IMG/VR virus record: IMGVR_UViG_3300021376_000007
DNA from: a virus
Direction: 5' to 3' (one strand)
DNA: 64,000 bases
Shown here: piece by piece, positions 1 to 64,000 of the stretch
How the letters are laid out: every line of letters begins with the position of its first letter
Position numbering within the stretch: the stretch's first letter is position 1
The notes under the pieces: model-generated
Told to the model about the DNA's origin: nothing
Databases searched by the model: none
What the model saw: the letters and a program-made list of their open reading frames with translations, nothing else
Translations under genes and position numbers: made by a program

Positions 1-359
1 TGCTGCATGCACCAAGAGCACGGACGCGCAATGGCAGTAGTGCCATCGAGCTTCAATCTGGCAACATACAAAGTGGAATCGGATGGATCAGAACAACCTT
101 TCATGGCACCTATTTCAGCATGGGTACTGAAACGATTGGGCGGAGTTGTGGGATGTTTCTTTGTGACATTTATGTCAGTAGCAAGAACTGATCCAGCTCT
201 GACGGCAATGCACGCCATTTTGAACCTGTTGTCAGAAGTTTGAGCTAACTTGGCAGCAGCAGCAAGAAAGCTTTTGTCCCTAGTTGATACAGGAGTAGGA
301 TGATAGATGTAAGCATCATAGGGATAAAAAACAAAACTTTGAGTTGATAAGAGTGTCAT
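1..359 (-). CDS. Cytidine/deoxycytidylate deaminase-family protein (runs off window)
   Basis: Manual translation, not in ORF track: MTLLSTQ...THAEIGAMK...LYVARL...ARPCSWCMQ; HAE and PCxxC zinc motifs. Confidence 0.85.
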   Translation of the reverse strand, partial: MTLLSTQSFVFYPYDAYIYHPTPVSTRDKSFLAAAAKLAQTSDNRFKMACIAVRAGSVLATDINVTKKHPTTPPNRFSTHAEIGAMKGCSDPSDSTLYVARLKLDGTTAIARPCSWCMQ

Positions 360-368
360 AAATTAAAA

Positions 369-2054
369 CTAAAATCTCTTTTTGTTATTATCAATTTTAT
401 TTTGAAGCCATTTGGGTTTCGGATTGTTTTCATAGTGACGAGATATGATTTGACTGGCCATACCCTTGGTCATATCAGCAGTGATGGGAACAGCAATTCT
501 TCGAAGAAGTCTCTTCTGGGCATCTGTGGGAAGATCAGATCTCCAAGCAGATGAAGAATCAAGAAGCGCCACAGAAGCTGATCTGTTGGTCTGAACCCAT
601 TTGTCAGAACGGACAAAGGCTTCTCTCATTTCATCAACAACACCAAGAAGTCTCGTTGTTTTCTGATGATTGTCATGAAGAGTTATGTTCCATCTTCCAA
701 GAGTGTCACATTTGATGCGCATTGATTCGTTGTTGTTCAAACCAAGATGAAATTCATCTTCTGCAATTTCGGCCCACACAAGTTTGGAATATTGTTGGAC
801 AACAACATTGGGCGGTGGTGGCATGAACAAATCGATGCGCTTGTAGGCGAGTTCGATGTCCTCAGGAGTGAGAACACGAACAGCTTCTCCGGGACAATAG
901 TTCTCAAGTTCTTCAAATTTTTCGGCAACATCAGTCAAAGACTGGCCCTGCAAATCGAAATCTGGAGGAAGACCGAGAAGAGTCGGAAGACCTATGGGCT
1001 TTTTTCCCTTGGTGGTATCAGATATATCTATCACAATGCAATGCTTTTTGCCGTCGTGCAAACGAGTGCCTCGCCCGACAATCTGAGTGTAAAGAAGAGC
1101 ACTGCGTGTGGGTTTGGCCAAGATGATTGCTTCAATGGATGGTTCATCATAACCTTCGGTCAGAACACCGACATTGATTATCACCTTGGTCAAACCTGAA
1201 GAAAAATTCTGAAAGATTTTTTCCCTTTGATCCTGGGGCGTCGTGCCCAAAATAACTTCTGCGTTTATGGACGCTTGGCTAAAGGATAAGGCCAAGTTTT
1301 GGGCGTGTCGTACGCCGGATGCGAATACAAGGGCTTTCTTAGAAAAAGCCAGATTAGTATAGGCAGCGACGACAGTAGCGTTGCGGCCAGGATTATCCAC
1401 GACACTTTCGAGTTTGTTTTGGGCATAATCGCCATTTTGCATCTCCACTTCTGATATATCTGTGTCAGTCTTAATTCTATATCCGACAAGAGGACAAAGC
1501 CACTTGTCTTTTATTAAATCTTGTATTGTTTTATAATATACAATTTCGTCGAAAACATCAATTAATCTTGTTGAATCTGATCGCTGAGGAGTAGCTGTTA
1601 CTCCCAGCAAAAAGTTAGTTTTAAAATTATCGATAATTCTACGATAAGAAGGAGCAGCTGCGTGGTGCGCTTCGTCTATGACTATAGATCTAAAATAGTC
1701 TTGCGGATAAGCCATAATACGAGGGGTGTTATTACGGCCCAAAGTGGCAACGGAAGCCACCACCACGTCGACATAACCTGCCTTACGCTCTGCTTGCTCT
1801 ATTTCTACAGTAAGATTGGGATTAGAAGCCATAATTTTATTCCTGGCTTGATCCAACAACTCTGCTCTGTGTGCAAGAACGAGCATGGGTAAAAAGGAAG
1901 AATTGATCTTCGGAATATGTGAAAATATGACTGTCTTACCTGCGCCTGTAGGCAATACAACCAATTGTTTTGTTATGCCTCGGTCATAGTGGCTGTTGAT
2001 AGAATCAATAGCTTCTTGTTGATATGGACGCAAAATATAAGTCATATTCATCAA
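369..2054 (-). CDS. SF2 DEAD/DEAH-box helicase (ResIII/Irc3-like)
   Basis: LRPYQ Q-motif, PTGAGKT, DEAHH, TAT, TEGYD, QIVGRGTR. Confidence 0.93.
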   Translation of the reverse strand: MMNMTYILRPYQQEAIDSINSHYDRGITKQLVVLPTGAGKTVIFSHIPKINSSFLPMLVLAHRAELLDQARNKIMASNPNLTVEIEQAERKAGYVDVVVASVATLGRNNTPRIMAYPQDYFRSIVIDEAHHAAAPSYRRIIDNFKTNFLLGVTATPQRSDSTRLIDVFDEIVYYKTIQDLIKDKWLCPLVGYRIKTDTDISEVEMQNGDYAQNKLESVVDNPGRNATVVAAYTNLAFSKKALVFASGVRHAQNLALSFSQASINAEVILGTTPQDQREKIFQNFSSGLTKVIINVGVLTEGYDEPSIEAIILAKPTRSALLYTQIVGRGTRLHDGKKHCIVIDISDTTKGKKPIGLPTLLGLPPDFDLQGQSLTDVAEKFEELENYCPGEAVRVLTPEDIELAYKRIDLFMPPPPNVVVQQYSKLVWAEIAEDEFHLGLNNNESMRIKCDTLGRWNITLHDNHQKTTRLLGVVDEMREAFVRSDKWVQTNRSASVALLDSSSAWRSDLPTDAQKRLLRRIAVPITADMTKGMASQIISRHYENNPKPKWLQNKIDNNKKRF

Positions 2055-2254
2055 AACCCAAAAAGATCTATTTCTCCAAAGAATGGCTCAAAAGTACTTT
2101 TTTTATCAATATCTTCATAATTAAAATATGTTATTTTACCACAAACTATGGTGTTTGACTCTTTAAAACAAAAAATAATATCACCATTATCGTCTTGTTG
2201 TAAGGGAATAAAATCATCGCTTTCTTGTTTCGGAGATTCCAAAATCGGATTCAT
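2051..2254 (-). CDS. Hypothetical protein
   Basis: ORF packed between co-oriented genes, overlapping the helicase start. Confidence 0.55.
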   Translation of the reverse strand: MNPILESPKQESDDFIPLQQDDNGDIIFCFKESNTIVCGKITYFNYEDIDKKSTFEPFFGEIDLFGF

Positions 2255-2259
2255 ATAAA

Positions 2260-2922
2260 TTAGTCTTTCAATATTACTTTATTCTTAATTGTGTTTATAT
2301 TTTCTTTATTGATAATTTCATACGTGACACCATTTTCGTCATAGTACGAAAGAAGTTCATCGATTGTAAATGGACCTGTGTTGTCAACATGAGAAAATAT
2401 AAAGAACAATTCAATCATGTCGCCAGAAGCTGATGAGTTTTCTTCATTGTTTTTGTCGACAGAAACAAGAACAGATTCATCATAAAGATAGGTCAAAGTA
2501 TTGTCAGAATCATAGGTGTAAGGTAGAGTGTATATGTAGCAAAACTCAGAAGAAACAAAAGAGATGTTAACAGCATCGTTTGTTTTTTCTCCTGTTTGTG
2601 GATCTCTTATATTCGTGTCTGCGACAACAATATAAAGAGAAGAGTTGATTGCAATGGGAAAATAGAGAATTTCAGACAAAGCTTGATAAAGATCTTCTTT
2701 ACCGTCAAAAGACCTAACAGTAAAAATACCAACTATATCTTTTGCAGCGTTGAAAACAACACAAGTAGGAAGAAAACTATCGGGACCGTTTGATTTAATA
2801 TAACCAGAAAAAAAATTGGTTATTTTAATTACTTCTGACCAGGCATCAGGAAGAATATCTTGTGTATTTTCATTAAAATTTTCAGGAGATTGAAATTCAA
2901 GTAAAAAAGATTTGTCAGACAT
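2260..2922 (-). CDS. Hypothetical acidic protein
   Basis: 220-aa ORF with AAGG RBS. Confidence 0.7.
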   Translation of the reverse strand: MSDKSFLLEFQSPENFNENTQDILPDAWSEVIKITNFFSGYIKSNGPDSFLPTCVVFNAAKDIVGIFTVRSFDGKEDLYQALSEILYFPIAINSSLYIVVADTNIRDPQTGEKTNDAVNISFVSSEFCYIYTLPYTYDSDNTLTYLYDESVLVSVDKNNEENSSASGDMIELFFIFSHVDNTGPFTIDELLSYYDENGVTYEIINKENINTIKNKVILKD

Positions 2923-3008
2923 AAATACCTTTAAATAGAGAGGCGGTGCCCAGAAAACAAATATTCTCTGGACACCGCCTTTTGTACAAACGAAATCACA
3001 AATTAATA

Positions 3009-5570
3009 TTAAAATTCATGATTAATGAGTTTGGTAACTTTTGGTTTCTCTTTGACATTTGTGAACACAATCGGAGAGTAGTTGGCATGAAATGCCTGAT
3101 AGTCAACTCGATTGTCAAACACATGAGTCTTACCGTCAGGATCAGTGTAGGTCCACTGATCATAACAGGTGGAAACAGGGGTGTACTTGCCGTTGGCAAA
3201 AGTCATGGCGACACGGTTGCCGATACCATAATGAATGAGAGCTTTTTCAAGGTACGGATAAACGACTCGGTTCATGACAATTTGATCGGAGTAACTGCCG
3301 TTTCCAGTGGGGATGAGTATGCTTGCAGCATAAAGAGAAATCACAAAGTCGTGTTGATCTTCAATTCGCTCATAAGAAAGAATCTTTTCAACAATGTTGT
3401 TGTAAAGAGAATCCCACTTATCTCGCTTGATTGCACCAACAGAGTAAACAGAATCATCAGCGTTGGCATTGTAGATGCCCATGCGGAATTGGCGAAGAAC
3501 CGGAATTGCATGGTAATACAAACGTTCAGAAATCTGTCGTACAGAATCGGAGAGTTCAATGTCTTCTTGTGCATACTTGTTGACGCGTTGAACATAGGCG
3601 TTGAAGTAGGACACGCAAAGACTGTTGAGATGAGTCAGAGTTCCTTCGTAGGTTTCAACTTCGGGATACTTCTTGGCAAGTGATTGAAAACGACCAGTCC
3701 AAAGATCTCGATCAATAGCTTTACCGGAATCGAGAACTTCTTGAATGATGGATTCTGCTTCAGCGTCAATTGCTTCGCGATCACGCCCATCAGATGTTTG
3801 AGTGCAGCCGTCAATTGCTGACTCCATAGAACAAACTTGAACGGGACGATGCTTGCGAATAACAGAAGAATGAAGCATGGATGCGTTGACATAGCGACCG
3901 ACGTTACCGCCGCCCATTGCAATGTCAACATCGTGCATCACATCTTCAACTGAATAGTTTTCACCAACTTGACGCGGAGGCTTTGGATCGTACTCGCTGG
4001 GAAGGCCGACATAACGAACTTCGTTGAGACGAATAGCTTGAGAAAGACGCTTTGGCCATCCACGAGAATTGACAGAAGGAAAAGTTACCTTCGTACCGTC
4101 GGACTTCTTCCAAGTCGGATACCATTGACCTTCAACATAATTGAAAATTGAATACTCGCCATAACCGTTTGGTGAACGAGCGACAATTACAACTTTCTTT
4201 CCGTCTTGATTTCCGCCTTCCATCTTGCGATAGAACAGCTTGAAAAAGTCGTCTTGGTCGTGACCGCCATGAGACTCGTACATCTCGAGCCAATCAAAGT
4301 CGTTCACGACATGAACGCCAAGATCGTTGATTCTGTGAATATCGCCTTCTTCAACCTGTATGTCGTATCCTGCCATCTTGGCAAGAGACTCTGGAATGAC
4401 TTGCTCATAAACGCTGCACGGAATCGGAATACGATTCTCAAGAGGCATTGCATGAGAAATAGCCAAAGTCTTGAAAAGCCAAGGAGAGTTAGTGATAGAA
4501 AGACCCATGCTCACCCAGCGGTGACCCACGTAGTTGAGTCGAGCTTGGGCTTCAAGGTCTTCTGTTTCACGATTTTCTCGAGAAAACTGACGAACGAAAA
4601 TTGAACTCCAATTGGCAAGCAACTTGCCGTTGATTGCGTCCTGAAACATCTTTTCGTATTCTTCCTTGAGCCACATTTCCATGTCAGACTTGCGAAACAA
4701 CTTGGGAAGGTTGATCACAGTCTGATCGTCGGTGATGACACGAGACTTGGGACCTTGGGGCTCGGCAAGAAAACGATAACCATTGGAGTAGGTGATCTCT
4801 TTCTTGAGATTGGTACGGGAAGATACCACGTCAATATCAAGAGGAAGATTATCAGAAACAAAGACATTGCCCTTGAGAAGACCTTCAGAAGTAAACAATC
4901 GAGCATTGAAAACTTTAGAAGATGAAAGGTAACGAAGAAGCTTTTGACGAAATTCTGGATCGTAATATATATCACTGTTGTCCAAAGACTGACCCTCTTG
5001 ATGATAAACAGGGAAATTGTCAAGTGCTTGTTGGATCAACCGAGAAGATATGACGAAACCACCGTCCAAAAGACGCTCAAGAGTGGAAGGGTCCTTGACC
5101 CAATCTGCCCATCCACCATTGACAAAATCGTAACGAGTGTAGTCAGTGGGTTCAACCCACTTGATGTTGAGATGGTCAAAATGGGCATTGATCAAAGATG
5201 CGCGATGAAATGACTTTGCACGCTTGGAAGTCTTGCCTCCACCTTTGACCGTGTAACCAGCTTGATTGAGTGCAGACATCCAGCCAGTTTGTCCCTTGAT
5301 GGTGCAAGCAACAACCTTGCGCTTGTCTACCAATGCATACTGGATGGAAGGATGAGTGATGATGTCGTAAAGCTTTTGACGGTCGTAAACATCCCCAGGA
5401 ATGGGCATCATGGCAATTCGAAACTCATCGGAATCTTCGGAAAGATCCATGAGTTCGCGCATGACACCGATGTCGTAAAAGCCAATTTGATAACCCTCTC
5501 CGGAACGAAGAGGAGCATTTTTGAAAGCTTTCATGCGGACTTTTGGTTGATATGTGTTGAAATAGTTCAT
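3009..5570 (-). CDS. Putative single-chain two-barrel (YonO/QDE-1-like) RNA polymerase, paralog A
   Basis: Motif order KTSKR, LDGGFVISSRL, FNARLFTSEGLLKGN, RIPIP, HGGHDQDD (4248-4271), VIVARSPN, GNVGRYVN, SAIDG; strong GGAGG RBS. Confidence 0.7.
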   Translation of the reverse strand: MNYFNTYQPKVRMKAFKNAPLRSGEGYQIGFYDIGVMRELMDLSEDSDEFRIAMMPIPGDVYDRQKLYDIITHPSIQYALVDKRKVVACTIKGQTGWMSALNQAGYTVKGGGKTSKRAKSFHRASLINAHFDHLNIKWVEPTDYTRYDFVNGGWADWVKDPSTLERLLDGGFVISSRLIQQALDNFPVYHQEGQSLDNSDIYYDPEFRQKLLRYLSSSKVFNARLFTSEGLLKGNVFVSDNLPLDIDVVSSRTNLKKEITYSNGYRFLAEPQGPKSRVITDDQTVINLPKLFRKSDMEMWLKEEYEKMFQDAINGKLLANWSSIFVRQFSRENRETEDLEAQARLNYVGHRWVSMGLSITNSPWLFKTLAISHAMPLENRIPIPCSVYEQVIPESLAKMAGYDIQVEEGDIHRINDLGVHVVNDFDWLEMYESHGGHDQDDFFKLFYRKMEGGNQDGKKVVIVARSPNGYGEYSIFNYVEGQWYPTWKKSDGTKVTFPSVNSRGWPKRLSQAIRLNEVRYVGLPSEYDPKPPRQVGENYSVEDVMHDVDIAMGGGNVGRYVNASMLHSSVIRKHRPVQVCSMESAIDGCTQTSDGRDREAIDAEAESIIQEVLDSGKAIDRDLWTGRFQSLAKKYPEVETYEGTLTHLNSLCVSYFNAYVQRVNKYAQEDIELSDSVRQISERLYYHAIPVLRQFRMGIYNANADDSVYSVGAIKRDKWDSLYNNIVEKILSYERIEDQHDFVISLYAASILIPTGNGSYSDQIVMNRVVYPYLEKALIHYGIGNRVAMTFANGKYTPVSTCYDQWTYTDPDGKTHVFDNRVDYQAFHANYSPIVFTNVKEKPKVTKLINHEF

Positions 5571-5669
5571 AATCCCTCCTTAAGAGATTTTATTGCCTTT
5601 CTTTTCTGAATATACTATTGCCTTATCAAAAAACAAAGTTATTCATTTATTGTTTTGATATCGTGGTGA

Positions 5670-6116
5670 TTAACCAAAAAGAATTTCAAGAGATTCTTCT
5701 ACAGTCCAAGAATCTTCTTTCGAAGCTTTGGACGATTTCTTTGAGCGAAGAGAATGCTTTTGGCCAATTGCAAATTTGATGTTTTTGTTGTATCGTACGA
5801 TTGCAATTTCTTGAGTGTCACTGACATCTACTTCAAGAACTTGAAGAGCATCAGGAAGCTTGCCCTCAAAAAGAATTTTTGGGTTTGGAACACCAAGAAT
5901 TGCAATTGCCCAGTGCGTTGTCTTTGCGGGAACAGCAATTCCAAACTTACTGGCTACTACGCCGTAGAAATCAAGAATGTTTCTGTCCTTGTCCTGAGCA
6001 CGGACAATTGGTTTGCAGTATGTGACTTTCTTGTCGTAATTGAACAGCTCATCAGGAGCCGAGTACAAGACAAGGTAGCAGTTGCGCCATTCGGCAGGGT
6101 AACTGGGATATGTCAT
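5670..6116 (-). CDS. Hypothetical protein
   Basis: 148-aa ORF with AGGA RBS. Confidence 0.7.
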   Translation of the reverse strand: MTYPSYPAEWRNCYLVLYSAPDELFNYDKKVTYCKPIVRAQDKDRNILDFYGVVASKFGIAVPAKTTHWAIAILGVPNPKILFEGKLPDALQVLEVDVSDTQEIAIVRYNKNIKFAIGQKHSLRSKKSSKASKEDSWTVEESLEILFG

Positions 6117-6151
6117 AATAATATTCCTGTTATGATTGTGTGTTTACAGTC

Positions 6152-6919
6152 TTAAGAAATTGATTCTTCAGTAAATGGGTTGTTTGGAATGTCTAGTGTT
6201 TGCTTTTTGCCATTGACAGTAATCTTAGTTGGTCTGTCGGCAGGAACTGCGTTGAGATCCTGATAAGCAACAGCATAATAATGGCTCAAGAAGATCTTTA
6301 CTGCGTAACGTCTTGCTTGTGCATCAATCTGTGCATCAGGAAGCTTACCTTCAAGAAGTGTGGTCTTGTCGTTGTTAAAACGAGGATTAAGATCTTGCAA
6401 GATCTTTCCTGCTTTTTCAGAATAATTACCCTGTTCGTTGTTTGTCAAACGACGTTTCTTGTCCTGAAGATAAAGCTGTCCGTAAAAACAGCTTTTTTCC
6501 TCTGAACGATCAGCAAAATTCGTACCAATTTTCCAACACAAAGATTTGAAATCTGGATTGTGTGAAAAGGAAGAATTTTTCTGAGTAGGATCAAGACCAG
6601 CATGGCGCCAAAGTGAACCAACATTTTCAAAATTGTTGATGTCAATAAAAGTTCCAAGAGCAGCTGCAATAGTGGGAGTAATGCCAATTTGAGAAATGGC
6701 CCAAGATCCCACTACAGTTGAACTTACATAGGGAGTGATTGCCCGATCAATTGTTTGAATAGAAGATTCAAGACTTTGTTCAAGATGGAGAATGAGATCA
6801 CCCTTTGTAACCAAGATCTTGTTACGATCCACAAGATCGTAAAAAGTATCCGTAAGGTTGTCAAGTTTTAGATAAAAATTAGTGAGTTCTTTGATTTGAG
6901 CAGGAGTAAAAGTGAACAT
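6152..6919 (-). CDS. IS110 C-terminal/Nop-domain protein lacking RuvC (TasA-like)
   Basis: Helical N-terminus, then QIGITPTIAAAL...SLWRHAGLDP, FYGQLY and AQARRYAVKIFLSH; no DEDD N-terminal domain. Confidence 0.65.
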   Translation of the reverse strand: MFTFTPAQIKELTNFYLKLDNLTDTFYDLVDRNKILVTKGDLILHLEQSLESSIQTIDRAITPYVSSTVVGSWAISQIGITPTIAAALGTFIDINNFENVGSLWRHAGLDPTQKNSSFSHNPDFKSLCWKIGTNFADRSEEKSCFYGQLYLQDKKRRLTNNEQGNYSEKAGKILQDLNPRFNNDKTTLLEGKLPDAQIDAQARRYAVKIFLSHYYAVAYQDLNAVPADRPTKITVNGKKQTLDIPNNPFTEESIS

Positions 6920-6949
6920 ATTAAATATTTCCTGTATTGTTATGGTTTA

Positions 6950-7396
6950 TTAAACACGAGCAGTTTTGTAAGCTTTGTATTTTGCAGAAGCTTCTTTGTA
7001 TTTTTGGAGGACAATTCTGGACATCCAAATGGGAGCAGTAATGAAACGAATTACTTTGTAAATTATCTTAGAAAGATCAACAAGAGCAACCTTCCATTTG
7101 TCCCAATGATGTTGAAACAAATTGCCTCCAACAGCTCTGGCAGGAGCTGAATCGTAATTCCAATGCAAGAAAGCATAACCAGGTATAGACAAAACAGTCG
7201 AAACCATGGCTGCACCAAGGGCAATCAAACCGCTTGCACCGAACGCCAGACCAAGAACGTATGATAAAAAGATCGAAACGAGCATGTTGAACCATTTGTA
7301 ATTATGAGCGTAATAGCGCCAAGCAGAAAATCTTGCCGCAAACATCATCTCCACAATAGTCGACGAAATGGCCAACATCATCATCATTATAAACAT
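6950..7396 (-). CDS. Membrane protein
   Basis: About three hydrophobic segments, basic C-terminus. Confidence 0.7.
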   Translation of the reverse strand: MFIMMMMLAISSTIVEMMFAARFSAWRYYAHNYKWFNMLVSIFLSYVLGLAFGASGLIALGAAMVSTVLSIPGYAFLHWNYDSAPARAVGGNLFQHHWDKWKVALVDLSKIIYKVIRFITAPIWMSRIVLQKYKEASAKYKAYKTARV

Positions 7397-7653
7397 ATTA
7401 AAGCCTTTTTATTAAATATTTATTTATTTTGTTCTTTGTCGAATTTATGCTGGACATACACAAGTGATGCAACAGTGGCAAAAACTGTGAGAACAGCAAT
7501 AAAGTCAATAAACAATCGAAATCCAGACATGATACTCCGTTTAATAATATTTTGTATGAATAAAAAAATAGTTTTTCCCGAGAGAACAAATCCAATGCCA
7601 CATATGGTAGTAGGTTTAAGTTCTCCCAGGAAAACACTATTCTATAGAGAAAA

Positions 7654-8004
7654 TCAGCGGGTGAGCATCACCCAGAGGTCCCAAGTCTTGGTCTTGTCGT
7701 TGTAGGCGGTTGAACGCGCCAGCGAAAGAACATCCTTGCGTGCACGGTTGTAGAGATTGTTGGTGAAATTGTAACAATCCTTCTTTGAGGTAAACGCGAT
7801 GTTGACATGGAACCACTGATTTTGGTTGTTGAGCAACTGCGCGTAGACAGCGGTGTAGATCGGATTGCGAGGACGCCCACGTCCAACGTTGAACGGTGGC
7901 TCAGTGACAGCGGTAAGAAGCTTGCTGGTGTGAGTGACAGCAAACTTGTCGGGACGGGTCATGAGTTGGGTCTCTGAAGAGAGATCCTTGATGCGTGTAG
8001 CCAT
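7654..8004 (-). CDS. Small basic putative DNA-binding protein
   Basis: AAGGAG RBS before MATRIKD; GRGRPR AT-hook-like motif. Confidence 0.6.
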   Translation of the reverse strand: MATRIKDLSSETQLMTRPDKFAVTHTSKLLTAVTEPPFNVGRGRPRNPIYTAVYAQLLNNQNQWFHVNIAFTSKKDCYNFTNNLYNRARKDVLSLARSTAYNDKTKTWDLWVMLTR

Positions 8005-8111
8005 ATTTGTCTCCTTGATAGTGAAACGTATTATTGTTTTGTTTGAGCTAATTCTGGGAACAGCCCGTATTGGTGCTTGTCCCCTTTTTTGGTATTTACT
8101 ATGTTTTATGT

Positions 8112-9080
8112 TCAAGTTGAATAAACTTTAATTCTCCAACTATGAAGTCTTTTTGGTTCTCTGTCATAAAGATACTTGGCCACTTTGACGTTGCATTGTG
8201 GATCTTTGAGAACTGACATATCACCGCGAGGAGATTTGCAAACCAAACTTGTTACAGTTTTCCAAGTACTGTTGATTTGCAAAATACCTGAGTCATAGCT
8301 AGAAACAGCTTTGCATTGTGGAGTTAAAGATTGACAATTGTTCTTTGACATTCCAGATTTGAAGTTCAAACCAATTACATGTGTTTGACAACGAGATTCT
8401 CGCCAAGCAATATAACTGAAAACTTTAACAGGAAGTTGATAATATTCAAACAAATGTTCCCATTTTTTACAATACATGGAAGAATTGGTGGGAAGTTTTA
8501 CATACGCGTGCTTGGTCCACTTCTTGGGTAATCCAATTCTCCATTTACCTGTCGATTTGGATTTAACACAGCCCCAGCCACCAAATCCAACAGGTTCCTT
8601 ATCGTATTGGTAAACGGCTGGTATACCTTTGATTTTGGCAATTTGGGGGTCACGGTAAACTGTGGTTTTGTAACCAAGAACGGCTATGCGATTAGCAACT
8701 TTGATCTGTTCTTCCATGGTTGCTTTGTCAGGAGATGGTGCGAATTCTTCGCCACCAAACCTTTCCCAAGTGCCCATAGAAGAAGAACCAAATTTGCCCT
8801 TGGTGTATATACCAAGTCCACCGGCCCATGTACCACCATTTTTCCAATTATTGGCAGTTTCACATTGTGCAACTTTTTGCCAATAATCAATGGTGGGAGT
8901 AAAGGTAACTTTATACTTTTTCCACTTGATAAATATCAAAGAAGAATCAGTAATCTCAGATGAAGAAGTTGACATTGAAGCAGATGGAAGAACTGCTTGA
9001 GCGGTAGGTGCAACTGTGGTTAGGATAATTGCACTAGTTGCCAGAATAAATGACAACATTGTTTTTCGTAATGTGCGCAT
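8112..9080 (-). CDS. Secreted muralytic enzyme: Rpf-like domain plus second lysozyme/SLT-like domain
   Basis: Signal peptide; WQKVAQCET..W..GGLG...TW..FGG..FAP.PDKAT.EEQI.VA (Rpf); IAWRESRC...DSGILQINSTW (SLT-like). Confidence 0.85.
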   Translation of the reverse strand: MRTLRKTMLSFILATSAIILTTVAPTAQAVLPSASMSTSSSEITDSSLIFIKWKKYKVTFTPTIDYWQKVAQCETANNWKNGGTWAGGLGIYTKGKFGSSSMGTWERFGGEEFAPSPDKATMEEQIKVANRIAVLGYKTTVYRDPQIAKIKGIPAVYQYDKEPVGFGGWGCVKSKSTGKWRIGLPKKWTKHAYVKLPTNSSMYCKKWEHLFEYYQLPVKVFSYIAWRESRCQTHVIGLNFKSGMSKNNCQSLTPQCKAVSSYDSGILQINSTWKTVTSLVCKSPRGDMSVLKDPQCNVKVAKYLYDREPKRLHSWRIKVYST

Positions 9081-9260
9081 GGTATCGCTCCTTTCGTGTG
9101 GGTTTGAGACTTACGTCTCATTAGCAAACGCGCAGGTTGCGAAACCGAAGATTGCACGGGCACATACGAGATGCCCGTTACAGTGGCAAGGTTGCCTCTC
9201 CGACTTCGTAGATATCACTATCTATTAGGTTGGGGATGTTACCCCTGCCCGTTAGGGCAT
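9081..9260 (-). promoter_or_regulatory. Long structured 5' UTR of the Rpf-like gene behind an extended -10 (TGATATAAT, about 9267-9275)
   Basis: Six short hairpins between promoter and GAAAGGAG RBS. Confidence 0.5.
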
Positions 9261-9480
9261 TTATACATTATATCAATATTCTGATAGTGTGAGTTATAAT
9301 TAAACAGATTTTTCCTCCGTTTTTAGGAATACATTTTGTACAAAGTGTATCCCCTGAGAGTCTAAATATTTAAACTCTCAGGGGACACTTCATGAAAACA
9401 TTGTACTCCTGCGCTTCGTAATATTAATTACGTTTCTAAAATAGTACCGTAATTTTAAAATATTACAAAGTTTTAAAGAA

Positions 9481-9729
9481 TTAATTATCTGAATTAAAAG
9501 TCATGCTGCTAGAGTTGACTTGGTTAGGAGTGACAGGAACATATGGATTAATTTTATATACGCCTCTACGAATTTGAGAGAATCTAGTAGGATTCTTTCT
9601 AATGTAGATATACACGTTTTGAACAGTGCAACCAACTTCTGATGCAAGCTGAGCAACAGTGATCTCAACTCCTTTGTTGTACTTGGTATTGATGAGCTGT
9701 TCAATCGCATTGGATTTACCTCTTGGCAT
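9481..9729 (-). CDS. Winged-HTH DNA-binding protein
   Basis: ITVAQLASEVGCTVQNVYIYI helix-turn-helix and RRGVYK wing; GGAGGAG RBS. Confidence 0.75.
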   Translation of the reverse strand: MPRGKSNAIEQLINTKYNKGVEITVAQLASEVGCTVQNVYIYIRKNPTRFSQIRRGVYKINPYVPVTPNQVNSSSMTFNSDN

Positions 9730-9912
9730 TTTGATACTCCTCCGTGAGGGATGATTATTGCTTGTTAAGATATATAAAGATATATAAATATAAGGTAAGA
9801 CTATAGTATATATCTAAAATATCTGAAGTTTTTTAGATACAACTCTTACAAACATATAATATTATAGCATAAAAACCAATTAAGGTGTATAAAATAGGGC
9901 ATATAACAAAAA

Positions 9913-10179
9913 TTATATTTCTACGCCCTTACAGGAACACAATTCGCGGTAAGCTTCAGGAAGATTAGAAAAGGATTCTGAAAGAATTTTCAAACCTTCA
10001 AAAAGCTTAGAAAGAGCTTCTTTGTCTTCTAGATTTATAGGGACACGAAATATCAAATCGTAATATTTATTGTAGACAGAATTAAATGTATTCAACAAAC
10101 CATAAAAATTAGCTTCTAAATTCATCAATTCTGGATTGTCTAAAGGTTCATATGAGTTATAGTGTTGAGTAATATCCAC
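9913..10179 (-). CDS. Hypothetical protein
   Basis: GAAAGG RBS, 88 aa. Confidence 0.55.
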   Translation of the reverse strand: MDITQHYNSYEPLDNPELMNLEANFYGLLNTFNSVYNKYYDLIFRVPINLEDKEALSKLFEGLKILSESFSNLPEAYRELCSCKGVEI

Positions 10180-10417
10180 AATGAACTATTGCCTTTCTAA
10201 AATAAAAAATGTGGGAGAGCCGCTCTGGTCAATTGGAAAGGGAAGTAATTGACCAGAGCAAGCTCTCACTTTGTAAGTTTTTAAAAGCAGAAAAGGAGGG
10301 TATTCTTACTTTAATTTGATACATACAAAGTTTTTCCAGGATTTTTCATGCCCAAGAAAAACTAAGTATATATAAGATTTTATATTAAAGCGTGCAAAAT
10401 CGCGCGATTATTTTTTT

Positions 10418-10762
10418 TTAAAATGGTTCGTCGAAATGCTTACCACGTGCATGTGTAGGTAACACGACATCATAGTGATGATTAAGCTGCTGCACAAGTT
10501 CGTTGGTTTTCTTGTACACACTCCAAACGTTGGTCAAACGAGCGTACAGATAGGGATCTGTATTTTGAAGAGTGGTATGTTCACAAGGCTCTGGACAAAA
10601 TCCGCCAGATATATAACCTACAGTTTCAAAAAGAGCTTTCAATATAGCGTCATAGATAGCAATCATAGACTTGTAGGATTCAGCCTGGTTGGTCCAATCA
10701 CAATCGACTAGAGGAATCGGATGATCAAGATCATGGCTTAACACTTGATTATGGTTTAACAT
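10418..10762 (-). CDS. Hypothetical protein
   Basis: GAAAGG RBS, 114 aa. Confidence 0.6.
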   Translation of the reverse strand: MLNHNQVLSHDLDHPIPLVDCDWTNQAESYKSMIAIYDAILKALFETVGYISGGFCPEPCEHTTLQNTDPYLYARLTNVWSVYKKTNELVQQLNHHYDVVLPTHARGKHFDEPF

Positions 10763-10779
10763 TTAAAATGCCTTTCTTT

Positions 10780-11052
10780 TTAGGAAGCAGAGATGGAAGT
10801 ATTGTAAATAAGTGACATTATGGCGAGATTAAAAAGCAAAACGCCCGCAATCATATAAATTGCCAAAGTGACTTGGCCAGCTACATACAAGGTTACAGCC
10901 AAGGGTATGGTCACAAAAGTATCCAGAAGTAGATCAATTGCGACAAAAGAATAGATAGCGATCATTGCTCTCTTTAAAACTCTTTTATTATCTTTGAGAG
11001 AATAAGTCTTGGCAGAAAATCTGCCTAAATTCTTGAATAATCTAGTGAGCAT
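10780..11052 (-). CDS. Small membrane protein
   Basis: Basic N-terminus and two hydrophobic helices. Confidence 0.6.
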   Translation of the reverse strand: MLTRLFKNLGRFSAKTYSLKDNKRVLKRAMIAIYSFVAIDLLLDTFVTIPLAVTLYVAGQVTLAIYMIAGVLLFNLAIMSLIYNTSISAS

Positions 11053-11499
11053 TGTAACTTCTTATGTAAGACAATAATAATAAAGCTACTTTAGAATAAA
11101 TAGCTTGTTCTTTGTTAGAACAATAATTATTTGGCATAATAGAAGAAGGTTTATGTCCGAGATATGTAGATAAAACAAGATAGACAGTGTACACACTAGA
11201 GGTACAGGTGTACACATAAGGGGTTTATAGAGGTGTACATAGGTTGGAACTGGGTTCCCCCCTGCGAGAGCATAGGTTTTGTGGTTTGGGCAACAAAAAA
11301 CCTAAAATATTCTTTAATATTTCAACTAAAAGGTTAGCATATACTGTGTATATATGCGTATAAATTATAAATACTGACAAGATTTTTTGCGGCGATTCTC
11401 GCTCTAGTTTTAAAAAAAATATTTTAAATACAGAGGCATATGACAAAGCCGGTATAGGTGACCACCATACCTACACCGGCTTGTCTGCCCGCATAAATT

Positions 11500-11718
11500 T
11501 TAACGCACAGTCAATTCAACATTGTACATTCGCTTGAAATCACGTCTCATGGGATGTAGAGCAGATTCGGTAGCGTGAGTAATGTACATTGGGCCTTTGA
11601 TACTCGGAGGGGGGAGTATCTTATAAACGCCCGACTTGGCTCTTTCAACTGTAAATCCTAACCGAATTAAATCAGTCAGTATTTTCTTCATTGCTGAAGA
11701 CTGATGTTGCCGAGGCAT
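11500..11718 (-). CDS. HicA-like (dsRBD-fold) small protein
   Basis: MKKILTDLIRLGFTVERAKSGVYKI pattern; AAGGAG RBS; no adjacent HicB seen. Confidence 0.5.
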   Translation of the reverse strand: MPRQHQSSAMKKILTDLIRLGFTVERAKSGVYKILPPPSIKGPMYITHATESALHPMRRDFKRMYNVELTVR

Positions 11719-11929
11719 AGTTTTGAATTTCTCCTTTAAATGTGCTGCTTATTTGGACAATGATAATGATATCATCGCCGTATAAAAATAGCAACACATT
11801 AGTAGAAATATTTCGCTCGAATCGCAATCATTAAAATTGACATTTTAAATTGGGCGATTCTCGCTCTAGTCTTAATATAAAAAACCAATATATATAGCAT
11901 TCACTATGTACATTGGCTTTTTATAGTTT

Positions 11930-12184
11930 TTAAAGGTAACTTTTGATGAATGTGACTCGACGACGCTGGATTGCTTTGTCTAGACAGTCATCGCAGATGA
12001 TGGCGTGATAGACATTCAAGTCAAAACTTGAGCCGTATGAGCCTACGATGTCTATATCAACTGCATTGTTGAGATTGCTTGGAACTCCACCATCTTCAAG
12101 AACGTGATCTGGCCACAAGTACATGATGGCTTTTTCACATATGAGACAGGGTGTATCAGGTGCTTGCATTAGTCCTTCTCCCAA
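11930..12184 (-). CDS. Zn-binding hypothetical protein
   Basis: CLIC ... ICDDC. Confidence 0.6.
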   Translation of the reverse strand: MGEGLMQAPDTPCLICEKAIMYLWPDHVLEDGGVPSNLNNAVDIDIVGSYGSSFDLNVYHAIICDDCLDKAIQRRRVTFIKSYL

Positions 12185-12381
12185 CTGTTGAAGTATTCCG
12201 GGTCTCCGACCCAGAAAGCCCCTGTGCCGTCACTTTTGTCCAACCATTCGTTCAGGCACTTGTGAAGAAACTGGCGATAGTCGTCTTGAGGTTCGTCGAA
12301 GTATGCCGAGTGAAAGCAGATGTCTGAGTGAACGTTGCCTTCTGGAGTTTCGTAGATGATTTCTCCACAGAACTCTTTCAT
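12169..12381 (-). CDS. Hypothetical protein
   Basis: Translationally coupled to the upstream ORF (TAATG). Confidence 0.6.
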   Translation of the reverse strand: MKEFCGEIIYETPEGNVHSDICFHSAYFDEPQDDYRQFLHKCLNEWLDKSDGTGAFWVGDPEYFNSWEKD

Positions 12382-12683
12382 TACTGGACCTCCTTGTGGT
12401 TTTTGACGAAACGGTCCATGGACTTCATGACGAGATCCTGTCCGTCGTTCTCGAGAGCCTTGAGCCAGGTCTCGACGACTTTGAGGTGGGTGTCGTGCAT
12501 GCTCTTGTGCGTATTGATCTGTTGCTTGTAGAGCTCGATCATGGTCTTGAGGTTGTCGATTTTCTCGGATTGGACATCGACGATGCGCCTCATGACCTCG
12601 ATGTTCTGGTTCATGACGAGTTCACGGAATTCCGGCGACTTGCCGAACTCCGCGAGGTGTTGGTGGATTTCTTCGTTGGACAT
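12381..12683 (-). CDS. Coiled-coil hypothetical protein
   Basis: GAGG RBS; GC-rich third codon positions. Confidence 0.7.
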   Translation of the reverse strand: MSNEEIHQHLAEFGKSPEFRELVMNQNIEVMRRIVDVQSEKIDNLKTMIELYKQQINTHKSMHDTHLKVVETWLKALENDGQDLVMKSMDRFVKNHKEVQ

Positions 12684-12799
12684 TGTGTTTTCCTCTTTTG
12701 TATGAAATTAAAAATAGGTGTATATAGGTTTATAGAGATTGATGTAGGGCACACCACAGTGTCGTTTAAGAAGCGTTAGACACGCATTCCCCTACAATC

Positions 12800-12871
12800 G
12801 GTGGAGATGCTGGGAATCGAACCCAGATGATGGACATTGGCGAACCGCAGTCCCGAAGCCATTTCATCCCC
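12800..12871 (-). ncRNA. tRNA-Ala/tmRNA tRNA-like-domain mini-RNA (no mRNA-like domain)
   Basis: GGGGATG/CATCTCC acceptor stem with G3:U70, discriminator A, T-arm CTGGG-TTCGATT-CCCAG, no D-stem, short GGAC..GTCC arm. Confidence 0.7.
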
Positions 12872-13030
12872 GTGTGCATATTTTTGTGCAGAGAACATGC
12901 AAACTCCGTCCGTTCATTTTACCAAGGCTTACGGCCATCCTTGTAACTTACAGTGAAGTAAGAACTAGCATTTTTTGATGTGCGTTTATTATACTGTATG
13001 CGCACCCCACAGTTGGGGGTTAGCCCTGGG

Positions 13031-14026
13031 TCAGAAGGGGTCCTCTTCGACGACCGCCTTGTCCGTGACAGTGCTGGTCTGGTCGGCACGAGCCGAGTTC
13101 GACCACAGGTCACAGGCAACTTCCTCTCCATTGATCACGAGGGTGAATCGACCGCAAGGAGCGTTCACCGGATCGTAGATGTTCTGGGGAGTCTTGGCAC
13201 CATTCTTTGCAATGGTGATTCGTTGCTGGCTACCTGACCAGTTCGATGCCCATTGGCGAGCAAGCTTCTTGAGCTCATCTGCCTTCTCGGCTGCAGCCTT
13301 GACCTTTGCCTGCGGGAGATCATCGGACTTCTGCTCGAGGATGTGAGCCTCAAGACGAAGTCCGTAGACACGCTGGAAGGTGGTGACTGAAGCATCGACA
13401 AGGTTCAAGAAGCCCTGATTGGTACGAGACATCTTGCGGTCCGTCGTGCCGAGCTCGAAGTCGGTCACTGGAACGCCAGTCTTGTGCTGGTACGCGGCCA
13501 CGATGCGACCGGGGTTGTCGATGTTGCTCTTGACAGCGCCTGCACTCTTGAACGCCTCGATGGCATGCTTGATGCCGTCTTCGGAAGCACCGAACTGCTG
13601 GAAGAACAACGGCATGCCGTTCATGTAGTTGAGCCCCGATGCAGCGAGCGAAGCCTCGAACTTGGAACGGTCAGTCGTGCCAGTCATGGTCTGGAGCAGG
13701 TCCACGATGCTGTAGGTCTCGCCGTCGATGTTGACGTTGAGGTCCATACGCACAGGGTTCATGACGCCAGTGACGAGCAGGTAGTCGTGTCCAACGTTGT
13801 TCGGGCTGGTCTGCCGAAGCACGGACAAACGACGCAGGGAAGCCTCACGGAGAGTGACTTCTGCCGGGACGTTCTGTCCGTTGATGGAACCAGTGAACTT
13901 CACGGTCTTGTCGATGTGCAGTCGCTGGGTGCGGGCCGTCGACTGGAGCGCGTCGATGTTGTCCGCAATTGAAGAGAACAGATCGGTGTTGAGACCGAAC
14001 TTGTTCAACATGGATTGTGTGTTCAT
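13031..14026 (-). CDS. Probably abundant hypothetical protein with SSB-like acidic tail
   Basis: 331 aa, strong codon bias, ends VVEEDPF; AGGAG RBS. Confidence 0.65.
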   Translation of the reverse strand: MNTQSMLNKFGLNTDLFSSIADNIDALQSTARTQRLHIDKTVKFTGSINGQNVPAEVTLREASLRRLSVLRQTSPNNVGHDYLLVTGVMNPVRMDLNVNIDGETYSIVDLLQTMTGTTDRSKFEASLAASGLNYMNGMPLFFQQFGASEDGIKHAIEAFKSAGAVKSNIDNPGRIVAAYQHKTGVPVTDFELGTTDRKMSRTNQGFLNLVDASVTTFQRVYGLRLEAHILEQKSDDLPQAKVKAAAEKADELKKLARQWASNWSGSQQRITIAKNGAKTPQNIYDPVNAPCGRFTLVINGEEVACDLWSNSARADQTSTVTDKAVVEEDPF

Positions 14027-14122
14027 TAGATATCTCCTAATGTGTTTATGTGATTATTTGTTTGTGAGCTATTTGTGAATGGTCATGCCGAAACATTCCC
14101 ATTCTTTTTGTTCGCGCTACTT

Positions 14123-14377
14123 CTACTTGTCGGTAGCGAGATCATCATCCAATTCGTGCAACTCAGTTGCCTCATCGGATTCATCAGTCTTGGGACGCAC
14201 TTCTCGCCAACCATCTGCATAAGCATTGCCGATGATTTTCGTGATGTTCGCCGTCTTTCCCGGAGTAGATTTGACCACGTTGAGTGTTTTCTCTGCTATT
14301 GATCCGGTTCCTGAAACTGTTTTGGCAGTTATCTTGCCAAACCACTTGCTTGTTTTTTCTGTTTTCATTGTTTTCAT
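14123..14377 (-). CDS. Hypothetical protein
   Basis: Basic N-terminal half, acidic tail; GAGG RBS. Confidence 0.6.
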   Translation of the reverse strand: MKTMKTEKTSKWFGKITAKTVSGTGSIAEKTLNVVKSTPGKTANITKIIGNAYADGWREVRPKTDESDEATELHELDDDLATDK

Positions 14378-14504
14378 TCCTCGTAATTATTGCTGCTGTC
14401 TCCTGGAATGAGCATTTCCAAGAATGATATAATCATATCCATTAACCAATCGTACATTGTCCTCCTTTCTTTTCTGTATTTAATGTTTAACAGATAAAAA
14501 AAGA

Positions 14505-14792
14505 TCAAACAACTGCTTTTATGTAATTGTCAATGTACCATTGTGCAAGTGAACCATGTTCACGAATTCGGCGAGAGTGCTCAATGTTGTATCTGGGATA
14601 CGCCTTGAAGTACTCAGTACCGTCACACAGGTTGGCTTCTGGGTTTCTTCCTGTGTGGTCGACAATCATGAGAACGTTGGAGTCCATGCTGACGCGGATG
14701 TAGGCCTGACCACCATTGTAGTGATACAGCCTATTTTCGTTGGCAGCAATGTCAACAAGTTCAAATGCTTGTAGGCTTGTCAGTGTTTGCAT
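14505..14792 (-). CDS. Hypothetical protein
   Basis: AAGGAG RBS before MQTLTSL (start shortened from ORF track). Confidence 0.6.
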   Translation of the reverse strand: MQTLTSLQAFELVDIAANENRLYHYNGGQAYIRVSMDSNVLMIVDHTGRNPEANLCDGTEYFKAYPRYNIEHSRRIREHGSLAQWYIDNYIKAVV

Positions 14793-15122
14793 TATTTGCT
14801 CCTTGTGATGTATTTGTTGCGTGCCCAGTCGCCGGTGTAGAGGCCGATGACAAAGCACACGGTTGTAATTGCAACTGTGATGTGCTTACGCATTTTGTTT
14901 TTCCTTTGTTTGAAGTTTATTCCGTAATTGATTGAATCATTTTTTGTGTGAGCTCAGAGTGGTCGAGAATCTGCAGACCACCATAGCTTTCATCCATGAA
15001 TTGCATGCAATTTTCAAGCGACCCGGAATAAAGAATGAACTGGTCTCCTACGTCAACTACGTAATATTCAATTGAAGAATTGAACTTATTCATTACTTTG
15101 TTTTACTTTCCTTGCCGATTTT

Positions 15123-15329
15123 TCACATCGGTGGTTCGGGTCGTACACGAACAGTTGTTTGCTTTTCCTTGTAGTGATTGTAGATATCGTCCATCTTGGA
15201 CGGATTGTCGCCAGCCCAATTGACGTTTTTCTTCTTCTTTTCATCTTCGGACATGACCCACAGCCAGAAAGCGGTTCCAAACAGGAATCCGGCGTTGAGC
15301 AATTTGATTGTTTTGATGAATGATTTCAT
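15123..15329 (-). CDS. Small single-pass membrane protein
   Basis: One hydrophobic helix; AAGGA RBS. Confidence 0.6.
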   Translation of the reverse strand: MKSFIKTIKLLNAGFLFGTAFWLWVMSEDEKKKKNVNWAGDNPSKMDDIYNHYKEKQTTVRVRPEPPM

Positions 15330-15429
15330 TGTTTGTTCCTTTTTGTGATGTTATTTGATGGAGTTTGAAAAATTAGAAAATAAATAAAAAACATTACTTT
15401 AAAAATTAGAGAGAATAAAGAAATTCAGT

Positions 15430-15730
15430 ACAGGTGAGTGAAGAACCGGATAAGCACATTGGTTCTCCACTCACCGTACCGGGAGTTGACACGCAAGATT
15501 GTCTAGAGAATGGGCCTGTTGAATCCATTGTCAAGAGGGAAACTATTTCCTTGGGGCACAGGCAAGACCCAGTCCGTCTTAAGTCTACGACGTGTAGAGA
15601 TGGTAGGGGGCCACCATCCGCCTTTTATAGTCAATGCTCGGGACTATTCGAGGTATTCAGCCTCGAGAGTATTTAGATTATTCATGTGGTCTGCTCTCAT
15701 TGACCACAGTAAGTCCGAATTGGACAAAGG
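15430..15730. ncRNA. Candidate structured non-coding RNA
   Basis: GC-richer intergenic stretch with at least seven consecutive hairpins and no RBS-led ORF. Confidence 0.45.
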
Positions 15731-15831
15731 TTTTTATTTCTCGCGACATACTATAGGTTTCTGACCGAACCAGTATGTAGTTTTATGGGTGTTGTCAGTA
15801 TGTAATCTTTCCTTGCTCAAGGGAAAGAAAT

Positions 15832-16044
15832 CTACCAGCGTTCGCGTACGAAATTGCTGACGACTTGAGTGATTCGCTCTTTGAAGAACGGGTCGAGCAT
15901 TGACCCACGAATCTCTTCTGCGATGACTGGTCGCACTTCGCACAACATGTTGAAGTAAATCTGGCCGAGGCGCAAATCATCTTTCACAGGTTGTGAGGCA
16001 TGAACCATCACGACTTTGTGGTGAAACTCGTCGTAGGTCATCAT
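15832..16044 (-). CDS. Hypothetical protein
   Basis: LRLGQIYFNML...LDPFF; coupled to an upstream 55-aa ORF (16041-16208). Confidence 0.65.
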   Translation of the reverse strand: MMTYDEFHHKVVMVHASQPVKDDLRLGQIYFNMLCEVRPVIAEEIRGSMLDPFFKERITQVVSNFVRERW

Positions 16045-16339
16045 CGGCAGAGACGGCAGTTGCAGGAATGCACCGCCATGGGATTGAACCGGTTTCGGAT
16101 TTCGTCGGCGATGTCCTCGGCACGGGTGATTCCTGCTTTGGTCTCGTCGATGAGGTCCCGGAGACGGACGGTGTCCGACTCTTCTTGGGTGAGTTGTCTG
16201 AGCTTCATCTTTACCTCCAGATGAATGTTGTGGGACGTATCCCTTCTTTTTTGAACGCGATCAGTAGTCTAGGCTTAAAGAGAGAAACGGCCTCTGACCC
16301 AACCCGAAGGTGGGCCAGAGACCGGGTCTCCCGATGGGC

Positions 16340-16762
16340 TCAGGACAGCTCGTCGTCGACGGGGCTGTCGTTCTCGAGCAGGGCCTGCAGGTCGTCGCTC
16401 ACGGAGAGTGTCCGCTTGACCACGGTCAGCTCGGAGGGACCGTCGGCCCAGCACGAAGCCTGCATCTGCGTGACCGTCTCACCGGACTTGGTCAAGAAGG
16501 TGTTCTCCTTGGGCTCGGTGATGACGATGTTGTCGCAGGCGAGGGCCAGTTTGGCGTTGTTCTTCTTGCAGGCCTTCACAGCACGCGTGATGGTCTCGAG
16601 CTGGTTCTCGAAGACCTGCATCATGAGCGTGTCGACGTGGCCGATTCCTGCCTCGGTCAGGGTCTGCTTCGACAGGCCCACGAGGACCGTGTAGAAGATG
16701 TCACCGTTGGTCTTGTGGTTGACTTTGGGTGCAGTGTTGATGTAGATGTACTTCTTGGACAT
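16340..16762 (-). CDS. Putative OB-fold/SSB-like protein, paralog 1
   Basis: Beta-rich with acidic tail; clearly homologous to 19577-20011 (FxTVLVG, L.L.CD..V.TE.K.N, QAS.W..G.S.L). Confidence 0.55.
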   Translation of the reverse strand: MSKKYIYINTAPKVNHKTNGDIFYTVLVGLSKQTLTEAGIGHVDTLMMQVFENQLETITRAVKACKKNNAKLALACDNIVITEPKENTFLTKSGETVTQMQASCWADGPSELTVVKRTLSVSDDLQALLENDSPVDDELS

Positions 16763-16920
16763 TGTGTTGACTCCGTTTGTGATTGGTTGGTTGTTTGTTG
16801 GGAACTAGTCCCTTCTTTTTAGAAGATAAGTACTAGTTTAGAAGGTTCTCGACAGATATTTTCTAGACAAGACCCAGACTAAAGGTTTAGAAGACTTTTC
16901 AATAATTATTATTCTTTCTC

Positions 16921-19413
16921 CTATGGTTGAATAGATTCGAGTGCCCGGATGTACCAGTCCACCACCTGAGACTGACTCTTGCGGCTGAAGGTGAACAGCC
17001 ACTGATCGTGATTCTGACGTGGGTACCTTTCCTTTGCAATGTAGGATTGACGAGCCAGCAACAGAATCTTCCTGTTGGTGAACTCAATTCCCTTGTCAGG
17101 ATTGTCATCGGTCCTCTGAAGCAATCCGGTCATGTAACTGACCCACTCGTCTGCAGTAGTCTGCCTTTGCTTGACACACAGCTTCTGATGCTGGTCAGCA
17201 GCAGCTTGCATTTCTTCTTCTGTGAACTCAATGTTCATAATGATCTCAGGCTGAACAAGAGTTGTGTTCAGATAGTCAATCATTTCTGCGTACTTGACAC
17301 GAACAAGCATCTCTCTGAAGATGTGCAATGCGCACCACGGAGAGTCTTCCATGGTAGTTGCTTCAATGCCTTCTGCAAACCGCTTGGGCAGACGTGTTTC
17401 CATCCAGAACAGATCCATTTTGGTTCCATTCATGCCGTGCTTAGCAATGATTCGACCAAACGTCCTGTTGCACCACTGCTGGATCTTTGTGGCATCGTCT
17501 ACAGTGAGCATTCCTTGAGTCAGGGCATCCAGCATTTCCTCATTGCTGCAGACCGGCTGTGCAATGTATGTCTTCATGAGTGCGTAGTGCACAATCTTGG
17601 GCAGCACTGCAGATCCAACTCCTCCAGGGAACACGGCAGACACCATCCTGGAACGAGCTTCGTCAATCAACGAGAACTCTGGGAGAATTGTCAGCTTGTG
17701 AATTCCGGCCAAAGAACCAGGCTTGATCAGTTGGTTCTCCAGCAGATAGGACAGCTGAGGAACTTTTGTCCTCAATTCGTTCATATCAATCACAGGAGGC
17801 GTTTCTGTGTAGGCGTGGAACACCGGACCGGGTTCATCAACTTCAATGACAGACCACTCACCAAAGTCATTGGGATTTCTCAAGAGGAAGGCAACCATCT
17901 TCATCTCGCCGTCAATCTCAGCCATACGGATGTGAACCTTGAATGTGTCGTCAAGGTCTGGACCACCATGATTTGCAAGATTTTCGCTGAAGAACTTGCC
18001 AGGCACAGCAAAGCAGTGGGTCTTCTTGTGGTAATAACCGCTCTGATTGTACACATTGCTGAAGCCAAAGATGTCCAGCGCCTCTTGAGTGATGATGTGA
18101 GCAGCAAATGCCCATTCAACAGGGAACCAGTGACGAGACTTTTCCCTCCAGATGTTGTTTATCTTTCCAGTATTATTGAATCCCTGACCCATGAATTGTG
18201 TTGCCACACCATGAACAGTCAAGAACCTCAACGATTGAGTTGCGTCGTATGGAACACCCAGTTTGTCAAGATCTCTGATTGCTTCCTGAACCATCTGCAG
18301 ACTTGACCTTGGATCCTTGAAGTCGTCTTCCGGACCCTCAGCAGTTGCAGTCACCAAGATGTCAGCGTTGTCAACCAATGCTGTCATTGATGCTGAGCGT
18401 CGACCGTCACGCAAGCACTCATCCTCATGGTTGAGGTAGTTCTGCAGAGTTGTCAACAAGTCTTGTGCAGTGTAAAGTCCCGACACATCCTGGTAGATTG
18501 AGTGAGTCAAATCATCGCTCTTAACAGGAATGACGCCATGCGAAGGCTCGATTGTCGCCAAGCACCATCCGTTTGTCTTCAACTCTGACTTGATGTTTGG
18601 GTTAAATGTCCTGATTTCCTGCCCCTTCATCATGCGATCCGGAAGGACCAGAGCATTGCCCTTGATCAAACCCATTGGCGTCAAGACTCGCAGTTGAACA
18701 ACTGTCATCTTGCCACTGACAACTTTGTCAATCATCGTGCCAACCCATTCCATGTTTGCAAGGTGATTTGCCGCAAAGCACTTGATTGCAAAAGACTGAC
18801 TGATTGCCGAGATGCCATCGACATCACTGTCAAGGTAAGCCAAAGCCTCATGATCAATGACCTCAATCTTCATGTCGCCAGTAGGACGGTACTGCCATGC
18901 ACATGAAAGCCTTGCAATCTCTGCAAACCTCTTGGACATCTTCTTTGAGTTGCCCACGAGGAGACCAATGTGTGTCAGAGGAGTCAACCAAGAGTCGTCA
19001 TAGACCCCGTCAATGAAGAGCGTGTACTGGTCCTCATCTGTTGACCAGCGAAGAACTTCACCAGGTTCGGGGTTCATTGTTGCCCGTTCTGGATGAGACT
19101 TGACGCTGTTGTACCACTTTTTGCCGTGCTTTCTCACTTCAACCCTGTATTTGCCAGGGAAGAAGGTCTCGAGTAACACTGGCCAGTAAGTTCCGTTGTC
19201 GAACTCGTCCAGAATCTTCTCTTGCTCCTTGAGTGGTGTGGACGTCAGAACGCGCTGCCATCCGTTGTTGTTTGCTGTGATTCCATGAAACATGGAAGAA
19301 CCTCCTGTTGGGTGGTTTGTTGTTTGGGTTTTCTCCGGGCTAGTGCCAGGATCTGATACCGAGGGTTCGGTATTTGGTGGGTAGTGGGTGGATGGGACAG
19401 GGTGATCGCTCAT
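16921..19413 (-). CDS. Putative single-chain two-barrel (YonO/QDE-1-like) RNA polymerase, paralog B
   Basis: KMSKR, VDGISAISQSFA, VQLRVLTPMGLIKGN, HGGPDLDD (17947-17970), LLRNPNDFGEW, GGVGS, EMLDA; collinear with 3009-5570. Confidence 0.7.
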   Translation of the reverse strand: MSDHPVPSTHYPPNTEPSVSDPGTSPEKTQTTNHPTGGSSMFHGITANNNGWQRVLTSTPLKEQEKILDEFDNGTYWPVLLETFFPGKYRVEVRKHGKKWYNSVKSHPERATMNPEPGEVLRWSTDEDQYTLFIDGVYDDSWLTPLTHIGLLVGNSKKMSKRFAEIARLSCAWQYRPTGDMKIEVIDHEALAYLDSDVDGISAISQSFAIKCFAANHLANMEWVGTMIDKVVSGKMTVVQLRVLTPMGLIKGNALVLPDRMMKGQEIRTFNPNIKSELKTNGWCLATIEPSHGVIPVKSDDLTHSIYQDVSGLYTAQDLLTTLQNYLNHEDECLRDGRRSASMTALVDNADILVTATAEGPEDDFKDPRSSLQMVQEAIRDLDKLGVPYDATQSLRFLTVHGVATQFMGQGFNNTGKINNIWREKSRHWFPVEWAFAAHIITQEALDIFGFSNVYNQSGYYHKKTHCFAVPGKFFSENLANHGGPDLDDTFKVHIRMAEIDGEMKMVAFLLRNPNDFGEWSVIEVDEPGPVFHAYTETPPVIDMNELRTKVPQLSYLLENQLIKPGSLAGIHKLTILPEFSLIDEARSRMVSAVFPGGVGSAVLPKIVHYALMKTYIAQPVCSNEEMLDALTQGMLTVDDATKIQQWCNRTFGRIIAKHGMNGTKMDLFWMETRLPKRFAEGIEATTMEDSPWCALHIFREMLVRVKYAEMIDYLNTTLVQPEIIMNIEFTEEEMQAAADQHQKLCVKQRQTTADEWVSYMTGLLQRTDDNPDKGIEFTNRKILLLARQSYIAKERYPRQNHDQWLFTFSRKSQSQVVDWYIRALESIQP

Positions 19414-20037
19414 GGCAGACCTCCTTTCTAGACTCTCGGACGCCGTCTAGTAGCGTTTGATAGACCTAACGTCTACCATTAAAGGGAAAACCACACTGGC
19501 TGTGTGGCTCCCCCTTACTAGTGGTGGATATTGCAATCCCTGGTTATTTGCCAGGGCAGGAAAGCCGACTGGTCGACTAGAGGGTTTCGGCCTCGTCGTC
19601 GTCCAGCTCGCCCATGAGGTCAGCCAGTTCAGCCGACACCGAGAAGGATCCCTTCAAGATGTCGAGCTGCGACTCACCCTTGCTCCACACCGAGGCCTGC
19701 AGACCGTTGATGGTCTCGCCGTCCTTGATGTAGACGTTGGGCTTGACCTCGGTCACGACGAACTCGTCGCAGTTGAGGACCAGCTTCCAGTTGTTCTTCA
19801 GTGACGCCACCTTGGCCTTGGTGTAGATGGCGAGCTTCTCGGGGAAGATCTCCATCGTCACCGTGAGCCGGTCGAGGTCCGAGTCCTCCAGCCCAGTGAG
19901 GGCCTTCAGTTCGGCTCGGGGCACTCCCACGAGGACGGTGTGGAACACTCCACCGCCGTCCTTGCGGTTGTTGGCCTTGGGGACGCTGTTGATGAACAGC
20001 TTCTTCTTCATGGCAACCTCCCAGTTGTCATGTCAGG
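19380..20037. repeat. About 658-bp direct repeat, copy 1 (copy 2 at 23247-23904)
   Basis: Near-identical sequence at offset 3867; two mismatches seen. Confidence 0.95.
19577..20011 (-). CDS. Putative OB-fold/SSB-like protein, paralog 2 copy a
   Basis: GGAGG RBS; acidic tail DDDEAETL; strong codon bias. Confidence 0.6.
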   Translation of the reverse strand: MKKKLFINSVPKANNRKDGGGVFHTVLVGVPRAELKALTGLEDSDLDRLTVTMEIFPEKLAIYTKAKVASLKNNWKLVLNCDEFVVTEVKPNVYIKDGETINGLQASVWSKGESQLDILKGSFSVSAELADLMGELDDDEAETL

Positions 20038-20260
20038 TGGACTAAGTACTGCTGTGTGCGTCCACGTTAACGCAGCAGGAAACTCATCTTCAGTTACAAG
20101 TTCAGTCCATTGGACATCCCCCTAAAGCTTGACTCTCGGTCTTGTTTCAAGTAACGACCGGGCGACTCGATATTTATACAGTACAGCCAACCCTGTAGGT
20201 GATCTAGGATCTACCCATAAAGGGAAAACCGTGCTGGCTGCACGGTATCCCTGCTTTTAT

Positions 20261-20515
20261 CTAGCGGAACCTCCTGTCCCTGATGTTGTCCTCGTAGGTC
20301 TCGAGGATGTACATGGAGAACCGACGAAGCTCTTCCATGTCTGCCGTGAACTCGGAGCAGTTCTCGTCGAACATCCAGTTTCCGTAGTCAAAAAAGCCTT
20401 CTACGACCATGTTGATTGTCCAAAGGTAGTCTGCGACATTCTTCGGCATCTTCTTGCGGTTCTTGTACCGCTTCTGTTTTGCAGCTGTCGTTGCTGCCCC
20501 GTTTGTTGCTTTCAC
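20261..20515 (-). CDS. Cassette hypothetical protein
   Basis: GGAGG RBS + GTG; leader shared with 20671-20925. Confidence 0.7.
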   Translation of the reverse strand: MKATNGAATTAAKQKRYKNRKKMPKNVADYLWTINMVVEGFFDYGNWMFDENCSEFTADMEELRRFSMYILETYEDNIRDRRFR

Positions 20516-20670
20516 GTTTAACCTCCGTGAATTTGGGTCAGACCTTGTGGTCTAGTTTCTACCCATAAAGAGAAAACCACGCTGGCTGCGTGGTATCTCT
20601 TAACCAATTATCACCGATGTATAGTCGGCCTATATATAGGATGGTCAGTCCTTAGTCAAACAGAATGGCT

Positions 20671-20925
20671 TTAGGCCTTGTCGTTGCGGGACTGGATTTC
20701 GCCTGCGATCTCCAAGCACCACTGACAGGTGGGAGGAGTGTCGCTCAGGAACTCAAGGCCGTCTGCCTCTCGCCTGTGCGGCATTTCATTCCAGAACGGA
20801 GTTGGGTTGTTCAACGCACACACAAGTGCTGCGCTAGACATTCCACCTCCGTTGACGTAGTGGGTGTCGCCCATCCACGCAATCACCAGAAACATCGCTG
20901 TTTCCTTCCCGTTTGTTGCTTCCAC
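20671..20925 (-). CDS. Cassette hypothetical protein with Cys motifs
   Basis: GGAGG RBS + GTG; H..C...CQWC. Confidence 0.7.
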   Translation of the reverse strand: MEATNGKETAMFLVIAWMGDTHYVNGGGMSSAALVCALNNPTPFWNEMPHRREADGLEFLSDTPPTCQWCLEIAGEIQSRNDKA

Positions 20926-21055
20926 GTTTAACCTCCGTGAATTTGGGTCAGACCTTGTGGTCTAGTTTCTACCCATAAAGAGAAAACCACGCTGGCTGCG
21001 TGGTTCTCTTTTAACTATAAAATTAGTTATACCTATGTATTTAAAATTATTATTA

Positions 21056-21289
21056 TTATTCAAACAATGTTGGCTTGTGGTACCAAGGGCAAACTGGAGT
21101 TGGTTGTTCTTTTCTGTCGTGCGTATAGATGAACTGGTAACATGCCCAGCACAAAGTCAAAACATTGGGATGTCTTGATGTAAGTGTGTCATAGTGAAAC
21201 TCATAGTGATTATGATTCTTACATTCGTGACACTGCTTGTATCCTGAGTATTCCCAGTTACGACGGCTGTTTTTCTTGTTGTTCGACAT
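21056..21289 (-). CDS. Zn-ribbon hypothetical protein
   Basis: CHEC...CWAC; GAAAGG RBS. Confidence 0.65.
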   Translation of the reverse strand: MSNNKKNSRRNWEYSGYKQCHECKNHNHYEFHYDTLTSRHPNVLTLCWACYQFIYTHDRKEQPTPVCPWYHKPTLFE

Positions 21290-21318
21290 TTCTGTTTCCT
21301 TTCTGTCGTTTTAGTTTT

Positions 21319-23280
21319 CTAGTTGGCACCCAAGTAAGTGGAACTGACGTTGACGTCAAGTTTCTGGTTGATGAATTTGACAATTGGCTTACGGTGCTCG
21401 TCCTCAAGAGCAGCGTTGAACCTGCCCAGAAGCTGACGAAGTTGCATTGCACTTGTGATTTCGGCATGACCGATCCAATTGCCTTTACGATCCTTGAAAC
21501 CAAGGATCATTGAGGAGCCATTTACAACTATGTCTCCGTAGGTACCAATGCAATTCTCTTGCGCTGCTCCCCACTCAACCAAGTCATGAGTCTGAGTTGG
21601 AACAATTACTTGAATGTCATCGTTGATCCAGGTGCCCTGATGCTTCAAGAACTTCTTGTTGAAAACGGTGTTCTTCAGTTTTCTGTTCTCCTGCTTGATC
21701 TTTGCGTGTTCAGCAATGACATAGTCGTGAATCTCCCTAATTGTCATTGAATTGTTCTTGACGTGAGTGATGATTGCAGTGCGATGTGTCTTGTTTGTGA
21801 TCGACTTCATCGCTGAGACTACGTCCTGCATGTAACTAATCGGTGTGTACAAACGATGGGCATAACGATCAAGGTAGTATGTGTCGTCCTCTTTCGTTGG
21901 ATCCATGAGGTCATCAATGTACGCCTGCTTTGCTCCAAACATCTTGAAGAATCGCCTTGTTTCTTCTTCGGTCTTGATCATCACCAGTGGAAGTGGATGA
22001 GTCGTAATGGCAGATAGATTTGGTGGGAAATGGAGATCCAAATCAATATTGTTGAACACTGTTGAAGGAAAGTCGCGCAGAACACGAGCCCACCAGATTG
22101 CAACACGCAGTTTGACAAGCGAGTCAATGTTGTTTCGACCACCAAACATGTGCTTTGTGACACCGTTGACGCCACTCTTTCCATAGGCCTTGTTGATGAT
22201 TTCCTTGACATCCATGCAGCCACCAACCCAGTACAACAGGCTCATGTCAATCCCAAACGGGTGCAACATAGCGATGTCGAAGTTCATCCTCGTAGCAGTG
22301 ATGTACTTTGTAATCGGCAGCCAGTCTGCAACCTCAGTTGTCTGATGAAGGTACTCATAAATCCGCAGGGGAATTGGATTGGTACCTGCAGAGCGACCCA
22401 CTTTTGGAACAAGCTTCTTTCTTTCCATCATTGAGTACGATGCTCCGAAGATGAACTTCTGACCCTTCTTTCCGCGAACTCTCACCCACATGATTCTCAA
22501 GCCATCTTTGGTGCGAGTGATCATCATGGCATATGGCCACTTCTTCTTGTAGTGAGAACCAGAAGTGCTAGCTGTGTAAGTGTTGAATTCAATCAGCAGC
22601 CTGCGCTTCTGCTTTTCGTCTTGGCTTCTTCCAGTGATATCGCTGACCAGGAATTCAGTAATGTCAACAGATCCTTCACCTGTGTGCTTTTTGATCTTCG
22701 GCTGCAGGATCCTGTATGAGTACACGTATCCAGGATTGTAGTTCTCATCATCCCAGGGACAGAGAACAGTAGCTGGGGTTTGTACCCACTCGCCAGGGTG
22801 AAGACCTAGGCGGGCGGACTGCAACCGTTCACTTTTGCTTTCCAAAATGTGGCTCTCCATCTGAAACTTCTCGAAAAGGAACTCTTCAGCCAACCTTTCG
22901 ACCGCGTAGGTCTCTTTGTCAAGCTTGACTGCTTTCTTCCAATCTCGAAACGAGTACTCATCTGTTTCGGTATAAGCCTGCATTTTCTTCTCAAGCAGAT
23001 CAAATATCTGATGTGCTTTGATCCATGCAAGGACCAGTTCCATGTTTGACATTTCCTCAAATGGCTTTGTGAGGATGGACATGTCAAACTCGTACAATGA
23101 TCCATCTTTGCGTCTCATCATGTATTTCAAGGTTTTTGCTTCCCTTATGTCGTTGAATGGGTTTTGGGTGATTTCATCCATAGAAACAACCTCCTGTGTT
23201 GGTGGGATGAATATGGGGATTGGTATCGGTTCTCCATTGACCGATTGGTAGTGGGTGGATGGGACAGGGTGATCGCTCAT
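21319..23280 (-). CDS. PcfJ-like domain protein
   Basis: C-terminal IHD...IVPTQTHDLVEWGAAQENCIGTY...ILGFK pattern. Confidence 0.7.
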   Translation of the reverse strand: MSDHPVPSTHYQSVNGEPIPIPIFIPPTQEVVSMDEITQNPFNDIREAKTLKYMMRRKDGSLYEFDMSILTKPFEEMSNMELVLAWIKAHQIFDLLEKKMQAYTETDEYSFRDWKKAVKLDKETYAVERLAEEFLFEKFQMESHILESKSERLQSARLGLHPGEWVQTPATVLCPWDDENYNPGYVYSYRILQPKIKKHTGEGSVDITEFLVSDITGRSQDEKQKRRLLIEFNTYTASTSGSHYKKKWPYAMMITRTKDGLRIMWVRVRGKKGQKFIFGASYSMMERKKLVPKVGRSAGTNPIPLRIYEYLHQTTEVADWLPITKYITATRMNFDIAMLHPFGIDMSLLYWVGGCMDVKEIINKAYGKSGVNGVTKHMFGGRNNIDSLVKLRVAIWWARVLRDFPSTVFNNIDLDLHFPPNLSAITTHPLPLVMIKTEEETRRFFKMFGAKQAYIDDLMDPTKEDDTYYLDRYAHRLYTPISYMQDVVSAMKSITNKTHRTAIITHVKNNSMTIREIHDYVIAEHAKIKQENRKLKNTVFNKKFLKHQGTWINDDIQVIVPTQTHDLVEWGAAQENCIGTYGDIVVNGSSMILGFKDRKGNWIGHAEITSAMQLRQLLGRFNAALEDEHRKPIVKFINQKLDVNVSSTYLGAN

Positions 23281-23904
23281 GGCAGACCTCCTTTCTAGAC
23301 TCTCGGACGCCGTCTAGTAGCGTTTGATAGACCTAACGTCTACCATTAAAGGGAAAACCACACTGGCTGTGTGGCTCCCCCTTACTAGTGGTGGATATTG
23401 CAATCCCTGGTTATTTGCCAGGGCAGGAAAGCCGACTGGTCGACTAGAGGGTTTCGGCCTCGTCGTCGTCCAGCTCGCCCATGAGGTCAGCCAGTTCAGC
23501 CGACACCGAGAAGGATCCCTTCAAGATGTCGAGCTGCGACTCACCCTTGCTCCACACCGAGGCCTGCAGACCGTTGATGGTCTCGCCGTCCTTGATGTAG
23601 ACGTTGGGCTTGACCTCGGTCACGACGAACTCGTCGCAGTTGAGGACCAGCTTCCAGTTGTTCTTCAGTGACGCCACCTTGGCCTTGGTGTAGATGGCGA
23701 GCTTCTCGGGGAAGATCTCCATCGTCACCGTGAGCCGGTCGAGGTCCGAGTCCTCCAGCCCAGTGAGGGCCTTCAGTTCGGCTCGGGGCACTCCCACGAG
23801 GACGGTGTGGAACACTCCACCGCCGTCCTTGCGGTTGTTGGCCTTGGGGACGCTGTTGATGAACAGCTTTTTCTTCATGGCAACCTCCAAGTTGTCATGT
23901 CAGG
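23247..23904. repeat. About 658-bp direct repeat, copy 2
   Basis: Matches 19380-20037. Confidence 0.95.
23444..23878 (-). CDS. Putative OB-fold/SSB-like protein, paralog 2 copy b (identical protein)
   Basis: Same 144-aa sequence as 19577-20011. Confidence 0.6.
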   Translation of the reverse strand: MKKKLFINSVPKANNRKDGGGVFHTVLVGVPRAELKALTGLEDSDLDRLTVTMEIFPEKLAIYTKAKVASLKNNWKLVLNCDEFVVTEVKPNVYIKDGETINGLQASVWSKGESQLDILKGSFSVSAELADLMGELDDDEAETL

Positions 23905-24173
23905 CAGACATGATTGTTTAACCACAATGTGTCTACTTCACTGTGGCCTACTGATTTATGCTATGCCTCACGACACAGCCTGGTGGTAGGCACCAGGTTC
24001 CTGTCTCCTCTTTCTTAAAGACCCAGGGACCAGGTCTAGATAAGGCCTAAGGCCTACCCATAAAGGGAAAACCACACTGGCTGTGTGGCTCTCCCCTACT
24101 AATGGTGGATATTACAATCCCTGGTTATTTGCCAGGGTAGGCAGGGTTAGCTACTCCCTGAGTGGTGAGAATT

Positions 24174-24353
24174 CTAGTCCTCGAGATCGAGTTGGATGAC
24201 TAGTGGATCCTCGTCCTCGCATGCCGGGCATACGAGGTAGCTGTCTGAAGAAGTTGGCACCATATCTGCATCGCAGTGTGGAAACCAGACAACTTCACGC
24301 ATCGTCAAGCCGTGCTTGTGGCACGACTCTTCGACACGGTTCAGCTTGACCAT
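24174..24353 (-). CDS. Cassette Zn-ribbon microprotein (59 aa)
   Basis: Manual translation MVKLNRVEESCHKHG...CPACED; AAGGAGG RBS. Confidence 0.65.
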   Translation of the reverse strand: MVKLNRVEESCHKHGLTMREVVWFPHCDADMVPTSSDSYLVCPACEDEDPLVIQLDLED

Positions 24354-24449
24354 TTTTCACCTCCTTTCAAAGGTTTGAAGGCCTTGGCAACCGTCAAGCT
24401 ACCAATAAAGAGAGAACCCCTTTCGGGGCCCTCTCCGAACTGCCTTTCT

Positions 24450-24677
24450 TCAGTTCTCTTCGTTGATCATTCCGATTTCACGCAGTTCTTCGCGTGAGTA
24501 TGTGAACAGCATCCACTTGATTGCCTTTTTGACTGCTTTGTCCAAGGACATCCAATTGTGGCTGTTGATCTGGATTGATTGTGCATGAAAGAGGATTTTC
24601 TCTGCTCCAGTGAAGCCGTATTTGTGGTACAGCTTTTCCTTGATTTGAGTTTCCTTGTATTCACGTTTCAGTAACAC
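24450..24677 (-). CDS. Cassette hypothetical protein
   Basis: AAGGAG RBS; lies between two repeat copies. Confidence 0.7.
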   Translation of the reverse strand: MLLKREYKETQIKEKLYHKYGFTGAEKILFHAQSIQINSHNWMSLDKAVKKAIKWMLFTYSREELREIGMINEEN

Positions 24678-24775
24678 TATGTGCTCCTTGATTGTTTGTT
24701 GTTGGTTTTAGGCAGCCGTCAAGCTACCAATAAAGAGAGAACCCCTTTCGGGGCTCTCTCCATTGCTGCCTTTCT

Positions 24776-25195
24776 TCAGCTATTTGATGTCTTTCCTGTC
24801 ACCCAGTCCTTGGCAATTTCAATCGCCTCCTCCTTGGTGTAGCCCCTGTTGTACAGCGTTCTGTGACTGCCCAACTGGACTCCGTACTGGACTTCTGCCG
24901 AGTTCTTCTGCTTGTAGACAAGTGCCCACATGTTCGTGGGATCGGTCACTGCTCGAATTTCGGCTACGTATAACGCATCTTCGTCTATTCTGACGTTTAT
25001 TGCGATTCCGTTGATCACATCAGTGGTCATGTTGACCAGATTCAGGAGCTGTTCAGCTTCTTCTATCTGATTTCCCATGTTCCTCAGCTTTTCTGTCAGT
25101 TCGGTGTGCAACTTTCGATATGCTGCTAGCTCCTCTCTGACTTCAGCGTCGCGACCAAATAAGGTCACCACCTTGTGATTCCAGTGTATTGTCAT
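24776..25195 (-). CDS. Cassette hypothetical protein with coiled coil
   Basis: GGAGG RBS before MTIHWNHK; longer ORF-track start runs through the repeat. Confidence 0.7.
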   Translation of the reverse strand: MTIHWNHKVVTLFGRDAEVREELAAYRKLHTELTEKLRNMGNQIEEAEQLLNLVNMTTDVINGIAINVRIDEDALYVAEIRAVTDPTNMWALVYKQKNSAEVQYGVQLGSHRTLYNRGYTKEEAIEIAKDWVTGKTSNS

Positions 25196-25314
25196 GGTTT
25201 TTCCTCCATGTTCTGCCCACATCACAGCGATGTAGGACTTGGCAGCCGTCAAGCTACCCATAAAGAGAAAACCCCATTTCTGGGGTCCTCTCTCCGTTTG
25301 CCTGACCACTATGG

Positions 25315-25728
25315 TTACTTGTGGGTTTTCGGTGCCTTGGCAGGGTGTCCAGTGTGGCGGCCCATGCAGCCACCCTGTCCAGCCTTGCGGAAGCAGTACG
25401 AGCACCGACCGTCGACTTCTGCGTCGTTGATCCGTGCTTGCTTGTCCTGTTGAAGTTGGCGCAACTCCTGCACTTGCTGGTGCAACGCCTCCATCTCCTC
25501 AGCGATTACGTCAGCGTTGAGCTTCAGCATCTCTTGGAGAAAAGACTGCAGGTCTTCGAGGCCGTTGAGAGTCTGTTCCACATTCTGTGTGAACTCATCG
25601 TCTCGCGGGATCTCGTTGACCCACTTGCCGAGCTTCTGTGTCGCCTTGGGGTCATACCCCAGAATCGTCATGAAGCCAATCAAAAAGGTGACCGCCGAAA
25701 CGGCCTCCTCCATCTTCTTTTCCTTCAT
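25315..25728 (-). CDS. Cassette coiled-coil protein with C-terminal Cys/His cluster
   Basis: GAGG RBS before MKEKK; CSYC...C..H..H. Confidence 0.7.
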   Translation of the reverse strand: MKEKKMEEAVSAVTFLIGFMTILGYDPKATQKLGKWVNEIPRDDEFTQNVEQTLNGLEDLQSFLQEMLKLNADVIAEEMEALHQQVQELRQLQQDKQARINDAEVDGRCSYCFRKAGQGGCMGRHTGHPAKAPKTHK

Positions 25729-25873
25729 TGTTATACCTCTTTCGTGGTAGTCGCAATCAGGCAAACTGGGAGGCTGTCAACCTACCCATAAAAGAAAAAC
25801 CACACTGGCAGTGTGGTATTCTTTATATAACTCATTGATAATAATCAACTACTTGAGCATGTCTGACTTGAGA

Positions 25874-26086
25874 CTACTGGTCCCAGGCCTTGGCTGCCTT
25901 CACGAGGGCTTTTTTGGCGTCCAGCTCCTGCCGCAGCAGGATCTTGTACTCCTCCATGTCCTCGGGAAAGCGACACCTGAGGAACTCTCCGCGCACCTTC
26001 AAGAGGGCCACACAGGCCTCCAGCAGGTTCTTGTCGATGTCCTCGGCGTGATCGTGATTGCTCATCTCGATCTCCCCTTTCTCCAC
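25874..26086 (-). CDS. Cassette hypothetical protein
   Basis: Lies between repeat copies; start may be MSNHD. Confidence 0.65.
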   Translation of the reverse strand: MEKGEIEMSNHDHAEDIDKNLLEACVALLKVRGEFLRCRFPEDMEEYKILLRQELDAKKALVKAAKAWDQ

Positions 26087-26302
26087 AGAGTCACCTGTGG
26101 TGAGGTGCGCACACCGGGTTGGTGTACGTCTTGGTATTCAACAAGCTTCTGTGCTGGATGCACAGGGCTTGGTGTCTACCCATAAAGAGAAAACCGCACT
26201 AAAAAGCACGGTTTCTCAATCACCAATTGTGTTTCTCAATCACCAAGTATTAAGATATGTATAGGATGGTGAATCCTTGGTTCGCCCTTGCCTAAGCAAT
26301 GG

Positions 26303-26722
26303 CTACTTCGTGAACCCCTCGGTGACGTTGAAGATGTTGATCTCCATCTTGGTGATGTGCTCCTCGTTGTACATAACGACGATGTCATCACGCTGGATTT
26401 CTTTCTTCAGCCAAGCCTTAAGGCACTCAGTCACAACGTGATGAGTGATGTCCTTTGTCGGGCTCAGGAGATGAAACGGGTCGGTCTTCTCCAACTCGGA
26501 GTTATACTCACTGACTACGGTAAACGCCCAGTTAAAGCCTTTTTCAAGACCAATCAACTCGACGTCAACCCAGCGAGGGCACTCAACAGGCATGCCGTCG
26601 ACAAAATCGCGCACATGAGTGACGATCTCGTCATACAGCAGGTCAGCAGATGCCCACAGAAGCAGAGCTCCAATAGGGAGATTCATGAGAGCTTCGACAA
26701 GCCCCCAATCCTTCTCGTCCAT
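26303..26722 (-). CDS. Cassette hypothetical protein
   Basis: GAAAGGA RBS before MDEKDW. Confidence 0.7.
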   Translation of the reverse strand: MDEKDWGLVEALMNLPIGALLLWASADLLYDEIVTHVRDFVDGMPVECPRWVDVELIGLEKGFNWAFTVVSEYNSELEKTDPFHLLSPTKDITHHVVTECLKAWLKKEIQRDDIVVMYNEEHITKMEINIFNVTEGFTK

Positions 26723-26846
26723 GGTTTCCTTTCGGGTGGCCTCTACCAAGAGACTCTTAGTCTACCCATAAAGAAAGAACCCCTTTCGGGGCCCTTTCTT
26801 TGAACTGCCTTTTCAGTTCATTGCAGGAATGTTGCTTGTTCGCCCT

Positions 26847-27101
26847 TTACGGGTTGATTTTTCCGTTGGGGAACTGGACAATGTCACCAATCTCAACAGA
26901 TCCGTACTTCATTGAAATGTAGTACATTGCTGTCTCTAGGTCTCCCCAGCAATTGGTGATCACCCCATCCCACTTGGTCCAACCCTCCTGAACTGTCACG
27001 GTTGCACCGTTGCACCAGGATGTTTCCTGATGCTGGACGCATCCCTTGAATGTCCAGGAAAGGATCGCCACCAAGGTTATGGCGATGATTCCTTTCTTCA
27101 T
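26847..27101 (-). CDS. Cassette exported LysM-like protein
   Basis: Signal/anchor MKKGIIAITLVAIL, then VTVQEGWTKW...EIGDIVQFP. Confidence 0.55.
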   Translation of the reverse strand: MKKGIIAITLVAILSWTFKGCVQHQETSWCNGATVTVQEGWTKWDGVITNCWGDLETAMYYISMKYGSVEIGDIVQFPNGKINP

Positions 27102-27216
27102 GGTAGTTTCCTTCCATGTTCTGCCCACATCACAGCGATGTAGGACTTGGCAGCCGTCAAGCTACCCATAAAGAGAAAACCCCTTTCGGGGTAATCTCTC
27201 CGATTTGCTCTAGTCC

Positions 27217-27786
27217 TTAAGCAGAAGAACTCGGCAGATTGATTGCCTTGTAACGGCTAAACAGGCTGGAAATCCACCTTTCCGGCGTGTACCTAAAGGA
27301 CTGGTCCCATCCGACACACACCGACGGGCTGAAAATCTCGTGGTGCAAGTCCATGTCGCCAAATGACTTGGCATGCTCTTCCTTAATCGTCTCCCAGAGC
27401 TCAACCCTGTTCAGCTCATGCAGCCTTCCAATACGCCAACACCACTCGTGATACATGCAATCATCGTCGCTGTCGACAAACTCTCCATTTGCGTTCAACG
27501 GATACGAAAACTGTGTCCACATAAGGGTGCCCTCGTCGACCGAAAGCAACAGAGAAACTGTCACCCAGTTGCCAAGCTGCTCGTCGCCAACCTGCTTAAA
27601 GAAGCTGCCAACAACACCCAGGCTGTCCTTCTTGTCCTTCACCAACATACGGTTGGTGACGACAATGCCATTGTCCTCGAGACGAAGGATCAACCCATCG
27701 ATTCCCGGCATGTCGAGAATCTTTTGGTAGTCAGGCCTGGCCTGACTTGAGATAGAGGGGCGGATAGGGGCAAAGAAGTCGCTCAT
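27217..27786 (-). CDS. Cassette hypothetical protein
   Basis: AAGGAG RBS before MSDFF. Confidence 0.7.
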   Translation of the reverse strand: MSDFFAPIRPSISSQARPDYQKILDMPGIDGLILRLEDNGIVVTNRMLVKDKKDSLGVVGSFFKQVGDEQLGNWVTVSLLLSVDEGTLMWTQFSYPLNANGEFVDSDDDCMYHEWCWRIGRLHELNRVELWETIKEEHAKSFGDMDLHHEIFSPSVCVGWDQSFRYTPERWISSLFSRYKAINLPSSSA

Positions 27787-27906
27787 GGCGAACTCCTTTC
27801 TCCAGACTTTTTTGCGCAAGCCTGGTCGGGCGCAGGTAACCGAGTGGCTACCCATAAAGAAAAAACCTCTTTCGAGGTCTTCTCCTTTGAACAGCTTTTC
27901 TTCTGC

Positions 27907-28386
27907 TCATATATCGAATGAACGTGCATTGTGCCAATCAATCAAGTCCTCCACGTGCTGAGGCATTGCTTCAATGATTGCCGAAAAGGTTTCGTTGTAA
28001 TCATTAACGTTTTCCACCTTGTTATCAAAAGTTGTCCGCGTCGAGTCCATAGCCAAATAAACGTCGTATTCCTGATGATTCACATCAACATCAAATCGTG
28101 TTTCAATGAAATCGGTTCGAGTCGATGCCATCCACGTCAAATCAACACTAATTATAGCCTGCTCACCGTACGCAAGCTCCAACGTGACAAGAGCGCTATG
28201 AGTTGCACCAACGACATTGTCGATCACAACAACACAACCAATGACAGGAAGAATCACCTTGTTTACCACCACGGCCCTTTCAGAGATAGCGACATTGTGG
28301 TAGTCTTGAACACAATCAACAAACTGTGTCCAAGTTGGAATTTCATAGAGGCTAGCGGGGTGGATGCGGCGAGGAGTAATGTTCAT
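27907..28386 (-). CDS. Cassette hypothetical protein
   Basis: AAGGAG RBS before MNITP. Confidence 0.7.
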   Translation of the reverse strand: MNITPRRIHPASLYEIPTWTQFVDCVQDYHNVAISERAVVVNKVILPVIGCVVVIDNVVGATHSALVTLELAYGEQAIISVDLTWMASTRTDFIETRFDVDVNHQEYDVYLAMDSTRTTFDNKVENVNDYNETFSAIIEAMPQHVEDLIDWHNARSFDI

Positions 28387-28536
28387 GACATTCTCCTTTC
28401 TCCAGATTCTTGTACGCCAATCTGGTAGCGCAGATAGACAGTAGAGTCTACCCATAAAGAGAAAACCCCCCGAAGAGGGTAATCTCTAGTGTTTGTTCTG
28501 TTGCCAGGCGGTCACTACGCCCCGAGTCTTATTCAG

Positions 28537-28707
28537 TTAGTCTGTCAACTCGACGTCGGCAAAACGAGCCAAGAGAGCCCATTCCTGGTGTCTCCAAGCA
28601 TCGTCGTCCCAACGGACGAGTCTGAAGCACTCGCAACAGACATGACCGTCCCGCAGTTTGCGGAAATCGGTCAGTCCGTGCTCAGTGCACAGACCACGCT
28701 TGCCCAT
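28537..28707 (-). CDS. Cassette Zn-binding microprotein (56 aa)
   Basis: Manual translation MGKRGLCTEHG...CCEC; AAGGAGG RBS. Confidence 0.65.
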   Translation of the reverse strand: MGKRGLCTEHGLTDFRKLRDGHVCCECFRLVRWDDDAWRHQEWALLARFADVELTD

Positions 28708-28808
28708 ATTTACCTCCTTTCTGGATAGATGACCTACCTGGTCTGGGATCTACCCATAAAGAGAAAACCCCATTTCTGGGGTCCTCTCCTTTGAGCATCC
28801 TTTTTTGC

Positions 28809-29327
28809 TCAGTAGTCAGTGCCCTTCTGAAAGAGCCCTTCCACCAGGAACTCCAAGTTTTTCTCGAAGTCCTGGTCCACGATGTGGACCAGTGGCACGT
28901 TGGCGTGGAACCACATCGCACCCAGTTGCGGGTTGTACCCGATGCTGTTGTGGAGCTCCACGTACTGCCTGTAGTGCTCGGAAGGGACGAGGACGTATGC
29001 GACGAACGGGTAGCGATCACCATACTTGTCGAATCGCCATGAAATGGTTAACTCGACGAAGTAGGAGACACCGGGATCGGGCTCGCCTCGGATCAACCGA
29101 GTAGAGTAGCCGACTGGTACCATGTTGATGACGTACCTGCTGAGACGCTCCGTGGCGGATTGCGCCGCGTAGGAAACGCTGTCAGACTGGACGTTGAAGA
29201 TGGCTTGGAGCAACAAGATGAACTTGTACTCCTTCCCCGTCTTGGTTGACGAGAAGTAAAAGAACCTCTCGTCTGTCCAGTATGACAACTCCGAACGCAG
29301 GTCTTCGTCCTGCATCTGACTGTCCAT
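28809..29327 (-). CDS. Cassette hypothetical protein
   Basis: AAGGAG RBS; 172 aa. Confidence 0.75.
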   Translation of the reverse strand: MDSQMQDEDLRSELSYWTDERFFYFSSTKTGKEYKFILLLQAIFNVQSDSVSYAAQSATERLSRYVINMVPVGYSTRLIRGEPDPGVSYFVELTISWRFDKYGDRYPFVAYVLVPSEHYRQYVELHNSIGYNPQLGAMWFHANVPLVHIVDQDFEKNLEFLVEGLFQKGTDY

Positions 29328-29525
29328 TGGGATTTCTCCTTGATATGCGCACGGAGTTACCGTACGACTTGGCAGCTGTCAAACTACCCATAAAGAGAAA
29401 AGACCCATGCTGAAGGTGTGATAACGTGTATCAGAGCCTCCCTACATGGGTCTTTCTCTTTGATGGCTTCTGGTCCCAGGCTACCAATCAGGCCCGGCTT
29501 GACTTAACAGCTGTGTGCTACGTGA

Positions 29526-29699
29526 CTACTTCGGCCAGACACGGGTCACCGTGAAGAGTTCTGCGAGGTTGGCCTCGTAGTACCCACGGTTCCTGATCTG
29601 GACCCGGAGCCGTGCCTGGAGCGGGTTCTTGGCCAGCACCTTCACGGACCTCGGGTGTCCGGAGTGAGCGCACGTGTAGCGCACCTTCCAGAGGACCAT
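29526..29699 (-). CDS. Cassette basic microprotein (57 aa)
   Basis: Manual translation MVLWKVRY...; AAGGAGG RBS. Confidence 0.65.
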   Translation of the reverse strand: MVLWKVRYTCAHSGHPRSVKVLAKNPLQARLRVQIRNRGYYEANLAELFTVTRVWPK

Positions 29700-29814
29700 A
29701 TGAGGACCTCCTTTCCCCCAGTTTTTAACGCAACTGAGTTGGCGTAGGAGCCCAAGTCAATGGGCTACCCATAAAGGAAAAACGGGCGAACTTACCACCC
29801 GTTATCCTTTTGGT

Positions 29815-29967
29815 TCAGTCCTGAAGAATCTTGGCGATCACCTCTTCAAGATCGGTCCACGAAAACCATTCTTGGTCTGCGATGTTCCTCTCTTGAATTG
29901 CTTCTGCCAAGTCCTTTTGCACCTGCTCAAGGCCAGTGCGGACCTTATCCGGTAATGCCATCGGCAT
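29815..29967 (-). CDS. Cassette microprotein (about 50 aa)
   Basis: Manual translation (MP)MALPDKVRT...; AAGGAG RBS. Confidence 0.6.
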   Translation of the reverse strand: MPMALPDKVRTGLEQVQKDLAEAIQERNIADQEWFSWTDLEEVIAKILQD

Positions 29968-30095
29968 CTCCTTTGTATTGGGCCCAGACTTTCATGCCTG
30001 GGGACTACCCATAAAGAGAAAACCCCCCGAAGGGGGCTTCTCCCGTGATTGTGAGTAACAGAGGTTCACATAATCCTCCGGTCCATATTTGAGGA

Positions 30096-30296
30096 TCAGC
30101 CAAAGATCTCCGGGAGCAGCTCGATCAGCGAGTTGTCCAACTTGCGCTGGTCAACCGTGAACGCTGTGATTCCCTTCCTCTCGAGCTCGTGGATCCTGAA
30201 ACGGATGTCTTCGACTTCCGTTGCCAGCTTCACACGCTCCTCGATGGACGCGTTGGTGGGGCCCATGTCACCTCCTTTCATGGATTGTAGAGACAT
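30096..30296 (-). CDS. Cassette hypothetical protein
   Basis: Two in-frame RBS-led starts. Confidence 0.65.
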   Translation of the reverse strand: MSLQSMKGGDMGPTNASIEERVKLATEVEDIRFRIHELERKGITAFTVDQRKLDNSLIELLPEIFG

Positions 30297-30397
30297 AAAC
30301 TCTCCTCCTTTAGGCAGCCGTCAAGCTACCCATAAAGAGAAAACCCCATTTCTGGGGTCCTCTCTCCGAAGGTACCAGGCTACCTTCTACCTTTTAG

Positions 30398-30622
30398 TTA
30401 GGAGTTGAGCTTATCGTTGGCGTAGTTGATTACGCCGTCGAGACAGCTCTTCCTCTTCTCCAGTATTGCCACAGCCTCCTTCAATTGTGCTTGGCCGTAG
30501 TGGAGGAGCTCCATCAGACCCCTCACGTGGGTCATGATGGCCTCGACATTGGCGTTTGCTTTGTCGTTGTCTGTGATTGTGAGAGCGATTTCGATCTCAC
30601 GGATTTGGTTGCATTGCAGCAT
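30398..30622 (-). CDS. Cassette helical hypothetical protein
   Basis: GGAGG RBS before MLQCNQ. Confidence 0.65.
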   Translation of the reverse strand: MLQCNQIREIEIALTITDNDKANANVEAIMTHVRGLMELLHYGQAQLKEAVAILEKRKSCLDGVINYANDKLNS

Positions 30623-30754
30623 GATTCCTCCTGCTGTTGTGTTTTGTTTGTTTTGGGACAAAACACGTGCCTGGCCGTGTCCAGATAGTCGTCAGACTAC
30701 CCATAAAGAGAAAACCCCTTTCGGGGTCTCCTCCTTTGAGCATCCTTTTTCTGC

Positions 30755-31072
30755 TCAGTTGCCTTCTGCTGATTTCATGTTGATCATGCGATCAATCCAT
30801 GCTGTCGTGCAGTCTTCACAATAGTGCGGCCAGCCATTCTTTTCCTGTGTAGAAAAACGTTCCAGAGCAATGCCTGTTCCGCACTTCACACATTTAAAAA
30901 CAGTGCTGCACTTTGTGCAGGGACACTTGCTCATTGCCTCGATTTCCTCTTCGACACCCACTTTGATTGTGGGAAATCGCTCAGGATTCTTAGCAACGAT
31001 CTCAACGATCTTGTGCCAGTGTTCCAGTCTGCATTTTGGTTGTGAATGTCTGTTGGGCCCTTGGGCCCCCAT
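30755..31072 (-). CDS. Cassette Zn-finger protein
   Basis: CPCTKC...CVKC...CEDC. Confidence 0.7.
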   Translation of the reverse strand: MGAQGPNRHSQPKCRLEHWHKIVEIVAKNPERFPTIKVGVEEEIEAMSKCPCTKCSTVFKCVKCGTGIALERFSTQEKNGWPHYCEDCTTAWIDRMINMKSAEGN

Positions 31073-31259
31073 GACAATCTCCCTTCATGTTGGGTCTGGA
31101 CTACCAAGTCCAGAGACTACCCATAAAAGAAGAACGCCCGCATACGAGACGGGCCGCCCTTCAATACCCTTGATTGTTCAGCTTCTTTTTTTTCGCTTAC
31201 TTAAACTTCTGGTGCCAGGCCAAGGATATGGCCCCGATCCAATTCAGTTGACGATCAAC

Positions 31260-31442
31260 TCACCTGTTGTTCCTGGTGAACCATCTGGATCCGAAGAACC
31301 CTATGGCCACAGCAACACCAAGCCAGTTCACCAGGCCGAATATCGCTTGCACGATAGCTCCGGCCCAGCTCACCGCTGGAGTCAAAAGAAGAATGGCCAC
31401 GAGGACCAACTCCCAGTGCTCCGCGAGGAACGCCTTGATTTG
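31260..31442 (-). CDS. Cassette small membrane protein
   Basis: AAGGAGG RBS + TTG; two hydrophobic helices. Confidence 0.65.
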   Translation of the reverse strand, partial: QIKAFLAEHWELVLVAILLLTPAVSWAGAIVQAIFGLVNWLGVAVAIGFFGSRWFTRNNR

Positions 31443-31537
31443 GTTCAATTCACCTCCTTTCACAAAGGTAAATGAAGGAAGTCGTCAGACTACCCATAAA
31501 GAGAAAACCCCTTTCGGGGTCTTCTCTCCGATTTGCT

Positions 31538-31702
31538 CTAGTTCTTGTCCTTCTTGTCAGCTTCTTGGAGCCACTCTTCCTTGCACTCGACCGAGCAGTA
31601 CCCCGATAGGTAGTAGTCGAAATGATTATAGTGTTGCCCACAATGGATGCACTGTGGACCGTTGTTGTTGTTAGGATGCTCATCCTGATTTAACCGCATC
31701 AT
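31538..31702 (-). CDS. First cassette: Zn-finger microprotein (54 aa)
   Basis: Manual translation MMRLNQDEHP...CIHCG...YCSVEC; stops just before the hairpin of the next element. Confidence 0.65.
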   Translation of the reverse strand: MMRLNQDEHPNNNNGPQCIHCGQHYNHFDYYLSGYCSVECKEEWLQEADKKDKN

Positions 31703-32183
31703 ATTGTTTACCTTCTTTCTTTAGGCAGTTTGGTGTGCGTGAGTAACCGAGTGGCTACCCATAAAAAAAAGACAACAATAAGAGGGTATGGGGGGGTGGG
31801 CTCGTTAAAGTAAACCATACAAATACAACTTAACTATTACCCGCTCATAAATTTTCCTTATTTTTTTAACTCTTAAGATTTTTATACACCTTTATAGAGC
31901 TACGAAAATTTTTCCTATAAATTTCCCACAACAAGTTGCCAAATCGAAAAACCTTGTGATAACGTATGCTCACTTTGTCGGAAAAGCCGGCGAACATACA
32001 AACAGAAAGAATCACTGAAATGACAAACATTATTGATCCAGAAAATTTTAATTTGGAATCATACGAAGAGATAGATCAATACCTCGGTCAATACACAAAG
32101 ACAGAATATGATATGTTCAGACCAGCCTACAATGACGTCGATTTTGACATGGACAACTACGGATACGACTACTGATACCCATC

Positions 32184-32735
32184 ATGGCCACCATAAACAC
32201 CATGCCAAACAACATATTGGTAGGATCAGAGAAATTGTTCAGATCCAAGAATCCTTGGAGAATAAATTCATCATTGATAGGACTACTGTCACCTGGTCAT
32301 AACTTATTATTATTTAATACCAATAATAGAGATGACTTTGATAGAAAAAAGACGCAAAGATTGGCCACTGTACTGTATGACAATTGTCAGGTCTCACATG
32401 GTAATGTGATATTCATGGGATTGGAAAATGAATGTAGAATGGGTGTTGATTTACAGTTCAAGTATGGATATGATTTTGACTGCATGGTTCTTGTCAATAA
32501 TCCCTATGATGAGGCAATGTATGAAAATTTATCGGAGCGTACTTTATTGTATAATTTCTATACTAATTCAAATGGTTTTGATTTGGCCGGCGCTCACATC
32601 AATCAAAAGATTAAAACTGTACTTCCGGCACAAATGTCAAAAAGATTTGCTCTTGAGATGTATGGATGTTTGTTGTACGACACTTACGGCCAGAATTGCT
32701 TTGATGATGTGTACGGACCTATAAAATATGTTTAA
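32184..32735 (+). CDS. Hypothetical protein
   Basis: 183-aa ORF after the strand switch. Confidence 0.65.
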   Translation: MATINTMPNNILVGSEKLFRSKNPWRINSSLIGLLSPGHNLLLFNTNNRDDFDRKKTQRLATVLYDNCQVSHGNVIFMGLENECRMGVDLQFKYGYDFDCMVLVNNPYDEAMYENLSERTLLYNFYTNSNGFDLAGAHINQKIKTVLPAQMSKRFALEMYGCLLYDTYGQNCFDDVYGPIKYV

Positions 32736-33016
32736 TTAAAGTCATCGGGGTTTATGGTGAACACGTTTGGAATTTCCGTGGCCAATGATCTGACGACGGT
32801 TTCTTGATCATCACCATTTAGTGCACAGATGTCGTTGACCATATCCCATTGTTCCTTGGAGAAGACGGCTAGAGTGATCTGGCCGTCTTCTTCTGAGTAT
32901 GCGGTCAAGACACTGTCTTGAATTTCTCCTTGAGAATCAAAATCAAATATTCCATTTTGGATGTCTATTCTGTCTGATTCCAAAATTTTTTTTATCAGAT
33001 CGAGAAAAAAATTCAT
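32732..33016 (-). CDS. Acidic hypothetical protein
   Basis: AAGGA RBS; TTACTATA motif upstream at 33129-33136. Confidence 0.6.
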   Translation of the reverse strand: MNFFLDLIKKILESDRIDIQNGIFDFDSQGEIQDSVLTAYSEEDGQITLAVFSKEQWDMVNDICALNGDDQETVVRSLATEIPNVFTINPDDFN

Positions 33017-33137
33017 ATTATAAGTCCTTATTCCTCTGTTTAAAAAAAATAAAAACCGAAAAAAATTGCGCGCGTTTTGCGTTTGGCAAAAAGCTAGATC
33101 TTTTTCAGCTCAATTATTTTCATGTAGTTATAGTAAC

Positions 33138-33377
33138 TCAATCATCTGAATACAAATACAATTCATCTCTTAAATCATCTAAAGCTTCTTGAACTTTCAG
33201 CAATCTGTACTCCATCTTCTCAATAAACTCTTCTGATGGTTTAAGGTCAAAAGATACTCTTAGTTTTACCGGAATTGAATCGCTTTTTTCTTTTCTAGAT
33301 TGAAAATTAAAGACGTTGTTTTTTTGTGTGTAATTTTCGTATTTTTTATAAAAGTTTTTTAGGTCTTCTTCATTCAT
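33138..33377 (-). CDS. Hypothetical protein
   Basis: GAGGAG RBS. Confidence 0.6.
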   Translation of the reverse strand: MNEEDLKNFYKKYENYTQKNNVFNFQSRKEKSDSIPVKLRVSFDLKPSEEFIEKMEYRLLKVQEALDDLRDELYLYSDD

Positions 33378-33514
33378 TTTCTAACTCCTCTATCCATTTA
33401 TCTCCACATTCTCTACAATCTATGTAAAGACATTTATTTCCATTTGATAAACCATTTCTAACTATATAATTAGTTGGAATTGGACAATCAGGGCATGGTT
33501 CAATTTTTTTGCTC

Positions 33515-34546
33515 TCAACCATCATTGGCAAGCTTTTCTTTGATATCTCTAAACAAATCTTCGTTGTCCCTTATTTGTGATATTGCGTTTTCTCGTCCTT
33601 GAGAAAAGAGCTCACCTTGATAATAAATCCATGCACCTTTTTGTGTAAAGATTCCTTGATCCACTGCAACGTCAAAAACACATCCATACTCATCTATTCC
33701 TTTTCCGTAAAGTATATTAAACTCAGTTATTTTTAATGGCGGAGCCATCTTGTTCTTGATAATCTTAGCTTTTACTCTAATTCCTACTGATTCTCCAGAT
33801 TTATCTTTCAAGTCTTCCTTCTTTCTTATGTCAATTCTTACTGACGCTGCATAGGGAAGAGCTTTCCCGCCCGGAGTAGTTTCAGGATTGCCAAACATAA
33901 TACCTATCTTCATCCTTATTTGATTGATAAAAATTATTAATGTTTTGTGCTGGTTAGCTAATCCGACAAGTTTGCGCATTGCCTTTGACATCATACGTGC
34001 TTGCGCACCCATTTGCATGGATTCCATTTCACCTTCTAATTCAGCTTTAGGAATTAAAGACGCTACAGAATCTACAACTACTACTCCAAGCTCGCCTGTT
34101 CTAATTAGCTTGTCAACAATTTCCAGACCCTGTTCACCATAATCAGGTTGAGCTAATAATAATTCATCTAAATTAATTCCTACATCTTGCATGTAGACCG
34201 GATCAAGCGCATGTTCGGCATCTACATAAGCGCACCTAATACCCTGCTTTTGGGCTTGGGCAATAACAGATAAAGCTAAAGTTGATTTGCCAGAAGATTC
34301 TGGGCCATATATTTCAACCACTCTACCTTTCGGTAAGCCACCAATGCCAAGAATTCTATCGAGAGACAGAGCTCCAGTTGATATTGATGGCCAAGACGTA
34401 AATTTAGAAGAACCCAATCTCATAACAGACCCTGCTCCAAATTGTCTTTCAATCTGAGCTATTGCTAGCTCCAGCTGCCTAGACTCATCTTTTTGTTTTT
34501 TTGTAGAATTTAAGGATACTTCCTCAAAATCTTCTGATTCGTTCAT
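33515..34546 (-). CDS. recA: Recombinase RecA
   Basis: GPESSGKST, DAEHALDP, QPDYGEQ, DSVASL, FINQIR, GNPETTPGGKAL, KNKMAPP; exact start uncertain. Confidence 0.97.
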   Translation of the reverse strand: MNESEDFEEVSLNSTKKQKDESRQLELAIAQIERQFGAGSVMRLGSSKFTSWPSISTGALSLDRILGIGGLPKGRVVEIYGPESSGKSTLALSVIAQAQKQGIRCAYVDAEHALDPVYMQDVGINLDELLLAQPDYGEQGLEIVDKLIRTGELGVVVVDSVASLIPKAELEGEMESMQMGAQARMMSKAMRKLVGLANQHKTLIIFINQIRMKIGIMFGNPETTPGGKALPYAASVRIDIRKKEDLKDKSGESVGIRVKAKIIKNKMAPPLKITEFNILYGKGIDEYGCVFDVAVDQGIFTQKGAWIYYQGELFSQGRENAISQIRDNEDLFRDIKEKLANDG

Positions 34547-34777
34547 TTGTGCGTTGATGTCTTTCTTTGGTGATATACTGACTGACGTAAATACTACCAC
34601 AACATAAGGCTAACAACAACATGTTTAAGAACTCAAATTATAATCACGACTACATTAGAGCGATAAAAATTTTAAAATACAGAATAAATACTGTAGAAGA
34701 TTTAATTAGGATTTGGGATTTTTTTGGTCCATGTGTAGAAGATCACCCTAGCATAGAGGATATTTCGTAATTTTTAT

Positions 34778-34805
34778 TTGACACAGTGCCGTGATGCTGT
34801 ATAAT
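34778..34805 (+). promoter_or_regulatory. Consensus sigma70/sigA promoter
   Basis: TTGACA-N16-TATAAT. Confidence 0.75.
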
Positions 34806-34912
34806 CGTATCCAGAAGCCCTATAGGATCTGTGTGCTCTATCTCAATCTAGTGTAAGATTGATAATAATCTCTCTCAGATACGAAGGAAAATACAACAAA
34901 CATTTTTTTCTG

Positions 34913-34920
34913 TTACTATA
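34913..34920 (+). promoter_or_regulatory. Putative late-promoter motif TTACTATA (also 36425, 53743; variants at 50920, 57569; minus strand 33129)
   Basis: Recurs about 20-40 nt upstream of the first gene of plus-strand operons. Confidence 0.6.
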
Positions 34921-34942
34921 CTTTTAAGCAGAGGATGTTTGT

Positions 34943-36424
34943 ATGAAGCTTTACCAGATATATTTTCCCGAACTTGCAACGTATGTCAAGTTTAAGGTGC
35001 TGGATCCAGAAGGTGTGCAGAGTTTCTTATCTTCTCATGGAAATATTTCAAACCAAGCAGAGTTTATAAAATTTAAAAAAACTGTAATTGATTTTTTTGT
35101 TTTTAACCTTAAAAGCGAAATATCAGATTCTTTGCGTATGATGAGCAGAAAAGCTGCCGAAAAAATAGTCGATGCCCTGTACTCAGGGTGTGTAATGTTA
35201 AATCCCGGTTTAGACTTAGACGGATGGATCAACATTGCGTATGACGCACCCAAATCTACTGATCCATTTTTATTTGGTTCTGATGTTGATGATGATCTTG
35301 TGTCTAAATCATTTTTGGAGAAAATTAAAAAATTAGAAAAAAAACATACAAAATTAGATTCAACAGACTTTGCAAGCGAAGAAACTGAAAAACCAAATGC
35401 AAAAAAGACAAAGCCAATTACAAAACAAAAATTTATGGGTCTCAATGCCTATTTGCAAGAAAACATAATAGGGCAGGACCAAGCAATTTCAATAATAGTC
35501 GATGCCCTTAGAAGATGTCAAGCAGGATTAAATGACGAAAATAGACCGTTGGGTGTTTTCTTGTTTGCGGGATCGTCTGGAGTAGGAAAAACTCATTTAG
35601 CCAATTGTCTGCACAAGTACTTGTTTGGTTTAGAAAAATCAATGGTCAGAATAGACTGTGGAGAATTTCAGCACAAGCATGAAAATCAAAAGTTAATTGG
35701 ATCACCCCCTGGCTACGTAGGCCATGAAGAAGGTGGTCAGTTAGTTAACATAGTTAAAAAACAACCAAACACAGTTGTTTTATTGGACGAAATAGAAAAG
35801 GCTCATCCAGATATTTGGAACACTTTTTTAAGAGTATTTGATGACGGAATTTTAACTGACGCAAAAGGAGAAATAGTGGACTTCAAAAATACCGTAATTA
35901 TTATGACCACTAATCTTGGAAACGATAAAGTTAGCACAAGCTTACTTTCGGGAGGAGCCGGTTTTACTAATTCTGTTGGCTATAAAAATAACACAAAAGA
36001 AATACCATCAAGAGATGTTGTTGAAAGAAACGCAAACGACGCAATAAAAAAACATTTCAAACCAGAATTTTTAAATAGAATAGATAAAACAGTTATTTTC
36101 AATTATTTGTCTGAAGAAGACTGTAGGCGAATTGCACAAATAGAAATGTCTATAGTCGGAGAAAAATTAGGTAAAAAAGGCTATTCAATTAGATACACAG
36201 ATAGTGTTTTAAGTTTTTTAATTAATAATGGAGTAGACTCAATTAAAGGAGCAAGAGGACTGGCTCAAATAAGAAGAGAAAAAATAGAAGACCCGCTAGC
36301 AAAATTTATAGTTGAAAAAGCTACTCCTAGAGGGTCTATATTTGATTTAGACTGCAAGGATAACTTAATTAAAACTACTATAATTAAACCAAACAAAAAA
36401 GATTCTTTAGCAGAAAAAATTTAA
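34943..36424 (+). CDS. ClpA/ClpB-like AAA+ ATPase (second module only)
   Basis: IIGQDQA, GSSGVGKT, LIGSPPGYVG, LLDEIEKAHP, FKPEFLNRID, GARGL. Confidence 0.92.
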   Translation: MKLYQIYFPELATYVKFKVLDPEGVQSFLSSHGNISNQAEFIKFKKTVIDFFVFNLKSEISDSLRMMSRKAAEKIVDALYSGCVMLNPGLDLDGWINIAYDAPKSTDPFLFGSDVDDDLVSKSFLEKIKKLEKKHTKLDSTDFASEETEKPNAKKTKPITKQKFMGLNAYLQENIIGQDQAISIIVDALRRCQAGLNDENRPLGVFLFAGSSGVGKTHLANCLHKYLFGLEKSMVRIDCGEFQHKHENQKLIGSPPGYVGHEEGGQLVNIVKKQPNTVVLLDEIEKAHPDIWNTFLRVFDDGILTDAKGEIVDFKNTVIIMTTNLGNDKVSTSLLSGGAGFTNSVGYKNNTKEIPSRDVVERNANDAIKKHFKPEFLNRIDKTVIFNYLSEEDCRRIAQIEMSIVGEKLGKKGYSIRYTDSVLSFLINNGVDSIKGARGLAQIRREKIEDPLAKFIVEKATPRGSIFDLDCKDNLIKTTIIKPNKKDSLAEKI

Positions 36425-36455
36425 TTACTATAACTGAAAAACCTCAGGAGGTTTT

Positions 36456-36674
36456 ATGCCGCTATCATCTGCAAGAAGAGCAGTTTCAAATTTTACTACA
36501 AATTTATCTGGTCAAGGTCTTCGTTCTGCTGTCAGAAGCAGCATTGGATCACATCCCTATAAGAAAGGCGCAGCAGCTGCAGCGGCAGTTGTGGGTGCCG
36601 GAGCAATCATGAGAAGAAGATCATCTGGGTTAGACAAAACAGTAGGAAGACCAACCGGAATTAGGATGTACTAA
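36456..36674 (+). CDS. Small basic protein, possibly virion-internal
   Basis: Arg-rich with Ala/Gly hydrophobic segment; AGGAGG RBS. Confidence 0.6.
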   Translation: MPLSSARRAVSNFTTNLSGQGLRSAVRSSIGSHPYKKGAAAAAAVVGAGAIMRRRSSGLDKTVGRPTGIRMY

Positions 36675-36675
36675 C

Positions 36676-37005
36676 ATGCCAGGGGTTTTTGGAAGAATAG
36701 GTGGAGCCATTGATAATGTCGCAGAGCCACTTGGTTATGGTATCAATAGATTATTGAAAGGTTCAATGAGGGCTGGTCATATGCCTTCTGGTACTTTTCC
36801 TGCTGGAAATAGAATGGGCAGCGCAATAGCATCGGCATACAGAACCTCTATGCAACCACAGAATATTAGAACAGGAAGAAAAGCCATAGGCGCAGGTGCA
36901 GCCTTAGGTGGAATTGGATTTGCCAACAAAAGAAAAGATCACAGAGGTGGATATAATCCAAGAAGACCAATTGCACCAGTTCCACAAAATGGAAGGCCAA
37001 TTTAA
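36676..37005 (+). CDS. Small basic Gly-rich protein
   Basis: Composition like the upstream ORF; tight packing. Confidence 0.6.
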   Translation: MPGVFGRIGGAIDNVAEPLGYGINRLLKGSMRAGHMPSGTFPAGNRMGSAIASAYRTSMQPQNIRTGRKAIGAGAALGGIGFANKRKDHRGGYNPRRPIAPVPQNGRPI

Positions 37006-37007
37006 TA

Positions 37008-37418
37008 ATGAGTAATTGGGAAAGTTTTATTAATGAATCAGGTGATTTTGAGCTACCTAATTTTTTATATAAAACAATAAATGATTTAATGAAACAGTGC
37101 TTGGATATGGGAACATTGCTGTCCAGTGATCAGCATAAGCTTAGAGCCTACAAAGAGCAGACAAAGAAGATGTTTAAAGCTAGATGGTATGAAATAGCAA
37201 AAGCTTTAGAATTTTTTAACATAATAGATCCCTGCATATGTTCGCTGTCTGAAAAAGAAATATACTGCGATATTTGCAAAGGGGCAAGATTTATAATTAG
37301 TTCTACATTAACTCCAGACAAAATGAAAGAAATTGGAGTTTTCACAAATGCAGCGAATAATATAGAAATAATGCAAAAGTTGCAGAAAAGTTTGAGTGAA
37401 CTAATAACAGAGCAATAA
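37008..37418 (+). CDS. Hypothetical protein with CxC...CxxC
   Basis: ORF in operon. Confidence 0.7.
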   Translation: MSNWESFINESGDFELPNFLYKTINDLMKQCLDMGTLLSSDQHKLRAYKEQTKKMFKARWYEIAKALEFFNIIDPCICSLSEKEIYCDICKGARFIISSTLTPDKMKEIGVFTNAANNIEIMQKLQKSLSELITEQ

Positions 37419-37419
37419 T

Positions 37420-37593
37420 GTGCAGTGTCCAAGGTGTTCAAAAACAATGCAAGAAATAGTAGAATATTTTGTTGAACAACCAGAATTTTTGTATTCAAAA
37501 GAGCGTTATTGCACGCATTGCAGAAGTGCCGTTGTAGAGCATTTTGATGACAAAGGTTTTTACACAACAGAGTGGATTGATTTTAATGGGTAA
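37420..37593 (+). CDS. Zn-ribbon microprotein
   Basis: Manual translation MQCPRCS...YCTHCR. Confidence 0.6.
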   Translation: MQCPRCSKTMQEIVEYFVEQPEFLYSKERYCTHCRSAVVEHFDDKGFYTTEWIDFNG

Positions 37594-38311
37594 CATACAA
37601 AAACCAGAAGATAAAAATTCTTTTATGAAAAATTTTGAATCTTTAAGACCAGATTTATTTTTTCCAGAATCATGGTCTGAAGAAGAGATAAAAAAAGCAA
37701 ACGAATTAGTTAAGCCACAAAAAACAAAGACAGCTATGTTTGCATCTATACCAATGAATTGTGAAGCTGAAAGATGTATTTTTTCAGAGACATGTCCATT
37801 GCTTAAAGAAAATGTTGCACCGAGAAACAAACCATGTCCACTTGAAATGTCTATGGTTGTTCAGTTTACTCAAGAATACCTGCAGCAACTAGATGTAAAT
37901 CCAAATAATTTAGTAGAAGTTTCTATGGTAAGAGACTTGGTTGACCAAGAGGTTCAGTACCTAAGAAAAACAAAATTATTAGCCAAAGAGCATTTTATAC
38001 AAGAAAATGTTATTGGAATTGACCAAGATGGACAACCAATAATGAAAAAAGAATTACACCTAGCAGTGGAGCTAGAAGATAAACTTCACAAAAGAAGAAA
38101 AGACTTGCGTAATCAACTTCTTGCAACAAGAGAAGCAAAAGCAAAAATTGGGCAAGTTCAACTGGATACCGCACAGGCTATATCAGATATTATTTCTAAA
38201 GTTCAAAATATTGAAATACAAAGAGAAAAACTACTCAAACAAAAATTGGGAACATACGAATTGGACGAATACATCGAGGCCCAAACGATAGATACAAACC
38301 AGGAAGAATAA
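37586..38311 (+). CDS. Cys-cluster/coiled-coil protein (possible terminase small subunit)
   Basis: C-x4-C-x5-C...C then long helices; function guessed from position only. Confidence 0.45.
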   Translation: MGNIQKPEDKNSFMKNFESLRPDLFFPESWSEEEIKKANELVKPQKTKTAMFASIPMNCEAERCIFSETCPLLKENVAPRNKPCPLEMSMVVQFTQEYLQQLDVNPNNLVEVSMVRDLVDQEVQYLRKTKLLAKEHFIQENVIGIDQDGQPIMKKELHLAVELEDKLHKRRKDLRNQLLATREAKAKIGQVQLDTAQAISDIISKVQNIEIQREKLLKQKLGTYELDEYIEAQTIDTNQEE

Positions 38312-38312
38312 C

Positions 38313-41300
38313 ATGTCAAAGTTTGACGATATTGTCGATATGTACGTAGAAGTTTTTGGTACTCAAAAATCAAGAGCAGAAATTGAAAGACTGGTAGAAA
38401 AAAATTTAAGATTACCAAGTGCAGCTCGAGTACCTAGAACTATTGACAACGCAGAAATTTTTGAAGGACTAGAAAATCTGCAAGTTGCTTATAGAGATGC
38501 AATAAGAGCAGAACTAGAAGGTGGTCTTTTTGGTTCTCAAAGAAAACGAATGCTAGAGCTAGCTTTGGATTCTCCAACAATGAATCTTTCCTTGATATCA
38601 TCTCAAGCAGAAAGATCCAGATTAGATAGACAATTTCAAGATCTTGTATTTCAAAGTTATGAATCAAGTTATGGTCTTCCTTCTATACAGCTTCCATCAG
38701 GTAACCCAAGGAGAGCCACTGTTTATGGAATGTCTCAACCAGGCGTGGATAATGCCCTAGACACTTTGCTTCAAGGAAGGGCAATTTCTGTTGATATAAC
38801 CAAGCGAGGATTGGGAAGAAATGCAATGAGAGTATCCGCAACAGATATTCCAACCGCAGAATATTTAAGGCAGGGTTTAACGAGAAGAAATACCACTCAA
38901 ATGTTAGATGATGCACTAACTGAAGCAAGAAGAACGGGAGGAGCGACAGCAGGTATACGTTTAGCTGCTTTGGACGTTGAAACTGGAGGTGTTGGTCCAT
39001 ATGATCAAGTTAGGTCTTTATCTGTTGGTTTTTATGATCTAACAGGAGCAGATTCCACCGCTGCCTTGGGGGCTATGCCGGTAAGTCCAACAAGTAGATC
39101 AAACGTGCACATGATTGTTCCAGAAATGGAATCAGTAAGAGCTGGAAGACCAGGTCAGGCTGCAATAGGATTGGGAACAAGAACATATCGAATAGAGACA
39201 GGGTCAACTGGAGGAATTGTGCACAATTTGACGACTGCAGCTGGAAGATCTTCAGCAGCAGCAAACTATGAAGAACAAATCAGAAATCTTCTTGATCCAA
39301 ATACGTTTATTGTTGGTAACAAGGTTGGATCTTTTGACGTTCCAAAAATAATAAACAGCGCTGCCGCACTTGATGAATTTATGAACGTACCGGAAAGAGC
39401 AGCTCTTTTAACGGCTCTTCAACAAAAGTTAACTTCTGGAACAGGAGTAATAGACGTTACACAACTTGCAGGTGAGCATATCTTTGAAAAAATGGGACTA
39501 TTACAACGAGCTGCAGAAGCAAGAGGTGAGACTTTAGAGTCCATGTTAGGTGAAGCGGTGAGTTCAATACTGTCTCCAGAAACAGCATTAAAAGCAGGAA
39601 GGTTTGGAGAATCTGTAAAACCTAGAGGTATTGAAAGTATTTTATTAACAACAGATCTGTTAGAAAGGTTAACTCAGACGCCAGAAGGTGAAGGCTTAGT
39701 TCGTAGACTAGCATCCGGCGCACACATATCTGATGTAGACTTGCAATTATCAGCTGCTATTATAAGAGGTGTTCAGACCGATCAAATGGAATTATTAACA
39801 GCAGGTAGCAGGGGAACCATTGGAGGAGTAGCTATAGACCGCATGCTTGCTTCAGCAGTAGAACAAGCAAGAGTATCAATATCAAGAATTGGTGCAATGA
39901 CTCCGACTACAAATCTAGCAAACATAGAAGAAATATCTGATCAGGTTTTTGGATTTTTGTCAACTACAACAGACCCTAGAATAATGCAGGGGATGAGAAT
40001 TGAATATGCAGGAGGTTATCAAGATTATAACCTTGCTACAGGTACTTATCAGCGAGTTATTGGAGGTACTGTAACAGATGTTCCAGAATTTCTTGCACAC
40101 AGAGCAATTAAAAATACTTTAGATTTAGCTAAAGCAGCTACTCCTGGTCCATATGGAGAAGCTACAAGGGCAAGAGTTTTAAGTCTAGGAATATCTGCCA
40201 GTGAAGCTGGACAAATGGAAAGAACTCTGCAATACGCAGACACAGTTGCTGGAATTGGAGTTCCTGGTCCAGCTTCAATGATTGATTTATTAGATACCGA
40301 AGCTGGTCAGGAAGCTTTTGTTGATTCCATGTCTGCAACGAGAAGATTTGTAGGAATGCCACATCTTCAAGAAAGAAATCTTTTAATAGATAGAGTTATG
40401 GGAAGATCTATGAGAGAAAGACAGGCTGTTTTTAATGAAGCAAATGCACCTTCAATGATTCAAGCTTTACATTTTGGAAAAGCCGGAATGGAAATGATTG
40501 ATCCAACTATTAGATCTAATTTTGTTGCAGCTTCAGCAATTACTGCAGATGTTGCTTTTAGTACCACTCAAGGAAGAAGAGCAACTGCATTAAGAGTGGC
40601 AAGGCAACAATTTTTGATGACAAACCCAGGTGCAACTCCAGATTTGGTTGAAGCACATTTGGCAACTTTGAGCTCAGAACAAATTGAAAGTCTAGCAACT
40701 AGAGCACAACAGATTGCTGGTGGCAGAAATCTTTTAGGTGAAATGGGAGTAATAACTTTTGAAGAAACTACTCCTTCAGTAATGAGAGCTGGTGGCTCTG
40801 GGGAGCTGGGAAGAATAAGGCTAACACAGCAAGCATTGAGTGACATAAGAGTTAAGTCTACTGCCACTGGACTATTTGATACACCATTATTGGAATCACC
40901 ACTTTATGAATCTGCAGGACTTGGAAAAATGCATATGTCAGAAGTTAACTTGAATAATGATCAAAAAATGATTAACTTCATAATGGGCGAAGGAAGAATG
41001 GGTAGACAAGAATCAAGAAGTTTATCTGAAGGACTTGTTGATATGTGGAGAAGAAAAATAATAGACGAAGGTTTATCTGATGACACCTTAATTGAAACTG
41101 GAATATTTAAATCTCAACAAGAGATTGCAAATATTAGAGGAATACTTCAAAGAGGTTCTACCGCAATAGAAGATGAATTAATAGCTCCTATTGCTCGACA
41201 ATTTAGTGAACATGGAGGACCAATTAGAGGAACTGTTACCGGAGACGTTGCCGAAGGTCTTGCCTCACTTCAACACAGTATATCTCAAAGTGTTGGAAAT

Positions 41301-41933
41301 GATCAGGTTGGTGTTAGTAGAGGTATGGTTTTTAGGGCTGCAGGATTTGATCAGGGAACAGCAGGAGCAGGAGGAGTAGCAGGAGAAAGGGGGCTACTGT
41401 ACGCAGTTCCGGGAATGACAAACGCCACAGAAGCTCACGCAGCATCACTTGGAATATCAATGCCCGATGCAGCGCAAATGCTGGAGGATAGAGACATAGT
41501 TTTAGCTAAAGCAGAATCTAACACTGGATTTAGAAACATGCTTCGAAGAGCTTTTTCTAGACATAGAGTAGACGAAGGAATAGGTGGAACGTCTATTAGA
41601 CTCGGAAGAGATGCAAGAATAAGAGAAGCAGTCCAAAGAGCCAAGCCAAGTGTTTATAGAGGGGGAATTGGTGTAGCAGCTCTCAGTGCTGGTTACTATT
41701 TAGCTAGAAGAGGCAGAGACAAGCAGCTGCATGAACAGGTTATGCAAGAGCAACCAACTGAAAATCCGGGGTTGGTACAACAAGCAAACTACGACATGCA
41801 AGATGCCACAATGATTGATTCCATTAGAAGAGATCCACTCGTCACTGCGGGAGTTGTTGGAAATTTAGATCGAAACAAAATAGGTCACACAATGATGGGG
41901 CCTAATAAATATAATTATCTATTTGGAGAATAA
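38313..41933 (+). CDS. Large putative virion protein with DEDDh exonuclease-like domain
   Basis: AALDVETGG, VGNKVGSFDVP, IDVTQL, AHISDVD; C-terminal hydrophobic helix. Confidence 0.6.
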   Translation: MSKFDDIVDMYVEVFGTQKSRAEIERLVEKNLRLPSAARVPRTIDNAEIFEGLENLQVAYRDAIRAELEGGLFGSQRKRMLELALDSPTMNLSLISSQAERSRLDRQFQDLVFQSYESSYGLPSIQLPSGNPRRATVYGMSQPGVDNALDTLLQGRAISVDITKRGLGRNAMRVSATDIPTAEYLRQGLTRRNTTQMLDDALTEARRTGGATAGIRLAALDVETGGVGPYDQVRSLSVGFYDLTGADSTAALGAMPVSPTSRSNVHMIVPEMESVRAGRPGQAAIGLGTRTYRIETGSTGGIVHNLTTAAGRSSAAANYEEQIRNLLDPNTFIVGNKVGSFDVPKIINSAAALDEFMNVPERAALLTALQQKLTSGTGVIDVTQLAGEHIFEKMGLLQRAAEARGETLESMLGEAVSSILSPETALKAGRFGESVKPRGIESILLTTDLLERLTQTPEGEGLVRRLASGAHISDVDLQLSAAIIRGVQTDQMELLTAGSRGTIGGVAIDRMLASAVEQARVSISRIGAMTPTTNLANIEEISDQVFGFLSTTTDPRIMQGMRIEYAGGYQDYNLATGTYQRVIGGTVTDVPEFLAHRAIKNTLDLAKAATPGPYGEATRARVLSLGISASEAGQMERTLQYADTVAGIGVPGPASMIDLLDTEAGQEAFVDSMSATRRFVGMPHLQERNLLIDRVMGRSMRERQAVFNEANAPSMIQALHFGKAGMEMIDPTIRSNFVAASAITADVAFSTTQGRRATALRVARQQFLMTNPGATPDLVEAHLATLSSEQIESLATRAQQIAGGRNLLGEMGVITFEETTPSVMRAGGSGELGRIRLTQQALSDIRVKSTATGLFDTPLLESPLYESAGLGKMHMSEVNLNNDQKMINFIMGEGRMGRQESRSLSEGLVDMWRRKIIDEGLSDDTLIETGIFKSQQEIANIRGILQRGSTAIEDELIAPIARQFSEHGGPIRGTVTGDVAEGLASLQHSISQSVGNDQVGVSRGMVFRAAGFDQGTAGAGGVAGERGLLYAVPGMTNATEAHAASLGISMPDAAQMLEDRDIVLAKAESNTGFRNMLRRAFSRHRVDEGIGGTSIRLGRDARIREAVQRAKPSVYRGGIGVAALSAGYYLARRGRDKQLHEQVMQEQPTENPGLVQQANYDMQDATMIDSIRRDPLVTAGVVGNLDRNKIGHTMMGPNKYNYLFGE

Positions 41934-41935
41934 AA

Positions 41936-42832
41936 ATGCCTGTGTTATCAAATTTAGCCGCTAGGGGTAGATCTTTAGCCGCTAGTGGTAGAGCGATTGT
42001 GGGATCAAGCAGTCCTGCGTTATCAGAGATATCCGATATGGGTAGAGCAATTGTGGGACCAGGCGGTTCTACACGTCGAAAAGTGGCTGGAAGCGTTATT
42101 TTAGGAGGTTTATTCCTTGCTGGCCTGGGAAAGACCCTAGGAAGAGGAATGACTGATGCAGCGATGGATCTTGCTTTTGATGATCCAGATGCAGACCTGA
42201 AGATGCTAGGCACTAAACTTACTCCAACAATGATGCTAGGAGTGCTATATCCCGATAAGGCAAATCCTGCAGCAGTGGGTGTTGGAGGATTTGGTGGTGG
42301 AGGTATTGGCGCAACAGCCGGAGCAATGCTTGGTAGAAGATTTGGTAGAGCAGGAATGCTAGCAGGCGGTACAATTGGCGGAATTGCTGGTCTTACTCTT
42401 GGAGCAACCACTGGATCTTTGGCTACTGGAGGAGTAGGATCTCTAGCAAGAGCGCAACATCCAACTAGGTTCCCTGCAGATACATTTGGGGATGCTGTGG
42501 ATATAGGGTACACTACAATGACGCTAGGAATGCTAACAGGCGGAATTGCTGGCGGTGCTATCGGAGCTAGGGGACCTAGATTTGGAGGGGGCAGAAGGGG
42601 ACTAGCACTAGGAGCAATTTCGGGAGTTGCATATGGAGGTCTTGCAGGTGCTGCAGCGGGAGGATTGTTTGTAGGTGGATCAATAGCAACAACAAATCAA
42701 GCTAGAAAAGCAAACATGCAAATAATTAATGAATCTCCATTTTACAACTCATCACTTTTAACTGCAGAAAGATTAAATGCAAGAGGAGACATAGTTTTTG
42801 GCGCTCACAATACAAGAAGGGGCGGATACTAA
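41936..42832 (+). CDS. Gly-rich hydrophobic (glycine-zipper) putative ejection/internal protein
   Basis: Repeated GxxxG hydrophobic segments. Confidence 0.55.
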   Translation: MPVLSNLAARGRSLAASGRAIVGSSSPALSEISDMGRAIVGPGGSTRRKVAGSVILGGLFLAGLGKTLGRGMTDAAMDLAFDDPDADLKMLGTKLTPTMMLGVLYPDKANPAAVGVGGFGGGGIGATAGAMLGRRFGRAGMLAGGTIGGIAGLTLGATTGSLATGGVGSLARAQHPTRFPADTFGDAVDIGYTTMTLGMLTGGIAGGAIGARGPRFGGGRRGLALGAISGVAYGGLAGAAAGGLFVGGSIATTNQARKANMQIINESPFYNSSLLTAERLNARGDIVFGAHNTRRGGY

Positions 42833-44445
42833 TGCCTGAAATGGATCAATTTGGAGCACAAGTGCAGGGTCAGGCTGCGCAACAGGCCATGCAGCAACCT
42901 ATGCAAATGTCGACGCCATTGCCTCTAAAAATTTTGGGTGCAATACCAATGATGGGCCTAACGCAGTCCGTTGTTTTTGGTGCGACCCGTTACGCAAATA
43001 CAATGTTTAGTGGAGGTTTTCTTGATGTCGGAGAAGGAACAAAAAACACAAGATTACAAGGGCTAAGACAATCAATAGGCAGAAGAACAGGGGCATACAT
43101 TGATCAAACAATGAGTGACCCGGCAGATTACGCTTTTGGTAAAAATTTTCTTGGCAGATTTGCAGGCAAAAAAATAAAAGCGCAAGCAACTAACGTTACT
43201 CCTTTTGCCGGAGTGAGACTTGACTCAGTTGCAAGGCTAGGTGGTGTATCCGGCAGAAATGCTCCATATACACCATATCAAGGTGGAGCTTTTGTTTCGG
43301 ACATGTTGCTGAAGCCAAAGTTTATGAAAAACATAGCCAGAAAATTTTTTGGAGACGTAGTTGATTCAGGAAGTGAAGCAAATCCATTGTTTACAGGTGG
43401 TGTTTTTGGTAGATTAAATACGGCAAGTAGAGCAGACAATTTCCAAGAAGCTAAAAAGGCAGCAGATGCGTTAAGGGCAAGTCCGGGTTTTGATGAAGCA
43501 ACAGCAACTAGGGCACAAAGAAGAACTCTTGCAAGAGGAGCAAAAGCAGAAGCCAATCTAGCTAGATTAGAATCTAATTTGCTTAAGTTGGGCAAACAGA
43601 CAAATGCGCCATTTATGCAAAGTATTGTTAGAAATGAATTAGCAAGATCTGGACTCGGAGCAATAATGGATCCTGCATCTATAACAGACGATGCGATTAA
43701 TGCTGCAATTAAGTCGGGAACATACGATGATGTCATAAGAGCAGGAATGGGCGGGATGAGCATAACTGAAAAGTTAATGCACACTATACCGGGTCAAATA
43801 ACTAAAGACCTTTTTGGATATGGAAGAATAATTAGTGGAGACTTTTCAAAGGTATTAGTATCAAATGAAAAAATAGCTAAAAGAGTTGCAGGATCTTTTG
43901 GTCGTGCAATGGAAACCACTAAAATTGGATCGACAGGATTGTTCGGGCCTACTGGACTTGTAGATGATGCAACCCATGCTCTTAAAGTTGGTGGTTTTCT
44001 GCCAGGGGCAAGCTATGCAGACGATGCAATGAACTTGTTAAAAACCGGAGATGTCAAGGCTATGAGAAGCGTAGCTGGTCAAGTTGGTATGAAAGCACTT
44101 AGAGAAAAGCAATATGGAACTGCCTTAAAAATGGGTGGACATTATTTAGGCACATATGGTAAACTTGCAGGTAAAGCATTCAGCGCCTATGGATGGGCAA
44201 CTCTTGCCTATGATGTGGGCAAGGGCGTAGGCAACGCCATAATGGGTGGGATTAATTTTCAAAAAGAAGCACTTAAATCAATGAAGGGAAGCATTAACAA
44301 ACCCATTTTTGGAGCGGGATATAAGGATAATGAAGTTGCGGCTACATCAAGAGCAAGGGGAGTTATGGCTATACAGAATTCAAGATTAAACGCAAGGAGC
44401 ATGCTCGGCTCTGAGGGCTCTATGCTGGCAGCACATTTTGGATAA
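42832..44445 (+). CDS. Putative internal virion protein
   Basis: 537 aa, Gly/Ala/Met-rich, coupled to neighbours. Confidence 0.55.
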   Translation: MPEMDQFGAQVQGQAAQQAMQQPMQMSTPLPLKILGAIPMMGLTQSVVFGATRYANTMFSGGFLDVGEGTKNTRLQGLRQSIGRRTGAYIDQTMSDPADYAFGKNFLGRFAGKKIKAQATNVTPFAGVRLDSVARLGGVSGRNAPYTPYQGGAFVSDMLLKPKFMKNIARKFFGDVVDSGSEANPLFTGGVFGRLNTASRADNFQEAKKAADALRASPGFDEATATRAQRRTLARGAKAEANLARLESNLLKLGKQTNAPFMQSIVRNELARSGLGAIMDPASITDDAINAAIKSGTYDDVIRAGMGGMSITEKLMHTIPGQITKDLFGYGRIISGDFSKVLVSNEKIAKRVAGSFGRAMETTKIGSTGLFGPTGLVDDATHALKVGGFLPGASYADDAMNLLKTGDVKAMRSVAGQVGMKALREKQYGTALKMGGHYLGTYGKLAGKAFSAYGWATLAYDVGKGVGNAIMGGINFQKEALKSMKGSINKPIFGAGYKDNEVAATSRARGVMAIQNSRLNARSMLGSEGSMLAAHFG

Positions 44446-44447
44446 TT

Positions 44448-46323
44448 ATGACAGCAGCACTATCATCTAAAACGAAAAAATTTAGACAAGATTTAGAACA
44501 ACTTTCTAGAGAAGATTTAATTGAACTAATTAAAGCTCAAGACATTGAAACATTTAAGCAAATTAATAGAATTGAATGGGTATTTGCAAATAAACTTCAA
44601 CATCTTAACTGGGCTGATGGAGAACAAGTAACTGGCAGACCTATGACAAATAGGGAATTATCTCTTTTGATAGATGAACCTTTTGAAATAGATAATGATT
44701 TATTAGAACTTCGGAATATCGGCAGAACAACAAAAGCAAATACACATAGCAAAAGATCCGTGCGTATGGGCTAAACATTTTCTTGATGCAGAAACAAGAG
44801 TTTATCAAACGTTAATTTTGCGCGACCCAGCTTTGAGAAAAGTCTTAAGAGCTGGTCGTCGTCTTGGTAAGACTTTTAGTATGGCAATATATCTATTGCA
44901 CTATAGCTATACTCACAAAGACGGAAGATGTCTTGTTATTGCACCAATGAAATCTCATGTTGAATTAATTTATCAAGAGATATTGAAACTAGCTTCTAAA
45001 AATGAAATAGTTATGAATTCAATAATAAGAAAAGTAACGTCTCCTCAATTTATGATTCAATTTACAAATGGCTCTACAGTAAGATTTTTTACATCTGGGA
45101 TGAGGTCAGGTGGTAAATCCGACGTAGCCAGAGGTCAGGAGGCACATGTCATTGTTCTTGATGAAATGGACTACATGCATGCAGACGATTTAGACGCACT
45201 TTATGCTATGCTGCAGAAAACAGCAGAAGATCAACTTGACAAAGTTTTGATTGGTGCATCTACTCCAACTGGTAGAAGAGAAAGATTTTGGGAATGGTGC
45301 AGAAGCGCTAGATTCAAAGAATTTTGGTTTCCTTCTTACTGCAATCCTTTTTTTTCCAAAGATCAAGAAGATGAATTCAGAGAACAATATTCAGAAATTG
45401 GATACAGACACGAAATAGAAGCTGATTGGGGTGAAGACGCAGAGGGCGTATATCCAAGAAAATATGTTGACAAGGCGTTTATATCTCCAAGCTGGAATTA
45501 TATTCCAGAGATAAACTCTGCAAGAAGTTTTTTTGTTATGGGAGTTGACTGGGACAAATATGGAGCAGGAACAAATGTCGTAATTTTAGAAGCTTGCTCT
45601 GATATATATGAAGAAGAAAGATTTAGAAACAAAGTAAAAGTTGCCTATAGAGAAGAAATACAAAAATCCGAATATACTTTGACTAAAGCCGTCTCCAAAA
45701 TAGTTGAATTAAATGATATATTTCAGCCAAAACACATATATGTTGATAGAGGTTTTGGAGAAGTTCAAGTAGAGCTTTTGCACAAGTATGGTGTAGAGAA
45801 TCCAATATCTGGACTAAAACAAAAAGTTAAAGGGGTTAGCTTTGCAGAGGCAATAGAAATTAGGGACCCATACACTAAATTGCCAGTTAAAAAGGAAATA
45901 AAACCATATATGGTGGACAACTTAAGACAATATTTAGAAAGAGAAATATTAGTTGCTCCAGAAAAAGACGATGAGTTGTATATGCAACTAATATCTTACG
46001 TAGTTTTAAGAACTACTCAAACTGGTAGGCCAGTTTTTGAAGCAGCTGGGTCAGCGCAAGATCATGCTCACGATGCGTTGATTCTAGCTTTGTTATCAAT
46101 AACAGAAAATTACAACGATTTACACAAAACAAGATATACTACAAAGACAAGCAGTTTTTCTAACACTTTTTTTATGCCCGGACAAAGTAACAAAGATGAT
46201 GATGAAAAAACAAGTTCTGAAACAAAAATAATTAATAGAACTCAACCAATAGCAGCAAAAGCTTATTTTAAAAAAGGACCTTCTAGAAAAACTGGTTCGC
46301 CAATTAGAAGGGAAACATTTTAA
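44448..46323 (+). CDS. terL: Terminase large subunit (+1 frameshift at 44712)
   Basis: AGRRLGKT, IVLDEMD, ASTP, MGVDWD, DHAHDAL; skipping C44712 joins 44448-44774 to 44818-46323. Confidence 0.92.
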
Positions 46324-46332
46324 GGAAAGATT

Positions 46333-47937
46333 ATGGCTAATTATGGTCTAGGAAATTCAAATGCGGTAGAAGATGTATTTGCAGAACCAATATCAAATAC
46401 GTCTAGTTTAAATTCGCTTGAAAAAAGAATAGAAGAATTTAACCAAACACAGCGTTCTCCTTATGCGTTTGATAATTCAGTATCTCAAATAAAAATAAAA
46501 GACGTTAGATCTTATATATTTGAGTGCGAAAAAATAATATACAACCTGTTAAGTGAGGTTGAAACAAATCTTGAAAGTGTTAATATTAATCCTTATGTTA
46601 ACTCAAAAATTGATTCAGCTCATACTGCAGTTTGGAAAGATGTTGAAAAACACAACAAAAAGACACAATTTGATTCCGAAGAAGGAACATTCACAATACA
46701 AGTGGAAAATCCAAAACCTAGTTTTATTTGTTATCAAGAATACATTTTTGCAGCGAGTCATCAATGCAGAGCCTGTAGAGAATTCATAAAACAATATGAA
46801 CTTGTCATATCTCAGACTAGCTTTGGACATTTATATGCAATTAAAAAAATGTTGGAGCATTTGTATGATGAAATAATGTTAATAAAAAATATATCTGTTA
46901 ATTATTTTGGGGAGACATATAATAATGAAACCGAAAGCGAAATTGCAAAACATCTCACAGACTGGGCAAAAACAGTTACGCATTATACGAAGCAATTTGC
47001 CAAGGAAATTACAACCCTACCAGTCTCACTCCCACAATCCGAGTTGGATCAAGTCTCTGCAAAACAAGCCGCGCAATTTCAAGCATTTTTTTCGATCAAA
47101 ATAAATTCAATAGCGTCTGAAATTAATTCTTTGATTCATTTAGTAAAAAGAGATAGCTCAGACACATCTCAAATGTTTTACAACAACTTTTTGTTACCTG
47201 TGTTAACATTCAAGTCTAAATTGCTAGAGCCACTCATGCTGGATATGTCAACAACGTCAATGTCTTTGCAACTGCCAACCTTGACCGGAGAACTGGTCGT
47301 TGCAAACAATGCGATAGTTGGAAATCTTGGATCAATAACTGCAGACCTTGTTGAAAGAAGAATTACATTGGGCAAGAGACTTTCTGCCTTTGTTGAAAAT
47401 ATAAACTTAAAAAGAAGATACATAAACTATCTTATACAAATGGAATCAATAGGAAAATTAAGACAACCGTTTTTGACAGATCCATCATCAGATGATGTAA
47501 AAAAATACGTCGAAGCATTTAGTTCTATTGTTGTTGATTCATCAAAAAGAGAAAGTCTTAGGTCTTCTCATGACGATTTAGACGACATAGACGGAGATGC
47601 TCATCCTCAATATTTGAGAATTGATGGCGGAACAATATATGGGCCAATTACATTTGCGGAGGGTGCCACGATTGCAGGTATGGATCTAGCAAATCATACT
47701 CACAACATGACAGATGGAAGCTATGCGATAAATGCAAACTCTATAGATTATGAATCAGCAAGAGAGGAGTATTATAGGTTTGAAGATAACAAACCATATT
47801 CAAATTTAGTTGTTACGGGATTCAATGCTGTCTCAAAAATAGGCGGAGGTTATGATTTTGATGTTTCTTTTGACATAGAAATAGAGGATGATAAAATAAA
47901 TAGTTATGATTTTGAAATTTTGTATAAAGAGATTTAA
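46333..47937 (+). CDS. Hypothetical structural protein
   Basis: 534 aa; DAHPQYL...GGTI and NHTH motifs typical of virion fibre/baseplate proteins. Confidence 0.55.
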   Translation: MANYGLGNSNAVEDVFAEPISNTSSLNSLEKRIEEFNQTQRSPYAFDNSVSQIKIKDVRSYIFECEKIIYNLLSEVETNLESVNINPYVNSKIDSAHTAVWKDVEKHNKKTQFDSEEGTFTIQVENPKPSFICYQEYIFAASHQCRACREFIKQYELVISQTSFGHLYAIKKMLEHLYDEIMLIKNISVNYFGETYNNETESEIAKHLTDWAKTVTHYTKQFAKEITTLPVSLPQSELDQVSAKQAAQFQAFFSIKINSIASEINSLIHLVKRDSSDTSQMFYNNFLLPVLTFKSKLLEPLMLDMSTTSMSLQLPTLTGELVVANNAIVGNLGSITADLVERRITLGKRLSAFVENINLKRRYINYLIQMESIGKLRQPFLTDPSSDDVKKYVEAFSSIVVDSSKRESLRSSHDDLDDIDGDAHPQYLRIDGGTIYGPITFAEGATIAGMDLANHTHNMTDGSYAINANSIDYESAREEYYRFEDNKPYSNLVVTGFNAVSKIGGGYDFDVSFDIEIEDDKINSYDFEILYKEI

Positions 47938-47939
47938 CT

Positions 47940-48908
47940 ATGGCTTGGTTTAAATATTATACTAATTCATCTTTGGCAACTTCAATTACGCCTCCTGTAA
48001 GAAGATTGATAGTTTTTCCTTTTTTATCAGACAATTTAAAAATTGGAGATTGGATAGGGATTTCTCTAGAAAACTACAGTATAGGACAGGTTTTTTCGCA
48101 GAGTTCTAATTCTATTGTTAAATCTTTTGATCAAGATTCTTTTGTTGTTGTATATGAAATAGGAAATACAAAAACAGTGACATATAGTGGAGTGGATTCT
48201 GACAATATTTTATATTTTAAATCTGTTACAAATGTTAATAAAGGATTGAAACCAGAAGGTGCGTATTATCTGTATTATCACTCAGACAATGTGCAGTATA
48301 TTGAATTATCTGCATCAAATTATATTTCTACTAGCGCCTCCAATAACCCAACAAGCTACATAGCATCAACCTCTGGAACTGGGAACAACTTAATTGATTA
48401 CTATTCTCATAATGTGAAAAAAGATTCACTCAATACACGTGATGTAACAATAGGTTATTTTGGAAATTCTTTTTTATGGACAAATGGGGAAACTAGCTCT
48501 CCAGGCTCAAAAATAGTAGGATCATTCAGCGGTCCAAGATTAAAAATTTTTGGAGACAAGGGACCAAACAGAGGAAAAATAAAAGTAAAAATAACAAAAA
48601 CTACTCCAAGCGCAAGTGGACAAATTGTTGTAAAAGAAGAAACAAATATAGATTTGTATTTTGTGTCTAGCAATTTAAATACGCTAATATATAATTTTAA
48701 TGCGCTAGATATTGATACGCTAACAAAAGAAGAGCAATACAGCGACTATTCTTTTGAGGTAGAACTTCTTTCAGAAAAAAATCCTCTATCCTCAGCATCC
48801 TCTGTCAATATAACACAGTATGCCTTCAGCAAAAATTACAATTTGACCTTGAATGCAGAAGAAATAGATTCTGCAATAGCATTCATTAGCACTGGAGCAA
48901 TAAGATAA
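47940..48908 (+). CDS. Hypothetical beta-rich structural protein
   Basis: FSGPRLKIFGDKGPNRG jelly-roll-like segment. Confidence 0.55.
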   Translation: MAWFKYYTNSSLATSITPPVRRLIVFPFLSDNLKIGDWIGISLENYSIGQVFSQSSNSIVKSFDQDSFVVVYEIGNTKTVTYSGVDSDNILYFKSVTNVNKGLKPEGAYYLYYHSDNVQYIELSASNYISTSASNNPTSYIASTSGTGNNLIDYYSHNVKKDSLNTRDVTIGYFGNSFLWTNGETSSPGSKIVGSFSGPRLKIFGDKGPNRGKIKVKITKTTPSASGQIVVKEETNIDLYFVSSNLNTLIYNFNALDIDTLTKEEQYSDYSFEVELLSEKNPLSSASSVNITQYAFSKNYNLTLNAEEIDSAIAFISTGAIR

Positions 48909-50511
48909 TGACAATTATAAAGAAAACAGTAACACGGACTCAAGCCCAATTCCAACTATCTTTTTTCGTTGAAACCAAAAAACGCTGAAATATCAGCTGT
49001 TGATTCTTCACCAGAAGTGATAAGAGTGAAGACTCCCTCTGCAGCATCTTCATCAAATCCTTCTCCTATTGTTGGTTTAACTTTGGCAGCAAGCTTTGAG
49101 ACAGTTATGTATTCTTTTACGGCTGTCAATGATATTGACTTGGATTATTTTGAGTATGAGCTATACGACAATGCAGGCGGCACAGGTTCTCCAATAAAAA
49201 CTGGCAGGGCAAAAGCAAATGTTTTTACAGTTGCCGTAACAAACTCTACTGATTCAACACCTACAACTTATTCAGGAAGAGTAAGAACAGTAAGTACAAG
49301 TGGAGCAAAAAGTGATTATTCGGGAATCGCAGCATCTGGGAATACTCCATTAATCGAATCTCAATATATAAATAATTTAACTGCTAATAAAATTACAGCC
49401 GGAACAATAGGTGCACATACAATATCATTAGCTGGATCAACCTCAGTAATAAAATCAAGCACCTATGATGGACAATTAGTGGCTGGTTCGTGGACAACTG
49501 GTAATACCGGTTGGTTGATTGCAGGTAATGGTCAAGCTATCTTTGATGCAACGCAAATTAGAGGTTCTATATCAGCTGGTTCAATAAATTTAAATACCCA
49601 TAACTTTTGGCTTCCCTCCACTGTTGGTCCTCCATCTACTCCAGTAACTTTCAAGGTCGGCACTGGTTCACAGTATTTGTTGTTTGATGGCACAAACTTA
49701 TCATTGTCTGGATCTCTTTCTTCAGCTTCTGGAACTTTTACTGGATCTCTTTCTTCAGCTTCTGGAACTTTTACTGGAGCATTAGATGGTGGAACCATAA
49801 AGATTGGTTCAGGAGCAAGTGTATTTAAAGCAGATTCTAATGGTATTTATTTAGGCAGTGAAACATTTGGCATCGCTCCTTTTAGGGTTAGTACAAATGG
49901 AATAATTACCGCCACTGCGGGGTCTATTGGAAGCTATTCTATTGCATCAGGAAGCCTAACATCTTCATCTAGTGGAATGGCTGGTATAAACAATACATGG
50001 AGTTCAAATATAGCATTAAATACTAGTTCAAAAATTATTACAAATACGTATTATGTTGATAATTTCAATAGTTACCGGATATCATAACGTAATTACGTTC
50101 AATGACGTTGAAATTGAAGAGGGTGGAATTAAAGTTGAACGAGGCATATACGATGTAAACTTTATTCAAATACAAAGTTATGCAGGCTATAGATATGGTC
50201 CGTTGGGGCCACAAAATCTTTCTGATGAAAGATTAAAAAATATTATTAACAAACAAATCAATGCAAGTGATATTATTAATAATATTAACGTAAAGTCTTT
50301 TACTTACAAATCAGATAGTCTTAATAAAGAAAAATTAGGTTTTTTAGCTCAACAGCTTTATGAAATTCTTCCAGATTCAGTTGTTGTTGGCGGAGAAAAT
50401 GCAAGTACCAGACCATGGACAGTTATTATGGAAAGTTTAATTCCTTATTTAGTTAAGTCATTTCAAGAACTTTCTGCAAAAGTTGACGAACTGGAATCTC
50501 GTCTGGTATAA
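48908..50511 (+). CDS. Tail protein: FN3 domains, fibre region and C-terminal peptidase S74 chaperone (+1 frameshifts at 48935 and 50076)
   Basis: Restored VTGLKPNSNYLF FN3 motif; SDERLKN...GFLAQQL..ILPDSV...LIPYLVKSFQEL. Confidence 0.8.
49708..49778 (+). repeat. 33-bp tandem duplication (GSLSSASGTFT x2)
   Basis: ctggatctctttcttcagcttctggaactttta twice. Confidence 0.9.
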
Positions 50512-50518
50512 TTCAACT

Positions 50519-50719
50519 ATGAATGATCAAAATTTAGATGTTAATTTAATTATACAATCTTTTCAAGAAAAGATATCTCAGTTAATTACTGAAGTAGTTG
50601 TTAAAGAAGCAACAATCAAACAACTTTCGCAGCAACTGTTAAACCAAATGCACGCCAAAGTAGAATCGTCTAAAGATGATTTTGAAACCCCACAAAACAC
50701 AACAAAAAAGGTAAAATAA
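50519..50719 (+). CDS. Small coiled-coil protein
   Basis: Likely start MNDQNLDV. Confidence 0.6.
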   Translation: MNDQNLDVNLIIQSFQEKISQLITEVVVKEATIKQLSQQLLNQMHAKVESSKDDFETPQNTTKKVK

Positions 50720-50901
50720 TGTCAGAAGATAATGTAATTGAGCAAAGTGAAGAAAAAGAATTCAATATTAATATCAAAATAACAAACGCCAACCTTGTTT
50801 ACAAAAGTGATTTTTCAGAGCCAGAAACTGTTTTTTGGCTGGAAGCAATTAAAGATATTATTCTAAAAAAGACATTTCAGGATGCCGATCCTCAAAGTTA
50901 A
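50719..50901 (+). CDS. Hypothetical protein
   Basis: Coupled TAATG. Confidence 0.6.
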   Translation: MSEDNVIEQSEEKEFNINIKITNANLVYKSDFSEPETVFWLEAIKDIILKKTFQDADPQS

Positions 50902-50961
50902 TTAACACTAAAACCAACTGTACTATACAATATTATAATTCAAAATGGAGTTTAGTTAACT

Positions 50962-52608
50962 ATGGCCTTACGCGAATATTTACCTTTTACAAAAATAGAG
51001 GGTGTTGATTTTTTTTCAGCTCAAATGGAGCCTGAAAAAATAAGTTCTCTTGGTAGAACAATGAAGATCGCAGCTTTAGCCCTAGGATATAGGGGTGTAA
51101 ATTATTATTATACTGGAAGAACTAACTTTGAACCGTCTCCTTACAATTTTGACAGAATTATTCAAGCCATAGATACAGATTCATATGTTAAGCAGGCAAT
51201 ATCAAAACATAAAGATCTCTTTTGGAAAGAGGGTTGGCAAATAGTTGGGGAAAATCCAGAAGCAGTTGGTTACCTATACCAAAGAATAGACTACATGGAA
51301 ATGGCAATGAACAGGCCATTTTTAGATTTTTTAATTGATTTATCTGATCAGTTGTTTAAGTTTGCAAACGCGTTTTTTGTAAAAGCTAGAGCAGATTTAA
51401 CTGAATATTTTCCGACTTCTTTGAAATCACTTAATGGCGCAGAACCAATAGTCGGCTATTACCTTATCCCCACTGAGCAGACCAGAATTTTACGAGACAA
51501 ACATAATAAACCTAAGGCATATCTTCAGAGAACAAATCCTCTTACCTATGCTCCAACAGAAAGAGATCCAAAATGGAACGCAGATAAAGTTGTTCATTTA
51601 GCGTTTGATAAAAAACCAGGTAGAGCATTTGGAACTCCTTTTTTATCAAGCGTTTTAGACGACGTTGTCGCTCTGCGTCAAATGGAGGAAGACATTCAAA
51701 ACCTGGTTCACCGCGAATTGTTTCCTTTGTATAAATACAGAATTGGAACTGCAGATCAACCTGCAGAACCAGAAGAAATTGATCAGGCAGCTATTGAGAT
51801 TGAAAATTTAAGGGCAGAAGGTGGTTTGATACTTCCGTTTAGGCATGATGTCGAAATAATAGGTTCTAATCAGGAAGCATTAGATGCTTCAAAATATTTA
51901 AGCCATTTTAAGGAAAGAGTTGCGATAGGTCTTGGTGTTGCCCCACATCATTTGGGAATGAGTTTTGACGGAGGAAATAGATCTATTACTGAAAGACTTG
52001 ATACTGCGCTTTACGACAAGATTAAACAATATCAAAAACAATTTGCCGAGATGGTTAGGGTTCATATTTTTAATGAACTTTTATTTGAGGGTGGATTTGA
52101 TCCGCTAATTCATCCATATGATTCAGCAATGTCAGATCGTTGTTTTTTTAAGTTTAATGAAATAGATGTTGACACACAAGTAAAGAAAGAAACACACATA
52201 GTTCAAAAATATGTCAACTCTTTAATTACTCTTTCAGAAGCAAGAATTAAATTGGGAGAAGATCCAGAAGTTGATAAAGAAAATTTGTTTATGTCAATTC
52301 AAGGACAGAATCAAATAAATATCAGTTCTGCTCAAAGCGAAAATCAAGCAAAAGCATCTGCGATGAAAGACGTTCAAAAAGACGGAGATAAACAAGATTC
52401 TGCTCAAAAAGGTGAAAGAAACTTGCCGTCTAAAAGAAGAGGTCCTGGAAACGTTATAAGACCACAAAACCAAAAAGGCAGAAGAAATTCTCCCAATATC
52501 AAAAGATCAGATCCAACATGGTTATCGGTAGTTGAGAATTTGTTGGAAGAGCAGTATAATGTATTTATTGTGGAAGAGGATACTCAAAAAGATGCAAGTG
52601 AGGAATAA
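50962..52608 (+). CDS. Portal protein
   Basis: 548 aa upstream of protease and capsid; VVHLAFDK..G..FGTP, GLGVAPHHLG, ITLSEARIKLG. Confidence 0.85.
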   Translation: MALREYLPFTKIEGVDFFSAQMEPEKISSLGRTMKIAALALGYRGVNYYYTGRTNFEPSPYNFDRIIQAIDTDSYVKQAISKHKDLFWKEGWQIVGENPEAVGYLYQRIDYMEMAMNRPFLDFLIDLSDQLFKFANAFFVKARADLTEYFPTSLKSLNGAEPIVGYYLIPTEQTRILRDKHNKPKAYLQRTNPLTYAPTERDPKWNADKVVHLAFDKKPGRAFGTPFLSSVLDDVVALRQMEEDIQNLVHRELFPLYKYRIGTADQPAEPEEIDQAAIEIENLRAEGGLILPFRHDVEIIGSNQEALDASKYLSHFKERVAIGLGVAPHHLGMSFDGGNRSITERLDTALYDKIKQYQKQFAEMVRVHIFNELLFEGGFDPLIHPYDSAMSDRCFFKFNEIDVDTQVKKETHIVQKYVNSLITLSEARIKLGEDPEVDKENLFMSIQGQNQINISSAQSENQAKASAMKDVQKDGDKQDSAQKGERNLPSKRRGPGNVIRPQNQKGRRNSPNIKRSDPTWLSVVENLLEEQYNVFIVEEDTQKDASEE

Positions 52609-52925
52609 TGGGAATTATAATTACATCTGAAACAGCAAAACAATTTCTTCTAACAGAAGATGCAGTAGAAGGATTAAATACAGCTGTTCAAAATGGCCAA
52701 GTAAGATTAGCTCTGCAAATAATTGTAGAATTAATAGATGGGATTATGCAAGTTCTTGATTATATAGTGCAAGACGAAACACAGGTTGAAGATCCAACTG
52801 TTGAGCAAGCAAAAGAAAAAGTAATCGAAGACAAACCAAAAGAACAAGATAAGCCAAAAGAAAAATCTGAACCAGTTGCAAAGAAGCACACAAAGACAGA
52901 ACTGGCTGACACACAAGAAGTATGA
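52608..52925 (+). CDS. Hypothetical protein
   Basis: Coupled to portal. Confidence 0.65.
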   Translation: MGIIITSETAKQFLLTEDAVEGLNTAVQNGQVRLALQIIVELIDGIMQVLDYIVQDETQVEDPTVEQAKEKVIEDKPKEQDKPKEKSEPVAKKHTKTELADTQEV

Positions 52926-53695
52926 TGAAACTAGTTATAGGCTGCCCTATTTATAAAAGAAAATGGATATTTCCTTTGTGGGCTTCTGCAATAGAAAGAC
53001 AATCAATTCCTCTAAATAAAATTGGTTTTGTTTTTGAAGCAGCTCCAGATGATCAGGAAACTATAAATCTAATAATGATGTGGAAAAATTATCACAAAGA
53101 AATTCCACATTTAGAAATAAATGTTAGAGAAGATTTGCCGCACTTTGAGCATTCTCCAAGATCAAGACAGTGGACAATCTCAAAATACGAAAACATGGTT
53201 AATTTAAGAAACTCTGTTCTTAAAAGAGTAAGAGAACTACAGCCAGATTATTATTTTAGTTTAGATTCTGATGTGATTATAAAAAATGATTCTACTTTAG
53301 AACTTCTTATTGGTCACATTTTAGACGGGTACGATGCGATTAGCCCACTAATGTATATGACTCCTTTAGATAGCAATTTTCCGAGCGTAATGTCTTGGGT
53401 GGATAAAGAAAGCTTTAAGGCAACAAGAAATGAATCGTACCCAATTGGAACTGTATTTCAATCAGATGTTATAATGGCTGCTAAAATGATGTCAAAAGAA
53501 GTTTATAATAACATTAACTATGAGCTTCATTCACAGGGTGAAGATCTTGGATGGTGCGCAGACGCAGCGAGAAAAGGCTATAAACTAGGCTGTGCGAGCT
53601 ATCTTTACGCTGCACACATAATGCACGAAGAGATGCTGCCGGGGTTTTTAAAAAATGGCGATTCAAGAGAAAATCAAATTTTTCAAATTGTATAA
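52922..53695 (+). CDS. GT-A fold (GT2-like) glycosyltransferase
   Basis: LVIGCP, LRN, FSLDSD (DxD), GEDLGWC, H. Confidence 0.8.
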   Translation: MMKLVIGCPIYKRKWIFPLWASAIERQSIPLNKIGFVFEAAPDDQETINLIMMWKNYHKEIPHLEINVREDLPHFEHSPRSRQWTISKYENMVNLRNSVLKRVRELQPDYYFSLDSDVIIKNDSTLELLIGHILDGYDAISPLMYMTPLDSNFPSVMSWVDKESFKATRNESYPIGTVFQSDVIMAAKMMSKEVYNNINYELHSQGEDLGWCADAARKGYKLGCASYLYAAHIMHEEMLPGFLKNGDSRENQIFQIV

Positions 53696-53788
53696 AAACA
53701 TGACTTATTTTGTATAAAATTGTTTAATGCTATAAAAGCAAATTACTATATCTTTCAGCAGCAGCGCTAATCAATAACGGAGAACTTC

Positions 53789-55580
53789 ATGAGTTTTGAT
53801 TTTGTAGAAAATTTTACTGTTAAACTTCCAGATTTTTCAAAAACAAATTTTTCATTTGAAGAAGCTGCTAACTCAAATCAAGGTTTGATTATAGAAGTTG
53901 CTGCGATTCACGAGGGATTGACACGGAAATTATAACAATTATTCTGTTATTGAGCTAGAAAAAGCGCTACAGTCTTGGGTGGAACCGTATCCAAAGCCAA
54001 TTATTTTAAACCACGATTTAAATTCTGAGCCAATTGGTAGAGTAATGGCAGCAAAGATGGACAAAGAACAAGACGGTGGTTCTTTTGTTAGGCTTCAAAT
54101 AGCTATAACAGATCCAGTTGCAATACAAAAGGTTCTTGATAAGAGATATTTAACCGGTTCTGTTGGAGGACGAGCCGGCAAGGCGATATGCTCTATCAGT
54201 GGCGATGACCTGGCATCAGAATCTGCTGGAAAGCCACCCGCAGCAAGGTACAAGAGGGGTCAGGTTTACAAGGGAAAGCTGGCTTTTATAGACATGCAGG
54301 ACATTTCTTTTAAAGAGTATTCTTTTGTTAATCAGCCAGCGGACTCTAAATCAAGCGTTCGATCCGTCCAATCTCCCGGATCAGACACTGTTCCAACTTC
54401 TGATTCAGAGTGGATTGCAAGAAGTTCTGCGTTTATTCTTTCTATGAACGAAGAAAATATTTATTCCCTTGAAGAAAATGAGTCAATTCTTGAACCACTC
54501 AAAAAGAAAGAATCAAAGCCTCTTTATCTTCACCTAAAGGGGTCTTTTTTAAGTGCTATGGCCATTCATGAAAGTGAAAATTACATTAATTCTAACGAAT
54601 CATTACTATCTAACGAGAATGAATCTGATACAACCCATAGGGAGAAGTCAAATATGAAAGACGATGTTCAGCAGGACGATGTCCTGACAGCTGTTGAAGA
54701 ATTGAGTCAAGATCTTTCAACAATAGCATCTGGAGTTGATGAGCCAAAAGAAGAGGCTGATGCACCAGAAGAAAACGCGGCAGCCGAAGAAGACAAAACA
54801 AGCAAGGAACCTGAAGCAAAAGAAGAGATTCCTTCTGCTGCTTCAAAAGTGCAGCAAGTTCTACAAGACATACTTGTCAAAAACACTATGCTTAACGAAA
54901 CTATACTGGCAGCAATTGCCACATGTGACGAAGCTAATGACAAGGATGCATCAGATTTGCTGACTTCACTTAGTGATGTTCACAAAAAGTGGTCATGGCA
55001 ATTGAGATTTTCTCTTGGTGAAGACGCTGGAGAGCCAGCAGATGAATCATGGAGAATTACAAAGTCTCCTGTAGCTGAAGAAAAGCAGGAAGAACTTGAA
55101 AAAGTTGATTCTGAAAATTCTACAGAAGCAGAAGAAAACAAAGAAGTTGAGCAGTCAGATGCACAGCTCACTGGCACAAAAGAAGCTTCTGAGCAAAAAG
55201 CAAAAGACGCAGACGAAAAAGTTCAACTTCTTGAAGAAGAAAATAAAAAACTCAAAAATGCATTACATAGAACTCTTGCAGAAAGAGTTGTTGACGCAAA
55301 GATTGCAGCAGGTATTGAGGCAATTGAAAGCAGAGAATCTTTGATGGAGGATCACGCCAAGAGAAGCGCAAGCTCTCTAGCGGATTCCCTTAGGGATATT
55401 GCAAAAATGCCGACAGCAAAAGCTGCAAAAGCTGCCGTTCCAGAAATTGATTCTGAAGTAGAAGTCATTGAAGGCGAAGAAAACGCAATTACAATTGACA
55501 AGGAAAAAGAAGAAGTTTCACAAGAGCGTTCTGCAGAGCAGGTATTTGTAGATGCATTAATGGGTCGAATCAAACTATAA
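53789..55580 (+). CDS. Prohead protease/scaffold fusion (+1 frameshift at 53924)
   Basis: GGAG RBS at ATG 53789; PIILNHD...PIGRV, TGSVG, EYSFVNQPAD; acidic coiled-coil C-terminal half. Confidence 0.85.
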
Positions 55581-55602
55581 AATATTTTAAGGAGAAACTT
55601 AA

Positions 55603-56376
55603 ATGAGTTTAGCAAAATTTCGCAAAGTAGGCACTAAGACTGGATCAGGTCGTTTTGTAGTGTCTGAGGGTATTGCTCCAGCAGCTTACCTTCTTCCTCA
55701 TCCAGGTCTTCCAACCTGGTACAAAGATTCAGAAGATGATCGTTTTGAAATCGTAATTCCAAAAGGAACAATTCTTTCAGTCGTTGCCGATTCAAACGGC
55801 GATGCAAGAGTTGTCCCAGCTAATGGTTCATCGGCTGCAGTCACCTATGGCGACACAATGCCTGCATCATGGGATCCGCTTAACGGTGCAACGCCAAGCT
55901 ATTCTTCTGGCGCAACTGACACAGTAGCTGTCGGCGCAAGATCAGTTCCGGTAGGAGTTGCCCAATACGACCTTTATCGTCCATTTGACAAAGGCACTTC
56001 TCAAGGCGCAGGTTTCATCACCCACGGCTATGTTGAGTATCCAATGGTTGATGGTATAAACGCGGATGTCACAGTAGGTAGCGTTGTCCGTTCAGACCAT
56101 ATGGGTCGTCCGGTCAAAGCCGCTGCTGCAGACTTCTACAACAGCTCTGCAGTCTATTCTTACCTCCAGGTTGGTAAGGTAGTCGAGGTAGAAACATTTG
56201 CCGCCAACTATGATGACGGCCTACTGTCCTACATGCAGCTTCCATCGGACCCAGGTGCGCTCAAGACAGTGTTTGAGATTACTCGCTCAGGCACTTTCTC
56301 AGGCAAGCTTGGTATCCGTAGCAACTTGGATGTACATAACGTAAAAGGCGCATTCCGCGTCAATTTAACGCTCTGA
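55603..56376 (+). CDS. Head decoration/minor capsid protein
   Basis: Between scaffold and major capsid; high-expression codon usage. Confidence 0.65.
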   Translation: MSLAKFRKVGTKTGSGRFVVSEGIAPAAYLLPHPGLPTWYKDSEDDRFEIVIPKGTILSVVADSNGDARVVPANGSSAAVTYGDTMPASWDPLNGATPSYSSGATDTVAVGARSVPVGVAQYDLYRPFDKGTSQGAGFITHGYVEYPMVDGINADVTVGSVVRSDHMGRPVKAAAADFYNSSAVYSYLQVGKVVEVETFAANYDDGLLSYMQLPSDPGALKTVFEITRSGTFSGKLGIRSNLDVHNVKGAFRVNLTL

Positions 56377-56415
56377 TAATAACAGAAATAATAACACAGG
56401 AGGAATAATCCTAAG

Positions 56416-57471
56416 ATGAGCAAAACAATACAAGAGCTCCTCTCGGGTCTCCCAGCTTGGGAAGCCGCGCTGGCCGAAGATGGACACATTGATGAGAACA
56501 ATAGAGTAACAATCAAGGAGGCCTTTGCTTCAGCCGACGCTGCCGCACTCTTCCCAAAGGTTATCTCTCGTACTCTTAGAGAAGCAGCGGAACCACAATT
56601 ACTGGTAACTCCTCTTCTTTCTGTAGTCCGTTTAGGAAAGGGGCGCTCGCTAGAGTTCCCCGCAGTCAACGCAATTCAAGCTGCTGAGATTCCCGAAGGA
56701 CAAGAGTACCCAGAGCAGGCACTAGCCTTTGCAAAGCAAATTGAGGGCAAGGTATCCAAAAAGGGTGTCAAGCTTTCATTCACTGAAGAAGTCATCGCTG
56801 ACTCACTTTGGGACATTGTTGGTCTTCACGTAAGAGCAGCAGGTCGCGCAATGGCTCGCCTCAAAGAACAAATTGCACTAAGCCGTTTCAAGGACGCAGC
56901 TACAATTGTTTTTGACAATGATAGCGGATCCTATGATGACACTACTGGTCTTGGAGTCGACGGAGCAGCCAACGAAACAATTCGTTGGGACGACGTTGTT
57001 GACATGGCAGCAGTTCTCATGGCTGAAAAGCACATTCCAACAGACTTCATTCTACATCCATTGATGTGGTCAGTATTCCTTAAAGACGCAATCTTCCACA
57101 TGGGTGGCGCCGCTTCTGCGGTTAATACCAGTTGGGGATATCGTCCAAGCAGTCCTGATGCAGCGCTGAATGCAACTGCCCCAATGGGCTTGAATGTAAT
57201 TGTTTCACCATTCGTAAGCTTTACAGCAAAGAGCGGTGCAACACCAGCCAAGTCAGACATTTTCCTCATCGACCGTAACGAGGTTGGAACAATCCTCGTC
57301 AAAGATGACATGAGCACAGATCAATTTGATGATCCTAGCCGTGACATTCGCTCGATGAAGATGAAGGAGCGTTACGACATCGTGATGCTTGGTGACGGTG
57401 AAGGTATCACAGTTGCCAAGAATGTCAGCCTCGCACGTAACTACGAAGTTCAGGTTTTCAACCAGATCTAA
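56416..57471 (+). CDS. Major capsid protein (HK97 fold)
   Basis: ALFPKVI, EIPEGQEYP, KKGVKLSFTEEVIAD, FILHP, ERYD; strong RBS; downstream terminator. Confidence 0.9.
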   Translation: MSKTIQELLSGLPAWEAALAEDGHIDENNRVTIKEAFASADAAALFPKVISRTLREAAEPQLLVTPLLSVVRLGKGRSLEFPAVNAIQAAEIPEGQEYPEQALAFAKQIEGKVSKKGVKLSFTEEVIADSLWDIVGLHVRAAGRAMARLKEQIALSRFKDAATIVFDNDSGSYDDTTGLGVDGAANETIRWDDVVDMAAVLMAEKHIPTDFILHPLMWSVFLKDAIFHMGGAASAVNTSWGYRPSSPDAALNATAPMGLNVIVSPFVSFTAKSGATPAKSDIFLIDRNEVGTILVKDDMSTDQFDDPSRDIRSMKMKERYDIVMLGDGEGITVAKNVSLARNYEVQVFNQI

Positions 57472-57516
57472 TGCGACAAAAATCCTTAGGGAGGTTATAG
57501 TTACAAATCCCTAGCC

Positions 57517-57554
57517 CAGGGGGGTGGTGAAAACACCACCCCCCTGTTGGTTTT
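57517..57554 (+). terminator. Intrinsic terminator after major capsid gene
   Basis: 13-bp perfect stem caggggggtggtg-aaaa-caccacccccctg followed by ttggtttt. Confidence 0.85.
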
Positions 57555-57604
57555 CGTAATACTTTTTGTTACTAGTTAAATAGAAGAAAAAACAGGAGAT
57601 TGAT

Positions 57605-58375
57605 GTGTCACTTCCCTTGATTGACTATGCAATTGTGGACAATAACATGGTTGTAGTGAGGTTTGGAAAAACCATAAAGATATCTTCTTTGAAGAACTCT
57701 AACTTTGTTGTTCAAACAGATGACGCTACCCCAGCAGTTTTGTCAAACCCATTCTTGACAATAAATACAATAGCTGATTATAATCAAATATCAAGAACAT
57801 TAAAGTTATATTGGGACGCCCAAAGGCAAAGCGGAAAACAGTATTTGATAAGACTTGTAAATTTTTTGGATGCTTCCAATGAGTCTATATCAGAAGAACA
57901 AATTTGTTTTACCCAACAAGAATCGGCAACACCTTCGGAGTTTAATTCCTACACTGTCCCAGTTGTACAAGAGCTGCTGATTGAGGATAAATCCATAAGA
58001 ACCGACGCTTTTACAACTGTTCAGATTCTTGCCAAAAATCCACAGTTTTATGTAAAAAGTGTTGATCCTGAAAATGGTGACTTTTATATAGATAATGACT
58101 ATAACGCAGGAAGAGTCATAGTTTACTTTAACGCGAGGCCAGCCACAAACTTTTTGAATAATACTTATTTTAAGGTTCAAAGAAAAAAGATTCAAACAGA
58201 TCCCACTCGCTGGCAAACTGTTTTAACACAAATCTCTATGCATTCTTGGAAATCTGAAGTTTATATTGATTTTCCTTCTCTGGATGCAACGCCGTCGTAT
58301 AACACGGCTCAAAAAAAATACTTTGAAAAAGGATACAAATATAGAATTATACTTTCAAAAGAAATAGGAATTTAA
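57605..58375 (+). CDS. Ig-like domain structural protein
   Basis: Two beta-sandwich-like segments (VKSVDPENG...VIVYFN). Confidence 0.55.
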   Translation: MSLPLIDYAIVDNNMVVVRFGKTIKISSLKNSNFVVQTDDATPAVLSNPFLTINTIADYNQISRTLKLYWDAQRQSGKQYLIRLVNFLDASNESISEEQICFTQQESATPSEFNSYTVPVVQELLIEDKSIRTDAFTTVQILAKNPQFYVKSVDPENGDFYIDNDYNAGRVIVYFNARPATNFLNNTYFKVQRKKIQTDPTRWQTVLTQISMHSWKSEVYIDFPSLDATPSYNTAQKKYFEKGYKYRIILSKEIGI

Positions 58376-58376
58376 A

Positions 58377-58787
58377 TTGGCAAACTTTATTTATACAAAA
58401 GCAAAAGAAGCTATCTTAAATGGAGAATTTGATTTTACAGATAACTCTTTTAGAGTTTTATTTACAACAAATTCCTATACTCCACAACAAAATTCTCACC
58501 AGTTTGTAAGCGACATATCACCAGCAGGTATTGCCGTTAGGTTTCCTATTTTGCAAAGTGTAACAAATGTATCTGGAACAATTGACGCCGAAGACATTAC
58601 TTTTACCCTTCCGGCAAACCAGGCAATAGTAGCAATGGTTTTTTATCAAGTTGGGGGGTCAGATGCTAATTCAAGATTACTATTTTATGTAGATACAGCA
58701 GAAGGATTACCATACCCTGGATCACAAGAAGATGTGCAAATAACAATATCTTGGAATAATTCATCAACAAAAATTTTGTCTATATAA
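58377..58787 (+). CDS. Structural protein
   Basis: 136 aa, beta-rich, in tail module. Confidence 0.6.
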   Translation: MANFIYTKAKEAILNGEFDFTDNSFRVLFTTNSYTPQQNSHQFVSDISPAGIAVRFPILQSVTNVSGTIDAEDITFTLPANQAIVAMVFYQVGGSDANSRLLFYVDTAEGLPYPGSQEDVQITISWNNSSTKILSI

Positions 58788-58798
58788 AGGAATTTAAA

Positions 58799-59138
58799 AT
58801 GGCAACAAATTATCCCGCAGGATTAGATGTACTAATTAATCCGATTGCTACAGATACATTAAATTCACGGCACAGTTCCACACCATGAACAACATTCAAA
58901 TATAAATGACGCAGTAGAAGCAATACAAACAGTTTTGGGGGTTTCTCCAGCTGGAATTTATTTGACAGTAAAAGATAGAATAATTAATACAGAGACATTA
59001 ATAGCTGCACAAGCCCTTTTAAATGGATTAAATGATGTTACTATTACGTCTGTTGCACTTGGAGATGTCTTGCAGTATGACGGAAACAATTGGGTTAATA
59101 CAGCAGAAAAAGAAATAACAGACGGAGGAAATTTTTAA
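58799..59138 (+). CDS. Small fibre-associated protein (+1 frameshift at 58868)
   Basis: AAGGA RBS at ATG 58799; MATNYPAGLD...LNS/GTVPHHEQHSNINDAVEAIQ...LNDVTI..GDVLQYDG. Confidence 0.75.
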
Positions 59139-60770
59139 ATGGCTAATACAATTAGAATTAAAAGAAGAACTAGTGGTGCAGCAGGTGCTCCGTCTGGTTT
59201 AAAAAACGCTGAGCTAGCATTTAATGAGGTTGATGAAACCCTTTATTATGGAAAAGGTGATTCAAGCGGCGATGCAACGTCTATTCTTGCAATAGCAGGT
59301 CCTGGAGCATTTACTACACTTACTGGTGCTCAGACAATTTCTGGAAATAAAACATTTACAGGAACGGTAATAGTCCCAACTCCATCTGCGCTCTCTCATG
59401 CAGCAACTAAAGACTATGTTGATACAGCAGTTTCAACATTCTCTGGGTCTATTGGTTTGGCTGGAGATTCTGGCACATCCCAAGTTATTGATCTTGGTGA
59501 CACAATAACAATTTCTGGCGGAACTGGTCTTTCATCTGTCGCATCCGCAACCGACACGCTCACTATAAATCTTGATAATACCGCAGTAACAGCAGGCACA
59601 TATGGATCAGCTACAGCCGTAAGTACGTTCACTGTTGATGCACAGGGTCGTTTAACAGCCGCTAGCACAGCAACTATCGCAATAGAATCTACAGCAGTTA
59701 CAGACTTTAATGAAGCTGTAGCTGATGCCGTTGGAGCAATGGTATCATCTAATACAGAGTCAGGGATTAGCGTATCATACGACGATACTGACAATACATT
59801 AGATTTTGATGTCGCCGACTTTACGATAACATTAGACGGAGACCTTAGCGGTAGTGCTACTGTTACAAACCTCGGCAACGCAACATTAACAGCAACAATA
59901 GCTGCAAACTCAGTTGCCCTTGGAGCAGATACGACTGGTGATTATGTATCTTCACTAGTTGCTGGAACTGGAGTAACACTCAGTAATAACTCAGGAGAAG
60001 GAGCAACTCCAACTATTGCTATAGGTCAGGCAGTGGCAACAAATAGCAATGTTCAGTTTAATGACGTATCTGCAGGCGGAAACGTAACAATTACTGGAAA
60101 TCTAACGGTAAATGGAACTACAACAACCGTCAACTCAACAACAGTCACAATTGATGATAAAAACTTGGAGCTCGGTTCTACAGAGTCTCCAACTGATGCA
60201 AGTGCTGACGGTGGCGGTATTACTCTCAAGGGAAATACTGACAAAACATTTAACTGGGTTGATGCAACAGACTCATGGACTTCTTCAGAGCATCTTAATT
60301 TATTGACAGGTAAAGAATTTAAGATTAATGGAACATCTGTTCTAAGTGCGACTACACTTGGTTCTGGGGTCACCGCATCTAGCTTGACATCTGTTGGAAC
60401 AATTTCATCTGGTGCTTGGCAGGGTACAGCAGTGGGCTTGGCATATGGTGGAACGGGCGCCACCAGTGCCGCAGATGCAAGAAGCAACCTTGGCCTTGTA
60501 ATTGGCACTGATGTTCAGGCGTATGATGCAGAACTCGCCGCACTTGCTGGCCTAACATCAGCGGCAAACAAACTTGCGTATTTTACTGGTAGCGGAACTG
60601 CAGCTTTAACTGATTTAAGCTCTTTTGGAAGAACGCTTATTGATGACGCAGACGCATCTGCCTCAAGAACAACGCTTGGTTTAGGTACAATATCCACACA
60701 AAATGCAAATAATGTCAGCATAACTGGTGGGTCAATAGATGGCATCACTGTTGACGGCGGTACCTTTTAA
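59139..60770 (+). CDS. Tail fibre-like protein
   Basis: Thr/Gly/Ala-rich; MANTIRIKR...[18 protein letters not shown]. Confidence 0.8.
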
Positions 60771-60806
60771 TTAAAACTTAAATTAACTTTAGTTAAAGGA
60801 CTTAGT

Positions 60807-64000: not shown

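What the first reader, a model, noticed from the sequence alone, without database searches (positions are those of the whole stretch)
3009..19413. Two paralogous single-chain two-barrel RNA polymerase candidates with a DxDD loop and apparently permuted catalytic barrel
Seen: the 853-aa and 830-aa proteins are divergent but share ordered blocks K.SKR, DG...IS, (Q/N).R.....GL.KGN, DD.T, HGGxDxDD.FK, RxPNxxGE and G.VG. Established: QDE-1/cellular RdRP and SPbeta YonO enzymes have DG.G.IS and QIR...KG, then V.RxP followed by GxDxDGD; beta-prime has RxP before NADFDGD. Here the Asp loop comes about 25 aa before RxP, and the motif is DxDD rather than DxDGD, in both paralogs. Inference: a distinct lineage of two-barrel polymerases with a rearranged double-psi beta-barrel; the two copies may split early and middle (or virion and non-virion) transcription. 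Template (DNA or RNA) cannot be told from sequence.
Basis: partly seen in the sequence, partly recalled or inferred. Interest (0 to 1): 0.88.

Follow-up and report, generated by a model that had tools for sequence, protein, structure and literature searches.

The report
Rewired two-barrel RNA polymerases in phage
An uncultured ~200-kb lake phage carries two very old duplicate genes for single-chain enzymes that fold like the RNA polymerases of cells and of RNA interference. Their catalytic signature is altered (Asp-x-Asp-Asp) and its parts come in the reverse order, so they are most likely the phage's own, unusually built transcription enzymes.

Summary
The 853-aa (3009-5570, -) and 830-aa (16921-19413, -) proteins are true, very old paralogs (profile-profile E 1.4e-27 over 586 columns, about 18% identity).

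The family is large (595 clusters at 50% identity) and almost entirely viral. Of 386 members, 378 carry DxDD and 7 carry DxDGD. In 384 the R-x-P "gate" follows the Asp loop.

Secondary-structure order and residue co-variation fit a barrel in which the gate hairpin has moved behind the metal loop.

Five near-complete relatives all keep both genes. They have no other recognisable RNA polymerase or sigma factor, and they carry a third, more divergent copy inside a giant protein of 1,250 to 1,650 residues. The best reading is a phage-run transcription relay.

This scan had already noted the same family on related phage genomes. I found no published description.

The parts
3009..5570 (-). Polymerase paralog 1 (853 aa, P0001), free-standing, with its own Shine-Dalgarno sequence (AAGGAGG)
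16921..19413 (-). Polymerase paralog 2 (830 aa, P0002). Alternative start at 19293 (Met41).
   Evidence: ORF and translation. hhalign to the paralog 1 family: probability 99.8, E 1.4e-27, 586 columns. 118 homologs, most starting at the Met41 equivalent. The fold was not predicted separately; it is inferred from homology.
5220..5234 (-). KTSKR in a helix before barrel 1. Proposed counterpart of the QDE-1 auxiliary helix (R671) that holds the RNA product.
   Evidence: K113, K116 and R117 are invariant in both families and in 31 distant fused members. Helix 114-122 in the model. The role is taken from PMC9508822, by motif position only.
4752..5189 (-). Barrel 1 (residues about 128-273), a standard double-psi beta-barrel. 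It carries D169 (DGGFVIS), N222-x-R224, K233-G234-N235 and N254-x-K256-x-E258.
4137..4427 (-). Catalytic barrel (residues about 382-478) with a non-canonical order of elements: strand 386-393, helix 394-399, short hairpin 410-414/419-422, helix 424-433, Asp loop, strand 442-451, then the R-S-P hairpin 459-465/474-478.
4248..4271 (-). HGGHDQDD: the presumed metal-binding loop (D438, D440, D441), DxDD instead of DxDGD
   Evidence: D438, D440 and D441 are invariant in 113 sequences. D1 and D2 are invariant and D3 is at least 90% conserved in distant fusions. DxDD occurs in 378 of 386 members.
4155..4178 (-). RSPNGYGE: an R-S-P turn identical in sequence to the QDE-1 Pro-Gate loop R962-S963-P964, but 24 residues after the last Asp (R465 follows D441) instead of 43 residues before the first
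   Evidence: R465, P467 and E472 are invariant. RxP follows the Asp loop in 384 of 386 members. Co-variation pairs H434-S474, G435-E472 and L445-V463 lie in the top 0.1%. The QDE-1 role is from PMC9508822.
17947..17970 (-). HGGPDLDD, the Asp loop of paralog 2
   Evidence: Invariant G483, G484, D486, D488, D489.
17857..17880 (-). RNPNDFGE, the R-x-P turn of paralog 2, 23 residues after the Asp loop
   Evidence: Invariant R512, P514, E519.
2941..2980 (-). Terminator-like hairpin with an 18-bp stem directly after the stop codon of paralog 1
   Evidence: Consensus scan. Function not tested.
19473..19504 (-). Last copy of the 23-copy hairpin + TTTATGGGTAG-like cassette signal (read on the - strand), 60 nt upstream of the ATG of paralog 2. 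Candidate terminator and promoter unit.
   Evidence: the repeat finder family D1. The core pattern has 22 matches against 0.23 expected. Sequence context. Which polymerase reads it is unknown.

Best explanation
Both genes encode active single-chain two-barrel nucleotide polymerases of the QDE-1 / RDR / YonO / gp64 kind. They descend from one ancient duplication within a large, almost purely viral family.

By analogy with QDE-1, barrel 1 would hold the RNA 3' end and the NTP phosphates through R224, K233 and K256, and D169 would assist the second metal ion. The catalytic barrel would bind the two Mg2+ ions with D438, D440 and D441. R465 and P467 would gate the incoming NTP by its 2'-OH.

The catalytic barrel appears to be rewired. 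The R-x-P hairpin, which precedes the Asp loop in every described two-barrel polymerase, follows the strand after the Asp loop here. It still packs beside that strand with its tip next to the metal loop.

In the phage, the two enzymes most likely act as its own non-virion DNA-dependent RNA polymerases. They would transcribe different gene classes. A third, more divergent copy inside a giant, probably ejected protein would start the relay.

Shown here: the paralogy, the overall fold, the motif conservation and order, and the distribution. Inferred: the catalytic roles, the DNA template, the strand threading and the temporal relay.
For: Fold:
- AF2 model with pLDDT 90.2.
- The Foldseek top 22 hits are all two-barrel single-chain RNAPs, with QDE-1 at E 2e-9.

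Active-site residues:
- They are invariant over both families and over 31 distant fusions.
- Their order and spacing in barrel 1 mirror QDE-1 R671, D709, Q736-x-R738, K743 and K767.
- The R-S-P turn equals the QDE-1 Pro-Gate sequence.

Rewiring:
- Only a 24-residue short hairpin lies between helix 1 and the Asp-loop helix. gp64 and QDE-1 have 40-45 residues there, including RxP.
- The hairpin after the Asp loop has the pattern of the canonical RxP hairpin.
- Co-variation couples it to strand 442-451 and to H434 and G435.
- The order holds in 384 of 386 members, including the 7 with a canonical DxDGD.

Role:
- Five relatives that are 96-100% complete all keep both paralogs 11-16 kb apart.
- They lack beta and beta-prime domains (PF00623, PF00562) and sigma (PF04542); these searches had positive controls.
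- The third copy: hhalign probability 96.2, E 2e-9, 304 columns, in giant proteins of about 1,250-1,650 aa. In the relative examined (G005) it lies next to a large protein with an endolysin domain.
- Both genes use in-frame CGG as Arg at conserved Arg columns (R177; R823 is invariant). They must therefore be translated under standard decoding, as expected of early genes in this phage.
- Paralog 2 closes the 23-cassette array.
Against: - No sequence-level link to any characterised polymerase. Pfam RdRP PF05183 gives nothing at E <= 1. PDB profile searches give nothing. hhalign to the gp64 family gives E 0.29.
- The canonical DxDxD signature is absent in 98% of members.
- Paralog 2 and the third copy were not folded.
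- Co-variation rests on about 200 effective sequences, and several non-neighbour strand pairs score as high as the weaker predicted neighbours.
- No coordinates were available, so the clustering of the three Asp residues with K233 and R465 was not measured.
- No expression or virion data; the tools for reads and contigs were closed.
- The T7-type RNAP search had no positive control.
- The PF00623, PF00562 and PF04542 searches were negative, but these models also fail on the window's own polymerases, so they would miss a similarly divergent enzyme.
Confidence: 0.7

Rival explanations
1. The barrel is canonical in threading. The R-x-P-N hairpin after the Asp loop is an added element that only resembles the Pro-Gate loop, and the true gate position before the Asp loop has degenerated. 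There would be no rewiring, only divergence plus an insertion.
For: A short hairpin (410-414/419-422) does exist before the Asp-loop helix. Co-variation also gives b-d and d-e contacts compatible with a small conventional half-barrel. The weak domain-level matches still point to RNAP active-site barrels over model range 29-167.
Against: Only two short strands lie between helix 1 and the Asp-loop helix, where a canonical barrel needs three, including a long one. No Arg or Pro is conserved there across both families. R465, P467, N468 and E472 are invariant or nearly so and covary with the HGG turn. The hairpin's strands couple to the strand after the Asp loop, as canonical strand 3 would.
Confidence: 0.25
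2. One paralog (the more diverse paralog 2 clade) is not a transcriptase. It would be a helicase-coupled primase or replication-initiating RNA polymerase.
For: In the paralog 2 clade, 7 of 31 long members carry an N-terminal PIF1-type SF1B helicase. Five near-complete relatives have a DnaB-like helicase but no match to four primase models: DNAG_N, Toprim_4, Toprim_2 and Prim-Pol, all with positive controls.
Against: Paralog 2 in this phage has no helicase domain. It sits at the end of a 23-unit array of small early gene cassettes rather than with the replication genes. Other fusions are to NADAR and DUF4326, which are not replication domains. Primases can escape Pfam models.
Confidence: 0.12
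3. The enzymes are RNA-dependent RNA polymerases, like their closest structural matches QDE-1 and RDR2. They would make double-stranded or antisense RNA, for regulation or counter-defence, rather than transcribe DNA.
For: The best structural matches are eukaryotic cellular RdRPs. Barrel 1 has the N/Q-x-R signature that PMC9508822 describes as typical of RNAi-related RdRPs.
Against: QDE-1 itself also copies DNA (PMC9508822). The P23-45 gp64 and gp96 relatives are DNA-dependent transcriptases (PMC10770324). crAss gp66 is labelled a DNA-dependent RNA polymerase in its PDB entry. YonO is grouped with the two-barrel RNAPs in PMC7824862; its template preference I know only from memory. The relatives have no other RNAP or sigma factor for a 200-kb dsDNA genome.
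Confidence: 0.1
4. The proteins are catalytically dead structural or regulatory descendants of a polymerase.
For: The canonical DxDGD is missing.
Against: About 33 columns, including all presumed catalytic residues, are invariant across paralogs that share only 17-20% identity, and across 595 clusters' worth of divergence.
Confidence: 0.03

Closest known systems
Neurospora QDE-1 and plant RDR2 (eukaryotic cellular RdRPs, Pfam PF05183; PDB 2J7N, 7Y7P-T, 7W82, 7ROZ)
   Different: There is no detectable sequence homology: PF05183 is silent. The metal loop is DxDD, not DxDGD. The gate hairpin follows the Asp loop by about 24 residues instead of preceding it by 43. The proteins are phage-encoded and shorter (about 800-850 aa), and they lack the QDE-1 C-tail and the N-terminal domains.
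Thermus phage P23-45 gp64 (non-virion) and gp96 (tape-measure-fused virion) RNA polymerases and their P74-26 and P32 orthologs (PDB 8F72, 8F5M, 8H2M; PMC10770324)
   Different: gp64 and gp96 have a canonical DYDGD/DFDGD, with RRP about 40 residues before it. Profile comparison with the gp64 family is not significant (E 0.29). The lake phages have two free-standing copies, not one. Virion location of the third copy is not shown.
Bacillus prophage SPbeta YonO and YonO-like enzymes of group 3 jumbo phages
   Same: They are single-chain two-barrel RNAPs of phages, related to the RdRP branch (PMC7824862).
   Different: YonO was not compared directly here. PF05183 gives a sub-threshold signal in the B. 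subtilis control genome (which I take to be YonO; the hit was not inspected) but none in the lake phages.
crAss-like phage phi14:2 gp66 virion RNA polymerase (PDB 6VR4)
   Different: gp66 has a canonical DFDxD motif (abstract of 10.1101/2020.03.07.982082). It is much larger and has no sequence similarity to the lake-phage proteins.

Membership tests
Two-barrel (double-psi beta-barrel) polymerase superfamily | Overall architecture: two barrels in one active-site cleft, with the flanking helical domains | tested here: met
Two-barrel (double-psi beta-barrel) polymerase superfamily | Barrel B (beta-like) is a double-psi barrel carrying the conserved basic residues | tested here: met
Two-barrel (double-psi beta-barrel) polymerase superfamily | DxDxD (usually DxDGD) metal-binding signature in barrel A | tested here: not met
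   378 of 386 members have DxDD (Asp at i, i+2, i+3). Only 7 have DxDGD. Three invariant or near-invariant Asp residues are nevertheless present.
Two-barrel (double-psi beta-barrel) polymerase superfamily | R-x-P (Pro-Gate) loop located before the Asp loop in barrel A (canonical strand order 1-2-helix-3-4-5-helix-6) | tested here: not met
   R-x-P lies 18-24 residues (up to about 50) after the Asp loop in 384 of 386 members. In gp64 it lies about 40 residues before and in QDE-1 43 before.
Two-barrel (double-psi beta-barrel) polymerase superfamily | Barrel A is spatially a six-stranded double-psi barrel with the Asp loop, gate loop and barrel B lysines clustered | tested here: inconclusive
Two-barrel (double-psi beta-barrel) polymerase superfamily | Bridge helix and trigger loop after barrel A | not tested
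   Helices 541-552 and 557-570, with invariant G555 and G558 (GGNVG), are in the right place. No residue-level superposition was available.
Two-barrel (double-psi beta-barrel) polymerase superfamily | Template-dependent NTP polymerisation | not testable with these tools
   Needs purified protein.
Pfam RdRP (PF05183; QDE-1 / RDR family) | Match to the family HMM above the gathering score | tested here: not met
   No hit at E <= 1 for either protein. No hit at E <= 1 in five complete relatives, while the B. subtilis control gave a sub-threshold signal.
P23-45 gp64 / gp96 phage RNAP family | Detectable sequence or profile homology to gp64 | tested here: not met
P23-45 gp64 / gp96 phage RNAP family | One polymerase copy fused into a giant virion protein plus free-standing copies | tested here: inconclusive
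   A third copy lies in proteins of about 1,250-1,650 aa in relatives (hhalign probability 96.2, E 2e-9). The G005 protein has a C-terminal hydrophobic segment, and its neighbour carries an endolysin domain. Virion packaging is not shown. This phage's own copy lies outside the window.

The most novel reading that the evidence does not exclude
The universal catalytic double-psi barrel of two-barrel polymerases has been rewired in a whole viral lineage of at least 595 sequence clusters. The strand 3 / strand 4 Pro-Gate hairpin would be cut out from before the metal loop and re-inserted after strand 6. The metal site would be compressed to Asp-x-Asp-Asp. The spatial active site would be kept. Three such enzymes (one in an ejected giant protein, two free-standing) would run a host-independent transcription relay in ~200-kb lake phages that also switch the reading of CGG during infection.
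Probability: 0.5. Interest if true: 0.88.

Novelty: new variant of a known kind. Interest (0 to 1): 0.78.

Why it matters
The two-barrel active site is among the most conserved protein machines known. In every described member, from bacterial beta-prime to QDE-1 and PolD relatives, the barrel elements come in the same order and the metal loop reads DxDxD.

A large natural family would be informative on three counts if it keeps the fold and all other catalytic residues but uses DxDD and places the NTP gate after the metal loop. It would show how far this site can be re-threaded. It would give a natural experiment on which connections of the double-psi barrel are dispensable. It would bear on models of how the barrel arose from duplicated half-barrels.

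In practice it reveals a hidden transcription apparatus in abundant freshwater jumbo phages. Databases call these proteins "hypothetical". It also offers compact enzymes of about 800 aa for biochemical study.

Tried and rejected
- Sequence libraries gave nothing: Pfam and PHROGs for both proteins; phmmer and profile searches of PDB sequences; tblastn against 50,697 phage records.
- hhalign against P23-45 gp64, alone and with its 5 homologs, was not significant.
- The ESM Atlas was uninformative. Its own model of P0002 has pLDDT 0.34, and its feature hits (Cas8-like clusters) score below 0.9, so I reject them as noise.
- Foldseek with the isolated catalytic domain found nothing at E <= 0.001.
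- The wide VIA search listed no generic double-psi barrels (p97-N, formate dehydrogenase type) for that domain. It listed RNAP largest subunits and, spuriously, sliding clamps. This absence is not evidence of a new fold.
- A repeated promoter-like motif for paralog 1 was sought by k-mer counting in 1-17000 and not found.
- Sigma-70-like sites near both genes are no more frequent than in shuffles.
- Small neighbouring ORFs have no Pfam match.
- The window's own whole genome is not held.
I therefore have no expression data and no contig-level context for the exact phage.
- The model coordinates cannot be read in the script box. Distances between catalytic residues and the strand threading could not be measured directly. 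I used mean-field DCA instead.
- YonO was not fetched or compared.
- A strict circular permutation was considered and set aside. The elements before the Asp loop (strand, helix, short hairpin) do not reappear after the R-x-P hairpin in the order a circular permutation requires.
Full report
**What is in the sequence**

Two intact minus-strand ORFs lie at 3009-5570 (853 aa, P0001) and 16921-19413 (830 aa, P0002). The window is phage DNA. It holds a large terminase, a portal, tail-fibre genes, RecA, a ClpX-like ATPase, an SF2 helicase, a PcfJ-like protein and a lytic transglycosylase.

The two proteins are paralogs. BLASTP gives E 5e-8 around the Asp loop, with a collinear second segment. Comparison of family profiles of 57 and 55 sequences gives probability 99.8, E 1.4e-27 over 586 columns, at about 18% identity.

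In a joint alignment of 113 sequences, 33 columns are invariant.
- K113, K116, R117
- D169, G170
- R224, G230, K233, G234
- N254, K256, E258
- D281
- G435, G436, D438, D440, D441
- R465, P467, E472
- G558

I checked the window coordinates of these motifs by translation. HGGxDxDD is present in 239 of 240 retrieved homologs, with RxPN 18-24 residues later in nearly all. The observation therefore stands and is far beyond chance.

**What the proteins are**

Neither protein matches anything by sequence. Pfam, PHROGs, PDB sequences (single sequence and profile) and 50,697 deposited phage genomes all gave nothing.

AlphaFold2 on the joint alignment gave a confident model of P0001 (pLDDT 90.2, pTM 0.87). 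Foldseek against the PDB returned 22 hits at E <= 0.001, all of them single-chain two-barrel RNA polymerases: QDE-1 (2e-9), RDR2 (4e-8) and the P23-45-type gp64 and gp62 (2e-5). crAss phi14:2 gp66 (3.6e-3) and P23-45 gp96 (0.04) came next.

|---|---|---|
| Maize RDR2 | 12.8 | 568 |
| QDE-1 | 10.1-10.4 | about 595 |
| gp62 / gp64 | 9.5 | 374-401 |
| gp96 | 7.5 | 296-315 |

Against predicted viral structures, the only close relatives are two "uncharacterized proteins" of uncultured Caudovirales. Phage proteins labelled RdRP and P23-45 gp64 follow. P0002 was not folded. Its fold is inferred from the 586-column profile match.

**Residue map**

The QDE-1 complexes (PMC9508822) assign these roles:
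- R671 in an auxiliary helix binds the RNA product.
- D709 of barrel 1 assists metal B.
- Q736-x-R738, K743 and K767 bind the RNA product and the NTP phosphates.
- R962-S-P964 is the Pro-Gate loop. R962 reads the 2'-OH of the incoming NTP.
- D1007, D1009 and D1011 bind the two metals.

P0001 has, in the same order within barrel 1:
- K113/K116/R117 in helix 114-122
- D169
- N222-x-R224 (Q240-x-R242 in P0002)
- K233
- K256 (spacing of 23 from K233, against 24 in QDE-1)

It also has R465-S-P467 and D438, D440, D441. This mapping is by motif position, not by superposition. The N/Q-x-R signature is described in that paper as typical of the RdRP branch rather than of Pol II.

**The unusual part**

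In P23-45 gp64 the order is NRRP, about 40 residues, then DYDGD. In QDE-1, R962 precedes D1007 by 43 residues. Here the Asp loop comes first, and it reads DxDD.

Across 386 members of the superfamily, 378 have DxDD and 7 have DxDGD. All 7 lie in the P0002 clade; the second paralog of relatives G004 and G005 reads WDQDGD. In 384 members RxP follows the Asp loop. The reversed order is thus a property of the whole family and does not depend on the DxDD change.

Both models give the same string of elements:
1. strand 386-393
2. helix 394-399
3. a tight hairpin 410-414 / 419-422
4. helix 424-433
5. HGGHDQDD
6. strand 442-451
7. hairpin 459-465 / R-S-P-N / 474-478

Only 24 residues, with two short strands, lie where a canonical barrel has strand 3, the gate, long strand 4 and strand 5. 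The hairpin after the Asp loop (KVVIVARSPNGYGEYSIFNYVEG) has the pattern of the canonical strand 3 / gate / strand 4 unit (gp64: RVIFNRRPDLPTGQSAVELTYVG).

Coordinates are not exposed. I therefore ran mean-field DCA on 371 domain sequences (about 200 effective). Pairs in the top 0.1% include:
- H434-S474 and G435-E472, which place the start of the Asp loop next to the start of the strand after the gate.
- L445-V463, Y447-Y478 and M450-I475, which link the post-Asp strand to both strands of the gate hairpin.
- S395-D424 and P393-Q439.

I recall the canonical DPBB strand neighbourhood as 1-5-2-4-3-6, from Castillo et al. 1999 and Iyer et al. 2003. This is from memory and was not checked here. 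Take 386-393 as strand 1, 419-422 as 5, 410-414 as 2, 474-478 as 4, 459-465 as 3 and 442-451 as 6. Then the best DCA ladder for each of the six predicted neighbour pairs has the predicted orientation: parallel for 1-5 and 2-4, antiparallel for the other four.

That fits a barrel that is spatially normal but has the 3-4 hairpin moved behind strand 6, and strands 2 and 5 joined by a tight turn. The evidence is modest. Several non-neighbour pairs score as high as the weaker neighbours.

Weak sequential alignment to the right domain is what a re-threaded barrel would give. It is not proof. I put the rewiring at about 0.65 and a conventional barrel with an added hairpin at about 0.25.

**Distribution and context**

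A profile search of 1.84 billion cluster representatives found 595 clusters at E <= 1e-3 and 260 at E <= 1e-30. Only one of 185,579 species genomes has a copy. It is a 42-kb contig binned with a Limnohabitans MAG, probably a phage contig and a lead to the host.

A domain tree splits the family into a P0001 clade (182 sequences) and a more diverse P0002 clade (197). The third copy is a long outlying branch. Long members of the P0002 clade carry N-terminal PIF1-type helicase (7 of 31), NADAR (5) or DUF4326 (3) domains.

Five relatives of 202-210 kb (96-100% complete, three with terminal repeats) all hold both paralogs 11-16 kb apart. Searches with working positive controls found no beta-prime or beta domains and no sigma-70 region 2 in them. 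The T7-type search found nothing either, but it had no positive control. These Pfam models also miss the window's own polymerases, so the negative results exclude only conventional enzymes.

All five relatives also encode a giant protein (about 1,250-1,650 aa; in G001 and G004 the gene appears as separate open frames). In four of them its middle part contains FDGIS.., R...G..IK, GGFDLDDK and, about 22 residues later, RQP...E. No such motif was found in the G003 ortholog. hhalign of the family profile against those four orthologs gives probability 96.2, E 2e-9 over 304 columns.

In G005 this protein has a C-terminal hydrophobic segment. It lies next to another 1,678-aa ORF and a protein of at least 1,009 aa with an endolysin domain. 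That is the typical setting of ejected internal virion proteins. An earlier scan note places such a motif in a giant protein about 109 kb upstream in this phage's own genome. I could not see that region.

**How it most likely works**

By analogy with P23-45 (PMC10770324), the copy in the giant protein would enter with the DNA and start transcription. The two free-standing enzymes would then transcribe later classes from different signals.

Three local facts bear on this:
- P0002 is the last gene downstream of a 23-copy array of hairpin + TTTATGGGTAG-like signals (19473-31786). The core pattern has 22 matches against 0.23 expected. The last copy lies 60 nt before the P0002 ATG.
- Both polymerase genes contain in-frame CGG at conserved Arg positions: codon 177 in P0001, and codons 110, 678 and 823 in P0002, where R823 is invariant. 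Other notes of this scan report that the late genes of this phage need CGG read as a four-base Gly codon. If so, the polymerases belong to the class translated under standard decoding, that is, early.
- P0001 uses CGT, CGC or CGA for 47 of 49 Arg codons, whereas late genes use AGA. P0001 is followed by a terminator-like hairpin with an 18-bp stem.

None of this shows which enzyme reads which signal, and no expression data could be obtained.

**Rivals**

- RdRP activity cannot be excluded from sequence. QDE-1 does both, but the characterised P23-45 enzymes transcribe DNA, and the relatives have no other conventional RNAP.
- A priming role for the P0002 clade deserves a test. Some members are fused to PIF1 helicases. 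The five relatives have a DnaB-like helicase but no hit to four primase models.
- A dead enzyme is unlikely given the invariant catalytic residues.

**Novelty**

The kind of enzyme, a phage single-chain two-barrel RNAP, is known. The DxDD site, the reversed gate/metal order across about 600 clusters, and the three-copy arrangement in jumbo lake phages are not described in the literature I could search. Databases call the proteins hypothetical.

This scan had already noted the same family on related phage genomes (notes e1-5337955, e1-5337963, e1-5343036, e1-5368655). I treated those notes as leads and re-derived the fold, the third copy and the motif statistics here.

Noticed in passing
window 19473-31786: 23 copies of a 32-nt unit (CTACCCATAAAGAGAAAACC plus a variable GC hairpin on the + strand). 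Read on the - strand it is a hairpin, a T-run and TTTATGGGTAG. The copies are spaced 265-740 nt apart, with one 2.4-kb gap across the PcfJ-like gene (21319-23280), and cut the region into single-gene cassettes. 14 copies share an extra GCCGTCAAG block. This is already the subject of another finding of this scan.
   Followed up: partly
window 19380-19679 and 23247-23546: An exact 300-nt direct duplication 3,867 nt apart. It covers one cassette signal and the 3' end of a 144/148-aa gene, so the gene upstream of polymerase 2 has a twin upstream of the PcfJ-like gene. A 76%-identical third copy of parts of it lies at 16508-16721, downstream of polymerase 2.
   Followed up: no
window 3009-5570, 16921-19413 and late genes 38313-52608: Arg codon usage differs sharply. 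Polymerase 1 uses CGT/CGC/CGA for 47 of 49 Arg codons and AGA once. Polymerase 2 favours AGG (14 of 38). The late genes use AGA almost exclusively (for example 76 of 100 in 38313-41933). In-frame CGG occurs in both polymerase genes (P0001 codon 177; P0002 codons 110, 678, 823) at conserved Arg columns, and never in the late genes sampled.
   Followed up: partly
window 12001-32000 versus the rest: G+C is 46-52% in most of 12-32 kb (42% in 14-16 kb), against 33-45% elsewhere. Polymerase 2 lies in the GC-rich block and polymerase 1 in the AT-rich one.
   Followed up: no
relatives G001-G005 (loci L002, L007, L009, L026, L034): No match to the DnaG-type, Toprim_2/4 or Prim-Pol primase models in five near-complete ~200-kb relatives, although each has a DnaB-like helicase of about 500 aa. 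The primase of these phages is unidentified.
   Followed up: partly
proteins P0233, P0235, P0245, P0232, P0234 and others (alignment A6): Members of the polymerase 2 clade are fused at the N-terminus to PIF1-like SF1B helicase, NADAR or DUF4326 domains. Some proteins reach 1,700-2,100 aa.
   Followed up: partly
L092 (CAZGYC010000034.1, 42-kb contig of a Limnohabitans MAG): The only hit among 185,579 species genomes (30% identity over residues 11-828). It is probably a phage contig binned with the MAG and hints at a betaproteobacterial freshwater host.
   Followed up: no
L006, L007, L049 (relative G002), short ORF just downstream of the polymerase 1 ortholog: A 95-codon open frame ends in LGGYDLDDKSI, which resembles the Asp loop of the third (giant-protein) copy (GGFDLDDK). 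It may be chance or a gene fragment.
   Followed up: no
window 19293-19413: The first 40 codons of polymerase 2 encode a Pro/Thr/Ser-rich stretch that is absent from most homologs. Both ATGs (19413 and 19293) have a good Shine-Dalgarno sequence, so two protein forms are possible.
   Followed up: no
L082, L086, L085, L087 (relatives G004, G001): The giant protein that holds the third polymerase copy is split into two or three open frames in some relatives. This would fit the CGG-type +1 recoding reported for these phages, but I did not inspect the junctions.
   Followed up: no

Follow-up and report, generated by a model that had tools for sequence, protein, structure and literature searches.

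The question raised by this locus is what cuts the small-gene stretch of ~12 kb in an uncultured ~200-kb lake phage into about two dozen units. In the window (the whole stretch of DNA that was analysed, 64,000 nt), 24 copies of a TTTATGGGTAG-type core were found between 19473 and 31765, all of them at gene starts and on the minus strand, which is the coding strand here (Table 1). Within 20211-31765, the minus strand carries all 22 copies that match TTTATGGGTAG with at most one mismatch, against a chance level from shuffles of 1.02 on average and 4 at most under the same threshold; the remaining two, at 19473 and 23340, carry the variant TTTAATGGTAG. The original prediction of 24 hairpin and core elements on the minus strand is thus confirmed in its count, with 24 copies against about one by chance.

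In 22 of the 24 copies, the core is followed by a leader of 29-110 nt, a strong Shine-Dalgarno sequence and an open reading frame, and the two longer leaders (~160-200 nt) both stand ahead of a duplicated 144-aa gene. The cassettes mostly contain a single gene of no known function, in agreement with the earlier description of short leaders, strong ribosome-binding sites and mostly one gene per cassette. The outermost copy (31755-31765) lies within a 200-nt gap and adjoins a divergent plus-strand open reading frame at 31966; as had been predicted, it keeps the T-run and the core and has no upstream hairpin. The 830-aa gene of paralog B is found directly downstream of copy 19473, where the prediction had placed it.

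Table 1. Coordinates of the elements and associated features in the window.
Feature	Coordinates	Strand	Description
Element 1, outermost	31741..31765	-	T-run + TTTATGGGTAG + leader hairpin; upstream hairpin absent
Element 2	31477..31529	-	hairpin (GAAA loop) + core 31490-31500 + leader hairpin
Element 3	31092..31162	-	hairpin + core 31117-31127 + leader hairpin
Element 4	30683..30736	-	hairpin (GAAA) + core 30697-30707
Element 5	30312..30367	-	hairpin + core 30326-30336
Element 6	29980..30044	-	hairpin (UUCG) + core 30005-30015
Element 7	29746..29810	-	hairpin + core 29765-29775
Element 8	29371..29406	-	weak hairpin (-8.7 kcal/mol) + core 29384-29394
Element 9	28723..28791	-	hairpin + core 28750-28760
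Element 10	28432..28487	-	hairpin (UUCG) + core 28448-28458
Element 11	27834..27887	-	hairpin (GAAA) + core 27848-27858
Element 12	27149..27201	-	hairpin (GAAA) + core 27162-27172
Element 13	26734..26800	-	hairpin (GAAA, several G.U pairs) + core 26762-26772
Element 14	26176..26217	-	hairpin + core 26176-26186
Element 15	25768..25824	-	hairpin + core 25782-25792
Element 16	25241..25295	-	hairpin + core 25254-25264
Element 17	24711..24761	-	hairpin (GAAA) + variant core TTTATTGGTAG 24724-24734; one end of X22 deletion
Element 18	24385..24436	-	hairpin (GAAA) + variant core TTTATTGGTAG 24399-24409; other end of X22 deletion
Element 19	24038..24097	-	hairpin + core 24054-24064; long leader to 144-aa gene copy 2
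Element 20	23325..23383	-	hairpin + variant core TTTAATGGTAG 23340-23350; upstream of PcfJ-like gene, within duplicated block
Element 21	20945..21009	-	hairpin + core 20969-20979
Element 22	20535..20601	-	hairpin + core 20559-20569
Element 23	20197..20252	-	hairpin + core 20211-20221; long leader to 144-aa gene copy 1
Element 24	19458..19516	-	hairpin + variant core TTTAATGGTAG 19473-19483; directly upstream of 830-aa polymerase candidate gene
Duplicated cassette, ~658 nt	copy 1 19380..20037; copy 2 23247..23904	-	144-aa gene + element + first 11 codons of next gene
Paralog B, 830 aa	16921..19413	-	single-chain two-barrel RNA polymerase candidate; last array gene
Paralog A, 853 aa	3009..5570	-	second two-barrel RNA polymerase candidate; class II motif ahead
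PcfJ-like protein, 653 aa	21319..23280	-	inside array; first 11 codons common to 830-aa ORF via duplication
First class II motif AAAAAGAAGGG	16809..16819	-	~100 nt past stop of 830-aa gene
Further AAAAAGAAGGG copies	ends 16249, 14472, 10779, 5604

A strong hairpin (-14.5 to -29 kcal/mol) stands directly 5' of the core in 22 of the 24 window copies, with GAAA or AGAAAU loops in ten and UUCG loops in two. For the hairpin statistics, the window and its relatives provided 161 unique copies, 151 of which have the hairpin within 0-3 nt of the core (mean, 15.6 pairs); the commonest loops among these 151 are UUCG (34) and GAAA (22). The upstream hairpin belongs to the sense-strand RNA. G.U pairs make up 347 of the 2352 pairs (~15%), the sense RNA folds at -23.1 kcal/mol against -16.7 kcal/mol for the antisense and is the better of the two in 142 of 151 hairpins, and at stem positions -8 to -13 the pair types vary on both sides, with A-U exchanging with G-C in the U-rich arm. 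These compensatory changes bear out the prediction that stem sequences vary while pairing is kept and, together with the G.U pairs, the loops and the sense-strand folding, support a hairpin that acts at the RNA level in a terminator-like manner. The hairpin indeed looks like an intrinsic terminator: a GC-rich stem-loop with a U-rich tract directly behind it is found in 22 of the 24 copies in the window and in 151 of the 161 unique ones, GGGGUUUUCUCUUUAU is the sequence of the 3' arm and tail, and terminator-like sites in the array region number 44 where 15 were expected. Hairpin and core are separable, since the first copy keeps its T-run and core without a hairpin in the window and in its homologs in two relatives (G001 and G004); in the internal copies that lack a hairpin, the T-run is even longer. 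An N4-type promoter, in which the hairpin would form in template-strand DNA, was rejected because the opposite strand forms the hairpin less stably and because the core is kept in copies without one.

In the position table of the elements, the conserved part consists of the T-run and TATGGGTAG only. As predicted, no sigma70-type -35/-10 pair is present at any element, such pairs numbering 9 between 16000 and 33000 against 15 expected, and neither an extended -10 nor a sigma54-like spacing is conserved in the elements. A search of the element 18-mer against 185,579 prokaryote genomes returned single chance-level matches only and no arrays. In relatives of 133-210 kb, the motif occurs only in one array of 4-11 kb that ends at the B gene, its matches elsewhere in these genomes being at control level. 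A core that is a phage-specific signal, and not one of the sigma70 type, is supported by this pattern of one array per complete or near-complete relative. The proposed co-occurrence of the element with GGxDxDD proteins in related phages was also searched for, and polymerase homologs are present on 8 of the 9 element-bearing viral contigs, the ninth being a fragment estimated to be 17% complete. Relatives with ~43% identity in B keep the architecture with TTTGAGGATAG as the core, and those with ~37% identity have yet another repeated motif.

GGGUAG opens a second hairpin at its first or second G in 146 of the 161 copies, and pairing involves at least five of its six bases in 66% of copies, compared with 32% among shuffled controls; the baseline for this hairpin is high, in that 70% of shuffled controls likewise pair at the first G. 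The usual place of GGGUAG as the 5' arm of the second hairpin suggests an RNA 5' end at TAT/GGG (the slash marks the putative end), which fits the start that had been predicted there, and GGGUAG could be recognised in RNA rather than DNA. Among the sequencing runs listed for this sequence, none was an RNA run. Such an end might also be made by RNA processing: a long early transcript would run from one or a few upstream promoters, and an endoribonuclease of the host or the phage would cut the short UUUAU linker that joins the two hairpins, leaving a 3' hairpin on the upstream mRNA and a 5' GGGUAG hairpin on the downstream mRNA, much as RNase III processes the junctions of T7 early genes. Both hairpins point to selection on the sense-strand RNA, only about 2-5 unpaired bases separate them, as protected ends would require, the conserved core could serve as an RNA recognition sequence, and the T7 early region is likewise laid out with its polymerase gene last. 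Nevertheless, we consider processing quite unlikely. A GC stem with a U-rich run directly after it is the signature of an intrinsic terminator, and 23 terminator-like sites in series would block a long transcript; the T-run and core persist in copies that lack the hairpin, among them the first copy of three genomes, upstream of which there is nothing to trim; RNase III cleaves within stems rather than at a single-stranded conserved core; within the array, no gene was recognised as encoding a ribonuclease, and the cassette proteins that were scanned gave no significant match in Pfam or PHROG.

The core is most likely a promoter recognised by one of the two candidate single-chain RNA polymerases that the phage itself encodes. 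The GGxDxDD motif is invariant in 40 of 40 aligned sequences and has no G between the last two Asp residues. For B (AF2 model, pLDDT 87) the top Foldseek matches were QDE-1/RDR2 (QDE-1, E 3e-6, probability 1.0), with weaker ones to the phage gp64 RNAP 8f72 (E 0.024) and crAss gp66 6vr4 (E 0.24), and for A (pLDDT 83.6) they were QDE-1 (E 2e-8) and 8f72 (E 5e-5), the TM-scores of the polymerase fold matches being only about 0.4. A and B thus both model as QDE-1/gp64-type two-barrel RNA polymerases, which supports the earlier proposal of GGxDxDD proteins as polymerase candidates. Alignment of A with the B family by hhalign (probability 100, E 2e-96) indicates full-length paralogs, and for neither was a sequence match to any named family detectable. 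B has 118 homologs, on contigs of up to 207 kb, and A was found in four of the four relatives searched. The 653-aa array protein was rejected as a polymerase, being PcfJ-like (PF14284); the second paralog is the 853-aa ORF.

Beyond the B gene, a second motif class (AAAAAGAAGGG) sets in within about 100-250 nt of the B stop, on the coding strand only, and a copy lies 30-35 nt upstream of the A start in five of five genomes. This wiring is conserved, the 830-aa gene being always last behind the array and the 853-aa gene always behind AAAAAGAAGGG, and it speaks against the 830-aa enzyme being the first to read the promoter class from which its own gene would be expressed. More in keeping with it is a reader that exists beforehand, which could be the host polymerase or, if virions contain it, the 853-aa paralog.

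The reading that we prefer, with a probability of roughly 0.6, is that of composite terminator-promoter cassettes whose core is recognised by a phage polymerase already present, as part of a cascade, for which we infer promoter function, start site, early timing and the assignment of enzymes to motif classes as follows. The hairpin, with its GC-rich top and U-rich 3' arm, would end transcription of the upstream gene as a terminator of the intrinsic type and protect the 3' end of its mRNA, and the invariant T-run with TAT/GGGTAG would be a promoter of a non-sigma70 type. Transcription would probably start at the first G of GGG, and because of this start each mRNA would carry a 5'-terminal GGGUAG stem-loop, from which a short leader runs to a strong ribosome-binding site and a single gene. 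The array would be the first-expressed module of the ~200-kb freshwater phage, with B encoded last. The reader of the array core (class I) would have to be present at infection and would most likely be A, brought in by the virion; class II, which starts right after the B gene and would drive gene A, would in turn be read by B, closing the loop from vRNAP to nvRNAP to vRNAP as in phiKZ and P23-45. Counting against this cascade are the lack of a virion-protein fusion in A, beside which the genes have no known function, the layout resembling that of the host-read T7 region, and the high baseline of the second hairpin.

The same terminator-promoter cassettes might instead be read by the host RNA polymerase, through an unusual host sigma or an injected phage factor, in the order host, class I, B, class II, A and late genes. 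This would follow the logic of T7, where the host transcribes the early region and the gene for the phage polymerase comes last in it, and it would give each of three motif classes its own reader with no packaged enzyme required. Bacterial polymerases obey intrinsic-type terminators, and the class I core varies among phage clades, as might be expected from differing hosts. We regard a host reader as unlikely, however, given the missing -35/-10, extended -10 and sigma54-like features, the count of 0 of 185,579 prokaryote genomes with 18-mer arrays, conservation that extends from +1 to +6 as in phage-polymerase promoters, and a TATG+1 form that matches the phiKZ phage-polymerase promoter (PMC7598289).

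The array also varies by whole cassettes. The unitig depth of the duplicated cassette is about 2x, and one contig from run X22 joins 24390 to 24716, removing exactly one cassette (325 nt) with 39 nt shared at the junction; a one-cassette insertion/deletion variant thus exists in the population. Cassettes of this kind could be captured and shuffled at site-specific recombination sites similar to the attC of integrons, which would fit the single-gene cassettes flanked by imperfect hairpins that vary in sequence and have a conserved core, as well as the deletion and the duplication. Yet no integrase was found in or beside the array or among the large ORFs of the window, the sole mobile-element-like gene being a weak transposase-type PHROG match ~13 kb away. 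Homologous recombination between repeats is what the 39 nt common to the junction lead one to expect, and with repeated elements it would duplicate or delete whole cassettes. In addition, the G.U pairs and strand asymmetry indicate RNA, every element is the 5' control region of a gene, with leader and ribosome-binding site, and the core sequence is unrelated to attC, making such sites a very improbable explanation.

Several known systems share parts of this organization. YonO of the Bacillus prophage SPbeta (Forrest et al., 2017, PMC5467207) is, as A and B would be, a phage RNA polymerase made of one chain and akin to the two-barrel catalytic core. It serves a single late operon, which has one start site and an undefined promoter. 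A and B differ in that they form a pair and carry DxDD, in place of DxDGD, in the putative catalytic loop. Hairpin termination by bacterial polymerases involves a flap domain that enzymes of the YonO type do not have (PMC5467207), and termination by such an enzyme at the hairpins described here is therefore assumed. In P23-45, the virion polymerase, fused to the tape-measure protein, transcribes the pre-early genes including that of the non-virion polymerase, the two enzymes have separate motif classes, and a conserved motif of 26 nt is present in the terminators (Chaban et al., 2024, PMC10770324). P23-45, phiKZ and AR9 resemble our phage in having two paralogous two-barrel polymerases (candidates here), one encoded among the first-transcribed genes (a timing that would apply here by our reading), and two distinct motif classes arranged in succession on the genome, of which the first is rich in T and A immediately ahead of the start; the TAT/G seen here has the same form as the phiKZ late promoters, T(-3)ATG(+1) (PMC7598289). 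In contrast, the enzymes here are free-standing, of ~840 aa and closer to QDE-1 than to gp64, the terminators look like ordinary intrinsic ones, and the enzymes of phiKZ and AR9 are multisubunit.

The T7 early region, with its polymerase gene last, is read by the host polymerase. Our array is similar in that the polymerase candidate gene ends the putative early block, the next motif class follows just after it, hairpins lie between the genes, and transcripts would begin with GGG and a 5' stem-loop. It differs in that the T7 polymerase is of a single-subunit family with no relation to the enzymes here, three host promoters jointly serve the T7 early genes, between which lie RNase III sites and not terminator and promoter units, and the T7 promoter is a specific 23-bp sequence and not a T-run.

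The promoter-early stem-loops (PeSLs) of T4-type phages (Arbiol et al., 2010, PMC2839356; Comeau et al., 2014, PMC4122927) had been named as a loose precedent; their promoters fit the sigma70 consensus of E. coli, and it is the host polymerase that transcribes from them. The relevance of PeSLs stands, but the likeness is closer than loose, as they are the same kind of composite element: small terminator/promoter units, with the promoter here a putative one, repeated before individual genes that have no known function, in an early region that is plastic, with G.T pairs in the stem-loops and a Shine-Dalgarno sequence and start codon at the element's end. Recombination between PeSLs inserts, deletes and duplicates cassettes, and the 325-nt deletion and 658-nt duplication are the counterpart here. 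The present elements differ in having no -35/-10 pair and conserving the T-run with TAT/GGGTAG, in lying all in one array where PeSLs occupy several scattered regions, and in belonging to a phage that also encodes two candidate two-barrel RNA polymerases. Since they share no sequence homology with PeSLs, they are an analog of that class and not a member of it.

In the array, the class I element (an upstream hairpin, a T-run and the TATGGGTAG core) probably combines a terminator with a promoter that is not of the sigma70 type, a reading to which we assign a probability of roughly 60%. The core TTTATGGGTAG, with one mismatch at most, was found 22 times, always on the minus strand, while shuffled sequences gave 1.02 copies expected and a maximum of 4; two further copies that read TTTAATGGTAG bring the total to 24 (see table). 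In 22 copies located by script the core is followed by a leader of 29–110 nt, a strong Shine-Dalgarno sequence and an ORF, and the remaining two have leaders of about 160–200 nt ahead of a duplicated 144-aa gene. The distance from a stop codon to the next element is 37–130 nt in most cassettes, and directly 5′ of the core there are 22 strong hairpins, one weak hairpin, and none at the outermost copy, which lies within a 200-nt gap opposite a divergent plus-strand ORF. A consensus scan of the region gave 9 sigma70-type sites vs. 15 expected, none of them at the elements, and 44 terminator-like sites vs. 15 expected. The original prediction had described 24 copies, their hairpins, the hairpin-less outermost copy and the lack of sigma70-type sites at the elements, and this description was accurate. 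Rfam at gathering scores gave no family for the elements, and Pfam and PHROG searches with the ten largest cassette proteins returned nothing significant, only weak sub-threshold matches. Just 5′ of the first, hairpin-less element, a TTTAACGAG(C/G)CCACC sequence followed by a C-run is present in three genomes, the window and the related loci L053 (~1100–1150) and L055 (~1080–1135), and it may be part of the array start.

Pooling the window with related loci gave 161 unique element copies. Since stem and loop lengths vary, an alignment made with MAFFT and RNAalifold missed the hairpin, and each copy was instead folded on its own with the core as anchor. A hairpin with a mean of 15.6 pairs ends 0–3 nt from the core, or overlaps its first Ts, in 151/161 copies; its commonest loops are UUCG (34) and GAAA (22), and G.U accounts for 347 of the 2352 pairs. 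The gene-sense RNA folds better than its complement in 142 of the 151 copies (−23.1 vs. −16.7 kcal/mol). In the pair table of copies anchored on the core, stem positions −8 to −13 show five or six pair types, and in the U-rich arm T-A and C-G pairs are near equal in number with few mismatches. These varied pair types, few mismatches and better sense-strand fold demonstrate that the pairing is under selection at the RNA level on the sense strand, in agreement with the earlier proposal that the hairpin acts as RNA. The top of the hairpin is GC-rich and is directly followed by UUUUCUCUUUAU, with which a purine run upstream is able to pair; by its shape it is a predicted intrinsic terminator.

Conservation starts about 13 nt upstream of the G-run, continues to the end of TAG and falls off after it. 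In the leader, GGGUAG supplies the 5′ arm of a second hairpin, which begins at the first G in 116/161 copies and at the second G in 30/161. The start is paired in 91% of copies vs. 70% when the downstream sequence is shuffled, at least five of the six GGGUAG bases are paired in 66% vs. 32%, and the energy is −11.5 vs. −7.0 kcal/mol; the signal is thus real but moderate. It suggests, from RNA structure, a 5′ end between TAT and GGG, so that the start originally predicted at this point gains from the position of the second hairpin at the first or second G in 146/161 copies but is limited by the 70% of shuffled controls that are also paired. Several other readings of these sequences were dropped: a leaderless mini-ORF from the core ATG, as a variant core has no ATG; a sigma54-type −24/−12 promoter, as its downstream part lacks conservation; a −35 box of the SPO1 gp28 type within the purine arm, as this arm covaries with the 3′ arm and is not conserved; and a lambda nut-like boxB, as the loops vary.

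The hairpin is absent from the first array copy not only in the window but also in the related phage genomes G001 and G004, in which the sequence upstream of that copy is homologous too, and several internal copies in relatives lack it and have an even longer T-run. Because hairpin-less copies keep the core, hairpin and core are separable parts, which is predicted if the element gives the upstream gene a terminator and the downstream gene a promoter, and is not needed for a cleavage site. We therefore consider it unlikely that a long transcript is processed between two hairpins: such processing fits the RNA-level selection, but 23 terminator-shaped hairpins in series are hard to reconcile with it, as are the hairpin-less copies.

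Each of four related genomes of 133–210 kb has the motif in just one array of 4–11 kb, on one strand, that ends at the homolog of the 830-aa gene, and one-mismatch matches outside the array are at the level of a reversed-pattern control. The core is unchanged in loci with 45–58% identity in the 830-aa protein. At about 43% identity the whole architecture is kept (purine run, GC stem, T-run, second hairpin and ribosome-binding site) with TTTGAGGATAG as the core, and at about 37% another repeated motif is found; across clades, the class I cores are of the TTTATGGGTAG, TTTGAGGATAG and GTCGTTAAAC types. In one locus of about 37% identity (L037, 3832–5416) the repeated unit GACCTrGryAyGTCGTTAAACTG stands ahead of small genes, and it suggests that promoter class and phage lineage may change together. 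An exact 17-mer was matched in nine viral contigs, eight of which carry polymerase homologs, the ninth being a fragment estimated to be 17% complete, and both polymerase genes are present in 4/4 relatives searched; the co-occurrence of the element with GGxDxDD polymerases, earlier put forward as a check in related phages, was thus observed. When 185,579 prokaryote genomes were scanned for an 18-mer, 15 single matches came up, as chance predicts, with no arrays and no pointer to a host. Taken together, the confinement of the motif, its co-occurrence with the polymerases and the chance-level prokaryote matches argue that class I elements are phage-specific and accompany the polymerases. Searches for Sigma70_r2 and Sigma70_r4 in the four related phage genomes found nothing above cut-off. 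Reading of class I by the host polymerase would follow the logic of T7 and would require no packaged enzyme, but it appears rather unlikely given that the element is without known bacterial promoter features and that bacterial genomes hold no element arrays.

Table. Positions of regulatory motifs, polymerase genes and other features in the window
Feature	Position	Strand	Remark
Class I core TTTATGGGTAG, ≤1 mismatch	20211–31765	−	22 copies
Class I copies TTTAATGGTAG	19473, 23340	−	
Class I copy with weak hairpin	29394	−	
Outermost class I copy	31755–31765	−	
TTTAACGAG(C/G)CCACC, then C-run	31770–31810		
Paralog B (830 aa)	16921–19413	−	last array gene
Paralog A (853 aa)	3009–5570	−	
Class II motif AAAAAGAAGGG	16818, 16249, 14472, 10779, 5604	−	first copy ~100 nt after 830-aa gene stop
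TTACTATA	34913, 36425, 53743 (+); 33129 (−)	+/−	shortly upstream of structural/late genes on plus strand
TACTATA variants of TTACTATA	50.9 kb, 34.6 kb		
Near-exact block, ~658 nt	19380–20037, 23247–23904		
Possible tRNA-like fragment	12799–12871	−	
255-aa ORF	6152–6919	−	

One point of the original description stands corrected: the array contains a 653-aa protein that is PcfJ-like (PF14284), and it is paralog A that is the second GGxDxDD protein. The AlphaFold model of paralog B, a confident one (pLDDT 87, pTM 0.84), matched the structures of QDE-1 and RDR2 (E 3e-6, probability 1.0) and, more weakly, the P23-45-type gp64 polymerase (E 0.024), the crAss-like gp66 (E 0.24) and E. coli beta-prime, and the model of paralog A (pLDDT 83.6) gave the same matches with E 2e-8. 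An hhalign comparison aligned the two families over 721 columns (probability 100, E 2e-96), the GGxDxDD motif does not vary in the family alignment, and A is more conserved than B (65–75% vs. 45–58%), while Pfam, PHROGs and PDB sequence searches with both polymerases gave no match. The earlier label "YonO-like" is acceptable for the fold class, but it is not a statement of YonO family membership. Some homologs of the 830-aa protein (P0107 and P0110–P0113) are about 1400 aa long, and among these are fusions with a helicase (PF13086/PF05970/PF13604) or PF08719 domain, that is, polymerase-helicase fusions in related phages. To our knowledge, only in very few systems have the promoters and terminators of single-chain two-barrel RNA polymerases from phages been worked out, and we know of no defined promoter for YonO.

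The class II motif AAAAAGAAGGG occurs on the coding strand only, and two of its window copies read AAAAGAAAGGCA. In relatives it begins about 100–250 nt after the stop of the B homolog (L017, L020, L024 and L031), it is unchanged in a clade with a different class I core, and in 5/5 genomes (the relatives being L046–L049) it lies 30–35 nt upstream of the 853-aa gene start codon; it is a candidate middle promoter class. Plus-strand structural genes are preceded by TTACTATA-like sequences; TTACTATA resembles a −10 box, though alone it is barely above chance (4 vs. 1.5 expected). Since class I and class II occupy the same positions across genomes, the wiring is conserved, with class I ahead of, and predicted to drive, B and class II likewise A.

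A polymerase cannot be the first to read the sole promoter class that drives its own gene, so the class I reader must be present at infection. The chances that this reader is a phage polymerase are about even, and by analogy it is possible, if doubtful, that it is specifically paralog A. Tentatively, class I would then be the promoter of A, a QDE-1-like single-chain RNA polymerase delivered in the virion, and AAAAAGAAGGG the promoter of B. Packaged A would read class I and B would be made; B would read class II, and A would be made for the next virions, which is the simplest closed loop, from A through class I, B and class II back to A. In phiKZ and P23-45 the first genes, that of the non-virion enzyme among them, are read by the virion polymerase, and the motifs differ for each enzyme (PMC7598289, PMC10770324). 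The phiKZ late promoter is T(−3)ATG(+1), the same TATG form as in the class I core with its predicted start at G (PMC7598289).

The array is also a site of cassette gain and loss. In a variant contig from lake sample X22, position 24390 is joined to 24716 with exactly one 325-nt cassette (a 75-aa gene) gone, which represents gain or loss between adjacent elements at the population level. The junction shares 39 nt, and this homology, together with the lack of an integrase, makes integron-like recombination sites a very improbable explanation for the elements. A block of about 658 nt is present twice, near-exactly and at about twofold unitig depth; within it are the 144-aa gene, the element 3′ of that gene and the opening 11 codons of the gene that follows, and it is due to this duplication that the PcfJ-like and 830-aa ORFs begin alike (MSDHPVPSTHY). 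Because residues 1–39 of the 830-aa protein are disordered in the model and missing from homologs, its true start may be a Met near residue 41. In a second adjacent cassette pair the element, leader and first codons are common and the gene body is not. Deletion and duplication of cassettes are by-products of the repeated elements, a behavior described for the promoter-early stem-loops (PeSLs) of T4-type phages, in which a sigma70 promoter and a terminator form one composite element that mediates the shuffling of modules (PMC2839356, PMC4122927).

The genes for a terminase, portal, major head protein and tail fiber identify the window as part of a tailed phage, and RecA/UvsX-like and ClpX-like genes are also present. 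A sequencing-run search found the same DNA in at least 24 metagenome runs from lake water, with no RNA run among those listed; contigs with homologs of the 830-aa protein reach 207 kb, and the relatives of 202 and 210 kb, which have terminal repeats, are classed as complete. Neither megablast with the array nor tblastn with the 1206-aa protein matched the phage collection, literature searches found no description of the motif or the phage group, and a search with the core sequence returned unrelated primers only. The GC content is about 50% in the 12–32 kb block and about 35% in its flanks; an assembly chimera was dropped as the cause, as a 6.4-kb contig bridges the upper junction (31493–33400) and in relatives GC rises likewise over these genes. 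In the presumed temporal order, GC at third codon positions (GC3) falls from 0.63 in the array (16921–31702) to 0.41 in the next minus-strand genes (369–14026) and 0.26 in the plus-strand structural genes (34943–62885), and in-frame CGG codons number 17, 3 and 1, respectively. On the minus-strand side, a 73-nt Rfam tmRNA match (47.3 bits vs. a gathering score of 47), in which ARAGORN found neither tRNA nor tmRNA, may be a tRNA-like fragment, and the 255-aa ORF, the sole mobile-element-like gene there, has a weak PHROG match to the transposase family phrog_4285 (E 2e-14) and none in Pfam.

One genome supplies 24 natural copies, relatives supply more than 150, and TTTGAGGATAG is a natural variant core. 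Together the elements provide a ready-made consensus with natural mutations, and as both enzymes are small and expressible, motif copies are testable in vitro. The practical interest lies in testable promoters and terminators predicted for polymerases of a class that has been little studied. Provided that the elements function in the proposed way, each would amount to a compact, insulated unit of expression, about 60 nt long, with a terminator, a promoter and a 5′ stabilizer. For an abundant group of lake phages that are uncultured, the elements also map out the temporal classes. Should the reading of class I by A and of class II by B be true, a promoter and terminator grammar would for the first time be defined in a large, uncultured clade of freshwater phages of about 200 kb, and these would run a largely host-independent loop of early and middle transcription coupled to a steep early-to-late gradient in codon usage. 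The array also carries the concept behind PeSLs, namely that regulatory cassettes serve at the same time as linkers for the recombination that shuffles genes, past the T4-type phages and past promoters of the host type. The array is a functional analog of the T4-type PeSLs and not a member, as the sigma70 sites that characterize PeSLs were looked for here and not found at the elements. Likewise, it can be likened in function to the P23-45- and phiKZ-type cascades without being a member of them: those phages have tape-measure fusion or multisubunit enzymes, whereas the proteins here are free-standing and QDE-1-like. By analogy, then, the array would be, in function, a PeSL analog combined with a polymerase cascade of the P23-45 or phiKZ type.
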